Source: Candidatus Norongarragalinales archaeon | GTDB lineage: Archaea > Micrarchaeota > Micrarchaeia > Norongarragalinales > DASYRB01 | Assembly: GCA_036004805.1 (NCBI GenBank) | Contig: DASYRB010000014.1 | Location: 21,330-85,329 of the forward strand | Direction: 5' to 3' | Length of the DNA: 64,000 nt | Shown: one piece after another, positions 1-64,000 of the stretch | Position numbering within the stretch: position 1 is the stretch's first letter | Layout: each line of letters starts with the position of its first letter | Made by a program: the position numbers and the translations under genes | Notes under the pieces: generated by a model | Seen by the model: only the letters and a program-made list of their open reading frames with translations | Databases searched by the model: none | What the model was told of the DNA's origin: nothing

Positions 1-140
1 GTGTTGACTTTGATGAAGAGCGTCCGCTTTCCTTTCTTCTTGATCGCGCTGTAGAGCTCGTTCTTGACGAGGTGGATCGCGGCGCGCACCGTGCTTTTGC
101 GGTCGTGACTCCTAGCGAGCGCTACGACTGGCTTCTTCAT
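1..140 (-). CDS. N-terminal part of a DUF362-like protein; the gene continues past the window start
   Basis: Minus-strand ORF with ATG at 140-138 running off the left edge. The translation is MKKPVVALARSHDRKSTVRAAIHLVKNELYSAIKKKGKRTLFIKVN, which resembles DUF362-family N-termini from memory. It is not in the ORF track because it is truncated. Confidence 0.45.
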   Translation of the reverse strand, partial: MKKPVVALARSHDRKSTVRAAIHLVKNELYSAIKKKGKRTLFIKVN

Positions 141-210
141 TTTTTGACTCTAGAAATCGAGGCGGCGTGGCGATTAAAAGCCACCCCATAGCTCTTGTAA
201 ATGACATTCC

Positions 211-957
211 ATGAGGCTCCTCTACGGCTCGATAATCGACCGCGAACCTTCAGACGGCGGACGCACCGAGACGGTAATCTACCTCGGCGGCTGTCCGTTG
301 CGCTGCGGCTTCTGCAACACCGTGCCGCTCGTTGTTGACGCGGAGAAGAACTGTGCGAATGAAGACGTGGAGTTTTTCGTGAAGCACTTGGTGAAGCACC
401 AGGACGAGATCGACGTCGCCTATATCGCTGGCGGCGAGCCATTCATGCAGCCCTCCACCGTCTATCTTTGCAAGCGCTTGAAGCATGAAGGCTTTCTCGT
501 GAAGGCGGAAACGAGCGGTTTCTATCCCGAAGCACTCATGGAAGCACTTCCCTACATCGACCAGATCACGATGGACGTGAAAACCACGCTAAAACCCGAA
601 CCATACGCGGAAATAACCGGCTTCAAAGGCGACCCGACCGTTTTGCTGAGCAAGGTGTTGCGCGCGATCGCGTTCATACAAGCCAGCACCGTGAAAGCCG
701 AATTCAAAACAACCGTACTGGCGGGCGTCAATGACAACATCGATGCGATCGATGACATCGCGAGAAGCGTAAAATTTGCGGACCAATACACGCTGCAACA
801 ATTCGACGCCTCCAAACCCATCATAAACCCGGCACTGATGGAAAACGACCTCGTCGTACCACACGACAAACTAATCGACCTGGCCATGTTTGCGAAACGC
901 TACATCAAAAACGTCAAAATCCGCTCCGCAGACGGAAAAGAAGAAGACGTGCTTTAA
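211..957 (+). CDS. Radical SAM activating-enzyme family protein (PflA/NrdG-like)
   Basis: 248-aa ORF with a CxxxCxxC cluster motif inside GGCPLRCGFCNT near the N-terminus and a YIAGGEP motif downstream. Size and layout fit small glycyl-radical-type activases. Confidence 0.75.
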   Translation: MRLLYGSIIDREPSDGGRTETVIYLGGCPLRCGFCNTVPLVVDAEKNCANEDVEFFVKHLVKHQDEIDVAYIAGGEPFMQPSTVYLCKRLKHEGFLVKAETSGFYPEALMEALPYIDQITMDVKTTLKPEPYAEITGFKGDPTVLLSKVLRAIAFIQASTVKAEFKTTVLAGVNDNIDAIDDIARSVKFADQYTLQQFDASKPIINPALMENDLVVPHDKLIDLAMFAKRYIKNVKIRSADGKEEDVL

Positions 958-961
958 GAAA

Positions 962-1522
962 ATGAGCAAGATTGAACGATTCCTCAGACACGGCAATCCT
1001 GAAAACGTGATGTCGCACATTCCCAAAATGCGAGATCCTGCAAAAATCACTATTGCATTTCAACATGACAAACCGGAAGTGCGTTACGCCGCATCGGAAG
1101 CTTTGGGAAAACTTGGTCCAGAGCACTTAGCCAAACTACTAGCACACCACCATCCAGAAGTTTTCGGACATGCAGAGCGAGAGTTAATAAGAATTGGCTC
1201 AAGCGCCGCACCGCACGTCGCCAAAATGCTGGAAAATGACGAGCATCATGCACGTTGGTATGCTGCTTACATATTGGGAAAAATTGGCCCCACAGCGGCG
1301 CCTTTTGCAAAAAACATTGCAGAACACGCACTAACACACAAGAACTGGCACACGGCAACAACCGCAGCTAAAGCATTGGAGGAAATTGGTAATCCTGAAG
1401 TTTTGCCACAACTGCAAAAAGCGCTTGAAAGCGAAAAGAACTCGCGGCCGCGCGAGCCAGTACTTAGAGTTCAAATACGAGCAGCAATTGCAAAACTCAA
1501 GAAAAAACAAAAAAGGTCATAG
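962..1522 (+). CDS. HEAT-repeat (PBS-lyase-type) protein, paralogue 1
   Basis: I chose the internal ATG at 962 (MSKIERFLRHGNPENV...) because the upstream part of the track ORF overlaps the previous gene. The protein has repeated ~31-aa units of the E/VRxxAAxALGKIG type, and its N-terminus is nearly the same as that of the 3061 gene. Confidence 0.7.
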   Translation: MSKIERFLRHGNPENVMSHIPKMRDPAKITIAFQHDKPEVRYAASEALGKLGPEHLAKLLAHHHPEVFGHAERELIRIGSSAAPHVAKMLENDEHHARWYAAYILGKIGPTAAPFAKNIAEHALTHKNWHTATTAAKALEEIGNPEVLPQLQKALESEKNSRPREPVLRVQIRAAIAKLKKKQKRS

Positions 1523-2289
1523 TGACGATCAATCCCCAACAAGCCAAAAACATTGTTGACTCTTCGCTCAACGCGGGCAAGCTCTGCATTCTCGTCGGTA
1601 ATTGCAAAGTTCAGTACGAAGGCAGAGCCGCAAGCAAGCTGAGCGAAGGCGACCGCGTTTTGATGATCAAGAGCGACGGAACATTCCTCGTACACCAGTC
1701 AAAACAAGCGAAGGCCGTGAACTATCAAGGACCCGGAGCAAAAATACTCACGGAAATCAACGACGAAGGACTGGTAGTAAGCGCCGTGCGGAAATTGCCA
1801 AACTTGATTGAAAAAATCGACGTGCGATTCCGCGACATTTACTTCGCAGAAGCTTTCGGTCTGAAGGACGATGCGAACTTGAAACTTTTCGGCAGCGAAA
1901 GACAACTCTCCGACCTCTTAATGCAAGACTTATCGCTCATCGAGCCTGGACTCGTTCCTCTGCAACAGGAAAGCGTGCAAGCACGAGGATACATGGACAT
2001 CATAGCACAAGACTCAAAAGGCAGAATAGTAGTCGTGGAACTCAAGCGCAGGATTGCCGGACTCGACGCGGTAACACAGCTCAAACGCTACGTCGAAGAA
2101 TTGTCGAAACGCAAAGGCAAAATTACGCGCGGAATCCTCGTCGCGCCAGAAATCACCGAACGCGCCCTACTAATGCTGCAGAACTGGGGACTCGAATACT
2201 TCAAACTCGACTACGAAATCGACAATCCGAGCGCGCGAATCATTGGTTTGGAGAAAAAGCAAAAGGAATTGAAGGAGTACTTCAAATAA
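1522..2289 (+). CDS. nucS: NucS/EndoMS mismatch-specific endonuclease
   Basis: 255 aa with a GTG start overlapping the upstream stop by 1 nt. The N-terminal region (GNCKVQYEGRAASKL...DGTFLVHQ) and the C-terminal RecB-like nuclease region (MDIIAQD...VVVELKRR) are typical of NucS. The C-terminal QKELKEYF matches the PIP-box pattern Qxx[LIM]xx[FY][FY]. Confidence 0.85.
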   Translation: MTINPQQAKNIVDSSLNAGKLCILVGNCKVQYEGRAASKLSEGDRVLMIKSDGTFLVHQSKQAKAVNYQGPGAKILTEINDEGLVVSAVRKLPNLIEKIDVRFRDIYFAEAFGLKDDANLKLFGSERQLSDLLMQDLSLIEPGLVPLQQESVQARGYMDIIAQDSKGRIVVVELKRRIAGLDAVTQLKRYVEELSKRKGKITRGILVAPEITERALLMLQNWGLEYFKLDYEIDNPSARIIGLEKKQKELKEYFK

Positions 2290-2298
2290 TTCTTAGAC

Positions 2299-2595
2299 AT
2301 GGTTTTGCCTGAAAAAGTGATGGAGACGCTCAAGACAGTCGAAGATCCCGAATTGAAAATCGACATAATCACTTTGGGCTTGGTTTACGAGATTCGCACT
2401 TACGACGACAACACAGTCTTCGTGAAGATGACCTTTACCTCTCCCGGCTGTCCTTATGGGCCTCAGCTGATTCAGAAAGTTAAGCAATCAATTTACGACT
2501 TGGGTGGCGTGAAAGACGTGCGCGTCGAAGTCGTGCTGGATCCACCTTGGCAGCCCAGTGAGGAAGTGAAAATGATGCTGGGTATGCCCATTTAA
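2299..2595 (+). CDS. DUF59/MIP18-family Fe-S cluster assembly protein (SufT-like)
   Basis: 98 aa. The sequence V.DPEL.IDIITLGLVYEI...MTFTSPGCPYGP is the characteristic DUF59 core with its conserved Cys. Confidence 0.75.
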   Translation: MVLPEKVMETLKTVEDPELKIDIITLGLVYEIRTYDDNTVFVKMTFTSPGCPYGPQLIQKVKQSIYDLGGVKDVRVEVVLDPPWQPSEEVKMMLGMPI

Positions 2596-2627
2596 TTCCT
2601 CCAAAAAGTAACCCTTCGCGAGACAAA

Positions 2628-3020
2628 ATGGTTAACGTTCAAGACATCATTCAAAACATGCGACGCAGAGGCATGACTGACGCCCAGATTAAACAAAACC
2701 TCAAAGAGTTGGGCGTTGCGGACGTGGAAAGCTTTTTCGAACAAGCCACCAGCGCCCTCAAAGAAGTCAGGATGATGCCGGAAGACGAAAACATCAAACC
2801 AATACCATTTACGCGCATCGTTGGCGACGAAGAGAAAAGCGAAGGCGCAACCGCTGAAGAAAGGCCGCAAGTCGTGACGCGCGTTTCCAAGATCGACACG
2901 GAAGAGCTCGGCAATCGAATGGAAGAAATCCTCGCCCTGATGAAGGCGATGCAGCAAGTCAACAAACAGATCCTCGACACCAACCGCGACATCTTAATGC
3001 GCCTCAAGATGCGCGAATAA
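2628..3020 (+). CDS. Hypothetical coiled-coil protein
   Basis: 130-aa ORF in a co-directional gene run with an acidic middle and a helical C-terminus. I recognise no family. Confidence 0.5.
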   Translation: MVNVQDIIQNMRRRGMTDAQIKQNLKELGVADVESFFEQATSALKEVRMMPEDENIKPIPFTRIVGDEEKSEGATAEERPQVVTRVSKIDTEELGNRMEEILALMKAMQQVNKQILDTNRDILMRLKMRE

Positions 3021-3060
3021 GTCTATTTCTTAAGAACTTGAAGAAACCTACTTCTGTCCA

Positions 3061-3645
3061 ATGAGCAAGCTGGAACAATTCTTCAAACGCGGCAACCCGC
3101 AAAACGTTACAGATCACCTCGCGAAAATGCGAAATCCTGCAAATATAGCAACAGCACTACAACACGAAAACTGGCGCGTGCGCTTGGCCGCAGCAGAAGC
3201 GCTAGGACGCATCGGTAAAGAAGCCGCACCATTCGCCGCACAGGCACTAAAACACGAAGACAGCGACGTGCGCGAAGCCGCGGCAGACGCGCTGGGACTC
3301 ATCGGCCCCGCAGCAGCACCATTCGCCAAAGACATCGTAGAACAAGCACTAAAACACGAAGACAGGAAAGTGCGCTACGCCGCGACTGAAGCGCTAGGAC
3401 GCATCGGTAAAGAAGCCGCACCATTCGCCGCACAAGCACTAAAACACGAAAACAGGAAAGTGCGCTACGCCGCAGCTAGAGCGGCAAAACGCATCGGAAA
3501 TGCGGAAGTTCTGCCAGAACTCGAAAAAGCAAGGGATAGGGAAACCGATTTGTCAGTAAAGAGACATATTGAATACGCGATTAGGGCATCGCAGCCCGGA
3601 ATCTTTCGACGATTAATTGGAAGACTCAAACGCCGCAAAACCTGA
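3061..3645 (+). CDS. HEAT-repeat (PBS-lyase-type) protein, paralogue 2
   Basis: 194 aa with five or more tandem HEAT-like units (VRxAAAEALGRIGKEAAPFAAQALKHE...). The N-terminus MSKLEQFFKRGNPQNV parallels that of the 962 gene. Confidence 0.75.
   Translation: MSKLEQFFKRGNPQNVTDHLAKMRNPANIATALQHENWRVRLAAAEALGRIGKEAAPFAAQALKHEDSDVREAAADALGLIGPAAAPFAKDIVEQALKHEDRKVRYAATEALGRIGKEAAPFAAQALKHENRKVRYAAARAAKRIGNAEVLPELEKARDRETDLSVKRHIEYAIRASQPGIFRRLIGRLKRRKT
3196..3451 (+). repeat. Near-identical internal direct repeat inside the HEAT gene (64-nt copies 192 nt apart)
   Basis: The sequence gaagcgctaggacgcatcggtaaagaagccgcaccattcgccgcaca[g/a]gcactaaaacacgaa[g/a]ac occurs at 3196-3259 and again at 3388-3451 with only two mismatches. 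Confidence 0.7.
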
Positions 3646-3712
3646 GCCACCGGCGGGCAACCTCCCGTCCTCTATAAATGCCGCTTTCGCCATAGTGTTT
3701 TGCGAGGAAGAA

Positions 3713-6322
3713 ATGATAACTAAGGCAGCGAAAGCCAGTTCTCGCGAAGAGATCTTGAAAATGCTCTCCCCTACCGTCAGGGAGTGGTATTCAAAGTTCG
3801 AAGAACCCACACCACCGCAACAATACGCGGTGCGCTTCATCAAACAAGACAAGAGCGTGCTCGTCACCGCGCCCACTGGCAGTGGAAAAACCTTGACCGG
3901 CTTCCTGACCGTACTGGACGAGCTGTACAAGCTCGCTGACGACAAAAAGCTCGAAGACAAAGTATACGCGATATACGTATCACCACTCCGCGCACTCGCG
4001 GCCGATATCGAGAAGAACTTGAACGAGCCCCTCGACGAGATGACCGAGATCGCGAAAAAGAACGGCACGGAACCGGCAAAAATCCGCGTCGCGGTACGCA
4101 CGGGAGACACGACACAGAGCGAAAGGGCGAAAATGCTCGCGAAGCCTCCGCACATTCTAATTACGACTCCAGAATCCCTCGCGCTCTTGCTCAACAGTCC
4201 GAAGTTTTTGCTTCACTTGAGCACCGTGAAGTGGATGATCATCGACGAGATCCACGAGCTGTGCAGCAACAAACGCGGCGTACACTTCTCGCTGTCGCTC
4301 GAAAGATTGCAAGGCACGCTCGACCACGCATTGGTGAGGATCGGTCTGAGCGCTACTATTCACCCGTTGGAAGAGGTCGCGAAGTACCTAGTCGGTTACG
4401 AGAATGGTGATGCTCGTGATTGCGTGATTGCCGATGCGCATTACGCAAAAAAGATCCAGTTGGAATTGCGATCGCCCGCGCCCGACCTGGTCTACATTTC
4501 TCAAGACGAGCTCAACAAAAAAACCTACAGAGCACTCGACGCATTGATCCGCAGCCACAAAACAACACTCGTTTTCACAAACACGCGAAGCGGAACCGAA
4601 CGCGTGGTACATCACCTGAAAACAATGTTTCCAACATACGGCCAGGAGATTGGTGCACACCACGGATCACTATCGCGTGCTGAAAGGGAGCGCATCGAGA
4701 ACGCGTTGAAGAAAGGAGAGCTCAAGGCAGTGGTTTGCAGCACGAGCCTCGAACTTGGAATCGATATCGGATATGTCGACCTCGTCGTGCAGCTCGCGAG
4801 CCCGAAAAGCGTCACGCGCTGCCTGCAACGCATCGGACGCAGCGGCCACAAGTACATGGCGACCGCGAAAGGAATCTTGTTGGCACAAGACCGCGACGAC
4901 TTGGTGGAGATCGCGGTGATGCTTCACGCGGCAAGGAAAGGCAAGCTCGACGCGATACAGATTCCAAAGAACGCGCTCGACGTGCTCGCGCAACACGTTC
5001 TCGGAATGGCCCTCGAAAAACAATGGAATACTGACGACGCGCTCGAACTCGTTCGCAAGAGTTACTGCTATAGCGCGCTGTCGAAGAGCGATTTCATCGA
5101 CACGCTCAAGTATCTCGCTGGAAACATGGAGCGCTACCACGTTTACGGAAAGATCTATTTTGACGAGGAACGCGGCGTGTTCGGAAAGCGCGGCAAGCTC
5201 GCTCGATTGATCTATTCGACGAACATCGGCACGATTCCCGAACAAGTCAGCATGTTCGTAAACCTGCTGCCGCTCGGTTATCACGTCGGGAACATCGAGG
5301 AAGAATTCCTCAACAACCTCAACAAAGGCGACCGCTTCGTGCTCGGTGGAAAAGTTTACGAGTATTGCTACACGAAAGGCATGCAGTGCTACGTCAAGAA
5401 CGCGGAAGGAGCACCTACCGTGCCTTCATGGTTCAGCGAAATGCTCCCATTGAGCTTCGATCTTGCGAACGCGATTGCCGGTTTCCGCGAAGAACTCCAC
5501 AACAGATTGAAGCACGAAAAGTTGCCGAAGGTGAGCGAGTGGGTGATGCAAGAGTTCCACACGGACGAAGACGCCGCAAAAGCCATCATTTCCTACATCG
5601 AAGAAGAAGCCAAGTTCCTCGAGCTCATGAAAGCTCCTTACCCTAGCCGCAAAAACATCCTCGTCGAAGAGTATTTCGAACCTCGTAAAAAGCACTACAT
5701 CGTACACGCGCTCACGGGACGAAGAGTGACGGAAGTGTTGTCGAAAGTACTCGCATCACGCGTGTCCGAAAAAATTGGCGAAAGCTGCGCGCTCACTTTC
5801 AACGACAACGGATTCGAAATCACGGTTCCACGCAGCGTGAAGATCGACATCGCGAAAGAACTCGCGTCGATCAAGAACTTGCGCAAGGAAGCCGAAGACT
5901 CTCTCGCGAAAAGCGAAGCGCTCAAGCGCAGGTTCAGGCACGTCGCCTCGCGCGCATTAATGATACTGCGCAATTACAAGGGCGTGCACAAGAGCGTCGG
6001 AAGACAACAACTCAGCGCGCACATCCTATTGAGCGTCGTTAAGAAGATCCCGAACTTTCCAGTGCTGAAAGAGGCCTATCGCGAGGTGCTTGAGGACTAC
6101 ATGGACTTGTACCACGCGCAGGAATTCCTGAACGACCTGCACACGGGAGATAGAAAAATCGTGCAACTGCCCGCTTACGACTTGCCTTCGCCATTCGCCT
6201 TCAACCTCTTGACGCAGGGCTTGGGTGACGTGATCATGCTGCAAGACAAGCGAATGATCCTGCAAAACCTCCACACAGCAGTAACGAAGAGGCTGCAGTC
6301 GCGTGGCGTGCTCGCGGCATGA
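3713..6322 (+). CDS. lhr: Lhr-like (Lhr-core) superfamily-2 DEAH/DExH helicase
   Basis: Walker A APTGSGKT, motif II DEIH, motif III SAT, and the HHGSLS and QRIGRSGH motifs, followed by a long Lhr-type C-terminal extension. The start is set at ATG 3713 (MITKAAK...). The track start at 3617 overlaps the preceding HEAT gene. Confidence 0.85.
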   Translation: MITKAAKASSREEILKMLSPTVREWYSKFEEPTPPQQYAVRFIKQDKSVLVTAPTGSGKTLTGFLTVLDELYKLADDKKLEDKVYAIYVSPLRALAADIEKNLNEPLDEMTEIAKKNGTEPAKIRVAVRTGDTTQSERAKMLAKPPHILITTPESLALLLNSPKFLLHLSTVKWMIIDEIHELCSNKRGVHFSLSLERLQGTLDHALVRIGLSATIHPLEEVAKYLVGYENGDARDCVIADAHYAKKIQLELRSPAPDLVYISQDELNKKTYRALDALIRSHKTTLVFTNTRSGTERVVHHLKTMFPTYGQEIGAHHGSLSRAERERIENALKKGELKAVVCSTSLELGIDIGYVDLVVQLASPKSVTRCLQRIGRSGHKYMATAKGILLAQDRDDLVEIAVMLHAARKGKLDAIQIPKNALDVLAQHVLGMALEKQWNTDDALELVRKSYCYSALSKSDFIDTLKYLAGNMERYHVYGKIYFDEERGVFGKRGKLARLIYSTNIGTIPEQVSMFVNLLPLGYHVGNIEEEFLNNLNKGDRFVLGGKVYEYCYTKGMQCYVKNAEGAPTVPSWFSEMLPLSFDLANAIAGFREELHNRLKHEKLPKVSEWVMQEFHTDEDAAKAIISYIEEEAKFLELMKAPYPSRKNILVEEYFEPRKKHYIVHALTGRRVTEVLSKVLASRVSEKIGESCALTFNDNGFEITVPRSVKIDIAKELASIKNLRKEAEDSLAKSEALKRRFRHVASRALMILRNYKGVHKSVGRQQLSAHILLSVVKKIPNFPVLKEAYREVLEDYMDLYHAQEFLNDLHTGDRKIVQLPAYDLPSPFAFNLLTQGLGDVIMLQDKRMILQNLHTAVTKRLQSRGVLAA

Positions 6323-7065
6323 AAAAGTTTACGCTTCCAGAAAGCAACGTTTTTGCTTACGGAGTACACTTTCCAGAAATTGATACCCTAGCGATTAGTG
6401 ACATTCACTTCGGCTTTGAAAGGGCACTTTACAAAGAAGGCGTCTCTCTTCCGTCGCAGTATGAGGATGTTGCGCGGTTGACTGACGCGATGCTCGACAA
6501 GACCAAAGCTTCTCGATTACTGATCAATGGCGACGTGAAGCACGAGTTCGGAAGCGCATCGCAACAAGAATGGTTCGAAGTCAACGCGTTTTTGGATCAT
6601 TGCAAGGAACGCGGCGTAGAGATCGTCATGGTGAGAGGCAATCACGACAACTACATACTGAACGTGCTCAAGGGCAGGGATCAGAAAGTTTTCGACAATT
6701 TCTCAGACGACGGTTTCCTCTTCCTGCATGGGCACCAAATGCCTGAAAAAGGAGCAAAATGGGACGTTTTGGTGATGGGTCACGAACACCCAGCGGTTTC
6801 AATCAGTGACCGCGCGGGCGTGAGGCACAAGTTTCGCTGCGTAATGATTGGCGAATGGAAAAACAAGCCACTCATCGTGCTTCCCGCGCTTTCGATGTAC
6901 GCGGCGGGTGTCGATTTTTCCGAGCCGAGAAAATCTTGGTGGAGCGGCGAACACCACGAATTCCTCTCGCCAATATTACAGGAATGCGACGTGCCGGAGT
7001 TCACGCCGATCGTTGTTGATGAGGAAGGTGGCGTGAAAAAGTTCCCGAAACTCAAACTTCTCTGA
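6319..7065 (+). CDS. Metallophosphoesterase (MPE, Lhr-associated nuclease type)
   Basis: Calcineurin-like phosphoesterase motifs DIHFG, GDVKHEF, GNHD, HGH and GHEHP. An ATGA overlap with the lhr stop suggests translational coupling. Confidence 0.8.
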   Translation: MKKFTLPESNVFAYGVHFPEIDTLAISDIHFGFERALYKEGVSLPSQYEDVARLTDAMLDKTKASRLLINGDVKHEFGSASQQEWFEVNAFLDHCKERGVEIVMVRGNHDNYILNVLKGRDQKVFDNFSDDGFLFLHGHQMPEKGAKWDVLVMGHEHPAVSISDRAGVRHKFRCVMIGEWKNKPLIVLPALSMYAAGVDFSEPRKSWWSGEHHEFLSPILQECDVPEFTPIVVDEEGGVKKFPKLKLL

Positions 7066-7139
7066 AAAACATTCTGTTTTTGTAACTCCTTTGCAGTAAC
7101 GACTTGCTTATATAGTTTATATGCGTCTTATAGATAGTC

Positions 7140-7436
7140 GATAACAAATCCCTTGGCGCGAATTTCGGGCGAGAACCGCGTCCGGCTGGAGGCAGGCACT
7201 CGTGGCGATAAGGAATTACAGTAAAAAGAAGCGAAAGTTGCACGCCAACTTCGCTTTCGGACTGACGACAATATCTCGCAAAAAGAGATACTGAAACAAA
7301 ACTCCCTCGGACGCAAACTTTTCTAGCAAACCCTATTTTACGAGAACCCTTACACCCGCGATACACTAGCGATTAGTTGTTTCTTGATTCCAAGTTCCGA
7401 TCACGGATGGCCCCGAGTAAGCGTTTTTTGGTTTTT
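7140..7436 (+). ncRNA. Candidate structured non-coding RNA of unknown class
   Basis: A ~370-nt ORF-free gap. Three overlapping TATA-like boxes (cttatatagtttatatgcgtcttatagat) lie at ~7108-7136. There are several hairpins, for example gaagcgaaagttg/caacttcgcttt at ~7228-7258 and tatctc/gagata at ~7272-7290. The gap ends in two plus-strand T-runs (cgttttttggttttttt, 7423-7438). I could not match it to RNase P or any other family by eye, and the boundaries are approximate. Confidence 0.25.
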
Positions 7437-7556
7437 TTAGAAGCGTCTGGGCTTACCGCGGAAGCCTCGCTCTGGTGGCTTGCGGAGCTTTTTGCGTCGG
7501 CGTTGTCGCCAGTTCATTCCTTTGTTGTGGCCGCGCGAGAGTTTCTGTTCTGCCAT
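7437..7556 (-). CDS. Possible 39-aa highly basic small protein
   Basis: The ORF is below the track's length cutoff. It reads ATG..TAA and encodes MAEQKLSRGHNKGMNWRQRRRKKLRKPPERGFRGKPRRF. A/T-rich boxes (ttatata and tttaaa on the coding strand) lie about 10-35 nt upstream. No family is recognised. Confidence 0.3.
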   Translation of the reverse strand: MAEQKLSRGHNKGMNWRQRRRKKLRKPPERGFRGKPRRF

Positions 7557-7787
7557 GATGCTCGTTTAAATAGCTCTTCCGGCTATATAATGGTTAACAA
7601 AAAACGACGGTGCTTTCGGAAAAGTTGAGGAAAGGCTTCTTGCGGGACACGTTGCGGCGACTCATTCTACCGCTTTGGCGTGTAGGGAAAAAATCGGTCA
7701 ACACAACACATCCAGTACAGGGTCTCTTTCCGTAGAAAACTGAAGAACGAAGGAATCGCCAAATAAAAAATAGGTGAAAGTGACGAA

Positions 7788-8216
7788 ATGAGAGATTTTG
7801 GAAGCAGAGATAGAGGCGGAAGTAGTGGCGGCGGACGACGCTACGGCGGCGGAGGCGGCGGCTACGGTGGTGGCGGCGGCTACGGCGGCGGAGGCGGCGG
7901 ACGAAGAGAATACGGAGGAGGCGGCGGAGGAAGCAGCGGCGGCGGATTCCGAGAGCCACCGGTACACGTCGGCGAAGAGCACGACGTGCAGATCACTGAC
8001 ATGTCCCGCAGAGGAGATGGAATCGCAAAGGTACAAGGATTCATAATCTTCGTACCTGGCACGCACCAAGGCGACCAGCTCCGCGTGAAAATCACGAGCG
8101 TCAAGCCGCGATTCGCGACGGGAGAACCAGTCGGTGCAGGATCTTCAACATCCTCGGGCTCGCAAGAGAGCGAAGTGATGGAAGAAGAGACCGAAGAAGG
8201 CGCGGAAGAAGAGTAA
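7788..8216 (+). CDS. TRAM-domain RNA-binding protein with an N-terminal Gly/Arg/Tyr-rich low-complexity region and an acidic tail
   Basis: The central segment HDVQITDMSRRGDGIAKVQGFIIFVPGTHQGDQLRVKITSVKPRFATGEPV is TRAM-like. The N-terminal ~60 aa is GGGY/RGG-type low complexity, and the C-terminus is E-rich. Confidence 0.75.
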   Translation: MRDFGSRDRGGSSGGGRRYGGGGGGYGGGGGYGGGGGGRREYGGGGGGSSGGGFREPPVHVGEEHDVQITDMSRRGDGIAKVQGFIIFVPGTHQGDQLRVKITSVKPRFATGEPVGAGSSTSSGSQESEVMEEETEEGAEEE

Positions 8217-8319
8217 CACACTCTCGCAACGCGTCTTCTGTTACTAACTCCCTCAAACAAACTCCCACACAAATTCTTTCTGTTTTTTATAGACACAATC
8301 CTTCAGTCACTCTGAACGA

Positions 8320-8880
8320 ATGGACATCACTCTAGACCCGCAGAGCTTCAAAGCCCTAGCGAGCGACACGCGCGTCGAGATATTGAAAACGCTCAAGAAG
8401 CGCAGAATGACCGCCAGCGAGCTCGCCAAAAACACCGGATACAAAGTGCAGACCGTCAGCGAACACCTCGGAAAACTAGAACGGGCCGGCCTCGTGAAGA
8501 GGCATGAAGAGGGACGCAAATGGGTCTATCACTCGCTCACGGAAAAAGGACTCGCGATAGTCGAGCCACAGCCGTTGTCACCTGCAAAGCTCTGGGTCGT
8601 GCTCACGCTCTCACTCGTGATGCTTTCTTTCGGAACGCTTGGCGTGCTGAACAGCGTGACTCTTCCAGTAACGAACAAACCACCAGGCGCGGCCAGCATC
8701 ACTACGGTATCTGAACAAGCGCCACCCGTCGATACCGCGGTCGCTCTGGGACCGACGCCTTCCAGCGATATCGATGTTTCTCGAATATCGGGAGCGGACG
8801 CGGTGCTCGCGCTCACCGGATTATTGTTGTTGATCTACAGTGCCAACAGGTTGAGGAAGTTGCACGCGGAGCTGCGCTAA
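8320..8880 (+). CDS. ArsR-family winged-helix regulator fused to a C-terminal membrane-spanning region
   Basis: The N-terminus FKALASDTRVEILKTLKKRRMTASELAKNTGYKVQTVSEHLGKLERAGLV is ArsR/SmtB-like. Two hydrophobic segments follow (LWVVLTLSLVMLSFGTLGVL and AVLALTGLLLLIY). Confidence 0.7.
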   Translation: MDITLDPQSFKALASDTRVEILKTLKKRRMTASELAKNTGYKVQTVSEHLGKLERAGLVKRHEEGRKWVYHSLTEKGLAIVEPQPLSPAKLWVVLTLSLVMLSFGTLGVLNSVTLPVTNKPPGAASITTVSEQAPPVDTAVALGPTPSSDIDVSRISGADAVLALTGLLLLIYSANRLRKLHAELR

Positions 8881-8884
8881 GGGC

Positions 8885-9628
8885 ATGGCTGACTTGTTGT
8901 TTCTTTTTGGCGCGGTTCTTATCGTCAGCCTGATTTCTCTCGTCGGCATCCTGACTCTAGGCATGCGCAAGGGATTGTTGAACAAGATTTTGTACGGGCT
9001 GGTGAGTTTTGCTGCGGGCGCGATGATCGCGGCGGGACTTTTTGACTTGTTGCCAGAGTCAGAGAACGCTTTGGGAGCGAGCGTCGCGTTACCAATCGTC
9101 GCGGCGGGCATCGTTTCTTTCTTCGTGCTAGAAAAATTCGTTTACTGGACCACTCACTTCCACAGGCCAAGCAAGAGCTCCGCGCGCAGTTTTGCATACA
9201 TGAACCTCGTGGGTGATAGTCTTCACAATTTTCTCGACGGCATCGCGATGGCCGCAGCTTTTACGATCAGCACGCCTCTAGGCATCGTGACGACTCTCGC
9301 GGTGATTCTTCACGAGATTCCTCAAGAGATCGGCGATTTCGGAGTTCTCGTTTACGGAGGCTTCGCGCCCTCCAAAGCGGTTTTCTATAATTTTTTGGTC
9401 GCGCTGATGGCTTTCGCGGGCGCGATCGCTGGAGTTCTTGCAGCGGGAAGGATCGAAGGCGCGGTGCCGATAATGTTGGCTTTCAGTGCTGGCGGTTTTC
9501 TCTACATCGGAGCGGCCGACATGCTGCCCGAACTCCATAAAGAAACGTCAGCGAAAAGGTCGGTCGTACAGCTCGCGTTGTTGATCGCGGGAATGCTTGT
9601 GATCTGGCTGGGCGCGGGCGTTGTTTAG
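8885..9628 (+). CDS. ZIP-family divalent metal transporter (ZupT-like)
   Basis: Polytopic membrane protein with the ZIP signature motifs HNFLDGIAMAAAF and HEIPQEIGDFGVL. Confidence 0.85.
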   Translation: MADLLFLFGAVLIVSLISLVGILTLGMRKGLLNKILYGLVSFAAGAMIAAGLFDLLPESENALGASVALPIVAAGIVSFFVLEKFVYWTTHFHRPSKSSARSFAYMNLVGDSLHNFLDGIAMAAAFTISTPLGIVTTLAVILHEIPQEIGDFGVLVYGGFAPSKAVFYNFLVALMAFAGAIAGVLAAGRIEGAVPIMLAFSAGGFLYIGAADMLPELHKETSAKRSVVQLALLIAGMLVIWLGAGVV

Positions 9629-10656
9629 ACGAGTAATTCTTTCGAAGCCATAAAGAGCATCATTTCCATGAGCCGGTTCGCGTAAGCCCACTCGTTATCG
9701 TACCACCCGTAGCACGCGGCGAAGTCGCTTTTTTCTTTCGGCACGGTGCGCGTGAGCGTCGAGTCAAAGACGCAAGAGCGCGGGTTGCCGAGAATGTCAC
9801 TGCTCACGAAGCTCTCTTCACTGTATTCCAACAGGCCGTTGAACTTGTCTTGCGACGCTTTCTGCATCGCCTCGTTGATTTCTTGCACGGTGACTGTTTT
9901 TTCGAGGTCGGCGATGAACTCGAGCAAGCAACCGTCAGGCACCGGAACGCGTACCGCGGAAGCATTGATTCTGCCCGCGAGCTCCGGCAGCACCAAGTCG
10001 AGTGAGAGGCTCGCGGTGGTAGTGGTGGGTTCGATGTTGAGTGCAGCGGCACGCGCGCGGCGAAGGTCGGCGTGCGGCTGGTCCGTCAATACTTGGCTGC
10101 TTGTATAGGCGTGAATGCTTGTGACGAGGGCGCGTTTGAGTTTGAAAGCGTCGTTCAACACTTTCGCCATTATAGCCGTGCAGTGCGTGGTTGTGGATGC
10201 GGCGCTGATGACTTTGTGTTTTCCAGGATCATACGTTTCCAAGTTGATGCCGTTGACGAGAGTGACGTCGGGATTGCGGACTGGAGCTGCGACGATCACC
10301 TTGCTGGCGCCGATCTCGAAGAAGGTTTCGGCTTGTTTTTTGTCCTGGAACTCTCCAGTGCAGTCGAGCACATAGTCGATTTTTTCCGGCAACGCGATGT
10401 TGAGCGGGTCTTGTTCTTTCGTCATGTGAATCACCGCATCACTCACGCTCAACGCATCGCTCCTGTAGTAAACATCCATCGGAAGGACGTGCTGGACCGA
10501 GTCGTACTTGAAGAGGTGTGCGAGGGTGCCGCTGTCGACGATGTCATTGATGCCCGCGATCTTGATTTGTTTATTGAAATAAGGAGAAAGCACTAGGGCT
10601 CGCAGGAACATTCTGCCCGTTCGTCCGAAGCCGTTGATCGCGATGTTGACGCTCAT
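9625..10656 (-). CDS. Class-I glyceraldehyde-3-phosphate dehydrogenase homologue lacking the catalytic Cys
   Basis: 343 aa. It has the NGFGRTGR Rossmann motif, the IHAYT motif and the WYDNEW motif. The active-site block reads SAASTTTHC where class-I enzymes have SNASCTTNC. Confidence 0.8.
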   Translation of the reverse strand: MSVNIAINGFGRTGRMFLRALVLSPYFNKQIKIAGINDIVDSGTLAHLFKYDSVQHVLPMDVYYRSDALSVSDAVIHMTKEQDPLNIALPEKIDYVLDCTGEFQDKKQAETFFEIGASKVIVAAPVRNPDVTLVNGINLETYDPGKHKVISAASTTTHCTAIMAKVLNDAFKLKRALVTSIHAYTSSQVLTDQPHADLRRARAAALNIEPTTTTASLSLDLVLPELAGRINASAVRVPVPDGCLLEFIADLEKTVTVQEINEAMQKASQDKFNGLLEYSEESFVSSDILGNPRSCVFDSTLTRTVPKEKSDFAACYGWYDNEWAYANRLMEMMLFMASKELLV

Positions 10657-10690
10657 TTTGTTTCGTTTTTGGTTTTAGCGCGGGTGTCGA

Positions 10691-10698
10691 TTTAATAC
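10691..10698 (+). promoter_or_regulatory. TATA-like box upstream of tRNA-Leu
   Basis: The sequence tttaatac lies about 30 nt upstream of tRNA position 1, which is typical archaeal spacing. Confidence 0.4.
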
Positions 10699-10720
10699 CT
10701 CCCGCGTCCAAAATTATTAC

Positions 10721-10803
10721 GCAGGGATGGCAGAGCGGTCAAATGCGGGCGCCTCAAGAGCGCCTCCCTTAGGGGTTCGAGGGTTCGAGTCCCTCTCCCT
10801 GCA
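10721..10803 (+). tRNA. tRNA-Leu (anticodon CAA)
   Basis: Hand-folded cloverleaf: acceptor GCAGGGA/TCCCTGC, anticodon stem GGCGC/GCGCC with loop CTCAAGA, a long variable arm, T-arm GAGGG-TTCGAGT-CCCTC, and discriminator A. No CCA is encoded. Confidence 0.95.
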
Positions 10804-10899
10804 CTACCTCTTTATATTTCCAGTGTGTAGTCCAGAACTACCCGGAAAGAGAAGAAAATATGAAAATTTTTCTTTCCGAGGGAGGTTTTCGAAACACAC

Positions 10900-11601
10900 A
10901 TGAAAATTAACAACCTTTTCGTTTTCGGCCTGGTGGCCGCATTGCTGCTCGCCGGATGCGCCGGATATGGGCAAGCTAACGTCGGCGCCGGAGCCGGACG
11001 CGTAGTTTTCGCAGTGACGGACGCTGCTGCCGACATGGGCAGCGTGTCGAGCGTCAAGATGACGATCGACAAGGTCGAAGCGCACAACGACGCGCAAGGA
11101 TGGGTCACCGTATCAACGGCGTCCAAGACTTACGACTTGATCGCTTTGAAAGCGCAAGGCAAGACCGTCGTGCTCGCCGACTATCAACTACAATCCGGAA
11201 CGTACCAGCAAGTGCGCCTGCACATCTCCAACGTCGTAGTGACGGACTCAAGCGGAGACCACACCGCCAAGCTGCCTTCGAACGAGCTGAAAATCATTGG
11301 AAATACTGTCGTGCAAGAAAACACGACGTCTTCGGTGCTTTTCGACTTCATCGTCGACAAGTCGCTGCACGTGACGGGAGACGGCCAATACATCTTCGCG
11401 CCGGTCGTTCACTTCCAGACTCGCGAAAAAACGAGAACTGAAGTGAGGTCGGACGAAAGCGTAGATATCCAGAATGGCCAAACGGATGACGACAAAGAGG
11501 TCGGCATGGATGTCAATGGAAACGTCCAGGTCGGAGCTCAAATCCCGGCCAACGCCAGGCTGAACATCGAGTCGAACGGAAGAATCGGCATCAGCGGATA
11601 A
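10900..11601 (+). CDS. DUF4382-like secreted lipoprotein
   Basis: Signal peptide with a lipobox-like LLLAGC. The body (FAVTDAA...V.SVKMTIDKVEAH...WVTV...YDLIALK...L...QL.SGTYQQVRLHI) matches my recollection of the DUF4382 pattern. Confidence 0.7.
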   Translation: MKINNLFVFGLVAALLLAGCAGYGQANVGAGAGRVVFAVTDAAADMGSVSSVKMTIDKVEAHNDAQGWVTVSTASKTYDLIALKAQGKTVVLADYQLQSGTYQQVRLHISNVVVTDSSGDHTAKLPSNELKIIGNTVVQENTTSSVLFDFIVDKSLHVTGDGQYIFAPVVHFQTREKTRTEVRSDESVDIQNGQTDDDKEVGMDVNGNVQVGAQIPANARLNIESNGRIGISG

Positions 11602-11698
11602 AAAAATCTCTCACAAAAAAAGGCTCTTAACTCCCTACACTCTTTCTTTTTTTCACACGCGCCCCCACCCCCCCCCAAAAAAACATTTTTTTCAAGAA

Positions 11699-12094
11699 AT
11701 GAAAACCATCAAGCAAAAAGCGTTGTTCGACGCGGCACCGCACGACGTTTTCGAAGCACTCATGGATTCGAAAAAACACCGCGAGTTCACCGGCGCCAAA
11801 GCCACGCTGAGCAGGAAAGTGGGCGGCGCGTTCAGCGTCTGGAACGGCTTTGCGAAAGGAAAAAACCTGCAACTCGTAAAAGACAAGAAGATCGTGCAGT
11901 CCTGGCGCGCGAACGACTGGCCCAAAGGCGCCGTCTCAAGAGTCGTTTTCGACATTAGTTCCTCAAAACACGGCACTGAATTGTTGTTTTCTCAGAACGG
12001 CGTTCCTGAAGAATTCGCCAAGGACATCGAGCAGGGCTGGATCGATTTCTACTGGAAACCCATGGCGAGAATGTTCGCTAAGGCGAAAAACTGA
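11699..12094 (+). CDS. SRPBCC/AHSA1-like (START-fold) protein
   Basis: 131 aa. The size and the motifs (VFEALMD...H.EFTG...GGAFSVWNG...G.N..L..DKKIVQSWR...W) fit Aha1-C/SRPBCC domain proteins. Confidence 0.65.
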   Translation: MKTIKQKALFDAAPHDVFEALMDSKKHREFTGAKATLSRKVGGAFSVWNGFAKGKNLQLVKDKKIVQSWRANDWPKGAVSRVVFDISSSKHGTELLFSQNGVPEEFAKDIEQGWIDFYWKPMARMFAKAKN

Positions 12095-12145
12095 ACAATT
12101 CACGCTGAATAAATACCCCCCAAATCTTACAGTGTATCGAAACAA

Positions 12146-12865
12146 ATGGAAAACAAAGCGATCTTTGCAATCATCGCGGCCGCAGTACTCTTCGCCGGCT
12201 GCGTAAACATCGGCAACGAACGCACCATCACCACCACCGGCGACGCGGAAAGACAAGTACAGCCGGACGTCGCGGAAATCTTTTTCACGGTACAGACGAA
12301 CGACACCAGCGCACAAATCGCGCAAGACAACAACTCAAGAATCACCGCGGCAATCGTTGATGCTCTCAAGCGCGCAGGAGTCGCGAGCGCGGACATCGAG
12401 ACTCTGAGTTACTCAATACAGCCGAACATCGAGTACGACTACATCAATGGAAAATCTATGCAGAACGGATTCATCGCCAACCAACAAATCAAAGTTACAG
12501 CGCGCGACATGCAGAAAGTCGGCACTTACCTGAGCGTCGCGGTAGACGCCGGCGCAACCACGATACAAAGCGTACAGTTCTCTCTAACCAAAGAGCACGA
12601 GAACACTCTCAAGGCGGAAGTTCTTGCCGAAGCGAGCGCCGCCGCGAAAACCAAGGCGCAAGCGATCGCAACCGGACTCGGCGCCAAGCTCGGACCTCTG
12701 AAAACAATCAGTGAAAGCAACTGGCGCATCTTCCCATACATGTATGGAGGAATCGCTGAAGCGGCCTCCGCAATCAGAACCGGCGCGCCCGTTCCACCGA
12801 TCAACCCGAGCAAGGTCACGGTCACCGCATCGATAACTGTCAGCTACGACATCATCGGCGGATAG
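12146..12865 (+). CDS. SIMPL/DUF541-domain secreted lipoprotein
   Basis: Signal peptide ending in a lipobox-like LFAGC. The segments GDAERQVQPDVAEIFFTV and the C-terminal VTVTASITVSYDI are typical of the SIMPL family. Confidence 0.75.
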   Translation: MENKAIFAIIAAAVLFAGCVNIGNERTITTTGDAERQVQPDVAEIFFTVQTNDTSAQIAQDNNSRITAAIVDALKRAGVASADIETLSYSIQPNIEYDYINGKSMQNGFIANQQIKVTARDMQKVGTYLSVAVDAGATTIQSVQFSLTKEHENTLKAEVLAEASAAAKTKAQAIATGLGAKLGPLKTISESNWRIFPYMYGGIAEAASAIRTGAPVPPINPSKVTVTASITVSYDIIGG

Positions 12866-12876
12866 AAAAAGAAAAA

Positions 12877-14313
12877 CTAGCCTTTGATGACGCCGAGCGG
12901 CAATAGTTTCGCAACGATGGAACTGATTTTTGCTTTCTCTACAGTTTGCACGACGGCGTCGACGTCTTTGTAAGCGGGTCCGTATTCTTCAGCCACTCCA
13001 CGCGCATTCGGCGACCGAACGGCTTGTCCTTTCTTCTCCATTTCACGCATTATCTCTTGGCCGTTATAGCGACGCAGCGCCTCGTGCCTGCTCATCGTGC
13101 GTCCGGCGCCGTGGCAAGAACTGCCGAAGCTCTCTTCACTGCCAGCCTGTCCCACGAGAACGTACGACGCAGTATTCATGCTGCCCGGAATCAGCACCGG
13201 CTGACCGACTTTGCGATAGGCTTGCGGGACTTCCGCTTTGCCGGGACCAAAAGCGCGCGTTGCGCCTTTGCGGTGGATGAGTAGTTTTTTGCGTTTGCCG
13301 TCTATGCGGTATTCTTCGAACTTGGCGTTGTTGTGGCACAAGTCGTAAACGAGACGCATGTCCATGTCTTCCCAGCCGCGTTTGAACACGTTCGCGAAAC
13401 TCTCGCGCGTCCAGTGCGTCATCACTTGTCTGTTATTGAAGGCGAAGTTCATGCCGCACTGCATTCCACCAATGTAGTTCTGTGCTTCTTTGCTGTGAAT
13501 CGGCGTGCCAACAAGCTCCTTGTCAACTAACTTGACTCCGTACTTGTCTGCCGCGGGCAGCATTTCGCGGATGTAATCCGTAGCGATCTGGTGTCCGAAG
13601 CCGCGAGAGCCGCTGTGGATCATCACGCAAACCTGTCCCTCGTACAATCCGAATGACTTGGCTGCTTCTTTGTGCAGAATTTTGTCGACGACTTGCACTT
13701 CTGCGAAGTGATTGCCGCTGCCGAGAGTGCCGAATTGTGGTCCGCCGCGTTTTTTGGCGAGCTCGCTCACTTTTTCTGGCAACGCGCCCCGTGCCTCGCC
13801 TTCTTCTTCGCAGTGCAGCGAGTCTTCGCGCGTCGCGTATCCTTTCTCTTCACTCCACTTCGTGCCACGCGTCACTGCGTCGTCGAGTTCTCGCGCCGTG
13901 AGCCGCAATCTTCCTTTTTCTCCTGCGCCGGTAGGAATGTTTTTGTAGAGCTCGTCAATGAGCTGTTTAATTTTAGGTTTTACATCGTCAACGGAAAGAT
14001 TCGTTCTGATGAGACGAACGCCGCAACTTATGTCATAACCTATCCCGCCTGGTGAGACGATTCCTTCTTCGTCGTTGAATGCGGCGACGCCGCCTACGGG
14101 GAATCCGTATCCTTCGTGTCCGTCAGGCATTACCAGCATCGCTTTCTCGATTCCTGGAAGAGTCGCGACGTTTTGTGCCTGCATGAGTGTGCGGTCGTTG
14201 TTCATTCCTTGGAACATCGCGTCGTCGTTGCAGTAGGCGCGCACTGGCACGCGCATTTCTCCTTTTTTCGGTAGCTCGTAGATGACGTTGTCGATTTTTT
14301 TGTGTTCTTGCAA
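12877..14313 (-). CDS. rtcB: RNA-splicing ligase RtcB
   Basis: 478 aa with the hallmark motifs PDGHEGYGFPVGGV, GGIGYDISCGVR, GSGNHF, HSGSRGFGH and CHGAGR. There is no intein. Confidence 0.95.
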   Translation of the reverse strand: MQEHKKIDNVIYELPKKGEMRVPVRAYCNDDAMFQGMNNDRTLMQAQNVATLPGIEKAMLVMPDGHEGYGFPVGGVAAFNDEEGIVSPGGIGYDISCGVRLIRTNLSVDDVKPKIKQLIDELYKNIPTGAGEKGRLRLTARELDDAVTRGTKWSEEKGYATREDSLHCEEEGEARGALPEKVSELAKKRGGPQFGTLGSGNHFAEVQVVDKILHKEAAKSFGLYEGQVCVMIHSGSRGFGHQIATDYIREMLPAADKYGVKLVDKELVGTPIHSKEAQNYIGGMQCGMNFAFNNRQVMTHWTRESFANVFKRGWEDMDMRLVYDLCHNNAKFEEYRIDGKRKKLLIHRKGATRAFGPGKAEVPQAYRKVGQPVLIPGSMNTASYVLVGQAGSEESFGSSCHGAGRTMSRHEALRRYNGQEIMREMEKKGQAVRSPNARGVAEEYGPAYKDVDAVVQTVEKAKISSIVAKLLPLGVIKG

Positions 14314-14351
14314 AAGTTTCCACTCGTCTGGTTTTTGGAATTGTTAGAATA

Positions 14352-14693
14352 GTGTTTGTTGAATGTTTAGCTATATTAACTACCTTCGATGAGAATGCTT
14401 TTGACACCCCAAAGATGCAACTCGGCAAGCTGAAAGCTCGTTTCGTCGTCAACCTGACAGACATGGGTTCCGGCAGTATCGAGTTGTTCGATGACGGCGT
14501 GCAGATAAACATCGGCAGAGCGCGCACGGTTCCTTACAATTATATCGAGCGCGTGGAGAAGACGGGCGAACTGCCGCTCGGCAAGGTGGGAGTGACGCTG
14601 CACTTTTTCGATCCTTTCGGCAACCGCGAGCGCACCGAGTTCGCGATGCGAGACAACGACTTCAGAGCCCTCCAGAACGCTCTCAGGAAATAA
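14352..14693 (+). CDS. Hypothetical protein; the true start may be ATG 14415
   Basis: 113-aa ORF divergent from rtcB. No family is recognised. MQLGKLKARF at 14415 is a plausible alternative start. Confidence 0.45.
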   Translation: MFVECLAILTTFDENAFDTPKMQLGKLKARFVVNLTDMGSGSIELFDDGVQINIGRARTVPYNYIERVEKTGELPLGKVGVTLHFFDPFGNRERTEFAMRDNDFRALQNALRK

Positions 14694-14699
14694 GGAAAA

Positions 14700-15083
14700 A
14701 TGACTTCAAGGACTTTTTCTCCCGAACCCGCTTTTTTCAAGAGCTGGATAATGCGAAAAGTTAAGCAATCCGCACCGGGTTTCGAGGTGCATGAAACGCC
14801 AAAACACCACTCCTACCTATCAGGCAACACGAAGATCTGGGATTACAAGGCCGCGATCAATTTTCAAAAAAACAACGTGCCGTGGCACGTGCCAGTAGTC
14901 ATCAGTTTGTTCAAGAGGCCCGAAAGACATGGTTATGGCGCGTTCGTGAGCGTGCCTCAACACCCAGCCGCTCTCGCTGCTTTGTCGCCGTTCAGAAGAA
15001 TCTGGGGCGCGCCGGTTAATGCAGAAGCGCATGATTACGGCAGCGAGCACTCCATTGTTGCAGAGTTCAGGGTCAAGCGCTGA
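14700..15083 (+). CDS. Hypothetical protein
   Basis: 127-aa ORF 6 nt after the previous gene. No family is recognised. Confidence 0.4.
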   Translation: MTSRTFSPEPAFFKSWIMRKVKQSAPGFEVHETPKHHSYLSGNTKIWDYKAAINFQKNNVPWHVPVVISLFKRPERHGYGAFVSVPQHPAALAALSPFRRIWGAPVNAEAHDYGSEHSIVAEFRVKR

Positions 15084-15137
15084 AAGCGGCAATCTTTTTA
15101 GACGACCACTCTTTCTGCATTCACAAAAAAAAAAAAA

Positions 15138-16967
15138 ATGAAGCTATTCAACACTCTACTCGCACTGCTCGCGTTGTCACTGTTGACAAGCGCGGCCAGC
15201 ATGCCCGCTCCCGCGGTCGATACTAACGGAGAAGGAATAGTCACCATCATCACTGCCGACGTTTCTCCCGGCAACGGCTACGTACACCTCGTGCTGCCTC
15301 CATACATCAGCACGGACACTCAACAAAGCATGGCATACGCTGCCGCCGCTGCGTCCGACGCCGCCGGCGTGCCTTTCGAAAACTACGATTATTACTATTC
15401 TATCGAAACGAACGCGGAAGTGATCGACGGTCCTTCCGGAGGAGTTGCGATGGGTCTCGCGGTCTATTCAGAACTCGCTCACCGAAAACTGCGCAGCGAC
15501 ATGGCCGCCACGGGAACGATCGACGACCTCGGCGTGCTCGGGACGATCGGTGGCGTCGTGCAGAAAGCCGACGCGCTCGCGCAGAAAAACATCACGCTGC
15601 TCATCGTTCCCTTCGGACAATCACAAGAAGCCGGCATCGACCTCTCGGCTTACGGAGCGACGCGCGGAATACAAATCGTCGAAGCACGCAGCTTGAGGGA
15701 AGCGATCGGTTTCGCGTTCACGAAAGAAGGAGAAAAAGTCAACTACACACCACCACAACAACCAAGATTCTCCATTGATTACTACAACGCGACAAGCAAG
15801 ACCGCGCCCATCGCTGCAGTCGCCGGACAAGAACTCAATCGTTATTTTCAACGCATCTCCACCAACGCGTCCAGCGTTTCAAAACAGGCGCTTGAAGAAG
15901 TGCTCAACAATTCCCGAGAGCTCTACGAAAAAGGATATTCCTACAGCGCTGCAAACCTGCTGTTCGTGACTCAAGTCAGCCTCGACACGCTCGACCTCGC
16001 GACCGCAAACACGTCACGCGAATCGGTGCGCAACGAGTCACTGTCACTAAGACAGCAGCTCGAATCTTACGAGTTCAAACAACTCACGATCGACAACTTC
16101 GAAATCGTCGCCGGCGCGCAACTGAGAGCGCATTGGGCGGAAGACCGCGTAACGAACATTCTCGACGCGCTCGACCACGGCGCTCCCGAAAGAGCGCTCT
16201 ACCGCGACCTCGCGCTCGCGCGAAACTGGGCAAGAGCCGCCAAAGCACTCGACCAAGCCGCGCCATCCACCGGAAAAACCATCAACGAATTAACACTGAG
16301 AAGCATGGCGAGCACGCTCGTCGAAGCCGCTTCGCGAGCGAGCGAGACCATCATTGACGAGGAAGGCGACCAACACCTCCAGGGAGCGCGAACCGCGTTC
16401 AGCAAGTCTCGATACGCGGCGGCCATTCTCGATGCGACGCTCGCCGGTTCTTTCTATCACTCCGCTTCAGAAACAGCGAACCTGACGAGCAAGGAACAAC
16501 AATCACTAGCGATCAACGCCTCGCAAAACTTGCGCAAGAGCAGCGAGCTCTCGAGCGCTTGGGCAGAAGCCTACCAAGCACACGCCCTCTACGACTTGGA
16601 GGAAGGCAACCGCACGCAAGTCGCGGGTTTCTACGAACAAGCTTACAAACTGTTCTTCCTGAGCGGCCTCACGGAAGAAAAAATGAGCCAAGCGAGAACA
16701 CTCGCGCTCGCCACTCCCTCACCGACCGCGACGGAACAGCCTGCTTTGAACGTGATCGTCACGCAGCAGGAGGAAAACAACCCCATCGCGTCCTTTTTGA
16801 AAGAACCCGGCTCCAGTAAAGCTATCATCGGCTTTCTCGTCGGCATGATTCTTGCAAGCCTAGCCGCCATCATCATCTACGTTTCCACGCGGCCTTCTGA
16901 AACGACCGCTCGTTCCACGAAAGAAGCGCGCAAGACGAAGAGCTTGTGGCGCCGAAGGTCGCGCTGA
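15138..16967 (+). CDS. Secreted, C-terminally anchored Lon-type (S16) protease-domain protein with a long helical extension
   Basis: N-terminal signal (LLALLALSLLTSAAS). The Lon proteolytic-domain core is DGPSGGVAMGLAVYS...ATGTIDDLGVLGTIGGVVQKADALA, giving a Ser-Lys dyad context. There is no AAA+ module. A ~350-aa helical region follows, then a C-terminal TM (IIGFLVGMILASLAAIIIYV) and a basic tail. Confidence 0.75.
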   Translation: MKLFNTLLALLALSLLTSAASMPAPAVDTNGEGIVTIITADVSPGNGYVHLVLPPYISTDTQQSMAYAAAAASDAAGVPFENYDYYYSIETNAEVIDGPSGGVAMGLAVYSELAHRKLRSDMAATGTIDDLGVLGTIGGVVQKADALAQKNITLLIVPFGQSQEAGIDLSAYGATRGIQIVEARSLREAIGFAFTKEGEKVNYTPPQQPRFSIDYYNATSKTAPIAAVAGQELNRYFQRISTNASSVSKQALEEVLNNSRELYEKGYSYSAANLLFVTQVSLDTLDLATANTSRESVRNESLSLRQQLESYEFKQLTIDNFEIVAGAQLRAHWAEDRVTNILDALDHGAPERALYRDLALARNWARAAKALDQAAPSTGKTINELTLRSMASTLVEAASRASETIIDEEGDQHLQGARTAFSKSRYAAAILDATLAGSFYHSASETANLTSKEQQSLAINASQNLRKSSELSSAWAEAYQAHALYDLEEGNRTQVAGFYEQAYKLFFLSGLTEEKMSQARTLALATPSPTATEQPALNVIVTQQEENNPIASFLKEPGSSKAIIGFLVGMILASLAAIIIYVSTRPSETTARSTKEARKTKSLWRRRSR

Positions 16968-17009
16968 AGCTCTGTTTTTAAACACCCGAATCCAAAAACC
17001 TCTTAACAC

Positions 17010-19271
17010 ATGAAGATAGTCGCAGTCCTCGCTTTACTGCTCGTGATAACCGGCAGCGCTAGTGCCGCGTGCCAATTCCTACAACTCGCCACTATCTCTA
17101 GCGAAACCGTACAGCAAGGCGGCATCGCCGACTTCCCCATTTCCATTACTAACACCGGACCCAACGACCAGTTGGTGTACGTTCACGCGACGTGCCCGCA
17201 AAGCGCGTCTTGCAGCTTCTCGCCAACGCCGCCGCAGTTCACTATGGTGCCCTCGCAAAACAGGGTCGTTCACTTCTACGTAGCCACGCCCGCAAACATG
17301 CCGGTCGGTTCTTACGACGTACCTATCCAAGTGACCGGCGGAAACACGGGCGCCTCGTGCTCGACTGACGCTACAGTTCAACTCGTCGTCGAACCCTCCA
17401 ACGCGACCACGATAACGACTCCTGATTATTCCGCGAGCGTCGCGCCTTCCACTTCGCAAATCGCAAGGCCGGGCGAAAAAGTCAGCTGGACAATTACTAT
17501 CACTAACAACCTTGACGAACGCTTGATCGCGAACATCGGCGCAGAAGGCAACCCGTTCTCTCAAACCACGCAATACAGCGCCGTGCAAATATCGCTGGAA
17601 GCGAGACAAACGCGCGCAATCACCGTAACCACCACGATTCCGCCAGCAACGCCAGGCGGAAGTTATGACTGGAGCTTCGTCACGAAAGGTGCAGGACCGT
17701 CCGGCGTCGTCAGCATCGGCGTACTACCCGCACGCGTATTCGTATTCGCCCCTACAGTCAACCTTGATGTGCAGCAAGAACCACTCACATGCACACCCGC
17801 GTACTTGGAACAGAACACGCCCGTCAATCTCAAGATCAAGAACAACGGCGAAAGCACAGGACCATTCAGACTATCCATAATGGGAGACGCGACCGCGCAA
17901 AACAGCGTGACTCTCTCAAGAACTCTGCTCGAAATAAACGCGGGCGAGACGCAAGACCTGACGATAAACATCAACCCCAAGCTCGGCACGCCACTCGACA
18001 CTTTCTACTACCGACTCGTCGCGAAACAACAAGACTTCGTCGTGCTCGACCGCAGTTACTGCTTCAGCGTCGCTGGCAGCGCCGACCTTTCCATCGACAA
18101 GCCCAGCGTAATCGTCGTAAAACGCGGACAGACGACCAGCGCAACCTTTACGCTGAAAAACACTGGAACGCTTTCTGAAAACTACGTGCTAGAAACCATG
18201 CCGGTCAATGGCTTCGCGATACTCGTCGACCCCGCCACTTTCACGCTCTCACCGAGACAAACCATCCAAACCACGCTCACTCTTTCCACCAGTTTGCAAA
18301 CGCCGCTCGGATACACCGCCATTCCAATCACGATAAGGCCGGCGAACAGCGCCGCGCAAGTAGTGCAGTTCAACGTCAGCGTCGTGAGCAGCAACAAGAG
18401 CTCCGAGAGCTTCCTGCACGTCTCCAGCCCTTCACCAATCGTCTCCGTAATCGGTGAAGAGAACGTCTACAACATCAGGATCAGCAACACGAAAACCACG
18501 CAACTCGACGCCGTCGAACTAAGCGTCAGGGGCGTGCCTCGCGCGTGGTGGAGCGTTTCTCCAGCGCAAGACATTCCCGCAGGCAGCACGCGCGAATACA
18601 AACTACGATTCCACGTCACGTCGCCACAATTCAGAGAATACCCACTCGCCATCGCCGGCGTTTCGGGACTAGAGAGCGTGGAAGAACCCGTGCTCTTGAA
18701 ACTCGAAGACCCCATACACGAGTTGAGCTTTGATTATTCAACAACGCCTTCACGCAGCGAGCTCGTCGTGCGCATCACTGTAAAGAACGATGGCAACGCG
18801 CGAATCACCAACATCGAACCCGCACTCCTCGCGAGCGATCCGAACTCTTTCGTCGCGTTCTCGACGCCATCATCACTCAACCTCGGACCCGGAGAAACGG
18901 GAACCATGGATGTGCGCATACAACCCGCGCGACAACAAACCAGCAGCCAACAAGCCATACTCGCGATGCAGGCCGACCAGACCGGCAAGAACCGCACGCT
19001 CGCCATTCCAGCGCTCTACTCGCCCGAATACGTAGAACCAACGCAACCGCCATGGGGCGCTATCGGACTCTTGCTCTTCCTGATAATCGTCGGTATCGTC
19101 GTCTATGTAAAGCGTGAAGAGATACAGCAACGCTTCTTTACGCCGAAAGAAGAGGTCAAGACGCGCAAGCTCACCGCACAAGAGCTCGAAAGAATCACGC
19201 CCGCAGCACCACTCCACCCGCCTAAAGCAAAGGCGAAAGCGAAGAGAGCGAAGAAGAAAGGCAAGAAATAA
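17010..19271 (+). CDS. Cell-surface protein with repeated CARDB/NEW3-like beta-sandwich domains; S-layer or envelope candidate
   Basis: Signal peptide, then six or more repeats of the ...F.I.I.N.G...-type pattern (for example ISITNTGPNDQ, ITITNNLDE, KIKNNGESTG, TLKNTGTLSE, RISNTKTTQ, TVKNDGNARI). It ends with a C-terminal TM (GAIGLLLFLIIVGIVVYV) and a Lys-rich tail. Confidence 0.7.
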   Translation: MKIVAVLALLLVITGSASAACQFLQLATISSETVQQGGIADFPISITNTGPNDQLVYVHATCPQSASCSFSPTPPQFTMVPSQNRVVHFYVATPANMPVGSYDVPIQVTGGNTGASCSTDATVQLVVEPSNATTITTPDYSASVAPSTSQIARPGEKVSWTITITNNLDERLIANIGAEGNPFSQTTQYSAVQISLEARQTRAITVTTTIPPATPGGSYDWSFVTKGAGPSGVVSIGVLPARVFVFAPTVNLDVQQEPLTCTPAYLEQNTPVNLKIKNNGESTGPFRLSIMGDATAQNSVTLSRTLLEINAGETQDLTININPKLGTPLDTFYYRLVAKQQDFVVLDRSYCFSVAGSADLSIDKPSVIVVKRGQTTSATFTLKNTGTLSENYVLETMPVNGFAILVDPATFTLSPRQTIQTTLTLSTSLQTPLGYTAIPITIRPANSAAQVVQFNVSVVSSNKSSESFLHVSSPSPIVSVIGEENVYNIRISNTKTTQLDAVELSVRGVPRAWWSVSPAQDIPAGSTREYKLRFHVTSPQFREYPLAIAGVSGLESVEEPVLLKLEDPIHELSFDYSTTPSRSELVVRITVKNDGNARITNIEPALLASDPNSFVAFSTPSSLNLGPGETGTMDVRIQPARQQTSSQQAILAMQADQTGKNRTLAIPALYSPEYVEPTQPPWGAIGLLLFLIIVGIVVYVKREEIQQRFFTPKEEVKTRKLTAQELERITPAAPLHPPKAKAKAKRAKKKGKK

Positions 19272-19298
19272 AACCCCTCACGCGCGCGTTCTAGTTTT

Positions 19299-20087
19299 GT
19301 GAAGCACGTTTTCGCCGTTTTCCCCAAGCAACAGCGCAAGATCCCTTCAACGCTAGCGAAACGCATGAACGATTACATACCGCCGCACTCGGAAACGGAA
19401 CTATCACGCGGCAGAAAGATCCACGAATGGCTGCAAAAAACGCTCGTTCGTGCAACGGCAGGCACGAGCAAGCACATGGGCGCGCCGCCAGGATACGTGC
19501 ACATCAGTGAAGGATCTCCCGGCTGGGCGCGCCTGCCAGAAACTCAAGGCTGGCACAATTTCCGATTCGCGCTGCCGTTCTATCCCGAGCCCTATTTTTT
19601 CGCGCACGCAACGATGAAGCCCGACTTGGCGTTCGCAAACGTGAGCGAGAACAGAGAGAAAAAAGCACTGATCGTGATGGAGCTGCAGAACAACATCAAC
19701 CCGATGCGCCACATTCACCGCGAAAGCTGGATGAAGTGGTGGAGAGCGCGCTACAAAGGATGGCACGCGGCACTGCTTCTTACAGCTGCCAGGTACGCGC
19801 AAGAACACGGTCTGGACTTGTACGTAACGATGCCGCAACACCACAAAGCTACTTGGGGCGGCGTTGCTCAAGGCACGGCGGACAACATTTACGGACGCAC
19901 ACCAAAAAACGTCGCGAAAGGACTCGGCACGAGAATCGAGAAAGTGAACGCGGTTGAAGAACTCGGCATCAAGCTCGTCACTGGTCCGTATAAGGGATTG
20001 GAAAGAGCGACGCGCACGGGCAGAATACTCGCCGGAACCGGCTTGCGCCACCCTTACGTGTGGAAAATAAACCTGCCAAAAACTTGA
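19299..20087 (+). CDS. Hypothetical protein; alternative start at ATG 19365
   Basis: 262-aa ORF with a GTG start in the track. It is Trp/His-rich and I recognise no family. Confidence 0.5.
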   Translation: MKHVFAVFPKQQRKIPSTLAKRMNDYIPPHSETELSRGRKIHEWLQKTLVRATAGTSKHMGAPPGYVHISEGSPGWARLPETQGWHNFRFALPFYPEPYFFAHATMKPDLAFANVSENREKKALIVMELQNNINPMRHIHRESWMKWWRARYKGWHAALLLTAARYAQEHGLDLYVTMPQHHKATWGGVAQGTADNIYGRTPKNVAKGLGTRIEKVNAVEELGIKLVTGPYKGLERATRTGRILAGTGLRHPYVWKINLPKT

Positions 20088-20090
20088 AAG

Positions 20091-20162
20091 TGGACTCGGC
20101 GGGATTTGAACCCGCGGCCTCGCCCTTGCGAAGGGCGCGATCTACCACTGATCTACGAGCCC
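20091..20162 (-). tRNA. tRNA-Ala (anticodon CGC)
   Basis: The reverse complement folds as GGGCTCG..CGAGTCC-A with the G3:U70 alanine identity pair, anticodon stem CGCCC/GGGCG with loop TTCGCAA, and T-arm CGGGTTCAAATCCCG. No CCA is encoded. Confidence 0.95.
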
Positions 20163-20229
20163 GCACACTAAGCTTTGTTGTTTGTGCAGAGAAAATTGTG
20201 GTTTTGGGAATTAATTAAGAGCTAGTTTT

Positions 20230-20907
20230 TCACACTTGAATTCGTTCGAACTCGTTCAATTCTTCCTGCGAAATGGCTGCGCCCGCGTCCCTCAAGGCGC
20301 GCAGCGCGCCGTGGAACGCGTGTTCTTTCACAGGTCCATAAGCGTCGAAAAACCCGCGCTTCGCCGCTGCGGCAAGCACTTCCGTCGAGCGAATCACGTA
20401 CGTATCGCCAACGAGTTTTTGCAAGTCATTCACCGCGTTCTGATCGATCGTCACGCGTCCAGCATATTCTTGAGACATTCTTTCTTCGAGACGCGTCGGG
20501 TTTTCCAGAATCAAGCGCGCGGTTTTTTCATCAATCACGAGCGCGCTGGGCGTACCAATTTCTGGAAGCAAAGCAAGGCATTCTGCCTCACCACGCTGTA
20601 GAATAGCGACGGCTTTTCCGCGCACGAGAAATATTCGGTTGGCGAGCTCCAACACTCTCTGCGTGTTGCGCTGCAAAGAGCCCGAAGCGCCAAGTTGCAG
20701 CACTCCATCATCCACGAGTTTCTGTATTTTCGCGGCGCTGTACTCGAACTTTTTCACGCGCAACGGATTCGTCACCGTTTCATCGTAAACCGTCGGCGGA
20801 ATCACGAATTTCGCGCCCGTGCGCTGCCTCAAGAAATTCAACGCTTCGGCGTTGCACACGTTAACGAGAGAAATGATCGATGAAGAATCGATTATGAAGA
20901 AGGTCAT
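20230..20907 (-). CDS. PIN-like nuclease-domain protein (COG2405/DUF3368-like)
   Basis: The N-terminus FFIIDSSSIISL carries the PIN acidic residue. The mid-region GEAECLALLPEIGTPSALVIDEKTARLI matches the DUF3368-type PIN pattern from memory. Confidence 0.6.
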   Translation of the reverse strand: MTFFIIDSSSIISLVNVCNAEALNFLRQRTGAKFVIPPTVYDETVTNPLRVKKFEYSAAKIQKLVDDGVLQLGASGSLQRNTQRVLELANRIFLVRGKAVAILQRGEAECLALLPEIGTPSALVIDEKTARLILENPTRLEERMSQEYAGRVTIDQNAVNDLQKLVGDTYVIRSTEVLAAAAKRGFFDAYGPVKEHAFHGALRALRDAGAAISQEELNEFERIQV

Positions 20908-21458
20908 TCGAACAATTCCTCCGTGATTTGCAAACGACGCGCGAGCGGAATGGTTTGGTATTTCTCGTGAAGCGTCGTCGCGCCAATGTACTCGCTCAAG
21001 TCGCGCTTGTCCACGCCCGCGAGCTGCACAGCCGTTCCGAGAGAGGCGCCGTGTGCATACATGTCCGCGCCGGTCTTGATGCGCGCTTTTTCCGCATAGC
21101 TCCTCACGAACCGCCCGAGGGCGGTGCTCACGTCGTCGATGTCGCGCGCTGCCTGGCTCATTGTTTTCTGGAACGCTTGAACATCATTCCGTTCGAGAGC
21201 ATTGGAAGCGTTGGTGAGGTGTTGTGAAATTTTGGTTTTGTACATCGGCCATTCCGCAGCGCTCGCGATGTAAGGCTTCTCGAGAAATTTCGCGACACTG
21301 TGCGCAACGATCGCAATAGGCATCAAGGAAGAGTCATTTCGCAATAACACTAGTTCTGCGGTCTCGCTCGCGAGCGCTTTCAACGCGACACGATCATCGT
21401 CCTGAACGGCGCTGCGTATCTTCGCTATGAGGTCTGCTAATTCCTGGTCGTTCGGCAT
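20904..21458 (-). CDS. Hypothetical helical protein translationally coupled to the PIN gene
   Basis: 184 aa, with a 4-nt ATGA-type overlap with the downstream PIN ORF. The C-terminal AVQLAGVDKRDLSEYI looks like a helix-turn-helix, as in UPF0175 antitoxins. Confidence 0.55.
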   Translation of the reverse strand: MPNDQELADLIAKIRSAVQDDDRVALKALASETAELVLLRNDSSLMPIAIVAHSVAKFLEKPYIASAAEWPMYKTKISQHLTNASNALERNDVQAFQKTMSQAARDIDDVSTALGRFVRSYAEKARIKTGADMYAHGASLGTAVQLAGVDKRDLSEYIGATTLHEKYQTIPLARRLQITEELFE

Positions 21459-21488
21459 TGCGGAACGCTTAACGCGCGCGGAGCTTTT

Positions 21489-21746
21489 TTAGACGAGCTG
21501 TTCGCCGGTTTCCTTGTTGAACACGTGAATAATGTTCACCGGACAAGAGTTAGCACTGGTCTCCATCAAGAGCAGTTGTTTTTCGTCGATCTCGAGCTCG
21601 AAAACGCCTGGCGACGTTTCATTGCCATTCACGAGATCGGCTTTGTTGTCTGTAGTGTTTTCTTTCCAAAAGAAAGGCGACACGTTCGTGCACGCAAAGG
21701 CGCCGATGCACTTGTCACGCTCGTAAACCACGCGATATTTGGTCAT
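21489..21746 (-). CDS. Small ferredoxin-like single-cluster protein
   Basis: The start is set at MTKYRVVYERDKCIGAFAC. The Cys pattern CIGAFAC...SCP resembles mono-cluster Fe-S ferredoxin domains. Confidence 0.5.
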   Translation of the reverse strand: MTKYRVVYERDKCIGAFACTNVSPFFWKENTTDNKADLVNGNETSPGVFELEIDEKQLLLMETSANSCPVNIIHVFNKETGEQLV

Positions 21747-21786
21747 TGAATGAAAGCAAACTTCCACAAAAAGTATTTATATACAA

Positions 21787-21809
21787 GTGTCATGACATTG
21801 TCACGACAC
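21787..21809. promoter_or_regulatory. Imperfect palindrome in a divergent promoter region (candidate operator)
   Basis: The sequence gtgtcatgacattgtcacgacac contains the perfect inverted repeat TGACA-T-TGTCA. It lies between the ferredoxin-like gene (-) and the wHTH gene (+), next to the A/T box gtatttatatac. Confidence 0.3.
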
Positions 21810-21885
21810 AAGCATGTTGTTGTCAAGTGCCTTCGCGGTGCTTGGCGAATAGGCAGTAGCGGTGTCGGGATATTAAGGTTTTCAT

Positions 21886-22317
21886 ATGGCTGAAGCGCGC
21901 GACGAGTCAAGAGAGTTCGAAGAGCTCTCGCAAGAGTTTCGTAAGTTTCAGCAGGAAATGAAGGACCCGCTCGTCGTGGGCGCGTTGTTGTCGCGCTTGC
22001 ATGAGGAGCGCAGGAACACGAACATCATATTGAAACAGATCCTTGGAAAGCTCGATGCGTTCGAGTCAAGGATTCGCGCGTTCGAGAATTCGAAAACCTC
22101 GTCGCACGTAATCGCCCCGATCCTCTCGGAAGTCGACGAGGACATCGTAGATTTCGTGAAGAGTCGGAAGCGCGTCGTCGCTGAAGACGTGGCGACGCAC
22201 TTCAAGTATCGGGGCACGAATGGCGCTTCCGCGCGCCTCAACCGCCTAGTGGCGTTGGGGTTGCTCGAGAAAGCGCAAGCAGGTAGGAAAATGGTTTTCC
22301 TGCCGAAGTCACGCTGA
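21886..22317 (+). CDS. Winged-helix (MarR/TrmB-like) putative regulator with an N-terminal coiled coil
   Basis: 143 aa. The C-terminal part IVDFVKSRKRVVAEDVATHFKYRGTNGASARLNRLVALGLLEK has the shape of a wHTH. Confidence 0.55.
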   Translation: MAEARDESREFEELSQEFRKFQQEMKDPLVVGALLSRLHEERRNTNIILKQILGKLDAFESRIRAFENSKTSSHVIAPILSEVDEDIVDFVKSRKRVVAEDVATHFKYRGTNGASARLNRLVALGLLEKAQAGRKMVFLPKSR

Positions 22318-22581
22318 CCTGCCTCGAATGGCGGTTTTCCTCCTCCGAATCATTTCTTTTTGATTTGTGAGGAAACTGTCCACTTTCTTTGCGGCAGTTC
22401 ATCCCACCTACACAGACTCTGGGGGAGCGCGGACGACCCACCAAACCGCCTCCCCAACCTTTCACCCGCACAGCCCACGGCCGAGGCAATCAGAGCAGCG
22501 GCTAATAGTTTCTGAAATTTTGTGCCAGCGTTTCGGGACGTTCGGAAAAAAAGAGTTTTTTGGAAGTTAGTGCGGAAGAGT

Positions 22582-23682
22582 TTAGAGGAATTCGATGTCT
22601 TCGATTCCGCCTGCGTTCTTCGTGCCGCCGCGTGATGATCTCGAGCCAACTCCTGTTTGTTCTCTTCCACCGAGCATGTATGGACTCTTGATTCCCGTGA
22701 AGATGGCTATGGCTTCGACTTTGCCTTCCATTCCCGGATCGACACGCGCGCCCCAGATGACTGTGGCTTGCGGGTCGACTTTGTCCGTGAGCGCTTCTCC
22801 GATCTGGTTCGTCTCTCCCAGCGTAAGGTCGCTGCCGCCAGTAATGTGCAACAACACTCCCGTCGCGCCGGTGTAGTCGACGTCGAGCAAGCTGTTGTTC
22901 AAAGTGTTCGCGACGACTTGTTTCGCGCGGTCGGTGCCTTTCGACTCTCCCACCGCAATCATCGATACGCCACCATTGCTCATGACTGCCCTGACGTCTG
23001 CGAAGTCTAGGTTGATGAGTGAGGGTTGCGTGATGGTTTCCGTGATTCCTCTTACGGCGCGGGCGATGATTTCGTCAGCGACGGCGAAGGCTTGGTCGAT
23101 TGGTAAGTTGGGGACGATTTGTACGAGGCGGTTGTTGTCGATCACGATTATCGTGTCCACAACATTCTTGAGTGCCTCGAGTCCAGCGTCCGCCTTTTCC
23201 AGTCTCGCGCGTTCGAGAGCGAATGGATAGGTGACGATGGCGATCACGATCGCTCCTTGCTTTTTCGCGATGTCAGCAATGATTGGCGCGCTTCCCGTTC
23301 CCGTTCCACCACCCATTCCGGCGGTGAGGAAGACGAGGTCTGCGTTCGCTAATGTTTTTTCGAGAGCGTCTCTTGAAACGTCAGCGGCTTTCGCAGCGAC
23401 TTCCGGATATCCTCCGGCGCCCATTCCGCGAGTCACGCTCGCTCCGATGAGTAGTTTTTTGACGCTTTCGGAAATGGTTGTTAGGTGTAGTCTGTCGGTG
23501 TTAATGGCTACGAGTTCTGCGCCTTTGATTCCTGCTCGCGCTAGTCTGTTGACCGAGTTGCATCCTCCGCCTCCTGAGCCGACGACCATTATTTTGGGCG
23601 TGGCGAAGTCCATTTTTGACTGGTTGCTGGCGGGGGTTGTTCCGTGTTTGCTTCTCAGCGCGTCTCCTACGATGCTCTCCAC
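22582..23682 (-). CDS. ftsZ: Cell division GTPase FtsZ
   Basis: 366 aa with the tubulin signature GMGGGTGTGSAPIIA, the N-terminal VVGSGGGGCNSVNR, and the NTD and T7-loop contexts. Confidence 0.95.
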   Translation of the reverse strand: MESIVGDALRSKHGTTPASNQSKMDFATPKIMVVGSGGGGCNSVNRLARAGIKGAELVAINTDRLHLTTISESVKKLLIGASVTRGMGAGGYPEVAAKAADVSRDALEKTLANADLVFLTAGMGGGTGTGSAPIIADIAKKQGAIVIAIVTYPFALERARLEKADAGLEALKNVVDTIIVIDNNRLVQIVPNLPIDQAFAVADEIIARAVRGITETITQPSLINLDFADVRAVMSNGGVSMIAVGESKGTDRAKQVVANTLNNSLLDVDYTGATGVLLHITGGSDLTLGETNQIGEALTDKVDPQATVIWGARVDPGMEGKVEAIAIFTGIKSPYMLGGREQTGVGSRSSRGGTKNAGGIEDIEFL

Positions 23683-23751
23683 AAAAAATCACCTAAAGTT
23701 TAGTTTTGAAAGATATTCGAGTGAAAATCTCGAGTAGTAAGCCCTCGGCCT

Positions 23752-23761
23752 CATATAAAAA
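23752..23761 (+). promoter_or_regulatory. TATA box for the SRP RNA
   Basis: The sequence catataaaaa lies about 25-34 nt upstream of the proposed RNA 5' end. Confidence 0.45.
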
Positions 23762-23785
23762 CGTTCTCGCGCACTATTTCTATCA

Positions 23786-24056
23786 GCAGGGGACAGCTGG
23801 GGGGTTAAGGCTCCCTCGTTAACGCCAATGTCTTTGAGGCGGGCCATGTTGCGCAGGAGGATCCTCGCGATCGCCAATAGTCTGGTGACGCGCCGTCGAT
23901 CCTTTGCCTTGCGTTAGGACCCGTTCTGCGAACCGAGCCAGACCGGAAGGAGCAACTCTAAGCGGTTCGAGCCCTGCTCGCAAGAACACAGAGGGGAGGC
24001 GTTCAACAGGAAGCTCTTGACGAACGCGGCTTTCGAACGCGCAACGCCCCTGCCAC
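23786..24056 (+). ncRNA. Signal recognition particle RNA (archaeal 7S/SRP RNA)
   Basis: The helix-8 apex motif CCAGACC-GGAA-GGAGCAAC is closed by a perfect CGAACCG/CGGTTCG stem. The 5' GCAGGGG pairs with the 3' CCCCTGC, which corresponds to the terminal helix of archaeal SRP RNAs. GTTGCGC/GCGCAAC pair as helix 5. A TATA box lies upstream and a T6 run immediately downstream. The ends are accurate to about +/-5 nt. Confidence 0.7.
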
Positions 24057-24062
24057 TTTTTT
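24057..24062 (+). terminator. Oligo-T termination signal after the SRP RNA
   Basis: The sequence tttttt directly follows the 3' terminal helix. Confidence 0.4.
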
Positions 24063-24107
24063 GCCGCATTTAAAAGACACCTCCACCACGAACTCATTCC
24101 GAAAAAA

Positions 24108-24431
24108 ATGGAAAACTGTGTCTTCTGCAAACTCGCCCTCGACAAAAACAAACACATAGCGAGCAACGCCCACGCTTTTGCCGTGTACGACATCGCGCCA
24201 CAAAGCAAAGGACACGCACTCGTCATCACAAATCGTCACGCGACCAATTATTTCGAGCTGAACAACGAGGAAGTCGACGCCGTACACGCGTTGCTAAAGC
24301 AAGTTCGCGAAAAATTGAAAAAGGAATTCAGCCCCGCAGGATTCGTCGTGCGCTCGAATGATGGCAAGGCCGCGGGACAGATCGTGTTCCACGCGCACGT
24401 ACACCTCATCCCCGCCTATGAAAGCAAGTGA
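24108..24431 (+). CDS. HIT-family nucleotide hydrolase/transferase
   Basis: 107 aa with the histidine-triad motif HAHVHLIP and an N-terminal CVFC motif. Confidence 0.85.
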   Translation: MENCVFCKLALDKNKHIASNAHAFAVYDIAPQSKGHALVITNRHATNYFELNNEEVDAVHALLKQVREKLKKEFSPAGFVVRSNDGKAAGQIVFHAHVHLIPAYESK

Positions 24432-24440
24432 AAAAATAAA

Positions 24441-25217
24441 ATGTTAAAACTTTTACTGATAGCCGCGATCGTCATTGCCGCGTTAATGATGGGCTTCGGC
24501 AGCTCTTTCGACATTCCCGGACTCAAGAGCGTCGAACAAAAAATCAACACGTCCTCCAACTCTTCACACGCGGTCATTAGTGCGATTCAAGAGGCGCTCA
24601 ATCCGCCGACGCGCATCGAGCTGAAACTGCCCGCGGTCGACAAGCACGAAAACGGATTATTGATCAACCTCATCGTGGAACGCAGCCCGGGAGACGGCGG
24701 CGTGTTTTTCCGCATCGATGATGACAATCCTCTCGTGAATCCTGAAACGCAAGTCTCGCTGAAAATGGCGGTCGCGGTAGCGCGCGCCTACTCGAACGTG
24801 CAGTACGAAAAAAGCAATCTCTACTACAGCTTCATCGCGCCCTCAACCATCGTAGGCGGGCAGAGCGCCGGCGCGGCCACATCAATCGCTACACTCGCGC
24901 TTCTTCGCGGAGAACGTCTCAAGAACAACACGCTCATCACCGGCACCGTTGAACCTGACGGCAGCATCGGACCCGTCGGCGGAGTGCTGGGCAAGGCCAT
25001 GGCTGCAAGGAACGCTGGTTATGGAGTGCTGCTCGTTCCTAAAGGAGAGAGCGTTGTGGCGTTGAATCGTGAGAAGTGCGAAAAAGTAGAGCAACCGGGC
25101 GGCTATGTGCAGAGCTGCAAGGTTTACTTGGTTAACGTGAGCGTCGCTGAAGCGTCGGGCTTGAACGTCACGGAAGTCTTTAATGTGTCTCAGGCTTACG
25201 CACTGATGAAAGCATGA
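24441..25217 (+). CDS. Signal-anchored Lon-type (S16) protease-domain protein
   Basis: N-terminal TM (LLLIAAIVIAALMMGF). The Lon_C-like core is GGQSAGAATSIATLALL...ITGTVEPDGSIGPVGGVLGKAMAARNAG. There is no ATPase domain. Confidence 0.7.
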   Translation: MLKLLLIAAIVIAALMMGFGSSFDIPGLKSVEQKINTSSNSSHAVISAIQEALNPPTRIELKLPAVDKHENGLLINLIVERSPGDGGVFFRIDDDNPLVNPETQVSLKMAVAVARAYSNVQYEKSNLYYSFIAPSTIVGGQSAGAATSIATLALLRGERLKNNTLITGTVEPDGSIGPVGGVLGKAMAARNAGYGVLLVPKGESVVALNREKCEKVEQPGGYVQSCKVYLVNVSVAEASGLNVTEVFNVSQAYALMKA

Positions 25218-25822
25218 AGACACTACTCGTTTCCATCGCCGTGTTCTTGGCATTGGGAAGCGCGCTCGCGCTGGGATATTTTTCTTTCCCTTCCAAAACA
25301 CAAGCTACTTTCTACGCCGCAGGCATCGGCGAGAACGGACAAGGCGTGCTCGTGCCGTACGTTTTGGAACTCAAGCCGGGAACAGGAAAAATTTTGGTGG
25401 ACGTGAAAGACACGACTTACGGCGAGGACGTCGAGACCTCACTGCGCCTCGCGCGGCTCGGTGCTGAAAATTATTTGGGAGTCTCGCTCGAGAATTACGA
25501 TATTTCCGTCGATTTTCCGCACAGACAACAAATAGTACAGGGCGGCAGCGCTGGCGCCGCATTCACGGTTTCCATTATTGCTTCTTATTTGAAGAGGCCG
25601 ATGCGCACTGACACCGCGATCAGCGCGACTCTGAAAACGGAGGAGGAAGTTGGTCCGGTCGACGGCATTGAAGAAAAAATTATCGCAGCGAGCGAGAACG
25701 GACGCAAAACTTTCCTGATCGCTGCCGACCAGCCCGTGCAGCACGAACAACAATTGAAAACAGTTTCGAACATCGTGCGCATCAAAACCATCAAGGACGC
25801 CGTCGATTTGTTGATCGCTTGA
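25214..25822 (+). CDS. Signal-anchored Lon-type (S16) protease-domain protein (tandem paralogue)
   Basis: A 4-nt overlap with the upstream gene. N-terminal TM. The core is QGGSAGAAFTVSIIASYL...VGPVDGIEEKIIAASENG. Confidence 0.7.
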   Translation: MKTLLVSIAVFLALGSALALGYFSFPSKTQATFYAAGIGENGQGVLVPYVLELKPGTGKILVDVKDTTYGEDVETSLRLARLGAENYLGVSLENYDISVDFPHRQQIVQGGSAGAAFTVSIIASYLKRPMRTDTAISATLKTEEEVGPVDGIEEKIIAASENGRKTFLIAADQPVQHEQQLKTVSNIVRIKTIKDAVDLLIA

Positions 25823-25832
25823 AAAAGTAAAG

Positions 25833-25917
25833 CGCGGGGGGCGGGATTCGAACCCGCGCGCAGCTTTCGCCACTCCAGCTTAGCAGGCTGGCGCCATAGC
25901 CACTAGGCGACCCCCGC
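25833..25917 (-). tRNA. tRNA-Ser (anticodon GCU)
   Basis: The reverse complement folds with acceptor GCGGGGG/CCCCCGC, anticodon stem CCAGC/GCTGG with loop CTGCTAA, a long variable arm, T-arm GCGGGTTCGAATCCCGC, and discriminator G. Confidence 0.95.
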
Positions 25918-26068
25918 CCAGACATCTTCGAGAAAAACAGTTTTTTGCTGAAAGATTTTTGGGTTTTGAGCGCTATTAATAGGTTCAGTGGAGTGAAAAA
26001 AATCCGTAATTTACCTAACGGGAAGCGGATTTGTTTTTTTGTTGAAACCCAAGAAGAATTTGCCAAGA

Positions 26069-29000
26069 ATGCCGGGCGCCAATTTTTTGCTGCTAGTGCT
26101 AACCGCCGCGATCCTTGTCGTTCTGCTGTTGCAGCTCGACCGCGGTCCCGTGACTATTACGGAAAATTCTGTTAACAACACGTACGCGAGCGCGGTCGGT
26201 TTCGGCATCAAGAACCCTTCAGTGATCAGTTTTTTGGATTGGAACAGCCGTCCGCTTGACGACGTCGTCGACCAACAATCGATGCCGGACGGCGTGCTGC
26301 GGGCTTCTTTCAGTGTGGACAATAGCACGTTGCGAAGCATTGACTTTTTCGGCCTCGACACTCAGTCGAGAAGCAACGTCGTGAGGGTTGACGAGATCGA
26401 TCCTTCGCTTTTTCCGAAGCATGATTTCTTGAGGGTTTTCGCGATCGACCCGACCAGCGCGAGTTTCGAAAAAGCGAAAGTCACGGTGAAGGCGAAGGGC
26501 TCGACGCTTTACAAGTGCAAGGACTGGGATTTCGGCGCGCGTTCGTGCAGGGGTACTTGGGAATTGTTCCGCAGCGATCTGGTTCCTGGCCAGGAGTATT
26601 CTTTCTTCATGACTCCCAACGATCCCGGTTTTGGTGAGGGCGCGGGAACGTTCACGCTCGTGAACATTACTGTGGATGGAGTTTTCAGTGATTGGGACCC
26701 AGTGCTCGCGAACCCGCGCAACGTGATCACGGACGGTCTTAGCGGAGTGAACGATCCCGACAACGTGACTATCCAGAGCGCCGACCGCGACTTGTTGTTG
26801 TTCGCGGTGACTTGGAACGCTTCGCACATTTTCTTCTACTTCAAACGCGCAGCGGTCGGGCAGAACCAAATACCGTTGCTCGTGTACATCGACAAGAACA
26901 CCGATGGGTTCTTGAACTCGACCGACCCGGTGGCGAGGTTCTTGTGGTTCGGCAGCAACGCGCAGTTCGACAGTTACAACCACACCTACATCCCGGCGAA
27001 TGCGACCGGCGACGCGTTGACTGGCGACGGCTTCGCCGAGCCGGGAACCATCAACGCCGGGACATCGCGAGAATCCAACATCGTGGGTTCGGACACGAGC
27101 GGCATCATTCTTGAAACGAGAATGCTATGGACCGACCTGGGTCTCTCGTCGGGACAGCCGTTGAAGTTCCACGTCTCGAGCGCCAGGGGCGCTGGAACCA
27201 ACCTCCCATCATCCGTCGAGGACAACTTGCAAGGCACCGACACGGTGATCACGGCGGTGTCTATAGTGCCGAACAACACGGGCGGCGGCAGGAACGGAAC
27301 CACGGTGCAGTTCAACCACACCGTGACGAACCTCGGCACGAGTAACGACACGGTAAACATCTATCTGAACTCTTCGCAGAACTTCACGCTGCGCGCCAAC
27401 TATTCCAACGGCACCGCGCTCTCGGACACGAACGGCGACACCGTGATGGACGTTGGACGCCTGCAGCCAGACGCGAACGCGAACATCACGGTTTACGTCA
27501 CCATACCCGTCAACGCCGCTTCTGGAACGAGCGACAACGTCACGGTCAACGCGACCTCCAGCGTCAACTCTTCGGTCAGCAGCGCCGCACTCGACTCCCT
27601 GACGGTTGGAGACATCAACATCGTGCCTTCACGCGCCGGATCGATAATCAACAACACGGTGCTCTCGTTCAACCACACGATCACGAACCTACAGAGCTTC
27701 TCCGACGTGATCAACGTCAACGCGACGTCCACGCAGGGATGGAACCTCACCCTCGTCTTCGCAAACGGCACCGCACTCACCGACTCGAACAACGACTCGA
27801 CAATCGATGTCGGCAACCTCTCCGCGAGCGCATCCATCAACATCACGCTCAAAATCGCCGTACCCGCGGTCGCTGCAGGAACTACGGACACGCAAACCGT
27901 GCGCATCAATTCGACAATCGACCAAACAGTAACGAACACGGTCCAGGACCACATCACTGTGGCGGCGAAACGAGTCTCGATAGTGGCCAACCAGTCCACC
28001 AGCGCCGGAAAAGGAAGCTCCGTGTTCTACGAACACACGATAACGAACAACTGGAACCAGTCCGACGTGATCGACATCTCCAACCGCTCCACGCTCGGCT
28101 GGACGATCGAACAATTCAACCAACAGAAAACCACGCGCCTCACTGACAGCGATGCGGACACGCTGCAGGACACGGGCGCCATCGCGGGCGGCGGAGGCAC
28201 GTTCGTGTTCTCCGTCAAAGTGCTGGTGCCGAGCAACGCGTCGTCGAACACCACCGACACGGAAATCATCACGATAAACTCGTCCCTTTCCACGAGCGTG
28301 TCGGACACGCTCAACGACACCACCACCGCAGTCATCCTCGCGACGTACAGCGACAGCGCACGCACCAACGCCACGTCACAATTCATCCCGAACGCCACCG
28401 TTTACGCGAAAGCTTGGGGATTGACGAACTCTTCCAACGTGTTCTTCCAATGGATCGATTACAACGGCACGATCCTGCGCACGAGCCCCTCGCAACCGGT
28501 GCTCGCCGACAAGACATCGACGGACGAGCTGGTGCTCGCGAACAACGCGACTCCGGGCAATTACTCAGTGATCGTTTTCGACTCGCAAAAAAACAAGCTG
28601 CTCGAGACCACGGTGTTCTTCGTGCGCGACATCGTGCCGCCCAACATAACGATAACGTCGCCACAGAACGTGTCGTTCAACACCACCAACGTGACGGTCA
28701 CGGCGAATACGAGCGAGAACGTCACCGTCTGCCTCACAAGCGTGGATGGCGGCAGCAACCAGACGATGAGCGGCGGGAACAATTCCTGGACGCTGAACCT
28801 TTCCGGAATCGAGGACGGCCCGCACAACGTGAGGCTCTATTGCAATGACTCTTCCAACAACATCGGCACGAACGTCACGTACTTCTCCGTCAACACGTCC
28901 GCTCCGCAAATACAATTCGCGTCGCCAACAAGCAACGGCACGTTGTCGCAGACATGGATTTTCGCGAACGTCACCGCGAGCGACGGCGACCTGCGCAACA

Positions 29001-31384
29001 TCACAATATTCCTTTACAACGCGTCCGGCGCGCTCGTCAACTCGTCGACCAGCAGCTCTTCGCCGCTGCAAGTGAACTTCACAGGTCTTGCTAGTGGCAC
29101 GTATTATCTCAACGCGACCGCGCGCGACTCGTTCAACAACACGAACGCGACCGAAACGCGCACGATAGTGTTATCACAAGCTCCAGTCGTGAACATCACC
29201 AACCCCTACACCAACACCATCAACCAGTCAAGCATCGTAGCGAACGCGACAGCAAGCCCGACCGCGAGCGTCTGTTTGAGAAGTCTCGATTCGGGTTCGA
29301 ACGTGACAATGAATGGTTCTGGCGCTTCTTGGAGCACGAACCTCGACGGCCTTGCCGACGGCTCACACTCGCTCGTGATTTATTGCAACAGCACGGGAGG
29401 ACAGATCGGCAACAGCTCCGTCTTCTTCACCGTCGACGCTTCATTCCCGCAAATAAGATTCGTCACTCCCACGAGCAATGGCACGCTGACACAGAACTGG
29501 ATTTTTGGAAACGTAACGGCGAACGACACGACGCTACAGACAATAACTCTGAACTTGTTCAACTCGACCGGTTCACGCATCAACTTTACGACGAGCAATT
29601 CTTCGCCCTTGCAGTTCAACTTCACGGGACTCGCGAGCGGCAATTATTCAATCAACGCAACAGCGAACGACTCTGTTGGTCGTTCGAACAGCACCGAGAC
29701 GCGCTTGATCACACTCAACTCTACACTGCCGCTCATCATTTCGACCGCAATCAGTCCCTACGCAGCCGTCAACGGCTCTGCGGTCAACTTGTTCATTTCT
29801 GCCCAGAACTATCTCAGCGTTTTCGCGACGGTCCGCATGCCTAACGGAACGAGCGTTAACGTTTCCTTGACGAACGGCAGCAACACTTCTTTTTCGAACA
29901 CGGTCCTTCTTGGCACGTACAACGTGACTTTTCGCGCTAACGACACTCTGGGCAACGAGTCTACAGCGACCGATTATTTCGAAGCATTCCAAGTGATCAA
30001 TTTCGTGTTCCGCATCACGAACAACACGCTCGTCACCGGAGAAAACTCGAGCTGGACAGCATTTTATCGCGCGCAAGCGATCGCTTCCAACGCGTCAAGC
30101 ATCGGCAGCTTCTCGCACTCGGTCGCGAACGCGCCGGTCGACATCAACCTCAGCGCGTACAACGGGCGGTTGCGCTTGTCGATGAGGAGCGTGAACATGT
30201 CGCAGTGCAACGACACGACCATCGGCATGGACAAGTTGTCGGCGCCAGTTTCCGGACAGCTGCGCACTTACGCGCTCAACACGAGCTGCACCGCGAGCTT
30301 GTTCACGGTTCGGGCGTTCTATGACGACGCCAACTTTTCGAACGAGTCCGCGGTGCGTTTCGACAAGTGCAGCGACTGGAACTTTTCAGGACAATCATGC
30401 AACAACAATTTCTCCGACATTTCCAGCATTTCGACGCAAAACGCTACTGAGCATTCCTTTACTCACGCGAACGCGACGTTGAGCGGTTTCGGCATCAGAG
30501 AGCCGACGCCAACGCCCACTCCGACACCAGCGCCGGGCGGTGGGGGTGGCGGAGGAGGCGGAGCTGGTGGTGGCGGAGGTGGTGGAGCTACGCCTTACCC
30601 GACGGTCGGCGTCACGCCCACACCAACAATCACGGCCACTGCAACACCCGGACCGCTCACGGTGTTTCCGAGAGGAATTCGACTCACGGGACCGGAGACC
30701 GCGTTCCAGGGAGAGTTCATCGAAATTCTTGTGGAAGACCTCCAAGGCAACGCCATTCCTTTCGTTCCGTTCGAAGTAAAGTTCCCGAGCGGCAGGTTGT
30801 TCAGACTAATCTCTGACGACACGGGACACCTGCGCTTCCTTGCGGAAGAATCCGGCATCTACATGATTCGCACGCTGTATTTCGACGCGAGCCTGACGGT
30901 TCGCGTGTATACCAGCGCAGCGCCGGGTCGTCCGGTTTCCGCGCCGAGCATCATTCAAGACATTCCGGTAATTGGCGGCTTTGTCGATTACTGGCTATAC
31001 GCCTTATCGCTCGCCGCAGTAGCGATCGTCGCGATCATGCTGTTCTACGCGAAGAGAAAGAGAACGATGACTCTGTATTTCGACAAGCGACCAGAAAAAA
31101 CCGACAAGATCGGATTGTCTTTGGAAATGCGCCAACACTTCAGAGTCAAGGTCGGTGACAAGGTCTTGTTGAAGCTCAACGGAAGAACCGCTCAAGCCAT
31201 CGTGGAAAGCCCTCCAAGGGAATTGTTCCTCATCGAAACAGAACCTGCAGACATAGAAGCCCACTACGGATCGATAGGAAGCGACATAGTGAAACAGTTG
31301 GGCTTGCGTTTCAACAAGCGCCGCGACACGCAAGGCCACGGCTTCGAACTCTACGAAACGAAAGTGCCACTCCAAGTAGAATAG
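26069..31384 (+). CDS. Giant (~1770 aa) N- and C-terminally anchored surface protein with a cytoplasmic AbrB/SpoVT-like tail
   Basis: The ORF is uninterrupted. ATG 26069 (MPGANFLLLVLTAAIL) is preferred over the TTG at 26039. After the N-terminal TM come many Ig/CARDB-like repeats (VTNLGTSNDTVNI, ITNLQSFSDVINV, ITNNWNQSDVIDI) that are extremely rich in NxS/T sequons. A PT-repeat plus poly-Gly linker sits at ~30510-30600. A C-terminal TM (YWLYALSLAAVAIVAIMLFY) is followed by a 105-aa tail. Confidence 0.85.
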   Translation: MPGANFLLLVLTAAILVVLLLQLDRGPVTITENSVNNTYASAVGFGIKNPSVISFLDWNSRPLDDVVDQQSMPDGVLRASFSVDNSTLRSIDFFGLDTQSRSNVVRVDEIDPSLFPKHDFLRVFAIDPTSASFEKAKVTVKAKGSTLYKCKDWDFGARSCRGTWELFRSDLVPGQEYSFFMTPNDPGFGEGAGTFTLVNITVDGVFSDWDPVLANPRNVITDGLSGVNDPDNVTIQSADRDLLLFAVTWNASHIFFYFKRAAVGQNQIPLLVYIDKNTDGFLNSTDPVARFLWFGSNAQFDSYNHTYIPANATGDALTGDGFAEPGTINAGTSRESNIVGSDTSGIILETRMLWTDLGLSSGQPLKFHVSSARGAGTNLPSSVEDNLQGTDTVITAVSIVPNNTGGGRNGTTVQFNHTVTNLGTSNDTVNIYLNSSQNFTLRANYSNGTALSDTNGDTVMDVGRLQPDANANITVYVTIPVNAASGTSDNVTVNATSSVNSSVSSAALDSLTVGDINIVPSRAGSIINNTVLSFNHTITNLQSFSDVINVNATSTQGWNLTLVFANGTALTDSNNDSTIDVGNLSASASINITLKIAVPAVAAGTTDTQTVRINSTIDQTVTNTVQDHITVAAKRVSIVANQSTSAGKGSSVFYEHTITNNWNQSDVIDISNRSTLGWTIEQFNQQKTTRLTDSDADTLQDTGAIAGGGGTFVFSVKVLVPSNASSNTTDTEIITINSSLSTSVSDTLNDTTTAVILATYSDSARTNATSQFIPNATVYAKAWGLTNSSNVFFQWIDYNGTILRTSPSQPVLADKTSTDELVLANNATPGNYSVIVFDSQKNKLLETTVFFVRDIVPPNITITSPQNVSFNTTNVTVTANTSENVTVCLTSVDGGSNQTMSGGNNSWTLNLSGIEDGPHNVRLYCNDSSNNIGTNVTYFSVNTSAPQIQFASPTSNGTLSQTWIFANVTASDGDLRNITIFLYNASGALVNSSTSSSSPLQVNFTGLASGTYYLNATARDSFNNTNATETRTIVLSQAPVVNITNPYTNTINQSSIVANATASPTASVCLRSLDSGSNVTMNGSGASWSTNLDGLADGSHSLVIYCNSTGGQIGNSSVFFTVDASFPQIRFVTPTSNGTLTQNWIFGNVTANDTTLQTITLNLFNSTGSRINFTTSNSSPLQFNFTGLASGNYSINATANDSVGRSNSTETRLITLNSTLPLIISTAISPYAAVNGSAVNLFISAQNYLSVFATVRMPNGTSVNVSLTNGSNTSFSNTVLLGTYNVTFRANDTLGNESTATDYFEAFQVINFVFRITNNTLVTGENSSWTAFYRAQAIASNASSIGSFSHSVANAPVDINLSAYNGRLRLSMRSVNMSQCNDTTIGMDKLSAPVSGQLRTYALNTSCTASLFTVRAFYDDANFSNESAVRFDKCSDWNFSGQSCNNNFSDISSISTQNATEHSFTHANATLSGFGIREPTPTPTPTPAPGGGGGGGGGAGGGGGGGATPYPTVGVTPTPTITATATPGPLTVFPRGIRLTGPETAFQGEFIEILVEDLQGNAIPFVPFEVKFPSGRLFRLISDDTGHLRFLAEESGIYMIRTLYFDASLTVRVYTSAAPGRPVSAPSIIQDIPVIGGFVDYWLYALSLAAVAIVAIMLFYAKRKRTMTLYFDKRPEKTDKIGLSLEMRQHFRVKVGDKVLLKLNGRTAQAIVESPPRELFLIETEPADIEAHYGSIGSDIVKQLGLRFNKRRDTQGHGFELYETKVPLQVE
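28643..29740 (+). repeat. Tandem duplication of a ~180-aa two-domain module inside the giant gene
   Basis: Unit 1 (ITITSPQNVSFNTTNVTV...SAPQIQFASPTSNGTLSQTWIFANVTA...ETRTIVL) and unit 2 (VVNITNPYTNTINQSSIV...SFPQIRFVTPTSNGTLTQNWIFGNVTA...ETRLITL) align colinearly, with about half or more residues identical by eye. Confidence 0.6.
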
Positions 31385-31463
31385 CAACAAAAAAAAAAAA
31401 GAAAAGCCAATTGACGATTGGCGCTCGTTTAATACCCGAAAAAGCCTCAAAAGTTGAATCCAA

Positions 31464-32870
31464 ATGACCAAGAAAAATCCCAAGATCTCTCCCGAAGCCA
31501 AGCGCACCATGAACGCCAGCATCGCGGAGGGAAGTGCTTGGGGTGCGATGAACGGCTTTGCTGAAAACTTCGTCACGCCATTCGCCCTCGCGCTAGGAGC
31601 AAGCAACGCGATCATTGGAATCATAGCCGCGATGAGGCAGCTCATCGGCAGCGCCGTGCAAGAGTTGGGCGCGACTCTCGTCGAGCGCTCGGGCTCCCGC
31701 AAGCCACTGCTCGTCTGGGGCACGTCACTGCAATCCGCGATCTGGTTGTTGATAGCTGCGATTCCTTTCTTCATCGGCGACAGCGGCTTGTGGCAATACG
31801 CACTCTTGATACTGATCTTGGTTTACGTTTTTCTGAACTCGATAAGCACGCCCGCCTGGGCAAGCCTCTTGGGAGACGTGGTTCCTGAACACGAACGAGG
31901 AAGGTTCTTCGGCAGGCGCGAAAAAATAGTGGGCTTCGTCGCACTCACTGCCGGAGTACTTGGTGGCTGGTGGCTCAACCTCTTCGACACGAAAAGCGTG
32001 TTGGTGGGTTTTGCGGGCTTGTTTTTCGCTGCCTTCGTCTGTGGACAATTGCAAGCGTTCTTTTTCACGAGGCACCACGAGCCCAAGTTTTCGAAAAACG
32101 GCAAAAAGACGGACGGCTTGTTGAAATTCCTCAAGAACACCGAAAACAATCCGCTCGGTACTTTGGTTTCTTACAGCGCGCTCTACCAGTTCGCCGTAAA
32201 CATTGCAGGACCTTTCTTCGTCGTCTACATGCTGAAAGACCTTGGTTTCAGTTATCAACAGTTCGCCGTGATCCACGCGCTCAACATCCTCGCCACAATC
32301 GTCACGATGCCTTACTGGGGCGTCCTCTTAGACCGTTATGGCTCGAGGCGAGTGATCCAAGCCACGGGTCTTCTCACCGCGTTCGTTCCACTCGTTTGGC
32401 TCTTGAACAACAACCCCGCATGGATCGCGGTGGCGGAAATCTACAGCGGAGTGGTCTGGGCCGGACTCAACCTCGCGACGAACTCTTACGTGCTCGCCTC
32501 GACGACGCCTGAAAAGAGGCCGCGTTACGTCGCGCATTTCAACTTCGTTAACGGCATGGGAGTTTTCTTCGGCGCGCTGGCCGGCGGACTTCTCGCTACG
32601 AGTGTTGAGGGCATGCATCTCTTGTCCGTGCAAGGCCTCGCAGCGGTATTGCTCGTTTCGGGAATTGCTCGCTTGGTTGTTTACATCACGATGATCGCTA
32701 AAGTCAAGAAGCCGGGAGACCACTACATACCGATCGGAGAAACGATCTTCTTCACAAGACTCATCACGACGTATCCGGTAAAGGGTTTGCAGCACGGCAT
32801 TTACAGTTCCATAACGTCATTGAGGCACTTGGAGAAGAAAGCGGAAAGAAAAATCCTAGGCTGGGTATAG
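31464..32870 (+). CDS. MFS transporter
   Basis: 468 aa with about 12 hydrophobic segments and an MFS-like loop GRFFGRREK between TM2 and TM3. Confidence 0.8.
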   Translation: MTKKNPKISPEAKRTMNASIAEGSAWGAMNGFAENFVTPFALALGASNAIIGIIAAMRQLIGSAVQELGATLVERSGSRKPLLVWGTSLQSAIWLLIAAIPFFIGDSGLWQYALLILILVYVFLNSISTPAWASLLGDVVPEHERGRFFGRREKIVGFVALTAGVLGGWWLNLFDTKSVLVGFAGLFFAAFVCGQLQAFFFTRHHEPKFSKNGKKTDGLLKFLKNTENNPLGTLVSYSALYQFAVNIAGPFFVVYMLKDLGFSYQQFAVIHALNILATIVTMPYWGVLLDRYGSRRVIQATGLLTAFVPLVWLLNNNPAWIAVAEIYSGVVWAGLNLATNSYVLASTTPEKRPRYVAHFNFVNGMGVFFGALAGGLLATSVEGMHLLSVQGLAAVLLVSGIARLVVYITMIAKVKKPGDHYIPIGETIFFTRLITTYPVKGLQHGIYSSITSLRHLEKKAERKILGWV

Positions 32871-32886
32871 AAAAAATATAGAGATT

Positions 32887-33261
32887 TTATTGTTTTTCTG
32901 AATGCCAGTATTCTCTTAAAGACCTGATTTTGCTTCCTTGAAATTCGAGGATGGCAACTTCAACGATGTGGATTCTTGCCTTTTTCTTGTTGCTGTAAAA
33001 GCTTGCGTCCCATTCTGCAAGAACAGTGTCTTTGTCGATCCAAAAGTGCAGGAGTTTGAATTTGATGTCGGATTGTTCTTCAACAACCTTACTTTGCCAA
33101 TATTGTTTAATCGCTTTGTGTCCAGTGAATGGTCTTTCAAAAGCGTTCTCGCGATAGCTCGCATTTTTTATGAAAATCGTGAGTATTTTTTCAGGATCTT
33201 GTTCGATCCACGCCTTTTCATAAACTTTCAAGGCATTTTTTACCGTATTTTTACTTACCAT
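32887..33261 (-). CDS. NTF2/SnoaL-like fold protein
   Basis: 124 aa. The pattern ALKVYEKAW...DPEKILTIF..NASYREN...F.GH.AI..YW....E..D..F......D.DTVLAEW fits SnoaL/NTF2-like proteins. The gene is visibly more AT-rich than its neighbours. Confidence 0.6.
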   Translation of the reverse strand: MVSKNTVKNALKVYEKAWIEQDPEKILTIFIKNASYRENAFERPFTGHKAIKQYWQSKVVEEQSDIKFKLLHFWIDKDTVLAEWDASFYSNKKKARIHIVEVAILEFQGSKIRSLREYWHSEKQ

Positions 33262-33278
33262 GATTTGATTTACCAGTT

Positions 33279-34511
33279 TCAGTTTTTGAGCAATTGTTCA
33301 ACCGCCACGGTCGCATAAGCTCCCGATGGCAGTGAAAAGCGTATCGTGGAAGGCGCGTCTTTTACGGTGTGGAATTCTTTCAACGGCACGAACAACGCAC
33401 GCGTTCCACCCTTGCTTGCAAGCTCGGGCATGCCCTCGAGCTTGAATTGTTTCAGGTCGATCTTTTCTTTTTTCAGCAACGCTTTCTCTTGCGAGTTGGG
33501 CTTGCTCTCGCTTCCCAAAATCGTTCCGGCAAGGAATGCTTTGCCTTCGATGATTTTCTTCGAAACGCTCGCAGCGGCCTTCGCGTTCTTCACCACTTCG
33601 ACTTCCTCGACGTCGGGGAAGCCCGCGTGGTTCTGGTAGCAATAGTGGTCTCCTTTCTGTGCCGTGAAGAGCTTGCCGCTTTTTTCTCTCTCAGCGAGCA
33701 GCTTGTTGAACAAGAAAGACTGGTAAGAATGCACGAACATCAGCTGGAGCGTGCGTGGTAGTTTTCGGAACGCGCCGATGTAGTCTTTCGTGTAGACGTT
33801 CAGGTGCGCAATTATCTGCCGCTCGTACTTCAAGTAGTGCGGGAAATAGTCGAGTGCTTTGGCGAATCCTTTGTCCTTATCGAGGTCTTTCTCTAACTTC
33901 AAACGCGCTTCGCGAGACGCGCTTTCTTCGTTCTCGTCCGTGTATGTGAGAAAATTGAGCACGGCTTCCTTGAATTTTCCTTGCAGCATCAGCTTGCCGA
34001 TGTGGTGGTTGTTTTGTCGCAGCGAGCCGAAGCGTTGTTCTCCGAAATAGTTCGGCACTAAGCCGTTCATCTCTTCCGCACGCTCTTCCAAATCGTGAAC
34101 GTCGACGGCTTGCCCGCAATTGCGAGGCAAAAGCGTTATTGTGAACCGGTTGCCTGCGAGGTCGCCGAGGCGTACTTTGTCGCTGGCGTTCCAAGCTCCC
34201 AGAATCATTACGTCCTTGACCTTTGCACCGAGCACGCGCGTTGGATGCACGGCGAAAACGCTGCACAATTGCACGGTGGTCGCGTTACGGTCTTTCGTTC
34301 CGGCAAAGTTGAATCTGCTTTGAGGAACGTGTAGCGCGTGTCCGATGGCTTCCAGCGCTTGATGCGTATTCCATGAGCGTTTTTGCATGACGAAGTGCGT
34401 GAACTTGCCGGGCTTGTCTTCGCGCTTGAAGGGCTTGTCCAGTTCCAAAATAGTGCCGTCGCTGAGTATTTCCTCGACGAGGAATTCTTCAGGTTGGAAA
34501 GTAAATCGCAT
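33279..34511 (-). CDS. truD: tRNA pseudouridine synthase D (TruD/Pus7)
   Basis: 410 aa with the catalytic-Asp motif FAGTKDRNATTVQ and the NYFGEQRFG motif. Confidence 0.9.
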   Translation of the reverse strand: MRFTFQPEEFLVEEILSDGTILELDKPFKREDKPGKFTHFVMQKRSWNTHQALEAIGHALHVPQSRFNFAGTKDRNATTVQLCSVFAVHPTRVLGAKVKDVMILGAWNASDKVRLGDLAGNRFTITLLPRNCGQAVDVHDLEERAEEMNGLVPNYFGEQRFGSLRQNNHHIGKLMLQGKFKEAVLNFLTYTDENEESASREARLKLEKDLDKDKGFAKALDYFPHYLKYERQIIAHLNVYTKDYIGAFRKLPRTLQLMFVHSYQSFLFNKLLAEREKSGKLFTAQKGDHYCYQNHAGFPDVEEVEVVKNAKAAASVSKKIIEGKAFLAGTILGSESKPNSQEKALLKKEKIDLKQFKLEGMPELASKGGTRALFVPLKEFHTVKDAPSTIRFSLPSGAYATVAVEQLLKN

Positions 34512-34573
34512 CGCTTTGAGGAAGGTTTTCGAGCGATTTAAATAGTCGCCAACACCTCGAGTATTTCAGAAAC

Positions 34574-34987
34574 ATGGTTAGAGTTCCTCTAGAAACAAAA
34601 GCTGGCAGAGTAAAGTCACGTTCTTGGGATCGATTGGGCGCTCCGATTACCGGTTTTGGTGCTAGGTTGTTGAAGAAGAGACACGAGAAAGCGGCTTTGA
34701 TGAATGAAGAGATGGCAAGGTTTTTGGAAAAGCACAGGGAAGAGCTTTCTCGCGGTAAAATGCCTCAAGAACTGCCAAAAATGAGCGGAATTTCTAGATG
34801 GGCCAGAGAGCAAGTAAATCCTCGGCCGGAAGCTCACGTGCTACACAGGCAAAGAATTGATGCGACTATTTATCTTTTGCACGGAAGAGCTAAGGCACAC
34901 GGTCTTGAAGTTTTTGCGTTGAACCAGTTTCTTGAAGCGAGAAAAAAAGTAGGCGGCGGACCGAAGTTCAGAAAACCCCCGCTCTGA
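34574..34987 (+). CDS. Hypothetical basic protein
   Basis: 137-aa ORF filling the gap between truD and aRF1. No family is recognised and the coding status is uncertain. Confidence 0.4.
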   Translation: MVRVPLETKAGRVKSRSWDRLGAPITGFGARLLKKRHEKAALMNEEMARFLEKHREELSRGKMPQELPKMSGISRWAREQVNPRPEAHVLHRQRIDATIYLLHGRAKAHGLEVFALNQFLEARKKVGGGPKFRKPPL

Positions 34988-34991
34988 ACTA

Positions 34992-36095
34992 TTAAGACTG
35001 TTTCTTGTAGCGCAGGAAAGCGCCCACGCCTTTGAATGTCGCTTCGAATTGTTGTCCTTCCGGAGTCTCAGTGCTTACAACGTCGACTGGGACGTTTTGT
35101 GACTCTGCGATCGCGATTATGTCTTCTGATTCGTCAAACTTTTCTGAAACAAGTATTCGCTCTGCGCGTTTTTCTTTCAGGGCCTGCCGCACCGCCTCAA
35201 TTCCATAAAGCGCGAGTCCGCCTTTCACGACTTCGTCAAGGAATCTCGCGAGCAACTTCTTCTCAATGATCGCTTCTTGTTCCGCGATGATGTCGCCGCT
35301 CTTTTCCAACACTTCACGAATGCCGTACTCGTCCGTATAACCAGTGTCGACCACTCCAAGAACTTTCAGTTGATAGTTCCACGGCGCCATTTTCACGAAT
35401 CCTTCTTTCGCAGGTCCGGGTCCGCCGATGATGACTCCCTTGAGTCCTTTTTCGCTCACGAACGCGTCCATCGCTTCACCTATGCGCTTGTAATAGAACT
35501 CGACTCCTTCCGTGTGCAGGCGCATATAGCGAGCTGCCGATTGTCCTCCCTTGTGGACTTTCTGGTGCGCCGTACTTTCAAGCCGCTTGACTATCTTGAC
35601 CGCTTTGCCTTTCAGGATCGCAACGGTAGCTTCTTTGCCATCCATCACGACGAGTCCGTACGTTCCCTTGCTTTCTAGAATCTCTTCGAGTGGCGCGGTG
35701 ATGAATGTCGACTCGCATCTGTAGAATGAAACGTGCAGTGGAGCTGGAGGAACTATTGGAAACAGTCTGATGTCCGTTCTTCCTTCGACTTCCGAAATGT
35801 TGCCGCAAAATATCGCCATGCCGTTCTTGGGCGCTTTCGGCGTGGTTTTCAAGAAATTGATTATTTTATCGAGAGCATCTTGCACGTTCTGGCGCGTGCT
35901 CTTGCTTTTGATGTTGGCTGCTTGTCCGTACTCGTCGCGTAGCTTGTTCATCGTGTCCGGAATCGGCGCTTCCGGCGACAAGTAGACGGTGACGAGCTCC
36001 GTGCCTCTGCCATGGAATTTCTTGACTTCGTCAACGAGCTTCTTGAACTCGAAATATTCTTTGGTTTTTTCCAGAGGTTCGGCCATGCTTGCCAC
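34992..36095 (-). CDS. prf1: Peptide chain release factor aRF1
   Basis: The NIKS motif (AANIKSKSTR) and the GGQ motif (HKGGQSAARY) are present in eRF1-like three-domain order. At 367 aa it is somewhat short for the family. Confidence 0.9.
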   Translation of the reverse strand: MASMAEPLEKTKEYFEFKKLVDEVKKFHGRGTELVTVYLSPEAPIPDTMNKLRDEYGQAANIKSKSTRQNVQDALDKIINFLKTTPKAPKNGMAIFCGNISEVEGRTDIRLFPIVPPAPLHVSFYRCESTFITAPLEEILESKGTYGLVVMDGKEATVAILKGKAVKIVKRLESTAHQKVHKGGQSAARYMRLHTEGVEFYYKRIGEAMDAFVSEKGLKGVIIGGPGPAKEGFVKMAPWNYQLKVLGVVDTGYTDEYGIREVLEKSGDIIAEQEAIIEKKLLARFLDEVVKGGLALYGIEAVRQALKEKRAERILVSEKFDESEDIIAIAESQNVPVDVVSTETPEGQQFEATFKGVGAFLRYKKQS

Positions 36096-36132
36096 TAGTT
36101 TTTGTTACGAATTAGAATTATGGCGATGGTCG

Positions 36133-37449
36133 CTATTTAACGCGCTTTTTCGGCTCGATGCTTTCCAGACCATTCGCGTACTTGCGCAGAACCTTCGGCA
36201 CTTCCACACTGCCGTCTTCTTGCTGGAAGTTCTCCAAGATCGCCGCGAGAATGCGGGGGGTCGCGAGGGCGGTGCTGTTTAGAGTGTGCACCCATTCCTT
36301 CTCATCTTCGCCCTTCGCGTTCTTCCTTCCCGTGCGGAATCTAATACCACTGCGTACGGCTTGGTAAGAGTGGCAGTTGCTGCAAGAACCCATCTCGCGA
36401 TAAGCGTTCTGCACGGGCATCCATGCCTCGAGGTCGTACTTCTTCGCAGCCACGATTCCCAAGTCTCCTGTGCAGACGTTGACGATGCGGTATGGCAGTT
36501 CTAGCTCTTGGAAGATGAACTCGATGTTCTTGATGAGTAGCTCGTGCCACTTCGCGCTGTCTTCGGGCCTGCAAAAAACGAATTGTTCGACCTTGTGGAA
36601 CTGGTGAACGCGAAAGATTCCTTTCTGATCTTTTCCATGAGCCCCGGCCTCTTTGCGGAAACAAGGAGAAACTCCAGCATAGAGCAAAGGCAGTTGCTCA
36701 TTGTCCAAGAGCTCGCTGTTGTGCAGCGCAAGAATCGGATGCTCGCTCGTTGGAATCATGTAGAGGTCTTCGTTCTCGATCTTGTAGATCGTGTCTTCGA
36801 AGTCAGCGAGCGAGGTGGCGCCTTCGATCATTTTCTTGCGCAGCATGTACGGCGTGTCGAGCAGCGTGAAACGCTTGTCCGCGAGCACGTCGAGCGCGAA
36901 GTCCAGCAATCCATGTTGCAGGCGGACGAGCTCGTTCTTGAGGTAGTAGAACCTAGCACCTGCGGCGTTGGCCGCGCGTTCCAAGTCAGCAACGTCCAGC
37001 GTTTGTAGGAGTTCGACGTGGTCGCGTGGTTTGAACTTGAATTTTTGGATCTTGCCCCACTTGCGCACCTCGACGTTATCCGTGTCATCCTTTCCGAAAG
37101 GCACTGATTTGTCGGTGAGGTTGGGCAATCCGAGAAGTATTTCGCGAATTCTTGAGGCGTCTTTTTCGATCTTGGTCTCGATCTTGGCTATTTCTTCGGG
37201 AACGCTCGCGGCTTTCTTGATAACGGCGTGTGCTTCTTTCTCTTTTCCGGCTTTCTTGAGCTCGCGGACTTGGTCGGTGAGCTTGTTGCGGCTTGCGCGT
37301 AGTTCTTGCGATTCTTGCATGAGCTCGCGCTGCTTCTTGTCGAGCGAGAGAGCTTCTTCTAGGAGCTTGGAGAGCTCGTGCTGTTGTCGCTTCTTGAAGT
37401 CCTTCTTGGCTTCATCGTGGTGTTCTCTGAGCCAGCGGATGTCTAGCAT
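36133..37449 (-). CDS. serS: Seryl-tRNA synthetase
   Basis: 438 aa with an N-terminal coiled-coil arm and class-II core motifs (FRKEAGAHGKD..GIFRVHQFHKVE, GSCSNC..YQA.R, HTLNSTALATPR). Confidence 0.95.
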   Translation of the reverse strand: MLDIRWLREHHDEAKKDFKKRQQHELSKLLEEALSLDKKQRELMQESQELRASRNKLTDQVRELKKAGKEKEAHAVIKKAASVPEEIAKIETKIEKDASRIREILLGLPNLTDKSVPFGKDDTDNVEVRKWGKIQKFKFKPRDHVELLQTLDVADLERAANAAGARFYYLKNELVRLQHGLLDFALDVLADKRFTLLDTPYMLRKKMIEGATSLADFEDTIYKIENEDLYMIPTSEHPILALHNSELLDNEQLPLLYAGVSPCFRKEAGAHGKDQKGIFRVHQFHKVEQFVFCRPEDSAKWHELLIKNIEFIFQELELPYRIVNVCTGDLGIVAAKKYDLEAWMPVQNAYREMGSCSNCHSYQAVRSGIRFRTGRKNAKGEDEKEWVHTLNSTALATPRILAAILENFQQEDGSVEVPKVLRKYANGLESIEPKKRVK

Positions 37450-37524
37450 GTTATTCGAAAAGGTTGAGGAAGTGTCGGATTAAAAGCGCTGTCTCGAAGC
37501 AGCCCGTCGGTTGCCGGCATCATC

Positions 37525-37532
37525 CTTATATG
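37525..37532 (+). promoter_or_regulatory. TATA-like box upstream of the 1664-aa gene
   Basis: The sequence cttatatg lies about 40 nt upstream of the TTG/GTG start at 37570/37573. Confidence 0.35.
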
Positions 37533-37569
37533 CGACGTTCTTCAGCATAACTATCCAGATAACCAAATC

Positions 37570-40500
37570 TTGGTGGGATTGTTGGGCGCTGCGAAGCGTT
37601 CTTTGAAATCTCCGGCCTCGTTCGGCAACGAGTTGGTTTTTTCTCGGCTAGGGCCTTCCATCTTTTTCGTCTTGCTTTTGTCTGGCTTTGTTTCTGCTTC
37701 TTGTTATTCCGCTCCAGCAACGAATCTGCAGGCGTTCAACAATCCTGGCACATGGTTCGAGACGAACACGCACAATCCTTACGGCAACAATCAGAACTGC
37801 AACAGCAACGTTTACACCTGCCCGTCGGGATACCACCCCAGGATTCATGCGAGTATTGAAACCGAGCCGAGGAACGACGGAAGCGTCAATCCCTGCATCA
37901 GTTCGAGTTGTCCGAACCACCCCGACAAGCTCAGAGTGCGCAATGGAAATACGAACGCGATCGTTCGTGAGGTAGCTGGACCAACCGTCGCATCTCCGCC
38001 CGGCTCGCTATTTCAAAACACTTGGTTCGCTGACGGCGAGAGAGCCATCAAGTTTTCTTTCATTTCCGACAGCTCGGTAGACAATTACTACGGAGTAAAG
38101 GTTGACGACATCGTCTGCGAAGCGGACTCGACCACGTGTACGAACCAGTGCTCTTCAGGACAATATTCTTGCCAAGGAAATAGCCAGATTGCGTGCGAGT
38201 GGGACGGCGCGTGCTGGGTTTGGAGCCAGATTAGCACTTCGTGTCAAGGTGGACAGGTTTGTGTCGCGCCGAACGGTTGTGTTGCTGCGAGCCCAACGCC
38301 GGCACCGGCTTGTTATTTGAACAGTGATTGCGGTTCGAATGGTTACGGCGCGAATTATTGCCAGGGCAGTGACTTGTATCATGACTATCTTTCTTACACG
38401 TGCAACAATCCTGGACAACAAAGCGCTTCATGCTCTTCGAACTCGAACCCGACATTCATACAAACTTGTCAATACGGTTGCTCGAACGGTCAGTGCGCAT
38501 CCGCGCCCACGTACGCGATTTTCGTGAACCTGCAGGACGAGAACGGCGCATTCCAACAGAACGGCCAAATCATTCTCTACAATTCTTCATGGTTCCCGCT
38601 CGACTCAAAGCCCCTGCAGAGCGGACAGACCGCGTTCGTCCAAACCGCTGGCACTTACTATCTAGAAGCCTATTCCGGTACAGGTAATGTCGAGTATTGG
38701 GACACGCGCACTGTGATGGTGTTCAATTCTTACGTTTACGTCACGATGCAGCGAACCACGCCATACGTCGCGCAGGTCGTTGCGAACAAAGATTGCGCGC
38801 TCCAAACCAAGACGAGCTTCTTGCCTGGTGATTGCATTCACGTCGATGTGCGCCTGCACAACCCTGGCAGTGTTGGCGTTCCGGCCGCCGTGAATCTCGC
38901 GGCGAGCAAGCAACAATCGAGCAATTACTGGGACAACCAGACGCACTACGCCGCAATGAACGCGCAAAGCGATGCTTGGTTCGGCTTCGACTCCAATATT
39001 CCATTAAATGCGACGCCTGGCGCGCCGATTTACTTCTCACCCATCGGGCTCGAACAAGCCAGCTCCTATTACGCGATCACTGACATCGGTTCGCAAGCGA
39101 GCGTGACCCTCGCACAGTTGCCTTCGTGCGTTGTGGGTTCTGTGGGATGGTTTGATTGCAATGGTGGAACGTGCAGTTCGATTGGTGGACAAAGTGTAGT
39201 TGAAGGCACACCAGTTACTATGATATCTACTTTCTCTCCGCCTGCTGGTTACAATCAATGCGCGGCTCCTTCGAGCGCGTTGTTCAGTCTTTGGGAGGAT
39301 GACTGGCCTTGGTCTCCTGATGATTTCATGAACAACTTTACAGTTGGCGTTTCGAATGCTTCGTCGCAAATAACGATTGGCGCGCCATTCATTAGCGACC
39401 AGCCATTCGGCTATGGAGATCCAGAATATTACATCAACGTTACCGCCGGAAACTCTAGTGTCAGGTCAATCTCTAGCTTGGAACTTCACGTGACTGAAAA
39501 CATCACGAAACAAAACTTTACTGACGTGATTTCAGCCATGAATGCTTCCTACATCGTTATTGCGCAACCTTTGACCACCGGTCCTAATTTGACGAGCGCG
39601 ATCAACAACCTGACAATCGCCATTCAAGCAAGATATCCGTCGGCAACCGTGAACGTGGTGCAGACGCCGTCATCTGGTCCTGATTTTTGTTTCGTTCCGA
39701 ACGCAAATTGGGGCGCGTTGATAGCTGTCGGTAATGCTGCTGACAATCGTGTTTTTGATTGCATCAGGCCATCGATGCGCAGTAACGGTTTGTTTTTGGA
39801 CTTTAACCCGCAGAACCCGCAGTACGGCGCGCTGTTATTGAACGCAACTGATAACAACTTCGACTCTGTAATCACGGCGACGGAGTTGTTCAAGACGAAC
39901 ACGCCCGTGTCTCCCGGCTTGTTTAGTCGTGCGATCTCGACTTGCTTCTGGGCTTACGGAATTCCTAACTCAGGCAGCCAATTCGTTGGAAGTGCTGCTT
40001 GCACGCTCGTGCCTTGTGCCGGAGTAGCGCCTGCGTTGTCGCAGGATGCCCAAACTCTTGCGTTGTGCGGCGACGAGATGAAGAGCGTTTGGGGACAAGA
40101 CTTGCAAGACATCAATGGTTGGGGACTGCTGGCGACGGCGGGTTGTGGTTTTGTTGGTATCGCTTACGGCATCGATTTCACTCGCACTATAACCGCGGTA
40201 GACACCGCATGCGTTTCCGAACTCGGACTCGCGATACCGGCCACTACGCTAAGGTCTTTGGGTTATGCTGCGGCCGCGCAATTGCCGATCGCGTCTGTCA
40301 GGACTTTCTTGAGGAACATTCGAAAGATCCCGAATATCGGCGAGAACTTGAAGGATGTTTTTGAAGCTGTCGCGGCCAGTAGAAGTTCTTCTGAGCAGGG
40401 AGACATAATGCTTGCTACACAAAAAGTCGCTGCGAATTCGGAACAAGTTTCTCAAAGAGCAGTGAGCTTGCTGAATAAGTGGAAGAGCGAAACTGCATGG

Positions 40501-42564
40501 AGCGCGGTCACGAGATCGAATGCGATTGAGGGCGCGGGTGAAGCTTTCAAACTCGATGACCAGGTCAAGGTTTATGCGAGTGGCGGCACTTGGAATCCTA
40601 ACCCCAGTCAGAACCCGCCATCAGTATGGATTCGCGACCTCGAGACCTATACTGGAAGTGACGTTTCCAGCTCGCACGGCTTGTTGTTGTTCGCTGAGAT
40701 GAGCCCGAAACAACTTAACGTGTTCAGTCAGAACGGTATTGTTGACCTAGGAGAAAGCATTCGCACCAGCGCGCAGGAACTAGGAGTGACGCTGGACTCC
40801 TCTACTGGAATGGTTCGTGGAATCAAGTTCTACAACCAAATGCCCGCCGGCATCGCGAGCGTGTTCACTCCTTCAACCAAAGAGATCACGCTTTCCATTT
40901 CCAACCCGTTCGCCAGCCAACTCATCCCACAAGCCGAGCGCTTGTCAATGGGCGAGTACGAATGGGTCCGTGCCGAGCACCTCGTGTCGCACGAGTTGAG
41001 CCACTCTGTTTTCGATAAGGAATGGCCCAGTTTCTATTCCGGCCAGAACTCGATCATCGCCACGAGCGGCTATGAAGAATATTTTGTGATAAAGCACAAC
41101 CTCATCAAGAAAGCTGACTCGACAAAGTTCGTTCTTGGCGGACAGGTCTTGCTCGACAGGAACCACATGGAAGGCTCGATTCCTTCCCTAGTACAGGAAG
41201 CGCTCGCGCCTCTGGCCGGCGGACAGAACCCGCGAAGGCCGGTTCACTTGCTCTCTCACGTGATCGCTAGAGCCGATGATTTGGGGCGGCCGGCTTACAA
41301 GCAAGCAGTTCTTGCAGAGTTGCAGAACCAAATGATCGCTTTGAGCTATACAGACGGCGTGATTGACGAAGTTTCTGCACAACTGGCATCGAGGCAAGGA
41401 AACAATCTTGCCGACGCGATGAAATCTTCCGCCACCATAATGACTTACAACATTGGAAACACTGGCTGGGCCGGGCTGAACACTATTCAAACAAATCTCT
41501 ACAACAGAATCGATGCTCTGGAATTGCTAATGACCACGCCAAGAACGAGACAAGCACCACAACTACCGCCCGGTGTTTTCGACTCGATTCCCAACTGCCA
41601 GATGGGTGGAAACTGCACGATCAATCAAAGCATCACGCTGGCTGGTGGTTTGCGTTTCTATTACGAAAACGTCGTTGTATTACCGGGCGTCGTGGTTTCG
41701 ATTTATCCAATGCCTGGAAAAAGCTTCGAGCTCGCCGCGCGCGATTCCGTACAAGTTCTCGGAACGATCTCGGCGCGCGAAAACAACATGCCCAACGGAG
41801 CCAGTGGCGCGAACGGCGCGCGAGGCTGGGATGGTTCGGATAACTTGCCGGACGGACTGAAAGGCCAAGACGGCGCTCCCGGCGGCAATGGACAGAACGG
41901 CGGCGCAATAGAGCTCAGTGCAGATCTAGTTGTGGTTTCTGGAGTGATTGACGTCTCGGGCGCTAACGGAGGAAACGGCGGATACGGTGGAAATGGCGGA
42001 AACGGAGGTAATGAGGGACCGCCATTCGCATGCCATGGTCACGCAGGAAACGGCGGAGACGGTGGCAGGGGAGGAATGGGTGGAAATGGAGGAAACGGCG
42101 GAATCATCACTTACTACACGCCGAACTTGCAATTCGCCGGACAAGCATTGCTTGCTGGTGGGACTCACGGCGCTTCAGGAAACGGAGGCATTGGAGGAAA
42201 TCCAGGATCAAACGATGCGCTCTGTTTTAGCGCTAGCGCGCATGCCGGACAACAAGGAGGTCCTGGCGGTATTTATGTTGGGATCTGGCCGTTCGGCTCT
42301 TGGTGGAACGGAGACAACGGACAACAAGGCAGTGTCACGCGCAACAACAGCGTAAAGTATCCAATACCGCAAAACGGAATCATTTCAAACGATGCGGTTT
42401 CAAGAAATGGAATAATCGCGATCGACACGAAAACCAACACGCCAAGCCAGCAAGCGCCACAAGCCACGATAAAAGTTACTGCAACCATAAAACCACAACC
42501 AACGCCGAGCACTACGCCTGTTTCTAGAACTGGCCCGAAGTTCATCGCCATCACGCAAAGTTAA
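37570..42564 (+). CDS. Giant (1664 aa) secreted multidomain protein: CUB-like module, Cys-rich modules, HExxH motif and a Gly-rich GGN-repeat C-terminus
   Basis: The 5-kb ORF is uninterrupted with a non-ATG start (TTG 37570 or GTG 37573). The signal or anchor is IFFVLLLSGFVSASC. The CUB-like segment is at about aa 57-183 and the Cys-rich segments at about aa 183-320. HELSH lies at nt 40990-41004. GGNGG-type repeats span ~41790-42300. Confidence 0.85.
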   Translation: MVGLLGAAKRSLKSPASFGNELVFSRLGPSIFFVLLLSGFVSASCYSAPATNLQAFNNPGTWFETNTHNPYGNNQNCNSNVYTCPSGYHPRIHASIETEPRNDGSVNPCISSSCPNHPDKLRVRNGNTNAIVREVAGPTVASPPGSLFQNTWFADGERAIKFSFISDSSVDNYYGVKVDDIVCEADSTTCTNQCSSGQYSCQGNSQIACEWDGACWVWSQISTSCQGGQVCVAPNGCVAASPTPAPACYLNSDCGSNGYGANYCQGSDLYHDYLSYTCNNPGQQSASCSSNSNPTFIQTCQYGCSNGQCASAPTYAIFVNLQDENGAFQQNGQIILYNSSWFPLDSKPLQSGQTAFVQTAGTYYLEAYSGTGNVEYWDTRTVMVFNSYVYVTMQRTTPYVAQVVANKDCALQTKTSFLPGDCIHVDVRLHNPGSVGVPAAVNLAASKQQSSNYWDNQTHYAAMNAQSDAWFGFDSNIPLNATPGAPIYFSPIGLEQASSYYAITDIGSQASVTLAQLPSCVVGSVGWFDCNGGTCSSIGGQSVVEGTPVTMISTFSPPAGYNQCAAPSSALFSLWEDDWPWSPDDFMNNFTVGVSNASSQITIGAPFISDQPFGYGDPEYYINVTAGNSSVRSISSLELHVTENITKQNFTDVISAMNASYIVIAQPLTTGPNLTSAINNLTIAIQARYPSATVNVVQTPSSGPDFCFVPNANWGALIAVGNAADNRVFDCIRPSMRSNGLFLDFNPQNPQYGALLLNATDNNFDSVITATELFKTNTPVSPGLFSRAISTCFWAYGIPNSGSQFVGSAACTLVPCAGVAPALSQDAQTLALCGDEMKSVWGQDLQDINGWGLLATAGCGFVGIAYGIDFTRTITAVDTACVSELGLAIPATTLRSLGYAAAAQLPIASVRTFLRNIRKIPNIGENLKDVFEAVAASRSSSEQGDIMLATQKVAANSEQVSQRAVSLLNKWKSETAWSAVTRSNAIEGAGEAFKLDDQVKVYASGGTWNPNPSQNPPSVWIRDLETYTGSDVSSSHGLLLFAEMSPKQLNVFSQNGIVDLGESIRTSAQELGVTLDSSTGMVRGIKFYNQMPAGIASVFTPSTKEITLSISNPFASQLIPQAERLSMGEYEWVRAEHLVSHELSHSVFDKEWPSFYSGQNSIIATSGYEEYFVIKHNLIKKADSTKFVLGGQVLLDRNHMEGSIPSLVQEALAPLAGGQNPRRPVHLLSHVIARADDLGRPAYKQAVLAELQNQMIALSYTDGVIDEVSAQLASRQGNNLADAMKSSATIMTYNIGNTGWAGLNTIQTNLYNRIDALELLMTTPRTRQAPQLPPGVFDSIPNCQMGGNCTINQSITLAGGLRFYYENVVVLPGVVVSIYPMPGKSFELAARDSVQVLGTISARENNMPNGASGANGARGWDGSDNLPDGLKGQDGAPGGNGQNGGAIELSADLVVVSGVIDVSGANGGNGGYGGNGGNGGNEGPPFACHGHAGNGGDGGRGGMGGNGGNGGIITYYTPNLQFAGQALLAGGTHGASGNGGIGGNPGSNDALCFSASAHAGQQGGPGGIYVGIWPFGSWWNGDNGQQGSVTRNNSVKYPIPQNGIISNDAVSRNGIIAIDTKTNTPSQQAPQATIKVTATIKPQPTPSTTPVSRTGPKFIAITQS

Positions 42565-42589
42565 AATCCGCACGATTCGTTTCTTTTTG

Positions 42590-43540
42590 ATGAAGGGAAT
42601 CTATCCCATAGCCAAGCCGCGGCAGCAAGGATTCTTCAACGTCACCGACGGATACAAGCTGCACTACTGGCTCATTGGAAACCCGAAAGGCATCCCCGTA
42701 GTTTTTCTCCACGGCGGTCCCGGCGCCGGTTTCGATAAGGAACACACGCGTTTCTTCGACCCGAAAAAGTTCAACGTGCTGCTCTTTGACCAAAGAGGCG
42801 CGGGCAAAAGCACTCCCTTCGCGAGCACCGAGAACAATAACACTCCCAAACTTGTTCAAGACATTCGCGTGCTTGCGCGCCATTTTTTTGGAAACCGCAA
42901 GTTCGCGATTTTCGGAGGCAGTTGGGGCTCGACGCTCGCTCTCGCCTACGCGCTCGCTTATCCGGAAACGGTTTCGGGAATGGTGCTGCGCGGAATCTAT
43001 CTGTGCGGCGAGGATGAGAGTCAAGAGTTTTTTGTTACTGATTCGAAAAAGAACTATCCAGATGCTTACGAACGCTTCATCAAACCCGTCCCGCAGAAAT
43101 TGAGGAACAATTGGCGCTCGATTGTTAGGTTTTACCAGAAAAAGTTTACATCTAAGGAACGTGACCACTTCACGAAAGAATGGGCGCGCTTCGAAGTTTC
43201 AATGTTGAGTCTTGATTTCAGCGAGAAATACATCAACGAAAGTTTGAGAGGCGATTCTTACAAGTCGCTTTCTCCACTGGAAGCGCATTTTTACATCAAT
43301 TCTTGCTTCATGCCCCGTGATTATCTCATTAAGAACGCGCACAAGTTGTCAGGCATTCCTACGCGCATCGTTCACGGCAGGTTCGACCATGTCTGCAGAC
43401 CTATCGACGCATGGAACTTGCACAAAGAGATCAAAGGATCGAAACTGTTTTTTGTTACTGCGGCGCACAGCGCTTCAGAACCAGCCATGCAGGAAAAACT
43501 GCGTGAACAAATGGACGAGATCGGCAGGATTATTTCTTGA
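42590..43540 (+). CDS. pip: Proline iminopeptidase (alpha/beta hydrolase, S33)
   Basis: It has the HGGPG oxyanion motif and the GGSWGSTLA nucleophile elbow, with length and order typical of Pip. ATG 42590 is preferred over TTG 42587. Confidence 0.85.
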   Translation: MKGIYPIAKPRQQGFFNVTDGYKLHYWLIGNPKGIPVVFLHGGPGAGFDKEHTRFFDPKKFNVLLFDQRGAGKSTPFASTENNNTPKLVQDIRVLARHFFGNRKFAIFGGSWGSTLALAYALAYPETVSGMVLRGIYLCGEDESQEFFVTDSKKNYPDAYERFIKPVPQKLRNNWRSIVRFYQKKFTSKERDHFTKEWARFEVSMLSLDFSEKYINESLRGDSYKSLSPLEAHFYINSCFMPRDYLIKNAHKLSGIPTRIVHGRFDHVCRPIDAWNLHKEIKGSKLFFVTAAHSASEPAMQEKLREQMDEIGRIIS

Positions 43541-43940
43541 AGACTTGCGAAATCCTGCCCTTCGCGAGCTTTTTGATTCCGAATTCTGGCTCGCGATCGC
43601 ATTCCAGAATTAGCGCGGGCCACGACATGTGGTTATCAAAAGCAACTTTTAGTCTGCGGTGGCCGTCGAGAACATAGTCGCCACTTCTAGTGCGTAGGAG
43701 AATGACGGGCGAGTGGTATCCGTACTTCAATGCTTTCGCGATCGCGCGGGTTTTTTCTTCAAAAGTCGCTTCGCTTTCTTGTCCTGGAAAAGTGTAAATC
43801 ACGTTCGCGACTTTTTCGGGCGAAAGGTTTTCTTCCTTCACCATGAATCGCGTCTGTGGATAGAGCTTTTCGTAATAACTCTTCAGCCGCGTAAGCAGGG
43901 CGCGTTCTTGCTGTGTCGTTATGAGTTCTGTTAGTGTCAT
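43530..43940 (-). CDS. ParB/sulfiredoxin-fold (ParB-like nuclease domain) protein
   Basis: 136 aa. The core SPVILLRTRSGDYVLDGHRRLKVAF matches the ParB N-terminal/Srx pattern (P.I....g.Y.iiDGhHR..A). Its start overlaps the ppsA stop by 4 nt. Confidence 0.6.
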   Translation of the reverse strand: MTLTELITTQQERALLTRLKSYYEKLYPQTRFMVKEENLSPEKVANVIYTFPGQESEATFEEKTRAIAKALKYGYHSPVILLRTRSGDYVLDGHRRLKVAFDNHMSWPALILECDREPEFGIKKLAKGRISQVFKK

Positions 43941-46375
43941 GGTGATAGTTCGAAACCGAATCCGCCGGTAGCGTTTCTTCGCGTTCGCGCTGCGCTTTCG
44001 GCTTGGTTCATGAGTGATCGGACTTTGTCGATTGCGTCAATGTTTACTGATATGCTGTCGATGCCGCTGTCTACGAGAAAGTCCGTGTACTCGTCGTGAA
44101 TGCTGGGCGCTTGTCCGCAAATGCTCACTTTCACGCCGTACTGGTGGCACGTCTTGATCACGTGGCGTATTGAACGAAGCACGGCGGGGTTGCGTTCGTC
44201 GAACTCTTCGGCGACTATCGCGCTGTCGCGGTCGATGCCGAGCGTGAGTTGTGTTAAGTCATTCGAGCCGATGCTCATGAAGTCTATGCCTTCGGCGCAA
44301 AAACCGTCGGCAAATATGACGTTGGAGGGCATTTCGCACATGATTCCGAACTCGAAACCATCCTCTCCTCGGCGCAGGCCGGAGTTTTCGACGATCTGCT
44401 TGACTTCGCGCAGCTCCTTGACAGTTCGGACGAATGGAATCATGAGTTGCAAGTTTTTGTATTCTTTGCGTACGCGTTTCATGGCTTCGAGCTCCATTTC
44501 GAACACCGTCCGGTCTTTGATGTAGCGGAAGCAGCCGCGGTAGCCGATCATCGGGTTTTCTTCTTCCGGCTCGAATTGTTCCCCGCCCTTGAGGTGTCGG
44601 TATTCGTTGCTCTTGAAATCGTTCGCTCTGTAATACACGGGTCGTGGGTGGAAGGCTTTCGCGAGCGCTTTCATTCCTTCCTCAACGAGTTTTACGAATT
44701 CTGCACGCTTGCCCTGTTTGACGGCCGCGTTGGGGTGCATTCCGAGTCCGGCGATGAGGAATTCCGCGCGGAACAATCCCACTCCATCAACCGCTTTGCT
44801 TGCGACGCGTTGTGCCTCGTCCGGCTGTGCCAGGTTGACGTAGAGCTTGGTTTTGCCTTGCATCGCGTGAGGCGTTACCGACGAAAAAGGCGTGATGAAC
44901 GATTCCGGCTTTGGTGGCTTTACCGCGCTCCATCCTTCCTCTTCAGTGGGCGTAGGCGTTGGAGCGTACGATGGTTGTTGGAACGTTTTCGCGGTTGTTT
45001 GTTGTTGTGGCGCGGGTTTGGGTGCTTTTGCGGCGTCATAAACTTCTCCCTTGACCGCGTCGACGAAAACTTGCTGTCCTTCGTGGAGAACCATTGTCGC
45101 GTCGCGCGTGCCGACGACCGCAGGAATTCCCAGCTCGCGGGAAACGATGGCTGCGTGTGCAGTGATGCCGCCGGCGTCCGTGATGATGGCTGCGGCGCGT
45201 TTCATGGCGGGCACGTAGTCGGGGCTGGTCATTTTTGCGACGAGGATGTCGCCTTTTTTGACTTTGTCGATGTCTCTAGGGTCGAGCACTATGCGTACGG
45301 GTCCGGTCGCGCTTCCTGGTGACGCGGCGAGTCCTTTGACGAGTGGCGCGGTGGTTTGTTGTTGCGGCTGGACGCGTTGTTTGTACAACTGTGCTTTCAG
45401 AGTGGTGATGCCGCGGCTTTGGACGATGAATACTTCGTTGTCTTGGATGGCCCACTCGATGTCTTGTGGCGCGCCGTAGTGTTGTTCGATCTCTGTGCCG
45501 TAACGCGCGAGCTTCAGGATCTGGTCGTCAGTGATTTTTTGACGCGTTTGCAGCTCTTCAGGCACGTTGACCGTTTCCGTGCCGCCGCTTTTGGCGTAAA
45601 CGATCATTTCGGTTTGCTTGGCGATGTCTTTGTCAACGATGCGCATGGCGTACTTGTCGACGTGGTATCTGTCTGGAGTAACCATTCCGCTCACTACCGC
45701 TTCTCCCAGGCCGAGTCCCGCTTCAATCACTAGTTCGTCTGGGTTTTGCGCTACCGGGTCGATCGTGAACATTACGCCGCTCTGGTCGCTCTCTACCATT
45801 AATTGTACGGCGGCCGCGAGTCCTACTTTCAGGTCGTCGAATCCTTCGGTTTTTCTGTAGTAGATGGCGCGTGCTTCGAACAAGCTCGCCCAGCATTTCT
45901 TCACGGCGCGCACGACTTCGTCAGGTCCCTTGATGTTCAAGAAAGAAGCTTGCTGTCCCGCGAACGATGCAGTGGGTAGGTCTTCCGCGGTCGCGCTGCT
46001 GCGAACGGCGACGCGTGCTTCCTTGCCCATCGTGGGAATGAGGTCGACGCCGCTGATCTTGTTGTAAGCACGCACGACGTCGGCATGAATGTCTTGCGGC
46101 ACGTCGCTCTCGATGATCGCGCGCTTTATCGCCTCACTGGCTTGTTGCAGCGAGCGCGTGTCTTCAACATTCAGGCTGCTCGTTTGACGCTTGATGACTT
46201 CGTCAATGCCTTTCCCGCGGATGAAGTCGAAGTAGGCCTCGCTGCTGACGACGAATCCCGCTGGTATTGGGAGGCCGGGTATTTGGAACATTTCGCCCAG
46301 GTTGGCCGCTTTGCCGCCCGCTACGCGTATGCTGTCTTTGGTTATTTCGTTGAACCAGTAAATGTTCTTCGTCAC
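43937..46375 (-). CDS. ppsA: Phosphoenolpyruvate synthase (pyruvate, water dikinase)
   Basis: 812 aa. It has the N-terminal ATP-grasp domain (VAGGKAANLGEM), the phospho-His swivel domain (TDAGGITAHAAIVSRELGIPAVVG) and the C-terminal PEP-utilising TIM barrel (IGSNDLTQ). A Pro/Thr/Gln-rich linker is inserted before the C-terminal domain. Confidence 0.9.
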   Translation of the reverse strand: MTKNIYWFNEITKDSIRVAGGKAANLGEMFQIPGLPIPAGFVVSSEAYFDFIRGKGIDEVIKRQTSSLNVEDTRSLQQASEAIKRAIIESDVPQDIHADVVRAYNKISGVDLIPTMGKEARVAVRSSATAEDLPTASFAGQQASFLNIKGPDEVVRAVKKCWASLFEARAIYYRKTEGFDDLKVGLAAAVQLMVESDQSGVMFTIDPVAQNPDELVIEAGLGLGEAVVSGMVTPDRYHVDKYAMRIVDKDIAKQTEMIVYAKSGGTETVNVPEELQTRQKITDDQILKLARYGTEIEQHYGAPQDIEWAIQDNEVFIVQSRGITTLKAQLYKQRVQPQQQTTAPLVKGLAASPGSATGPVRIVLDPRDIDKVKKGDILVAKMTSPDYVPAMKRAAAIITDAGGITAHAAIVSRELGIPAVVGTRDATMVLHEGQQVFVDAVKGEVYDAAKAPKPAPQQQTTAKTFQQPSYAPTPTPTEEEGWSAVKPPKPESFITPFSSVTPHAMQGKTKLYVNLAQPDEAQRVASKAVDGVGLFRAEFLIAGLGMHPNAAVKQGKRAEFVKLVEEGMKALAKAFHPRPVYYRANDFKSNEYRHLKGGEQFEPEEENPMIGYRGCFRYIKDRTVFEMELEAMKRVRKEYKNLQLMIPFVRTVKELREVKQIVENSGLRRGEDGFEFGIMCEMPSNVIFADGFCAEGIDFMSIGSNDLTQLTLGIDRDSAIVAEEFDERNPAVLRSIRHVIKTCHQYGVKVSICGQAPSIHDEYTDFLVDSGIDSISVNIDAIDKVRSLMNQAESAARTRRNATGGFGFELSP

Positions 46376-46410
46376 GATTCACAAGTAGCGAGCGGGAGTT
46401 TTTAAGGGCT

Positions 46411-46869
46411 TTATTTCTTTTTCTTCTTGGCCTTATCGTCGTGGCCTTCTGCGATTTTTTCGACTTTTTTCTCTATTTTTTCCAGTGCCTTGACGACGTC
46501 TTTCGTGGTTTTTTCTCCCTTCTTTGGCGCTTCAGGCGGGTTGAGGAACTCGGTCTTTTCTCTTTTACGGTGCTTCTTGAGCGCTTCCTGGTATTCTTCG
46601 CTCGAAGTGAACCAGTCGGTCGCCACGGTACCCATGAGTCCTGAAATTATCGCCCAACCGGGATTCGCGGGCGGCATTGGCGGCGGACCTTGAGGCTGTG
46701 CGGCCGCTGCGGTTTTTTCTTGCTTTGCGGGCGCGGTTTTGGGAGAGGCGACGTCCGCGATCGCGAAAATGAATGCTAGAAGAATGAAGGCGAATGCGAG
46801 CCAGCCCACGCCGATGAAGAGAGAAATCGCCGCTAGGACGAAGAGTGAAGCATAGGTCGCGAGGCTCAA
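46411..46869 (-). CDS. Small membrane protein (2 N-terminal TM, Pro-rich linker, Lys/Glu-rich tail)
   Basis: 152 aa. The features are LFVLAAISLFIGVGWLAFAFILLAFIFAI, then QPQGPPPMPPANPG, then a charged helical tail. It starts 7 nt after the upstream ORF. Confidence 0.6.
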   Translation of the reverse strand: MSLATYASLFVLAAISLFIGVGWLAFAFILLAFIFAIADVASPKTAPAKQEKTAAAAQPQGPPPMPPANPGWAIISGLMGTVATDWFTSSEEYQEALKKHRKREKTEFLNPPEAPKKGEKTTKDVVKALEKIEKKVEKIAEGHDDKAKKKKK

Positions 46870-46876
46870 AGATTTT

Positions 46877-47212
46877 TCAGTCCTCTTTCTTCTTATCCGC
46901 GCCGCGAGTGATTCCCCAAGCGAGCTTCACGAACGCGTTGAGAATGCCGCCAATGTTCTTCGCAAAAGCTACAGGGCCCGGGTCGCCGCCTCCGAAGTCA
47001 GGCTTGAACTTGATCTCGGTCGGATAGGGCGGATAAGGAGGATATGCGTACTGCGGACCGCCACCGCCAGACTTCGCGGGCGCGCTCTGGCTCTCAACAA
47101 GCAGCCACAATATCGCCGCAACTACTGCGAGGCTGCCGAGGAAAACGGCGCCGCTGTTGTAGAGAAAATAGCCCGCGACGACGAGCACTAAAATTGCCAA
47201 ATAATTGACCAT
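46877..47212 (-). CDS. Small membrane protein (2 TM plus a Gly/Pro/Tyr-rich segment)
   Basis: 111 aa. Two hydrophobic helices are followed by GGGGPQYAYPPYPPYP. It starts 10 nt after the upstream ORF. Confidence 0.6.
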   Translation of the reverse strand: MVNYLAILVLVVAGYFLYNSGAVFLGSLAVVAAILWLLVESQSAPAKSGGGGPQYAYPPYPPYPTEIKFKPDFGGGDPGPVAFAKNIGGILNAFVKLAWGITRGADKKKED

Positions 47213-47222
47213 GTTTTTGTTC

Positions 47223-47513
47223 TCAGTATTGTCCAGGCATGTAGCCTTGAGGAGTCATTCCGCCGTCTCCCGAATCCATCTTGGTCGCGACGGCTAAAAT
47301 AATGAACAGTCCCACCAGCACGAACCACGTCGGCACCTCGCCTCCGAAGAAAACGAGTGAAGCGATCGCGATGCCGAGCAGCGTGGCGCCCGTGAGTATC
47401 TTGTTTTTCGAAATGAACAAAAGCAAAATGATGAGTCCGGCAGCGACGGCGTAAATCTTGGTTTGGAGTGCGAGGAGCACGAGGACGGCGAGGAACAGGA
47501 ACGTGAAGTCCAT
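47223..47513 (-). CDS. Small polytopic membrane protein
   Basis: 96 aa with three hydrophobic helices and a GDGGMTPQGYMPGQY tail. The gap to the upstream ORF is 7 nt. Confidence 0.6.
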   Translation of the reverse strand: MDFTFLFLAVLVLLALQTKIYAVAAGLIILLLFISKNKILTGATLLGIAIASLVFFGGEVPTWFVLVGLFIILAVATKMDSGDGGMTPQGYMPGQY

Positions 47514-47520
47514 TTTTTGT

Positions 47521-47763
47521 TTAGTCCTTTGGTCCTTTCCAGAACTGTTCTGGTTTTGCTTCCGACAACGCAGGCGTCATGAAGATGATGATGAAAAGCA
47601 GGTACTTGAACCAGTCATAAGGCACGACCAGAATCAGCGTAATGAGTATCGTGATGACGAACGCAACCGAGGGCGTGAGCCAGTCTCCCTTCGTGAACGT
47701 CTTGTAAAGACCAATGAATACCAGTATGAGAACGACGAGTCCTAGGTCTTCCGCGAAAGCCAT
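47521..47763 (-). CDS. Small polytopic membrane protein
   Basis: 80 aa with three hydrophobic segments, co-directional in a tight array. Confidence 0.55.
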   Translation of the reverse strand: MAFAEDLGLVVLILVFIGLYKTFTKGDWLTPSVAFVITILITLILVVPYDWFKYLLFIIIFMTPALSEAKPEQFWKGPKD

Positions 47764-47818
47764 TGCACTAGTATTTTGGCTTTCGGGCTTTAAAAAACGC
47801 TGAAAAAAGTCGTTGCAA

Positions 47819-48214
47819 CTAGTGCTTTCGGGCTTTCCCGTGTGGCGGTCTCGTGGGTGGTCCCAGTTGTTCTGTGGTGCCTTTTTCGAGGTGTTTCAAC
47901 GTCTTCCAGATGCCGAGAATGAATTCTCCCTCGAACAACAAGCCGGCGGCGAGGATTCCGAAGAACATTCCCGCAATGAACCAGTTGAACAGCTTCTCAT
48001 AGAGCAGATAGGCGTTTTGTCCGATGAGTATCTGGATGGGTGTGCCGTCGTGGCTGTAAGCACTTTGCAAGTGGTAATACACAAGGAGTATTCCTGTCGC
48101 GACGACTGCCGAGACGAAGAGGCGGAACTTGCCACTGAACCACGCCTGTCTTTGTCTGTTGGCGACGTAGTAGTATTCGGCGAGTTTTCTTATTTTGGAA
48201 ACCATTTTTTTCAA
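47819..48214 (-). CDS. Small membrane protein (2 TM)
   Basis: 131 aa with a basic N-terminus, the TM helices FRLFVSAVVATGILLVYY and FIAGMFFGILAAGLLF, and a basic tail. Confidence 0.6.
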   Translation of the reverse strand: MKKMVSKIRKLAEYYYVANRQRQAWFSGKFRLFVSAVVATGILLVYYHLQSAYSHDGTPIQILIGQNAYLLYEKLFNWFIAGMFFGILAAGLLFEGEFILGIWKTLKHLEKGTTEQLGPPTRPPHGKARKH

Positions 48215-48226
48215 AAATCTTTTTTT

Positions 48227-48526
48227 TTACTGCGGCTTTTTGGGTGTTAGTAATCGGAAGAATGGGAACGTCAATGGTATTACGTAGATCAGGCTCGTGG
48301 AAATAATAATCCAACCCAGGATGCCTATCGTCCCGATGATCGGGTGCTCAATCACAAGATAGTAAATCAAAAGGCCGCCGACGATGAGCGCGATGGTCGG
48401 TGAAAAGGGCAGGTGGTCTCTCGCCCAGCGGTAGAGATAGAAGGCAAGAATCGCGAGCCAGACCCACCACGCATACGTGAAAATATTCACTATGTCATCG
48501 ATTATTGAGAACAGCGGAAGAATCAT
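48227..48526 (-). CDS. Small polytopic membrane protein
   Basis: 99 aa, with three to four hydrophobic helices rich in Trp/Tyr/Ile. It has a 4-nt overlap with the upstream ORF. Confidence 0.6.
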   Translation of the reverse strand: MILPLFSIIDDIVNIFTYAWWVWLAILAFYLYRWARDHLPFSPTIALIVGGLLIYYLVIEHPIIGTIGILGWIIISTSLIYVIPLTFPFFRLLTPKKPQ

Positions 48527-49023
48527 TGCGCGCGCCTCTGCAACAGACGGTTTTGTGCTTGTTCGAATTGTTGTTGCTTCTTGTAATGCTGCAATAATAG
48601 GTTCTGGTCGTCGTTCGAGATTTCTTGCCCCTCTTGCATCTTGGTCTCTATTTGTTGAATTTTCGTCATCACTCCGCCCTCCTCACCGCCGCCGCCCCAT
48701 TCTTGAGGCATGTTGAATCCGAGCCCGCGCATTAGCGGCGCGAAGCCGAAGAACACTGTTTGTTGCAGCATGTTTCCGAAGTTCGTGAACATGACGAGGA
48801 AAAGCGTCGCGACGAACGTCATGAGTATCGAGTGGAAGAAGATCAAGTACGCGGCTCCGATCGACACCGCGGCGAAGATGAACGGCTGATCGTTCAGCCA
48901 AACGTAGAGTTGGAAGAGGATGAAAACGAATACGAGTATTTTGAACACGAACGACAAGTCCTGCACGGTGGACAAAATATCGCCCAGTTGCAGCAATGGC
49001 AGGAATGGCAGTAGACTCAGCAT
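48523..49023 (-). CDS. Polytopic membrane protein with a Gln-rich coiled-coil tail
   Basis: The internal start MLSLLPFLPLL at 49023 is chosen because the Arg-rich extension of the track ORF overlaps the upstream gene. It has four hydrophobic helices, then WGGGGEEGG and a Q-rich helix. Confidence 0.6.
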   Translation of the reverse strand: MLSLLPFLPLLQLGDILSTVQDLSFVFKILVFVFILFQLYVWLNDQPFIFAAVSIGAAYLIFFHSILMTFVATLFLVMFTNFGNMLQQTVFFGFAPLMRGLGFNMPQEWGGGGEEGGVMTKIQQIETKMQEGQEISNDDQNLLLQHYKKQQQFEQAQNRLLQRRAQ

Positions 49024-49067
49024 GCGCTTCAGAGAAGCTACCGTCGGGCGGTTTTTAAAACGCGTCT

Positions 49068-49541
49068 TCAAACAAGGCCCACGGCGGGAAGAAGCAGCAT
49101 CTTCACTAAGAACACGACGATGAACAACACGAACGCGGCGAGGAAGTAATTGCGCGCATCGGTCCATCCCTCGAGCAGTGAACGCTTTTCCGTATAGTCA
49201 TCAATGATGGCCTGACCGAGGAGAGTAGCGGCAAACACCGCGATCACTTGCGGCAGCAGGAAGGCGAAGTCGAAAGCACTCATCAAGTGTTGCGTGAATA
49301 ATCCCGCATACTTCGCGCCCTCGATTCCGAGCGCTATCGGGGCGCTTAGGCCAAAGAAGAGCAGTGAAAAAATGAACGTAAATAGGAACGCGTTCAGCTC
49401 GCTCAACAAGTCGCCTCCGGACGCGTAGCTGTATGGCGGCGTGAAAACGATGGGCGTCGCGCCAGTCGTGGTGTTGTTTATGTAGACCGCGGCGAATACG
49501 GTGGCGAAAACGATGAGGCTGAAGAGAGTTATCGTGTTCAT
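49068..49541 (-). CDS. Polytopic membrane protein
   Basis: The internal start MNTITLFSLIVFATVF at 49541 is chosen because the track's upstream extension is basic and overlaps the DUF424 gene. It has about five hydrophobic helices. Confidence 0.6.
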   Translation of the reverse strand: MNTITLFSLIVFATVFAAVYINNTTTGATPIVFTPPYSYASGGDLLSELNAFLFTFIFSLLFFGLSAPIALGIEGAKYAGLFTQHLMSAFDFAFLLPQVIAVFAATLLGQAIIDDYTEKRSLLEGWTDARNYFLAAFVLFIVVFLVKMLLLPAVGLV

Positions 49542-49569
49542 CAGAAAAACGAAGAAGCGTCGAGTCGCT

Positions 49570-49884
49570 TTAAACCTTGTAGATTTGCAGGTGCGGCACG
49601 CCCGCGATGGTTCGCGCGTTTTTCGACGCGCCTTTCTGCACTTCATCCGCGGCCTTTACCGAAGCCTTGCCGACGATGTTCGCATTGGTCGCGTTGCGCA
49701 ATAACTCTACGGCTTGCGCGTGCGAGACTTCTTCTCCATCATAGAAGGAACGGTAGAGTTTCAGGTCGAGCACTTTTTCGCCTTGCTCGAAAACTTTGCC
49801 CAAGAGGTTCTCGTCGCACATCGCGAGTACCTCGTGCACGCCGCCTTGCGGAGTTCTTCGCTCGTGAATTTTGGCCTTGATCAT
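49570..49884 (-). CDS. DUF424-family archaeal protein
   Basis: 104 aa. The pattern KIHERRTPQGGVHEVLAMCDENLLGKV...FYDGEEVS..QAVELL..ATNANIVG...V......GVPHLQIY matches my recollection of the archaea-specific DUF424 pattern. Confidence 0.7.
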   Translation of the reverse strand: MIKAKIHERRTPQGGVHEVLAMCDENLLGKVFEQGEKVLDLKLYRSFYDGEEVSHAQAVELLRNATNANIVGKASVKAADEVQKGASKNARTIAGVPHLQIYKV

Positions 49885-49891
49885 TTGTTTT

Positions 49892-50500
49892 CTAGCACGT
49901 GAATGAGTTCATCATGAAGTCGATGACGGTCTGGTCTTGTTCGAGTTCTTGCGGCACTTGCGCGTTCATGATCACAGCGTTGTCGCTGCATTGCACTGCC
50001 GCGATCTTTTGCTTTACAGTGTAACCATCCGCGTCCTTTTCAGTGACGTCGAACACCCACGCGTCGCGGTTGTTGATCTTCGTCTTGCGCCTCGAGTCAA
50101 GCGAGTAGGAGAGCTTGGTGTCGGGGTCTTGGTATGGATAAGTGCCGGCGTCCTGTTCGAACTTGGCGTCGCTGTATCCTTCCTTCAGTACCTGAACCGT
50201 GAAGGTTTCGGGCAGCCCGTCGGGATTGAAAGCGGTGAACGCTAGTCGCGTTACGGGATCGGGATCGACGAGCGCGGCATAGCCGATCGGGTATTTTATT
50301 GAAAAATTGTGTTGCGGGTCATTGTATTGCAGCAACTTGTCGCCGTGCTGGCTCGCGAACTGCACGCTCGCGTTCTCGGGCGCGGCGGCCAAGGTTACGG
50401 GCGAGATTTTCGCGCCGAGCGCTTGGTCGCCTCCGAGGAGGAAGAACCACGCTAGGAAAATGATGGCGATGGCGAGTAGTGATTGTTGCAGGATGTTCAT
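49892..50500 (-). CDS. N-terminally anchored extracytoplasmic protein (PsbP/DcrB-like fold suspected)
   Basis: 202 aa with the TM LLAIAIIFLAWFFLL. FSIKYPIGY... begins a beta-rich domain reminiscent of PsbP/Mog1-like folds. Its start overlaps the giant-gene stop by 4 nt. Confidence 0.6.
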   Translation of the reverse strand: MNILQQSLLAIAIIFLAWFFLLGGDQALGAKISPVTLAAAPENASVQFASQHGDKLLQYNDPQHNFSIKYPIGYAALVDPDPVTRLAFTAFNPDGLPETFTVQVLKEGYSDAKFEQDAGTYPYQDPDTKLSYSLDSRRKTKINNRDAWVFDVTEKDADGYTVKQKIAAVQCSDNAVIMNAQVPQELEQDQTVIDFMMNSFTC

Positions 50501-53500
50501 GGCTTGATCACGATTTTCTGTATCGGTCTTGCAGCGTCGACCGCGGGCGCGGCGCTGGCGGTTTGCGCGTTAATCGTTACTGGTGGAGCGTCGGGTTGGA
50601 ACACTGAACTGTAGAGCACGATGGGGTCTTTGATCTTGTCGCTCGACGTCGCGATGAGCAAGTATCCTTGCGGGTCTTGGCTCGTGCGCTGCAGCGCGAT
50701 GCATGCAGAGTCTTGCGGGCACAAGTCTTTGGCGCTGGTGCAGTCGTTGCCGATGCAGATTTGTTGCGTCGACGGCAAGTCGCTCGATGGCGTAAAGGTT
50801 ACGAGGTGGTTTTGCGTGGTGGCTTGCAGGTTTGTTTGTACAGGTTTGAGGTTACACGTGGTGAGCGCGATAGCTGCGAGGCTCGCCGCGACTCCCGATG
50901 CTCTCAAGAAGTTGCCGCTCAGTGACGGCGTCAATAGTTTCGTTCTCTTGAAAGTTCTGGAGTCCTTGAGTTGTTTCTCTACGGCGCTGGCTGCGGTTTT
51001 GGTTTTCGCTAGCTGCGCGTTTGGTACGCCGGCTCTCTCGAGAAGCGCGTTGTCGACCGGCTGGTTGTTTCTCACCGCGTCGATTATTCCGTCAGCGGCC
51101 CTCTCGGCCGTCGTTAGCGATAGTCCGGAGCCGACGAGTTGGTTGATTGCGCGCGTGCGAGGACCGAACAGAAGTCTTGCCGATTGTGGCACGATCGTTC
51201 CGATCTGCGTGCCGACGGTGGTTGGTTCTTCGCCTTTGAATGCCTGGTATCCGGAAGCGCCTGCGCCGAAAATGAATTCCATCGCCGTCTGCCTCGAAGC
51301 GAACGATGCGCCGAGCGCGCTCATTGTTGGCTTGAACGCGAGTCTTTGTGATTCTGTGATGGCGGCGACTGCTCCGGCGCGCGTGCCGAAGGAAGCGCCT
51401 GGGAATAGCAGGCTGGATTGTGCGGCGATGGCTTGCAGCGCACAGTCGCACATTATTTCGCAAGTGTCCGTAGTGCCAGTGACTGCCTTGACGCTCGTGA
51501 TGGCTGCGCACGCGGTTACTGATTGTACGAAGGCGCTCGCGGCTTGAACAGTGCCGACTCCACTGAACAACAAAGCGACGTCTCCCGCAAGCACGCTTGC
51601 GGCGGTTCCGAGCACGGCTTTGCCGTTGAGCGCGCAGAAACCGGCATCGCTGTAGTAAGTGCTTTCTTGGAATTCGTCGGCGCTCGGCGCCGTTCCATAG
51701 AGAGCGCGTGATAGTGCGATGGCGTTGCTTTCATCGAGCTTGCTGCGTTGCGGCGCGTAGTTTCCGATGTGCACGCCGTCAGTGATCGCGCGTTTGCGCG
51801 TGACGATGTCCTTGAAGTCACTCGCGAAGCTGGCGAGCTGATTGCCCGTGAGTCCTTCTACGGCTTCTTGCGTGAGCAGTGCAGCGTTGGCAATGTTTTC
51901 CGGCACGGCTTGCGCGTCGGGGAGCTGCGAGACTTCGATCTCGATGCTTGCCTGTCTCTTCCATTCTTCCGCGGTCGCGGGCTGTCTGCCGCACAGGAGG
52001 TTGAGTTGTGCAGTGATCGTATAGATTCCTGCGCGCGACATTAGCGCTTCGCTGCCCGTGACGTGCGCGTTAATGCCGCTACTGGAGAGCGTTTGTTGTG
52101 CTTTGCTGGCGAGGAATTCTGCGGTTTGCTTCGAGGCAACTTTTTGGATTATGATTGCTTTTCGAACCGGTCCTGAGGCGGTCGCGTCGCACAGCGCGTT
52201 GATTGATGATGGATAACTCGTTGCGGCGTTGTTGACTATCGTGCGTAGTCCTTGCAGGAAGCTCGTGTATGCTTCGGTGACTTGTTCGTAGTTGCAGTAG
52301 TGTTTTTCGCATCGCACGAATGCGTCTTGCGGAATCGACGCGTTTCCATAAGTGACGAGTGTTGCGGTGTCTCCCCAAGGTGACGCTGTGTAGAGGGCTT
52401 TGGCTTGTTGTGAGGGCGCGAACACTGTTACCGCAATGATTTGCTTCACGTTTTCGTTCGTGCGCGCGCCTGTCGCGGTGATTTCAAGCGTGTCACTGGA
52501 ACTGCCGCCAGTAGAGGAGCTGCTGGTGCATTTCACGATGCGTGCCTCGCCGCTTTGTAGAGTTTCGGGGATGTCGCATGATGCGAGTTGCGTGTTGTGC
52601 GTTATTTGCAGCTTGACGTTTTCGGGTCGGTTGTTGATGAGCGCGATGGGTCGCGAGTGTCCGGCGTCTTTGAATGATAGCTGCATTGCTTTGCCGGTAC
52701 GTTCGCTCGTTTTGTCGTTGGCGTAGTTGATGGAGAAGTCGTTGAGCGACGCGCCTGCGGTCGATTGTTGCTTCCAAGGACACGCGGCGTCGTTTTTCTT
52801 GATGTGTACGGTCGCGTTGATGCTCTTGGCGCGGGTGGTGCGTCCGTCGCTGGCCTTGATGAACGCTTGGCCATTCAGGTCTTCGTCACGCGCGACGCAT
52901 CCGAACGCGTCCTTGCTGCTCGCGGGCAGTTGTGCTTCGATCTGGAACTCATAACAAGGCTTTTCGGGTCTGGCCGCGATCTCGAACGTCGCGTAAGTTT
53001 CTTTCAAGAAACGCATCTTGCCAACGGGCAGTGCGTCAAAGAGCGCAGCGTCCACTGGTCCCGGCGTTATTTTGAGCGAGCGCGTCGCGTTGTTGTATAT
53101 GCAAACCGTCTTCGTGTCCGTCTTGTGGTCGTCGCTGATTGAAAAGTCGAGCTTGGAAGGATCGATGTTGAACAAGTCGCCCTCGCTTGCCGAGAGCAGT
53201 GAGCGTGTTTCGAGCGGATTGCAAGGCAATATCGATAATGGCGCGTCGCTCGGCACGCGTACTTCTAGGCCGTTCGCGGTGCTGCCTTGTGGGAAGTAAA
53301 CGCGCTGCGCGCTCGGTAGCTCCGTGAGGAATGTGGTAGCGACGAATACTTTCTGGCATGCTGGCAGTTCCGCGATGTTTCCGTCGAGAATCGTGCCCTG
53401 CGGCAATGTGACGCTGGCGCCGCCTGGGAACGCGAAAGTTAACAGAAGGCTGGAGTCACTCAACTCGCCGCATGCTTCTACTGTGATTTGTGCGCGTGCT

Positions 53501-56500
53501 GGAATGTTAGCGTCGAGCGGGCTTGCAGCGATTGCGCCCGTTTGCAGCGAGGTTTGCGAGAACGTTATCGCTTTCGCAGAGGGCAATTCTTGCGCGTCGG
53601 TGCCGTCGTTCGCTGTTACGCGCAATCGTTGGCATGTTGGAAGGATGGCTTTCGTCTTTCCATCAGTGGTGCGTTGCACGACCGTGCCTGCGGGCAGCGT
53701 GATGGTCGCGTCTTTTTCATAAGAGAGAGGAATCTTGGTGATTTTTGCCGCTGCCGCCGCGTCTCTCGATGGCTCGATCGTGAACGGCACTCCGGCTGGA
53801 ATCGTTAGCGCTGCGATTCCGCCTTGTTGTTGCGTCGGATCGATCAGTACTGGATATGAGAGCACTTCGCCGCTCGAGAGCGTGATGATCGTGTTTTGTG
53901 CAGGGTGCGAGATTTGAAATCCTGCCGCGAGCGCGAGCGTTGCTGCGGATGGTAGTGAGAAGCGCAGCGTGGCTGTTGGTAGTCCAGCGTTTCCGAGGCC
54001 AACGTATTCTGCCGATGATGGCGCGACGGCGAAATTGATCGGTTGTACGAAATCAGTGGGGAAGAATGCTTGTGCGCCGCGTGGAAGCGTGATGAACTCG
54101 TTCGCGACGCGCGCTTCGTGCGGCAGGAGCACGCGTGTGCCGTACATGCTTACCGCGATTGAGCCGTCGGCGTTGTTTTTCGTCTTGAAACCCGCGGGAG
54201 CCGGCAACGTGAGTTGGAACGGGAGGGTGACGATTACGGGATTGAGTGGTGCACAGGGGTCGCTGCTCGAGGCGGTGATGCTGATCGGTAGTGATTTGCG
54301 TGCGTAAGTGCCTTGCACGCTAGCGATGAAATCAATTCTTGAGCCGAGTGATTCGGTGTCGAAAGTGCACGTGGTGAACGCGGTGGGCGCGTATTGAACG
54401 GTGAACGTGGCGGTTTGTTGTGGCGGCACGACGAGCGAGAGTGGTGTGACGGCGAGTCCTGGCGCGAGGGCTTGCGTGTTGATGAGCAGCGGCACGAGCG
54501 CGTTGCTCTTGATCGTGACTACTTGTTGTCCGAATGGCGTCGCTGGTGGATTGGCGGACAGCGAGAAAGTTGTGGGCGAGATGGTGAACGCGTCGTCGAG
54601 CGCGCTCGTCGAGAATGTTGATTGGACAGCGTAGCGGACGTCTTCTTCTTGCGCTATTCCTTTCGCTCGCGCAACTATGCGTACTCTGCCGGAGAACGCT
54701 TCTTGCAGCGTTTCTTGTTTGTTTGCGTATTGGTTAACTAGGTCGCTGATCCTCGCGTTCACAGTGATGGTTTTCTTTTCTTTGCCTGCGAGGCGCACTG
54801 AAGCATCCGGCGTATTGACGGTAGTGAATGATGGTTGCGAGTCTCTGAGAATCACTATGTGTACGAGGACGGGCGAGTCGAGCAGGTTTTCTACATCAAA
54901 GGATTGTTGCGTGCCTTCTTTCGAGTTGACTTGGAACGCGAGTGGTTGTGTTTCGATGCTGACGAGTTGTTTGGCAGAAACTTGGAGCTGTCCGTTGAGT
55001 TGTTTGAATCCTTCCGCCTGCACTGAATATTGTGCCGTTCCGAGATTGGCGGGAGTGACTTCTGCAGAATAAACGCCGCCGCCTTGTGGCGCGAGTTGTG
55101 TGGTGGCGCGCATCGCGTCGGTCTCCGTTCCGATCGTGACGAGCGCGTTTTCGACGTTTCTTCCGCTCGAGTCTTGGATGGTGAGTGATAGTTTGTTGTT
55201 TTGTCCCGCGAGCAGTGTTTGTGGCGTGGCACTGACGCGCAGCGCGCCGAGCGCGGATCCAGTGACGCGGATGGTGAAGTTCTTTTCGAAAAGTTTTTCA
55301 CCCTGCGCATTCGACGCTTGCAGTGTGAGAGCAGCTGATTGCGTGACGCGGTCCGCGTTGATCAAGAAGGCAGCTTCTCCGCCTGAAAATTGTAGGGCGA
55401 ATATCTTTTTGCCTTCCCTGTCGATGGCTTGTGCTTTGGTGGTTCCGGTCGCGCCGTCATTTATCGAGAGCGCGGCGCTTGATGAGAGCGTGAGGAGTAC
55501 GGGCTGCGTGTTTTGTCCGGTTATCTTGAATGCGAATTGTTCGCCCTGCGCAGCATCGAACGGTTGCGCGCTGGTTTTGCCGCTCCTGCCTTCAAAACTC
55601 CATGACAAGCAGTAGTCGTTTTGGCATTCGCCTTCGAGCGAGACCGGCAGCGCGGCGGATTGCTGCGTGTTCGCGAGCAGTTCGTTTTTCGAGATTCCTG
55701 CTTCTGCGTCGGGAGGGCTTCTCAAGATTTCGTTCTTGTCCGTGACGAAAGCAGAGCGGTGGTTGAGCGTGAACATTGTTTGCGTCGTGTTCTTGGTTTG
55801 AATCACGATGGCGATTTCGCGCGTGCCTTGGAATTGTTCGAACGAGAACTCGACCCATTTGAACCTGCCGCGGTCGGTCGCAGCGAGTTGTGCAGATGTT
55901 ACGTTCGTTTCGTTCGACGGCGCGGTGTTTTGTTGTGGTTGTGTTTGTTCGTAGTTTTCTCCCGCGACGATGCTGGCGTTCGCGTCGCTCGAGTCAAAAC
56001 CAACGATTTCTGCCGGCTCGGAATCAAGTTGTGTTTGTGCATCTCCTATGCGTACGTGCGCGGTGGCTTTGATGAAGTTGAATGTTTTGGGCGCGGCGAG
56101 CAAGTATTTCGCAGTGTAACGCGTGAATGGCGCGATGTTTTCGACTTTGCGTCCGTTGCTGTCATAAAAGCCTTGGAACTCGAGTCGCAATTGTTGCGCC
56201 ACGCTGGTTTCGATCATGTGGAACTGTGCTTGCGTTAGTGCGTTCGGCTGTACGTTGAAGGGCGCGCTCTCGAAATCGTCAAAACCTGGAGCGTTGACGC
56301 GTGCGGTTTGCGTTCCGGCAGGCACGTTGTTCGCAGTGCATTTTCCGTTCGTGCTCGTGGTGCACGTGATTTGCGCGATCGAAACGGTCGCACTAGAGAT
56401 TGGTCGTTGTGTGAAGTGGTCAATTACTTCTGCCTCGACGTTTCCGGTTCCTTTCTTGAGAATTATCGTGGCGGAGTTGTTGCCGGTCGCGAGCGTGACT

Positions 56501-57969
56501 TGTTGCGTGCCCGTTTTTTCGTTCGACGTGGCTTGGATGTCGATCGTGTCATTGGCTGGCAGGTCTTGCAAGAACGCGGTGCCGTCGGGTTGCGTGTCTT
56601 GCGGCGTGATTCCTAGAGGGAATCCGTTTCTTTTCGCGGTGATGGTGGCGCCGGCGATCGGTGATCCGTCTTCATCGGTAGCGAGCGCGTTCAGGTTCGC
56701 GGAATTTTCTGCAGTTGCTTTGTGGAGGATGAGCGTGATGGTGCCGGTCGCGTTTGCTTGTCGTGATGGCAGGAATCCTTGTCTGTAAGCGGTCGCGAGC
56801 GCGGCGCTCGTTGTGGATGGATAGTTGAACGCAGCGATGCCGTTGAGTGATTGTTTCGCGTCGATTTCGCGCGATTGCGAATCGAAAATTTTCACTATCG
56901 CGTTGGTGAGTCCGGCGCCGTTCTCGTCGATTACGTTGACGACGAGTCGCGCAGTGTTTTGATCGGTCGCGAGCGCGAGTCGTATCGCGGTCGAGGTGTC
57001 TTCTTCGATCGTGATCGTGTCTGTAGAGCGCGCATGATAGCTCGTGGCGCGAGCAGTGGCCGTGATTTTTGTGCCGAGTGCGATGTCGAGTGGCGCGATG
57101 TTGCCGTCCTTGTCGGTCGCTACTTGGAACAGTGTTTTCGCGCTTGTTGCGTCTTTGATTTCTACTTGCGCGTTAGTAATCGCGTCTCCTTCAATGCCGG
57201 TCGCAGTTCTCACGGAAATTTTGAGTTTTCCGAGTGGCGTTTGTCCTTTCGGGTAGAGGTTGATCGTGACTGGTACTGTGTCTTTGTCTTCGACGTTAAC
57301 GAGTTTTTCGCTCGGCGAATAGCCTTCCGCTGTGGCTTTGACGCGGTATTGCGTGTTGGGGTTGACGTTGAAGGAGACGATGATGTTGCCCGTGGCGTTG
57401 TCGAGCAGCGTGCCGTTCGTCGCGAAGAGGAGGACTTGTGTTTTGGCTGGCCCTTTGAGTTGTAGGTTGAGTTGTACTTTGCTCGTGGTTTTGAGTCGTG
57501 CGGTGAGCGAGAGTGTCGTGATGACTCCTTGTTTGAGTGTTCCTTGTGCGGGCGCGATGTCGAAGTCGTTGAGATAGGCGCGTGCTTCGATTTTTCCTGT
57601 TGGGACGTTTTTGAACGTTGCGTGTCCGGAGTTGTCCGTGACTTGCGTGAGTCGTTCGAACGTTGGTTTCGCTTCTGCGGATACGAGCAGGATGGTTGCG
57701 TTTTGCACGGGTTGTCCGAGGTTCGTGAGCAGCGCGACTTCTGCGCTCGTGGTGGGTAGCGTGGTGAGTGGTAGGTATGCGAAGAAATAGAGGCCTAGGA
57801 TGACGGCGAGCGTGGTTGCGGTGAATGCTGGTAGGCTTGGAATGCCGCGGTCTTCGAGGGAGTCGGCGATGCTGCGCAAGGGTAGTCCTTTGTCTTGTGT
57901 CCAGTCTAGGAACGCGTACCATTTTTCTTGCAGTTGTTCCTGCAGGTCGTCTAGAACCAAGAAATCCAC
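50497..57969 (-). CDS. Giant (2490 aa) type-II-anchored surface protein with N-terminal CarboxypepD_reg-like repeats
   Basis: The 7.5-kb ORF is uninterrupted. It begins with a ~45-aa cytoplasmic helix (MDFLVLDDLQEQLQEKWYAFLDWTQDKGLPL...), then the TM LPAFTATTLAVILGLYFFAYL. Six or more ~80-aa units follow, of the type A.V.......G....T..DG.A.F..VP.G.Y...A...G. A long beta-rich region comes next, then Ala/Gly-rich hydrophobic segments near nt ~51300-51650. Confidence 0.85.
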   Translation of the reverse strand: MDFLVLDDLQEQLQEKWYAFLDWTQDKGLPLRSIADSLEDRGIPSLPAFTATTLAVILGLYFFAYLPLTTLPTTSAEVALLTNLGQPVQNATILLVSAEAKPTFERLTQVTDNSGHATFKNVPTGKIEARAYLNDFDIAPAQGTLKQGVITTLSLTARLKTTSKVQLNLQLKGPAKTQVLLFATNGTLLDNATGNIIVSFNVNPNTQYRVKATAEGYSPSEKLVNVEDKDTVPVTINLYPKGQTPLGKLKISVRTATGIEGDAITNAQVEIKDATSAKTLFQVATDKDGNIAPLDIALGTKITATARATSYHARSTDTITIEEDTSTAIRLALATDQNTARLVVNVIDENGAGLTNAIVKIFDSQSREIDAKQSLNGIAAFNYPSTTSAALATAYRQGFLPSRQANATGTITLILHKATAENSANLNALATDEDGSPIAGATITAKRNGFPLGITPQDTQPDGTAFLQDLPANDTIDIQATSNEKTGTQQVTLATGNNSATIILKKGTGNVEAEVIDHFTQRPISSATVSIAQITCTTSTNGKCTANNVPAGTQTARVNAPGFDDFESAPFNVQPNALTQAQFHMIETSVAQQLRLEFQGFYDSNGRKVENIAPFTRYTAKYLLAAPKTFNFIKATAHVRIGDAQTQLDSEPAEIVGFDSSDANASIVAGENYEQTQPQQNTAPSNETNVTSAQLAATDRGRFKWVEFSFEQFQGTREIAIVIQTKNTTQTMFTLNHRSAFVTDKNEILRSPPDAEAGISKNELLANTQQSAALPVSLEGECQNDYCLSWSFEGRSGKTSAQPFDAAQGEQFAFKITGQNTQPVLLTLSSSAALSINDGATGTTKAQAIDREGKKIFALQFSGGEAAFLINADRVTQSAALTLQASNAQGEKLFEKNFTIRVTGSALGALRVSATPQTLLAGQNNKLSLTIQDSSGRNVENALVTIGTETDAMRATTQLAPQGGGVYSAEVTPANLGTAQYSVQAEGFKQLNGQLQVSAKQLVSIETQPLAFQVNSKEGTQQSFDVENLLDSPVLVHIVILRDSQPSFTTVNTPDASVRLAGKEKKTITVNARISDLVNQYANKQETLQEAFSGRVRIVARAKGIAQEEDVRYAVQSTFSTSALDDAFTISPTTFSLSANPPATPFGQQVVTIKSNALVPLLINTQALAPGLAVTPLSLVVPPQQTATFTVQYAPTAFTTCTFDTESLGSRIDFIASVQGTYARKSLPISITASSSDPCAPLNPVIVTLPFQLTLPAPAGFKTKNNADGSIAVSMYGTRVLLPHEARVANEFITLPRGAQAFFPTDFVQPINFAVAPSSAEYVGLGNAGLPTATLRFSLPSAATLALAAGFQISHPAQNTIITLSSGEVLSYPVLIDPTQQQGGIAALTIPAGVPFTIEPSRDAAAAAKITKIPLSYEKDATITLPAGTVVQRTTDGKTKAILPTCQRLRVTANDGTDAQELPSAKAITFSQTSLQTGAIAASPLDANIPARAQITVEACGELSDSSLLLTFAFPGGASVTLPQGTILDGNIAELPACQKVFVATTFLTELPSAQRVYFPQGSTANGLEVRVPSDAPLSILPCNPLETRSLLSASEGDLFNIDPSKLDFSISDDHKTDTKTVCIYNNATRSLKITPGPVDAALFDALPVGKMRFLKETYATFEIAARPEKPCYEFQIEAQLPASSKDAFGCVARDEDLNGQAFIKASDGRTTRAKSINATVHIKKNDAACPWKQQSTAGASLNDFSINYANDKTSERTGKAMQLSFKDAGHSRPIALINNRPENVKLQITHNTQLASCDIPETLQSGEARIVKCTSSSSTGGSSSDTLEITATGARTNENVKQIIAVTVFAPSQQAKALYTASPWGDTATLVTYGNASIPQDAFVRCEKHYCNYEQVTEAYTSFLQGLRTIVNNAATSYPSSINALCDATASGPVRKAIIIQKVASKQTAEFLASKAQQTLSSSGINAHVTGSEALMSRAGIYTITAQLNLLCGRQPATAEEWKRQASIEIEVSQLPDAQAVPENIANAALLTQEAVEGLTGNQLASFASDFKDIVTRKRAITDGVHIGNYAPQRSKLDESNAIALSRALYGTAPSADEFQESTYYSDAGFCALNGKAVLGTAASVLAGDVALLFSGVGTVQAASAFVQSVTACAAITSVKAVTGTTDTCEIMCDCALQAIAAQSSLLFPGASFGTRAGAVAAITESQRLAFKPTMSALGASFASRQTAMEFIFGAGASGYQAFKGEEPTTVGTQIGTIVPQSARLLFGPRTRAINQLVGSGLSLTTAERAADGIIDAVRNNQPVDNALLERAGVPNAQLAKTKTAASAVEKQLKDSRTFKRTKLLTPSLSGNFLRASGVAASLAAIALTTCNLKPVQTNLQATTQNHLVTFTPSSDLPSTQQICIGNDCTSAKDLCPQDSACIALQRTSQDPQGYLLIATSSDKIKDPIVLYSSVFQPDAPPVTINAQTASAAPAVDAARPIQKIVIKP

Positions 57970-58011
57970 CTGTTACGGATTAGAGCGCCAGTGGTTTAAA
58001 ACGAGGTTTTT

Positions 58012-61000
58012 TCAGCTTGCGCGGTCCGCGATGCACGTGCCGCCGGACGGGCACGCGTTGCTGGTCTTGTCGCATAGGCGGAAGGTGACGATGTCGCCGC
58101 TAGTGAACGAGGCGGGGAACGCGTTGGTCGGTCCTACTGTTGAGATGTACGGGTTTTGTCCGTTGAACACCGTGTCCGCGTTGAGTACTGTTGATTTGTA
58201 AATGATGCCGAAATAGAAGCTCGACAGCGGCTTGCCTGCGATGTTGTCTTGCGAAAAGTCCACTCTTATTGACGGGCTCGATCCTGAGAGGTCGACCTTG
58301 CAGCTGCTGTAGGGCTGCGTCGTAGAGCTGGATTGTAGCGTGTGGTATTGCACGGTGGCGGGTACTGTGTATTGGCAGGACGTTTCCGGGCCCGAGGTCG
58401 GAGCGATGGTGAAAGCGTAAGTGTTTCCTGGAACGTAAGTCGCTTCGAAGTGTCCCGTGAGCCTGTTTCCTGAAGGGATGATGGTTGCTGGCGGTGTTAG
58501 CGCGGTGACGTCTCGCTCGCCGCTAGGCTTGAACGTGCTTAGCCTGATCTGGTTTCTGGTGACGGCGCTGGGGTCTCTGTTGAACGTGAGAGTAAAGTCG
58601 ATCATGTTTCCAGTCGAGGCTCGCACGGAAGCACTCGTGCACGATAGCGCGCTGGTTGGCGTTGTTGTCGCGCCCGTACTTGGTGTTGTCGTGGTTGTTG
58701 GAGCGCTTGAGTAGCCGGCGCTTTCTTCCAGCGTGAGTGGCTGGTCGCTTGCTGGCGCGGTGCTTCCTGGAATGTTGAGTAGTGTGGTTCTTTCGCGGTC
58801 GTCTTGCGGCGGGCAGAGTAGCGAGAGCGTGTGTGCTTTGTCGTCGTATGCTCTGTAGCAGCTGCTGATCCTGGTTTCGTTGAGTGATGTTTGCGCGTCG
58901 TTCGCTAGGTAAGAGACGATTTTTCGCGTGATGAAGTTCGACCAGCTCGGCTCTTCTACGCCCGTGATCGTGATGGGCGTGCTTCCGAGCGCGATGGTTA
59001 TTGGCGGCCTGCTGGCAGCGATGAGCGCGTTTCCTGAAGCGTAAACCACTATTTGTCCTGGAATGATTTTTCCTGCGTCGCCTCCGAACTTTGTTCCCCA
59101 GAGCACTGTCTTTTCGAGAGGCTGCATCGTGTTGCTGGGCTTGTTCAGCAGGAACGAGGAGGACGTCATGACTGGGCAAATGCTCGGGTCGTTCACGGGC
59201 ACCGCGTTGCAGACCCATTGTCCAGACGCGCTGGAGTCGGTGACGAGGTTCTTGAGCGTTCTCGTCGTGGCGCGCGTTGCTGTGAAGTAGTCCTTGAGTT
59301 CTTGGAACACTTTCACGACGCCATCGATCGATATTCGAGTGGCTCCGGTCTTGTTTTCGGTGGTCGTTGGGTGAATGATGCTCGTTCCGATCGCGTCAGC
59401 CTTTGCGGTGGTGCATTGCCACTCGTAGTAACATGATCGCACTTCGATGGATGGTTGCGCGTCTTGGAATCGCGGGTTTCCTTGCGCGTCGGCGAGCGGT
59501 TGGTAGATGCCCATCACGTCGAGCGAAGGATCGGGCTGGTTGAACTTGTACTTGTTCAACGTCGCCAGATTGATTCCTGGATTCGAGTCGGTGACTTTCG
59601 CGCTTTGTACGGTGTAAGTGTCTTTTTCGAGTTTGACGTATTGGTATTTCTGGTCGTTCGTCTTCTTGCACGAAATGTCAGGCGCGGTGTTTCCGGTTTG
59701 CAGAGTCGCGTCGCAAGTGAACAACTGCGTTCCAGCATCCGCGCCAGCTTTGCGTTCCGGCACGTTCACCGTGATCTTGTTCGTGAGGAGCGGCACGGCT
59801 TCGCTGACTTTCTGGTACTTGCTTTCCGTTTGCTGTCCTGTAGGGTCTGGTCCGAATGGAGTGCCGAACAATCCCGCGACTGCCGGGCTTGTCGGCGGTT
59901 GGAACTGGTTGTAGTAATTGTATTGGTATGGCGAGAATCCTTGCATTCCTGGCGTTTGGTATTGTACGAATCCTGGATAGTTTTGTCCGAGACGCATCGC
60001 GCCCGCGAGGCTCGAGGCTTTAGCGATTCCGCCGATTAGCGCGACGTTGCACGCGGCTTGTATTCCGCTGATTCCGAGCTGAGTGGCTACTTGTCCTTTG
60101 CGTTTCGCGACGAACCAAGCCTTGTCGCCGATCGTTCCCTGGCAAATCGCTTGCACTTGCACGGTCGGGTCGCAGACCAAGTTTTGCGCGCTCGCGCCTT
60201 GCGCAATGGTGCATGCTTGGTAGTCGGGGTCGCGGCACATTTCTCCCGCGACAGTATAGAGCGCGTAAACTCCTGCGTCGCTGAATCTCGCGAGCCAGTT
60301 TCCGAGCTTGTCTTCGGTGGTGAATGTTCCTGGGACGTATTCTTTGAGTTCCTCGTTAACGAGCGCTTTCACGGTGTCTTGGGTGATCGCGCGCGTGCAG
60401 TAACCATCGCGGCATCTCTCGAGCGTGGGCGCGTCCGTGTACAAGGAACCGACGCTGTCGAATTGTGCGAATCCTTGGTCGTTCGCCGACGTCCTTCCGA
60501 GGTCGGGCGCGATGTTGATGAGTTTGGCGTAGTCGTATTTCACGTCCGTTGGTGAACCACCGGCGCTCGCGACCGCTTTCGCGCCGCTCGTCGTGATGAC
60601 TAGTTTTTGTTCGCTCGGGAGTTCTCCAGGCTTGACGTTTACGGTTTCGGTTTGCGCGATGGAGATTTCAGTGTTCGGAATGTCGCTGATGGGTGCGAGC
60701 GCAATGTTGTTCACCAATAGTAGCGGCTCGATGCTTTCTTTGAGCTTGGGTTCTGCGCGCGCGGTGATGTTCGCGGTCGGTCCGGGCGTCAATATGAGTG
60801 CGAGCTTGCTTGGGTTGTTTCCTACGATGTTTACCGCTACGGAGTATGACTTTTTGCCGAGTCCGCCGATCGAGAACGCGCCGATGTCGAATGTTTTCGA
60901 GCGCTGGTCTTCAGCTCCGGAGAAGCCGATCTTGAATTTTCCGTCGCTCGTGATGCTCTTCGTTAGGCATTTTTGTCCGCTGAACACTGCCGCGATGGTT

Positions 61001-64000
61001 TTCTTGCCGTTGGCCGGAACGATGAGTCTTGCTGAGAGCGATTTCTCGATGCCGGAGTTGCTGACGTCGCGCAGTTGGAAGCAACCGCTGCTGCTGGGCT
61101 GTGACAGTATTTCTTGCTGCGTGCTGAACGAGTTGTCGAAAGTTATCGCGAGCGCGTTGTACGGAATGAGTGGCGTGATCGTGAGTTGTTGCGGCGTGCC
61201 TTGCGTCTCAAGACCGGCGCTCGTGAGCTTGATCGTGATTCCCGTAGAGTCGGCTGCTGGTTGTGGTCCTTTCTGGAATCCGAGTCCTTGTGACAGCGCG
61301 CTGCCGAGGAAGTATTGGAAGAACGAGTCCTCGAAGCGTTTTTGGTACTTGTTCGCGATGCGTTGCTTGCAGCTGCAAACTCCCGCGTACAAGCACTTGC
61401 TTTGCGGCGTTCCTGTCTTTCCTGTAAACACGCCGCTGCCGGTTGTTTGCGCGGCGGGCCTGTCGAGGCAGTCGCAGTCTTCCTGTGTTGGGCAGTCTTC
61501 GTAACTCATGCAAGCGATCGCGTTCGGTGGCAGCTTTGGTTGGCAAGCGTTGCTCGCTGGAACGTCTTGCGAAGCGAACGTCGTTCCGTAGCCGTTCGCG
61601 GTGGCTTCGAAGTGGATGTTGCAAGCGTTGCTTGGAATGTACGGCTCTACTTGGATGGTTTTTGCTTTGCGTGGCGCGAGCGCGAATGAGATCGAGTTCG
61701 CTCTGAGGTTGGTTGTGGCTTGTGCGCTGCGCAGCGTGACGCATGGCTCGTAGGTGGCGCGCACGGTGACGCGCGTGTCGAGCGTGTTGACGACCTTGAG
61801 GCCTTGTACTTTGCAGTCTTCCTCTATGCCGACTTCTTCCGGTTCGAACAATAGGAAGTCGGTCGCGCGCACTTGAATAGGCACGGGAGCGAATGCGTCG
61901 GCGAATCCTTCGCGCTTCGCCATCACGTCGATGAAACCGATCGTTGTTGCTTTGACGCGTCGGAATCTGTACACGCCGTTTTGTCCGTTGTCTTTCGTGT
62001 TGTCACCTTGGATCTCAAGCTCGTGGCCGTCGAGTGGTTGCGTGTCTTGCGCGTCCTTGAGGAAAACGCTCGCGTCGGTGATGGGTTGTCCGATGTCGTT
62101 CTGGAGCGTGACGTAAACATCGATGCGTTGGTTCGCAGCGATGCCTGGCGGTATTGCTGAAACGACCATTCTTCCCGGTCCCGTGACGCTAACGAAGCTG
62201 TCTTCGCTGAGTATCGCGCCACGCGAATCGCCGAATTCTATTCGCACTCGCGAGTTCGGGTTGACGAGTTGTGCGGTGGTGTCGGTGGTGATGAAGAACT
62301 CGTTCGGTAGTGAAGAGCCGCCTATCTTGACTTGGAAGTCGTGGTTGCCGTTCGCGTTTCCGCTCGGTATTGTTGCTGGAGTGCCTTGGTAGTTGCCGAA
62401 CGATAGCGCGTTGTCGGGGCTCGAAACTTTCAGGTAGGCGGTTGGTAGTTCGACGCTGCTTGGGGCTACGAGTCGCACTTCGGCGCGAGTCACGAACTGC
62501 GTTCCATACGGCACGTTGAAGCCGCGTCCGCCGCTGGATTGCGCGTTGCTGTATGAAACGGAAATGCATCCGTCGTTCGTGCAGCTCGTCGTGCCTGTTT
62601 GTATTGGGATGCTCTTGAGGCTTGTTTGCGCGTAGCACTCGTCCTTGAGCGCGGTGCGTTGCGAAATGCCGAGTTCCGAGTCTTCGGGCGTTCGCACGTA
62701 GACGTCGTTCTTGCGCGCGTACGCACGGTAGTAAAGATTGAGCTTGTCGCCTTGCTGCGCAGTGGGTTTGATGAGGACTTGCGCATCGACGCAGTAGACG
62801 CCTGCGGGTTGTTGGTATACGGCGGTGAACCATTTCGCGTTGCCGCTCGCTTGTTGGTTCAAGTAATCGTTGCTGCAGCTTCCGCCCGGCGTGTTGGTTG
62901 ACGCGCTGTAGATCGATGAAGAACCGGGCGCTGCGTTCGACGGGTTGAGAATAGTTACGAAGTCTTCTTGTTCGCTTTGTTTGTCACTGGCGCGCACGTA
63001 GATTCCTGCTTCCTGCGCGTCTCCCGGAAGATTGGCGCAAATTATTGCGTCATAAGTGGCGCCGCGGTCTGCTGCTTGTGCGGAGCGTCCGTTGCGTTGT
63101 ATGTCGACGCTTACTATCGAGAGGTTGTTGCGCAGTGATGCTGGCACGAGTGGTAGTGATTTTTGTATGGTTTGTTTGGGTCCGACGTTGAGTTGTTCGC
63201 TCGTTGTAGAAACGTAGCTCGCGGCGTCTGCGCGGATAGTGATTTGCGCGTTGGCGCGGACTTTTACGTTGCAGCTGCCGCCGGTCGTGGTGCATTGCGC
63301 GACGGGCAGGTTGCCTTCGAACGCGTTCACCGTTCCATCAATCACGCTCTTCGTCGTGGCATCTTTGAGTGTGACGCTGATGGTGCCTTGCGCGGGTCCG
63401 AGCTTGATTTGTGCTTGCGCGGGTTCGCCGAGGTCGATGTTGAAAACGTCGCTTTCAGCGTCGCGCGCGTCGATCGCGGCTCGCGCTTTGATGTTTGTTG
63501 TTAGTGGCAGTTGTTCGAAAGTCGCGATGCCGTTGCCGTCAGTGATTTCGCGTGGCGCGCCGAGGTAGAAACCGTCGTTGTTGAACAGGTCGACGTCAGC
63601 TCCTGATACGGGCACGCCGTCTTCATCGACGACGCTCACTTCTGCACTGCCGTAGTTTCCGATCACGGCGCGCGGTAGCGTGATGGTGCTGGAATCGCCT
63701 GCTTGCAGTGGCGCGGCGCAGCCGGCGCATGCTGGTAGGTAGTCTTCGTGTGAAGCGGTGATGTATGCGTTGACGCCTTTCGCGAGCACGAACGATGCTT
63801 GTCCGTTAGTGTTCGTCGTGCTGCGCAGTCGCGCTTTGTCGGGCGTGTTGGTGAAGAACATCGTGAGCAACGCGTCTTGAATCGCTGCGCCGCTCTCGTC
63901 AATGATTTTTACAGTGATTGTAGAGTGTGTGGAGCCGAACGCTGCGTCTTTTCTCTGCATCGTTACGCGGAACTCGGTGTCGCGCGTGCTGCTCGCGATC
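58012..64000 (-). CDS. Giant (more than 1995 aa) surface protein, 5'-truncated by the window edge; architectural paralogue of the 2490-aa protein
   Basis: The frame stays open from 63960 to the window end (..IASSTRDTEFRVT before the first Met), so the gene starts outside the window. It has CarboxypepD_reg-like units (ITVKIIDESGAAIQDA...TNTNGQASF; AEVSVVDEDGVPVSGADVDLF...TDGNGIATF). Cys-rich and beta-rich regions follow, with an Ala/Gly-rich hydrophobic segment near nt ~60000-60090. Confidence 0.85.
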   Translation of the reverse strand, partial: IASSTRDTEFRVTMQRKDAAFGSTHSTITVKIIDESGAAIQDALLTMFFTNTPDKARLRSTTNTNGQASFVLAKGVNAYITASHEDYLPACAGCAAPLQAGDSSTITLPRAVIGNYGSAEVSVVDEDGVPVSGADVDLFNNDGFYLGAPREITDGNGIATFEQLPLTTNIKARAAIDARDAESDVFNIDLGEPAQAQIKLGPAQGTISVTLKDATTKSVIDGTVNAFEGNLPVAQCTTTGGSCNVKVRANAQITIRADAASYVSTTSEQLNVGPKQTIQKSLPLVPASLRNNLSIVSVDIQRNGRSAQAADRGATYDAIICANLPGDAQEAGIYVRASDKQSEQEDFVTILNPSNAAPGSSSIYSASTNTPGGSCSNDYLNQQASGNAKWFTAVYQQPAGVYCVDAQVLIKPTAQQGDKLNLYYRAYARKNDVYVRTPEDSELGISQRTALKDECYAQTSLKSIPIQTGTTSCTNDGCISVSYSNAQSSGGRGFNVPYGTQFVTRAEVRLVAPSSVELPTAYLKVSSPDNALSFGNYQGTPATIPSGNANGNHDFQVKIGGSSLPNEFFITTDTTAQLVNPNSRVRIEFGDSRGAILSEDSFVSVTGPGRMVVSAIPPGIAANQRIDVYVTLQNDIGQPITDASVFLKDAQDTQPLDGHELEIQGDNTKDNGQNGVYRFRRVKATTIGFIDVMAKREGFADAFAPVPIQVRATDFLLFEPEEVGIEEDCKVQGLKVVNTLDTRVTVRATYEPCVTLRSAQATTNLRANSISFALAPRKAKTIQVEPYIPSNACNIHFEATANGYGTTFASQDVPASNACQPKLPPNAIACMSYEDCPTQEDCDCLDRPAAQTTGSGVFTGKTGTPQSKCLYAGVCSCKQRIANKYQKRFEDSFFQYFLGSALSQGLGFQKGPQPAADSTGITIKLTSAGLETQGTPQQLTITPLIPYNALAITFDNSFSTQQEILSQPSSSGCFQLRDVSNSGIEKSLSARLIVPANGKKTIAAVFSGQKCLTKSITSDGKFKIGFSGAEDQRSKTFDIGAFSIGGLGKKSYSVAVNIVGNNPSKLALILTPGPTANITARAEPKLKESIEPLLLVNNIALAPISDIPNTEISIAQTETVNVKPGELPSEQKLVITTSGAKAVASAGGSPTDVKYDYAKLINIAPDLGRTSANDQGFAQFDSVGSLYTDAPTLERCRDGYCTRAITQDTVKALVNEELKEYVPGTFTTEDKLGNWLARFSDAGVYALYTVAGEMCRDPDYQACTIAQGASAQNLVCDPTVQVQAICQGTIGDKAWFVAKRKGQVATQLGISGIQAACNVALIGGIAKASSLAGAMRLGQNYPGFVQYQTPGMQGFSPYQYNYYNQFQPPTSPAVAGLFGTPFGPDPTGQQTESKYQKVSEAVPLLTNKITVNVPERKAGADAGTQLFTCDATLQTGNTAPDISCKKTNDQKYQYVKLEKDTYTVQSAKVTDSNPGINLATLNKYKFNQPDPSLDVMGIYQPLADAQGNPRFQDAQPSIEVRSCYYEWQCTTAKADAIGTSIIHPTTTENKTGATRISIDGVVKVFQELKDYFTATRATTRTLKNLVTDSSASGQWVCNAVPVNDPSICPVMTSSSFLLNKPSNTMQPLEKTVLWGTKFGGDAGKIIPGQIVVYASGNALIAASRPPITIALGSTPITITGVEEPSWSNFITRKIVSYLANDAQTSLNETRISSCYRAYDDKAHTLSLLCPPQDDRERTTLLNIPGSTAPASDQPLTLEESAGYSSAPTTTTTPSTGATTTPTSALSCTSASVRASTGNMIDFTLTFNRDPSAVTRNQIRLSTFKPSGERDVTALTPPATIIPSGNRLTGHFEATYVPGNTYAFTIAPTSGPETSCQYTVPATVQYHTLQSSSTTQPYSSCKVDLSGSSPSIRVDFSQDNIAGKPLSSFYFGIIYKSTVLNADTVFNGQNPYISTVGPTNAFPASFTSGDIVTFRLCDKTSNACPSGGTCIADRAS

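What the first reader, a model, noticed from the sequence alone, without database searches (positions are those of the whole stretch)
43530..64000. A co-directional array of more than 20 kb: two tandem giant surface proteins, an anchored small protein, DUF424, eight tiny polytopic membrane proteins, then ppsA and a ParB-like gene
All 14 ORFs from the right window edge down to 43530 are on the minus strand. The junctions, from my coordinates, are 42, -4, 7, 28, 44, -4, 12, 55, 7, 10, 7, 35 and -4 nt, which is operon-like packing with three ATGA-type overlaps. The two giants (more than 1995 and 2490 aa) share an architecture, and the gene array continues beyond the window. Nothing in the array resembles components of surface machines I know: there is no ATPase, no class-III (pilin/archaellin) signal peptide, no secretin, no VirB4/CedB-like gene and no glycosyltransferase. 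Giant extracellular proteins combined with a dedicated set of small integral membrane proteins suggests an uncharacterised envelope, attachment or host-interaction apparatus of a DPANN-like archaeon.
Basis: partly seen in the sequence, partly recalled or inferred. Interest (0 to 1): 0.75.

Follow-up and report, generated by a model that had tools for sequence, protein, structure and literature searches.

The report
Giant surface proteins with membrane cassette
A Micrarchaeota (DPANN) archaeon encodes two huge membrane-anchored surface proteins next to a set of small, unclassified membrane proteins, and this pairing recurs in distant relatives, so it may be a new kind of cell-surface or host-contact machinery.

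Summary
Fourteen minus-strand genes run from 43530 to the window edge, with the stated junctions. The organism is a Micrarchaeota archaeon.

The array is not one unit. ppsA and the 136-aa gene are unrelated neighbours, and "ParB-like" is unconfirmed. DUF424 is a pan-archaeal housekeeping family. TATA boxes 30-37 nt upstream of giant 2, TM1, TM2, TM5 and ppsA split the array into at least six transcription units.

The core idea survives. Giant 2 starts with a ~45-aa acidic module plus a TM helix that matches no Pfam family. This module heads at least 170 protein clusters, mostly 1,800-5,100 aa, labelled Micrarchaeota, Diapherotrites or Iainarchaeum.

Five independent loci found through such giants carry colinear homologues of the small membrane genes downstream. 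One locus reproduces the whole order: giant 1, giant 2, 202-aa protein, DUF424, TM1-TM8. Five other relatives lack the cassette within the 3-10 kb visible.

The small proteins match no Pfam, NCBIfam or PHROG family. TM2, TM3 and TM5 are paralogous 3-TM units.

Best reading, at about 0.5: N-anchored fibrous ectoproteins work with a hetero-oligomeric membrane platform in surface or host contact. The function is inferred, not shown.

The parts
58012..64000 (-). Giant 1, C-terminal 1995 aa of a 2320-aa protein whose start lies about 974 nt beyond the window. It has CarboxypepD_reg/Ig-like repeats, 44 Cys and few N-glycosylation sequons.
   Evidence: ORF and frame. Full length from the JGI gene call. 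Pfam. Orthologues in L003 (27 % over 776 aa) and L022 (27.8 % over 867 aa, E 1e-68). Composition.
57995..58001 (-). TATA-like box TTTTAAA, 31-32 nt upstream of the giant 2 start codon. Predicted own promoter of giant 2.
   Evidence: The same spacing occurs at other genes in the window and before giants in L019, L017, L022 and L023.
57745..57969 (-). N-terminal module of giant 2: about 44 acidic residues, inferred cytoplasmic (EKW..FLDW..DKGLPLR..D.LE.RGIPSLP), followed by a TM helix (aa 45-72).
   Evidence: TM prediction. Conservation. 170 clusters at E<=1e-3, with the match at the N-terminus of the hit in the listed matches. No Pfam family. Mean net charge -3.6 over the first 50 aa.
50497..57969 (-). 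Giant 2, 2490 aa. Inferred type II (N-in, C-out) membrane-anchored ectoprotein with prealbumin/Ig-like repeats and 30 Cys.
50500..52332 (-). Conserved distal C-terminal region of giant 2 (aa 1880-2490): an alpha/beta domain, hydrophobic helical hairpins and a Cys-rich beta domain.
   Evidence: Conserved in about 25 family members. AlphaFold2 with a 20-sequence alignment gave pLDDT 71 and pTM 0.59. No Foldseek match in PDB or BFVD at E<0.1.
49892..50500 (-). p202: N-terminal TM anchor plus a ~150-aa extracytoplasmic domain (F.[LI][KR]YP.GY motif, invariant Cys pair). It overlaps the giant 2 stop codon by 4 nt. It is the neighbour found with the giants in the most fetched loci.
   Evidence: Homologues next to or near giants in L003, L004, L005, L008, L013, L019, L022 and L025. 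Only sub-threshold DcrB/PsbP signals.
49570..49884 (-). DUF424 (arCOG04051/COG2412). Soluble, 7 nt after p202. Probably co-transcribed, but a pan-archaeal family.
   Evidence: Pfam 1.8e-18. PDB 2QYA, E 0.002. PMC9425974. In the same position in L003, L019, L022 and L025.
49569..49574 (-). TATA-like box TTTAAA, 33 nt upstream of TM1. It overlaps the DUF424 stop codon.
   Evidence: Equivalent box at -29 before TM1 in L022.
49068..49541 (-). TM1, 157 aa, 4 predicted TM helices.
   Evidence: Orthologue in L022 (38 %, E 5e-30). Absent in L019 and in sub-lineage B.
49053..49060 (-). TATA-like box TTTTAAAA, 35-37 nt upstream of TM2.
   Evidence: A box stands before the first cassette gene in L019 (-35), L017 (-29) and L023 (-28).
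48523..49023 (-). TM2, 166 aa: a 3-TM unit plus a C-terminal coiled-coil/Gln-rich tail.
   Evidence: Homologues in L019 (33 %, E 4e-16) and L022 (34 %, E 9e-24). Positional counterpart TM2b in L017, L020 and L023.
48227..48526 (-). TM3, 99 aa, 3 TM, with a W-x-R motif after helix 1. The best-conserved cassette protein. Overlaps TM2 by 4 nt.
   Evidence: 58 % identical to L022, 43 % to L019. TM3a-TM3b hhalign E 6e-4. Paralogous to TM2b and TM5.
47819..48205 (-). TM4, 128 aa, 2 TM, basic C-terminal tail. Found only in sub-lineage A.
   Evidence: Homologues in L019 (32 %, E 9e-15) and L022 (38 %, E 5e-19).
47789..47808 (-). TM4/TM5 junction: a T6 run (47803-47808), terminator-like for archaea, followed by TTTTTTAAA (47789-47797), 31-32 nt upstream of TM5.
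   Evidence: A TATA box before TM5 is also present in L022 (-29) and L017 (-32).
47521..47763 (-). TM5, 80 aa, 3 TM, with an invariant Asp at the start of helix 1.
   Evidence: Family present in all six cassette loci (HMM 1e-15 to 4e-26). hhalign a/b E 2e-4. Alignment.
47223..47513 (-). TM6, 96 aa, 3 TM, with an MD.FT N-terminus and a GP..Y.PG..GY C-terminus.
   Evidence: Family present in all six cassette loci. hhalign a/b 95 % probability, E 3e-8. Alignment A6.
46877..47212 (-). TM7, 111 aa: an N-terminal TM hairpin plus a Pro/Gly-rich tail with a YP.E.K motif.
   Evidence: Homologues in L019 (partial) and L022 (HMM 4e-9). TM7b paralogue series in L020 and L023. The single SNP against the JGI contig lies here and is synonymous.
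46411..46869 (-). TM8, 152 aa: a TM hairpin plus a long basic tail. TTG start supported by homology.
   Evidence: L022 homologue (HMM 4e-8). Weak relation to TM7b of L023.
43530..46405 (-). NOT part of the system: ppsA (43937-46375) with its own TATA box (46400-46405, -30), and an overlapping 136-aa ORF (43530-43940). A separate neighbouring unit.
   Evidence: Pfam. TATA. Not conserved after the cassette in L022. 136-aa ORF has no family hit.

Best explanation
The region holds a conserved gene neighbourhood of Micrarchaeota and Diapherotrites/Iainarchaeota archaea. It spans several transcription units and has two parts.

Part 1 is one to three tandem 'giants'. Each giant has a conserved acidic cytoplasmic module of about 45 aa, one TM helix and a Cys-rich ectodomain of 2,000-5,000 aa. 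The ectodomain is built from prealbumin/Ig-like beta-sandwiches and ends in a lineage-variable distal domain.

Part 2 is a colinear cassette of five to eight small integral membrane proteins. Its core is TM2, TM3, TM5, TM6 and TM7. TM2, TM3 and TM5 are paralogous 3-TM units. TM7 and TM8 are hairpins with tails.

In this sub-lineage two further genes sit between the parts and are probably co-transcribed with giant 2. One is a membrane-tethered extracytoplasmic protein (p202, possibly DcrB/PsbP-like). The other is DUF424.

Proposed mechanism:
- The giants are inserted N-in, C-out and project as long tethers through the envelope.
- Their distal domains bind or attack another cell's envelope.
- The cassette proteins assemble into a hetero-oligomeric membrane platform. 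This platform receives, anchors or helps export the giants through their conserved N-module and TM helix.
- p202 acts outside the membrane as an assembly factor or chaperone.

Shown: the gene structure, the promoter-like sites, the N-module family and its size, the colinear conservation of the cassette next to giants in five further loci, and the absence of any known family for the module and the cassette.

Inferred: the topology, complex formation, physical contact between the N-module and the cassette, and the host-contact role.

ppsA and the 136-aa gene are unrelated neighbours.
For: 1. Forward synteny test. Loci were retrieved only through giants. L022 reproduces giant 1 orthologue, giant 2 orthologue, p202, DUF424, TM1-TM8 with HMM E-values of 1e-8 to 1e-34. 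L019 reproduces giant, p202, DUF424, TM2-TM7. L017, L020 and L023 have 2-3 giants followed by TM2b, TM3b, TM5, TM6, TM7b.
2. Among 55 profile-profile comparisons, three of the five scoring above 20 % probability are positional equivalents: TM6 (95 %, E 3e-8), TM5 and TM3. The other two link TM2b to the TM3 families.
3. These loci are deeply diverged. GC ranges from 0.40 to 0.60, the giants are no more than 30 % identical or similar only in the N-module, and the flanking genes differ.
4. Most cassette proteins with a clear L022 match (27-58 % identical) are more conserved than the giants (~27 %) and p202 (26 %). This indicates purifying selection.
5. The N-module heads 170 clusters, mostly 1,800-5,147 aa, and in the listed matches it lies at the N-terminus of the hit. 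It matches no Pfam family.
6. The distal domains vary. P0071 ends in an SLT lytic transglycosylase (2.3e-10), and P0149 has PKD plus a weak CBM_11 hit.
7. The promoter layout is conserved: a TATA box before each giant, before the first cassette gene and before TM5.
8. No cassette member matches Pfam, NCBIfam or PHROGs.
Against: 1. Five relatives (L003, L025, L004, L005, L008) have giants and p202 but no cassette within the 3-10 kb available. Adjacency is therefore not obligatory, and I could not check whether the cassette lies elsewhere in those genomes.
2. The reverse test, finding cassettes first and asking whether giants are adjacent, could not be run.
3. The positive loci may represent only two deep lineages (A: window, L019, L022; B: L017, L020, L023). 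Part of the signal could be inherited gene order.
4. Separate promoters mean co-expression is not guaranteed.
5. There is no experimental, structural or interaction evidence for a complex or for host contact.
6. The p202 fold assignment is below significance.
7. The N-module is acidic, which is unusual for a cytoplasmic flank under the positive-inside rule.
Confidence: 0.5

Rival explanations
1. The small-membrane-protein cassette is an independent membrane complex of its own, for example a transport or membrane-homeostasis function. It sits beside the giants only through inherited gene order and has no functional link to them.
For: The cassette has its own promoters. It is missing next to giants in L003, L025, L004, L005 and L008. 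In L020 it is separated from the giants by 8 kb of unrelated genes without apparent loss. The positive loci may reduce to two lineages.
Against: The intervening and flanking genes differ between lineages A and B and within them, while giants and cassette stay together and co-directional. At 25-40 % protein identity and GC of 0.40-0.60, gene order outside functional units is usually lost; this rests on general knowledge of prokaryotic synteny decay. Chance placement within 10 kb downstream in 5 of 10 genomes of about 1 Mb has a probability of order 1e-9 if the loci are independent (my estimate).
Confidence: 0.25
2. The giants and cassette do work together, but as structural envelope components, such as S-layer-associated or cell-shape and spacing elements of the archaeon itself, rather than for attachment to or attack on another cell.
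For: The beta-sandwich repeat proteins are anchored in the organism's own membrane. Micrarchaeota have an S-layer with a 20-25 nm pseudoperiplasm that needs anchoring (bioRxiv 10.1101/2021.04.28.441871).
Against: The known Micrarchaeota S-layer protein is about 101 kDa and has a PF05123 domain, which the giants lack. The giants evolve fast, vary in copy number (1-3) and carry variable distal domains, including a lytic transglycosylase in one member. That pattern is more typical of interaction proteins. The giants have few glycosylation sequons (0.2-0.6 per 100 aa), whereas another ORF in the window has 5.8 per 100 aa.
Confidence: 0.12
3. The block is a mobile genomic island or integrated element carrying surface genes.
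For: AAA_14/DUF4143 ATPase genes and NTP_transf_2/HEPN toxin-antitoxin pairs occur inside or next to several loci. Giant copy number varies.
Against: There is no integrase, no flanking repeat and no tRNA at the borders in the window. GC in the array (0.555) is close to the rest of the window. There are no hits in IMG/VR, plasmid or phage collections. The block is present in many diverged genomes.
Confidence: 0.05
4. As the reader's title implies, all 14 genes, including ppsA and the 'ParB-like' gene, form one co-transcribed operon of more than 20 kb and a single functional unit.
For: All genes are co-directional, with 13 short junctions and three 4-nt overlaps.
Against: All five TATA-like sites on this strand in 20.5 kb lie 30-37 nt upstream of start codons (giant 2, TM1, TM2, TM5, ppsA). 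That is the spacing used elsewhere in the window. A T6 run follows TM4. ppsA is a housekeeping gluconeogenic enzyme and is not conserved after the cassette in L022. The 136-aa ORF has no ParB signal.
Confidence: 0.03

Closest known systems
Giant 'SPEARE' surface proteins of Nanohaloarchaeota (DPANN)
   Same: Both are very large membrane-anchored ectoproteins of a DPANN archaeon, rich in Ig-like modules and proposed to mediate host contact (PMC10266531, PMC6642349).
   Different: The SPEARE-type proteins carry a VirB4/TraG-like ATPase domain, are followed by a VirB4 ATPase gene and have a Sec signal peptide. The giants here have no ATPase domain, a different conserved N-terminal module and a cassette of small membrane proteins instead.
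TonB-ExbB/ExbD and TolA-TolQ/TolR (N-anchored extended proteins with small polytopic membrane partners)
   Same: The layout is similar: an elongated envelope-spanning protein held by a conserved N-terminal TM anchor, encoded with small 3-TM and 1-2-TM membrane proteins. TM5 and TM6 have an invariant Asp at the start of helix 1. This loosely recalls the essential Asp of ExbD, TolR and MotB, which is my own knowledge.
   Different: There is no sequence relationship. MotA_ExbB and ExbD Pfam families were not hit by any of the 36 cassette proteins at E<=1. The subunit number and sizes differ, and the organism is an archaeon without an outer membrane. This is an analogy only.
Extended signal peptide region (ESPR) of very large autotransporters and TpsA proteins
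   Same: Both are conserved N-terminal extensions preceding the hydrophobic segment, found specifically on very long secreted or surface proteins. What I say about ESPR rests on my own knowledge. Here the module heads proteins mostly 1,800-5,147 aa long.
   Different: The sequence and domain of life differ. There is no evidence that the archaeal module is cleaved or slows export.
Tandem giant extracellular proteins Giant1-5 of Apilactobacillus kunkeei
   Same: Both are consecutive genes for 3,000-8,000-aa surface proteins occupying several per cent of a small symbiont genome (PMC12863079).
   Different: That system is bacterial and unrelated in sequence. I did not check that paper for an associated small-membrane-protein cassette.
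Archaeosortase/exosortase systems and type IV pilus-like loci
   Same: In L003 and L023 a short PF09721 exosortase-family protein sits directly upstream of the first giant (E 4e-9 and 1.4e-6), followed by a protein with a pilin-like N-terminus. I see Cys/Arg/His motifs in the two sequences by eye. L023 also has a T2SSE ATPase and a T2SSF-like gene nearby.
   Different: None of these genes is in the window. The giants have no C-terminal sorting signal (PGF-CTERM-like TM plus basic tail). The window proteins have no class III signal peptide.
DcrB / PsbP (Mog1p/PsbP-like fold) extracytoplasmic proteins
   Same: p202 is a membrane-tethered extracytoplasmic ~150-aa domain of mixed beta/alpha type with an F-x-[LI]-[KR]-Y-P-x-G-Y motif. 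Its only profile and fold signals point to DcrB or PsbP.
   Different: All signals are below significance (Pfam E 0.02-0.2; Foldseek E 0.17 on a model with pLDDT 50). Membership is not established.

Membership tests
DUF424 (PF04242 / arCOG04051 / COG2412) | Significant match to the Pfam profile over its full length | tested here: met
   E 1.8e-18, 67 bits against a cut-off of 25, profile positions 8-91 of 92. PDB 2QYA, E 0.002.
PEP synthase / PPDK family (ppsA) | Three-domain architecture: PPDK_N, PEP-utilizers mobile domain, PEP-utilizers_C | tested here: met
   E-values 2e-108, 2.3e-27 and 4.7e-75.
   No Pfam family at E<=10, no NCBIfam family at E<=0.1 and no PDB sequence at E<=10. Only a DGHRR motif is seen by eye.
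Micrarchaeota/archaeal S-layer protein (SLP_Mh type) | S-layer N-terminal domain PF05123, about 100 kDa, heavily glycosylated | tested here: not met
   No PF05123 hit in either giant. Their size is 2,320-2,490 aa, with only 0.2-0.6 N-X-S/T sequons per 100 aa. Family features taken from bioRxiv 10.1101/2021.04.28.441871.
Type IV pilus / archaellum-like system | T2SSE/FlaI ATPase, T2SSF/FlaJ platform protein and class III signal-peptide pilins in the locus | tested here: not met
   None among the 14 window genes. These genes occur only in relative L023, divergently upstream. The region upstream of giant 1 in this genome lies outside the window.
Type IV secretion-like / SPEARE giant proteins | VirB4/TraG-type ATPase domain in or next to the giant | tested here: not met
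   No ATPase domain in the giants or their neighbours. Feature taken from PMC10266531.
Mrp/Mnh or Mbh-type small membrane subunits | Pfam MNHE, MrpF_PhaF, PhaG_MnhG, MnhB or Oxidored_q2 matches, plus large antiporter subunits in the operon | tested here: not met
   None of these families was hit by the 8 window proteins at E<=10 or by 36 cassette homologues at E<=1. No large subunit is present in any locus.
MotA/ExbB/TolQ-MotB/ExbD/TolR stator family | Match to MotA_ExbB (PF01618) or ExbD (PF02472) profiles | tested here: not met
   These families do not appear among the hits of 36 cassette proteins at E<=1. The resemblance is in layout only.
Archaeosortase/exosortase substrate system | PF09721 transpeptidase in the locus and a C-terminal sorting signal (motif, TM helix, basic tail) on the substrate | tested here: inconclusive
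   PF09721 proteins lie upstream of the giants in L003 and L023. None is in the window, and the relevant region lies outside it. The giants and p202 end without a C-terminal TM helix.
DcrB / PsbP-like fold (p202) | Significant profile or structural match to DcrB, PsbP or PsbP_2 | tested here: inconclusive
   Pfam DcrB E 0.067, PsbP E 0.23, PsbP_2 E 0.023, in single family members only. The model has pLDDT 50. The top Foldseek hit is DcrB 6e8a at E 0.17. A PDB profile search found nothing.
Proposed new family: N-module giants (this work) | A ~45-aa module ([ED]KW/Y..FLDW...KG[LI]P.[RY]...D.[LI]E..GIPS.P) directly followed by a TM helix, at the N-terminus of a protein longer than 1,500 aa made of beta-sandwich repeats | tested here: met
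   Giant 2 meets all features. Giant 1 could not be tested because its N-terminus lies outside the window, but its orthologue in L003 has the module.

The most novel reading that the evidence does not exclude
The cassette is a previously unknown membrane machine that acts on the conserved N-terminal module and TM helix of the giants. It could be a dedicated insertion or export and anchoring device for ectodomains longer than 2,000 aa. More radically, it could be an ion-driven, stator-like complex that transmits energy to the N-anchored giants, as ExbBD does to TonB and TolQR to TolA. Either way, the giants' distal domains (adhesive, or lytic as in the SLT-bearing member) could be deployed against the host envelope. 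That would make it the first described host-contact machine of Micrarchaeota and Iainarchaeota.
Probability: 0.12. Interest if true: 0.9.

Novelty: categorically new. Interest (0 to 1): 0.7.

Why it matters
How DPANN archaea attach to their hosts and exchange material with them is a central open question. For Micrarchaeota and Iainarchaeota no molecular device is known.

This analysis turns a list of hypothetical genes into a defined, searchable module:
- an N-terminal signature that marks at least 170 clusters of giant surface proteins;
- five to eight new small-membrane-protein families with a fixed order;
- a conserved promoter layout;
- recurrent partners (p202; a mini-archaeosortase and a pilin-like protein in relatives).

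This gives concrete targets for co-culture systems, including proteomics, cryo-ET, antibodies and AlphaFold-Multimer. It also gives HMMs for testing phyletic co-occurrence.

If the cassette is a machine that handles or energises N-anchored giants, it would be a new class of envelope apparatus. If it is not, the N-module family is still a new, well-delimited class of archaeal giant surface proteins.

Tried and rejected
1. Recovering the 5' end and upstream region of giant 1. Exact look-ups of giant 2 failed in all four forms: V-start, M-start, the NCBI 2487-aa form and the copy from L001. The metagenome scan did not return the home contig. The upstream region therefore remains unseen, and only the total length of giant 1 (2320 aa) is known.

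2. Word-index homology searches. p202 returned only itself. A concatenation of the eight small proteins returned nothing, not even the self-matches, so that search is uninformative.

3. S-layer protein hypothesis for the giants. Rejected.

4. Known small-subunit membrane complexes (Mrp/Mnh, stator proteins, SMR, Tat, holins, conjugative pilins). Only isolated sub-threshold hits appeared: DUF2976 at 0.024, TrbC at 0.047, a holin PHROG at 0.017. None recurred among the 36 homologues.

5. Virus, plasmid or mobile-element origin. No relatives in IMG/VR, PLSDB or INPHARED.

6. p202 structure. The single-sequence model reached pLDDT 50. Foldseek placed DcrB and PsbP among its top-ranked but non-significant matches.

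7. Distal domain of giant 2. The model was usable (pLDDT 71), but no PDB or BFVD match appeared.

8. Reverse synteny test starting from cassette proteins. The TM6 alignment was too divergent for pattern scanning. The TM5b scan of viral contigs was empty.

9. My interim conclusion after searches was that the small-TM set is not conserved. The loci fetched overturned it.
Full report
**1. The observation**

The window is archaeal. It encodes NucS, RtcB, an eRF1-family protein, TruD, FtsZ and Lhr. Giant 2 is 100 % identical to a protein of a 'Candidatus Norongarragalinales archaeon' MAG, which places the organism in the Micrarchaeota, a DPANN phylum.

From 43530 to the right edge, fourteen genes lie on the minus strand. 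Independent gene calls on a 99.995 %-identical JGI contig agree.

Giant 1 runs off the window. The JGI call gives it 2320 aa, so about 325 aa are missing.

Pfam confirms DUF424 (1.8e-18) and PEP synthase. It finds only CarboxypepD_reg, PEGA, SpaA, bMG3 and invasin-type beta-sandwich signals in the giants.

The 136-aa ORF called 'ParB-like' has no profile or PDB support.

The two giants resemble each other only over roughly their N-terminal 790 aa.

**2. Transcription units**

This genome places TTTAAA-type TATA boxes 26-37 nt upstream of start codons at many genes. On the minus strand of the 20.5-kb region there are exactly five such sites. Every one lies 30-37 nt upstream of a start codon: giant 2, TM1, TM2, TM5 and ppsA. 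A T6 run follows TM4.

The predicted units are therefore:
- giant 1
- giant 2, p202, DUF424
- TM1
- TM2, TM3, TM4
- TM5, TM6, TM7, TM8
- ppsA and the 136-aa ORF

The same junctions carry TATA boxes in related loci: before each giant, before the first cassette gene and before TM5. This is a cluster of several operons, not one operon.

**3. First round of comparisons, and a wrong interim conclusion**

Giant 2 has few close relatives in the word-indexed database.

The best of these is L003. It shows giant A, giant B, a p202 homologue, a 445-aa soluble protein, DUF424 and then unrelated genes, with no small membrane genes.

Scans of GTDB genomes and JGI metagenomes with giant alignments gave 13 Micrarchaeota loci. 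In these, a single giant of about 3,000 aa is accompanied by a p202 homologue. I found no DUF424 and no small-TM homologues. At that point the small-TM set looked lineage-specific.

**4. The N-terminal module**

The first 75 residues of giant 2 are the best-conserved part of the protein. They consist of an acidic stretch of about 44 aa (EKW..FLDW..DKGLPLR..D.LE.RGIPSLP) followed by a TM helix.

A full HMMER scan of 1.84 billion representative proteins with these 75 residues found 170 clusters at E<=1e-3. In the listed matches the hit lies at the N-terminus of the target. Most of the proteins are 1,800-5,147 aa long, and the short ones look like truncated gene calls or small proteins of 130-280 aa.

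Source labels are Micrarchaeota, Diapherotrites and Ca. Iainarchaeum.

No Pfam family covers the module. Its mean net charge over the first 50 aa is -3.6.

**5. Second round: the cassette is conserved next to giants**

I looked up members of this family on their contigs.

- **L022.** Giant 1 orthologue (27.8 % over 867 aa), an inserted AAA_14 gene, giant 2 orthologue, p202, DUF424, one opposite-strand gene, then eight small genes. These match TM1-TM8 in order, with HMM E-values of 1e-8 to 1e-34.
- **L019.** Giant, p202 (34 %), DUF424 (50 %), TM2-TM7, then the contig ends.
- **L017.** Three giants, a 131-aa N-module protein, then proteins of 127, 127, 82, 95 and at least 60 aa.
- **L020** (labelled 'Diapherotrites'). 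Three giants, the 131-aa protein, an 8-kb insertion carrying NTP_transf_2/HEPN pairs, OGG and AAA_14/DUF4143 genes, then the same cassette.
- **L023.** Two giants, then TM2b, TM3b, TM5, TM6 and four TM7b paralogues.

Among 55 profile-profile comparisons, three of the five scoring above 20 % probability pair positional equivalents: TM6 (95 %, E 3e-8), TM5 (E 2e-4) and TM3 (E 6e-4). The other two link TM2b to the TM3 families, and cross-hits show that TM2, TM3 and TM5 are paralogous 3-TM units.

The loci are deeply diverged. GC ranges from 0.40 to 0.60, and the giants are no more than 30 % identical or alike only in the N-module.

Identities between the window and L022 are 38, 34, 58, 38, 38, 27 and 31 % for TM1-TM6 and TM8. 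By comparison they are about 27 % for the giants and 26 % for p202. Most of the small proteins are therefore the better-conserved part, which argues that they are real genes under purifying selection.

After TM8 the window has ppsA, whereas L022 has unrelated genes and PolB. ppsA and the 136-aa gene are therefore neighbours, not members.

**6. Limits of the association**

L003 and its relative L025 have giants, p202, soluble proteins, DUF424 and no cassette within 10 kb. L025 lies on a 1.23-Mb contig with three giants. L004, L005 and L008 also lack the cassette in the flanks available.

So five of ten independent relatives with at least 3 kb of downstream sequence have it.

If placement were random in genomes of about 1 Mb, five of ten within 10 kb downstream would have a probability of order 1e-9. 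This is my estimate and it ignores shared ancestry. Effectively there are two deep lineages, A and B, with different intervening genes.

The reverse test, starting from the cassette, could not be run.

**7. What the parts are**

- **Giants.** They have an N-terminal TM anchor and no C-terminal TM helix or sorting signal. They carry 30-44 Cys and few glycosylation sequons, and they are built from beta-sandwich repeats. The inferred topology is N-in, C-out. The distal 611 aa of giant 2 are conserved in about 25 relatives. This region models at pLDDT 71 as an alpha/beta domain, hydrophobic helical hairpins and a Cys-rich beta domain. It has no match in PDB or BFVD. Other family members end in different domains, for example an SLT lytic transglycosylase in P0071 (2.3e-10) and PKD plus a weak CBM_11 hit in P0149.
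- **p202.** This is the neighbour found with the giants in the most fetched loci. It has an N-terminal anchor, an F.[LI][KR]YP.GY motif and two invariant Cys. DcrB and PsbP signals are only sub-threshold.
- **DUF424.** This is arCOG04051, present in most archaea, low in variability and linked elsewhere to NMD3 or TPR genes (PMC9425974). Its place in this locus is conserved in lineage A only.
- **Cassette proteins.** They match no Pfam, NCBIfam or PHROG family, singly or across 36 homologues. Conserved features include W-x-R after helix 1 in the TM3 family, an invariant Asp at the start of helix 1 in TM5, MD.FT in TM6, and a YP.E.K motif in the tail of TM7.

**8. Extra partners seen only in relatives**

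In L003 and L023 two genes sit directly upstream of the first giant. The first is a short PF09721 exosortase-family protein (E 4e-9 and 1.4e-6; the two are 30 % identical to each other). I see Cys/Arg/His motifs in both sequences by eye. The second is a protein of 427 or 743 aa with a pilin-like N-terminus. L023 also has a divergent T2SSE ATPase, a T2SSF-like 9-TM protein and a 149-aa pilin-like protein.

The corresponding region of this genome lies outside the window.

**9. Interpretation**

The best-supported reading is a conserved module in which N-anchored fibrous giants work with a hetero-oligomeric small-protein membrane platform. In this lineage p202 would serve as an extracytoplasmic helper.

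The cytoplasmic N-module is much more strongly conserved than the ectodomains. That implies a conserved partner on the cytoplasmic or membrane side, and the cassette is the obvious candidate. This step is inference.

A host-contact role is inferred from four things: the DPANN lifestyle, the adhesin-type repeats, the fast-evolving and variable distal domains (including a lytic enzyme), and the analogy with nanohaloarchaeal giants (PMC10266531).

The main rival is that the cassette is an independent complex kept nearby by descent.

The literature I could search describes Micrarchaeota S-layers, pili and large surface proteins. It describes nanohaloarchaeal giants and bacterial tandem giants. I found no description of this module or cassette. 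The library is incomplete, so prior description cannot be excluded.

**10. Verdict**

The array as drawn mixes in unrelated genes and is not one operon. The function is unproven.
- Interest is 0.7.
- None of the specific components (N-module, p202, TM1-TM8) belongs to a described family, so I rate the module as categorically new. The claim that it is one functional system stands at about 0.5-0.6.

Noticed in passing
window 26039-31384 (+): A 1781-aa ORF with an N-terminal hydrophobic segment, no Pfam hit and 103 N-X-S/T sequons (5.8 per 100 aa, about ten times the density in the giants). It is a candidate heavily N-glycosylated envelope protein.
   Followed up: partly
window 37570-42564 (+): A 1664-aa Cys-rich ORF (40 Cys) with no Pfam hit, lying just beyond the end of the minus-strand array on the opposite strand. 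It has no N-module and no similarity to the giants.
   Followed up: partly
window 15138-16967, 24441-25217, 25214-25822 (+): Three proteins whose only Pfam hit is the Lon protease C-terminal proteolytic domain (Lon_C). They are 609, 258 and 202 aa, and two of them overlap in tandem.
   Followed up: no
window 10721-10804 (+): ARAGORN calls tRNA-Leu(CAA) here, but it is not among the Rfam tRNA matches at the gathering threshold (two other tRNAs are). It may be an atypical or intron-containing tRNA.
   Followed up: no
whole window, e.g. upstream of 211, 8320, 17010, 33279(-), 34574, 36133(-), 42587: TTTAAA-type TATA boxes sit 26-37 nt upstream of start codons across the window. This implies mostly leaderless or very short-leader mRNAs. 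The hexamers are rare (25 per strand in 64 kb), so they are good promoter markers here.
   Followed up: yes
L019 2-457(-), L022 8640-9881, L020 26984-28269: AAA_14 (plus DUF4143) ATPase genes recur beside or inside giant loci in three unrelated loci. In L022 one lies between the two giants.
   Followed up: no
L020 21558-29166: An 8-kb insertion lies between the giants and the cassette. It carries an HTH gene, two NTP_transf_2/HEPN toxin-antitoxin-like pairs, OGG, PRiA4_ORF3 and AAA_14/DUF4143. The module tolerates being split.
   Followed up: partly
L003 1122-2998; L023 530-9959: A mini-archaeosortase (PF09721) and a large protein with a pilin-like N-terminus lie directly upstream of the first giant in two distant loci. 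L023 also has a divergent T2SSE ATPase, a T2SSF-like 9-TM protein and a 149-aa protein starting MNRGQ (class III signal-like).
   Followed up: partly
P0071 (MFH1240225.1), residues 2746-2875: This N-module giant, labelled Ca. Diapherotrites, ends in an SLT lytic transglycosylase domain (Pfam 2.3e-10). That domain is a peptidoglycan-cleaving enzyme on an archaeal surface protein.
   Followed up: partly
window 46934 (TM7 gene): The only difference between the window and 20.3 kb of the JGI contig Ga0376049_0000217 is one synonymous G/T change in the TM7 gene. An 8.3-kb Logan contig from another run is 100 % identical.
   Followed up: yes
L004 8998-9831, L005 5421-6056, L006 9255-9869, L015 5076-5738, L016 518-1210; L017 21511-21906, L020 21112-21507: Small proteins of 131-277 aa carry the same N-module, a TM helix and one or two beta-sandwich domains. 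They sit immediately upstream (lineage C) or downstream (lineage B) of the giants, like 'mini-giants'.
   Followed up: partly
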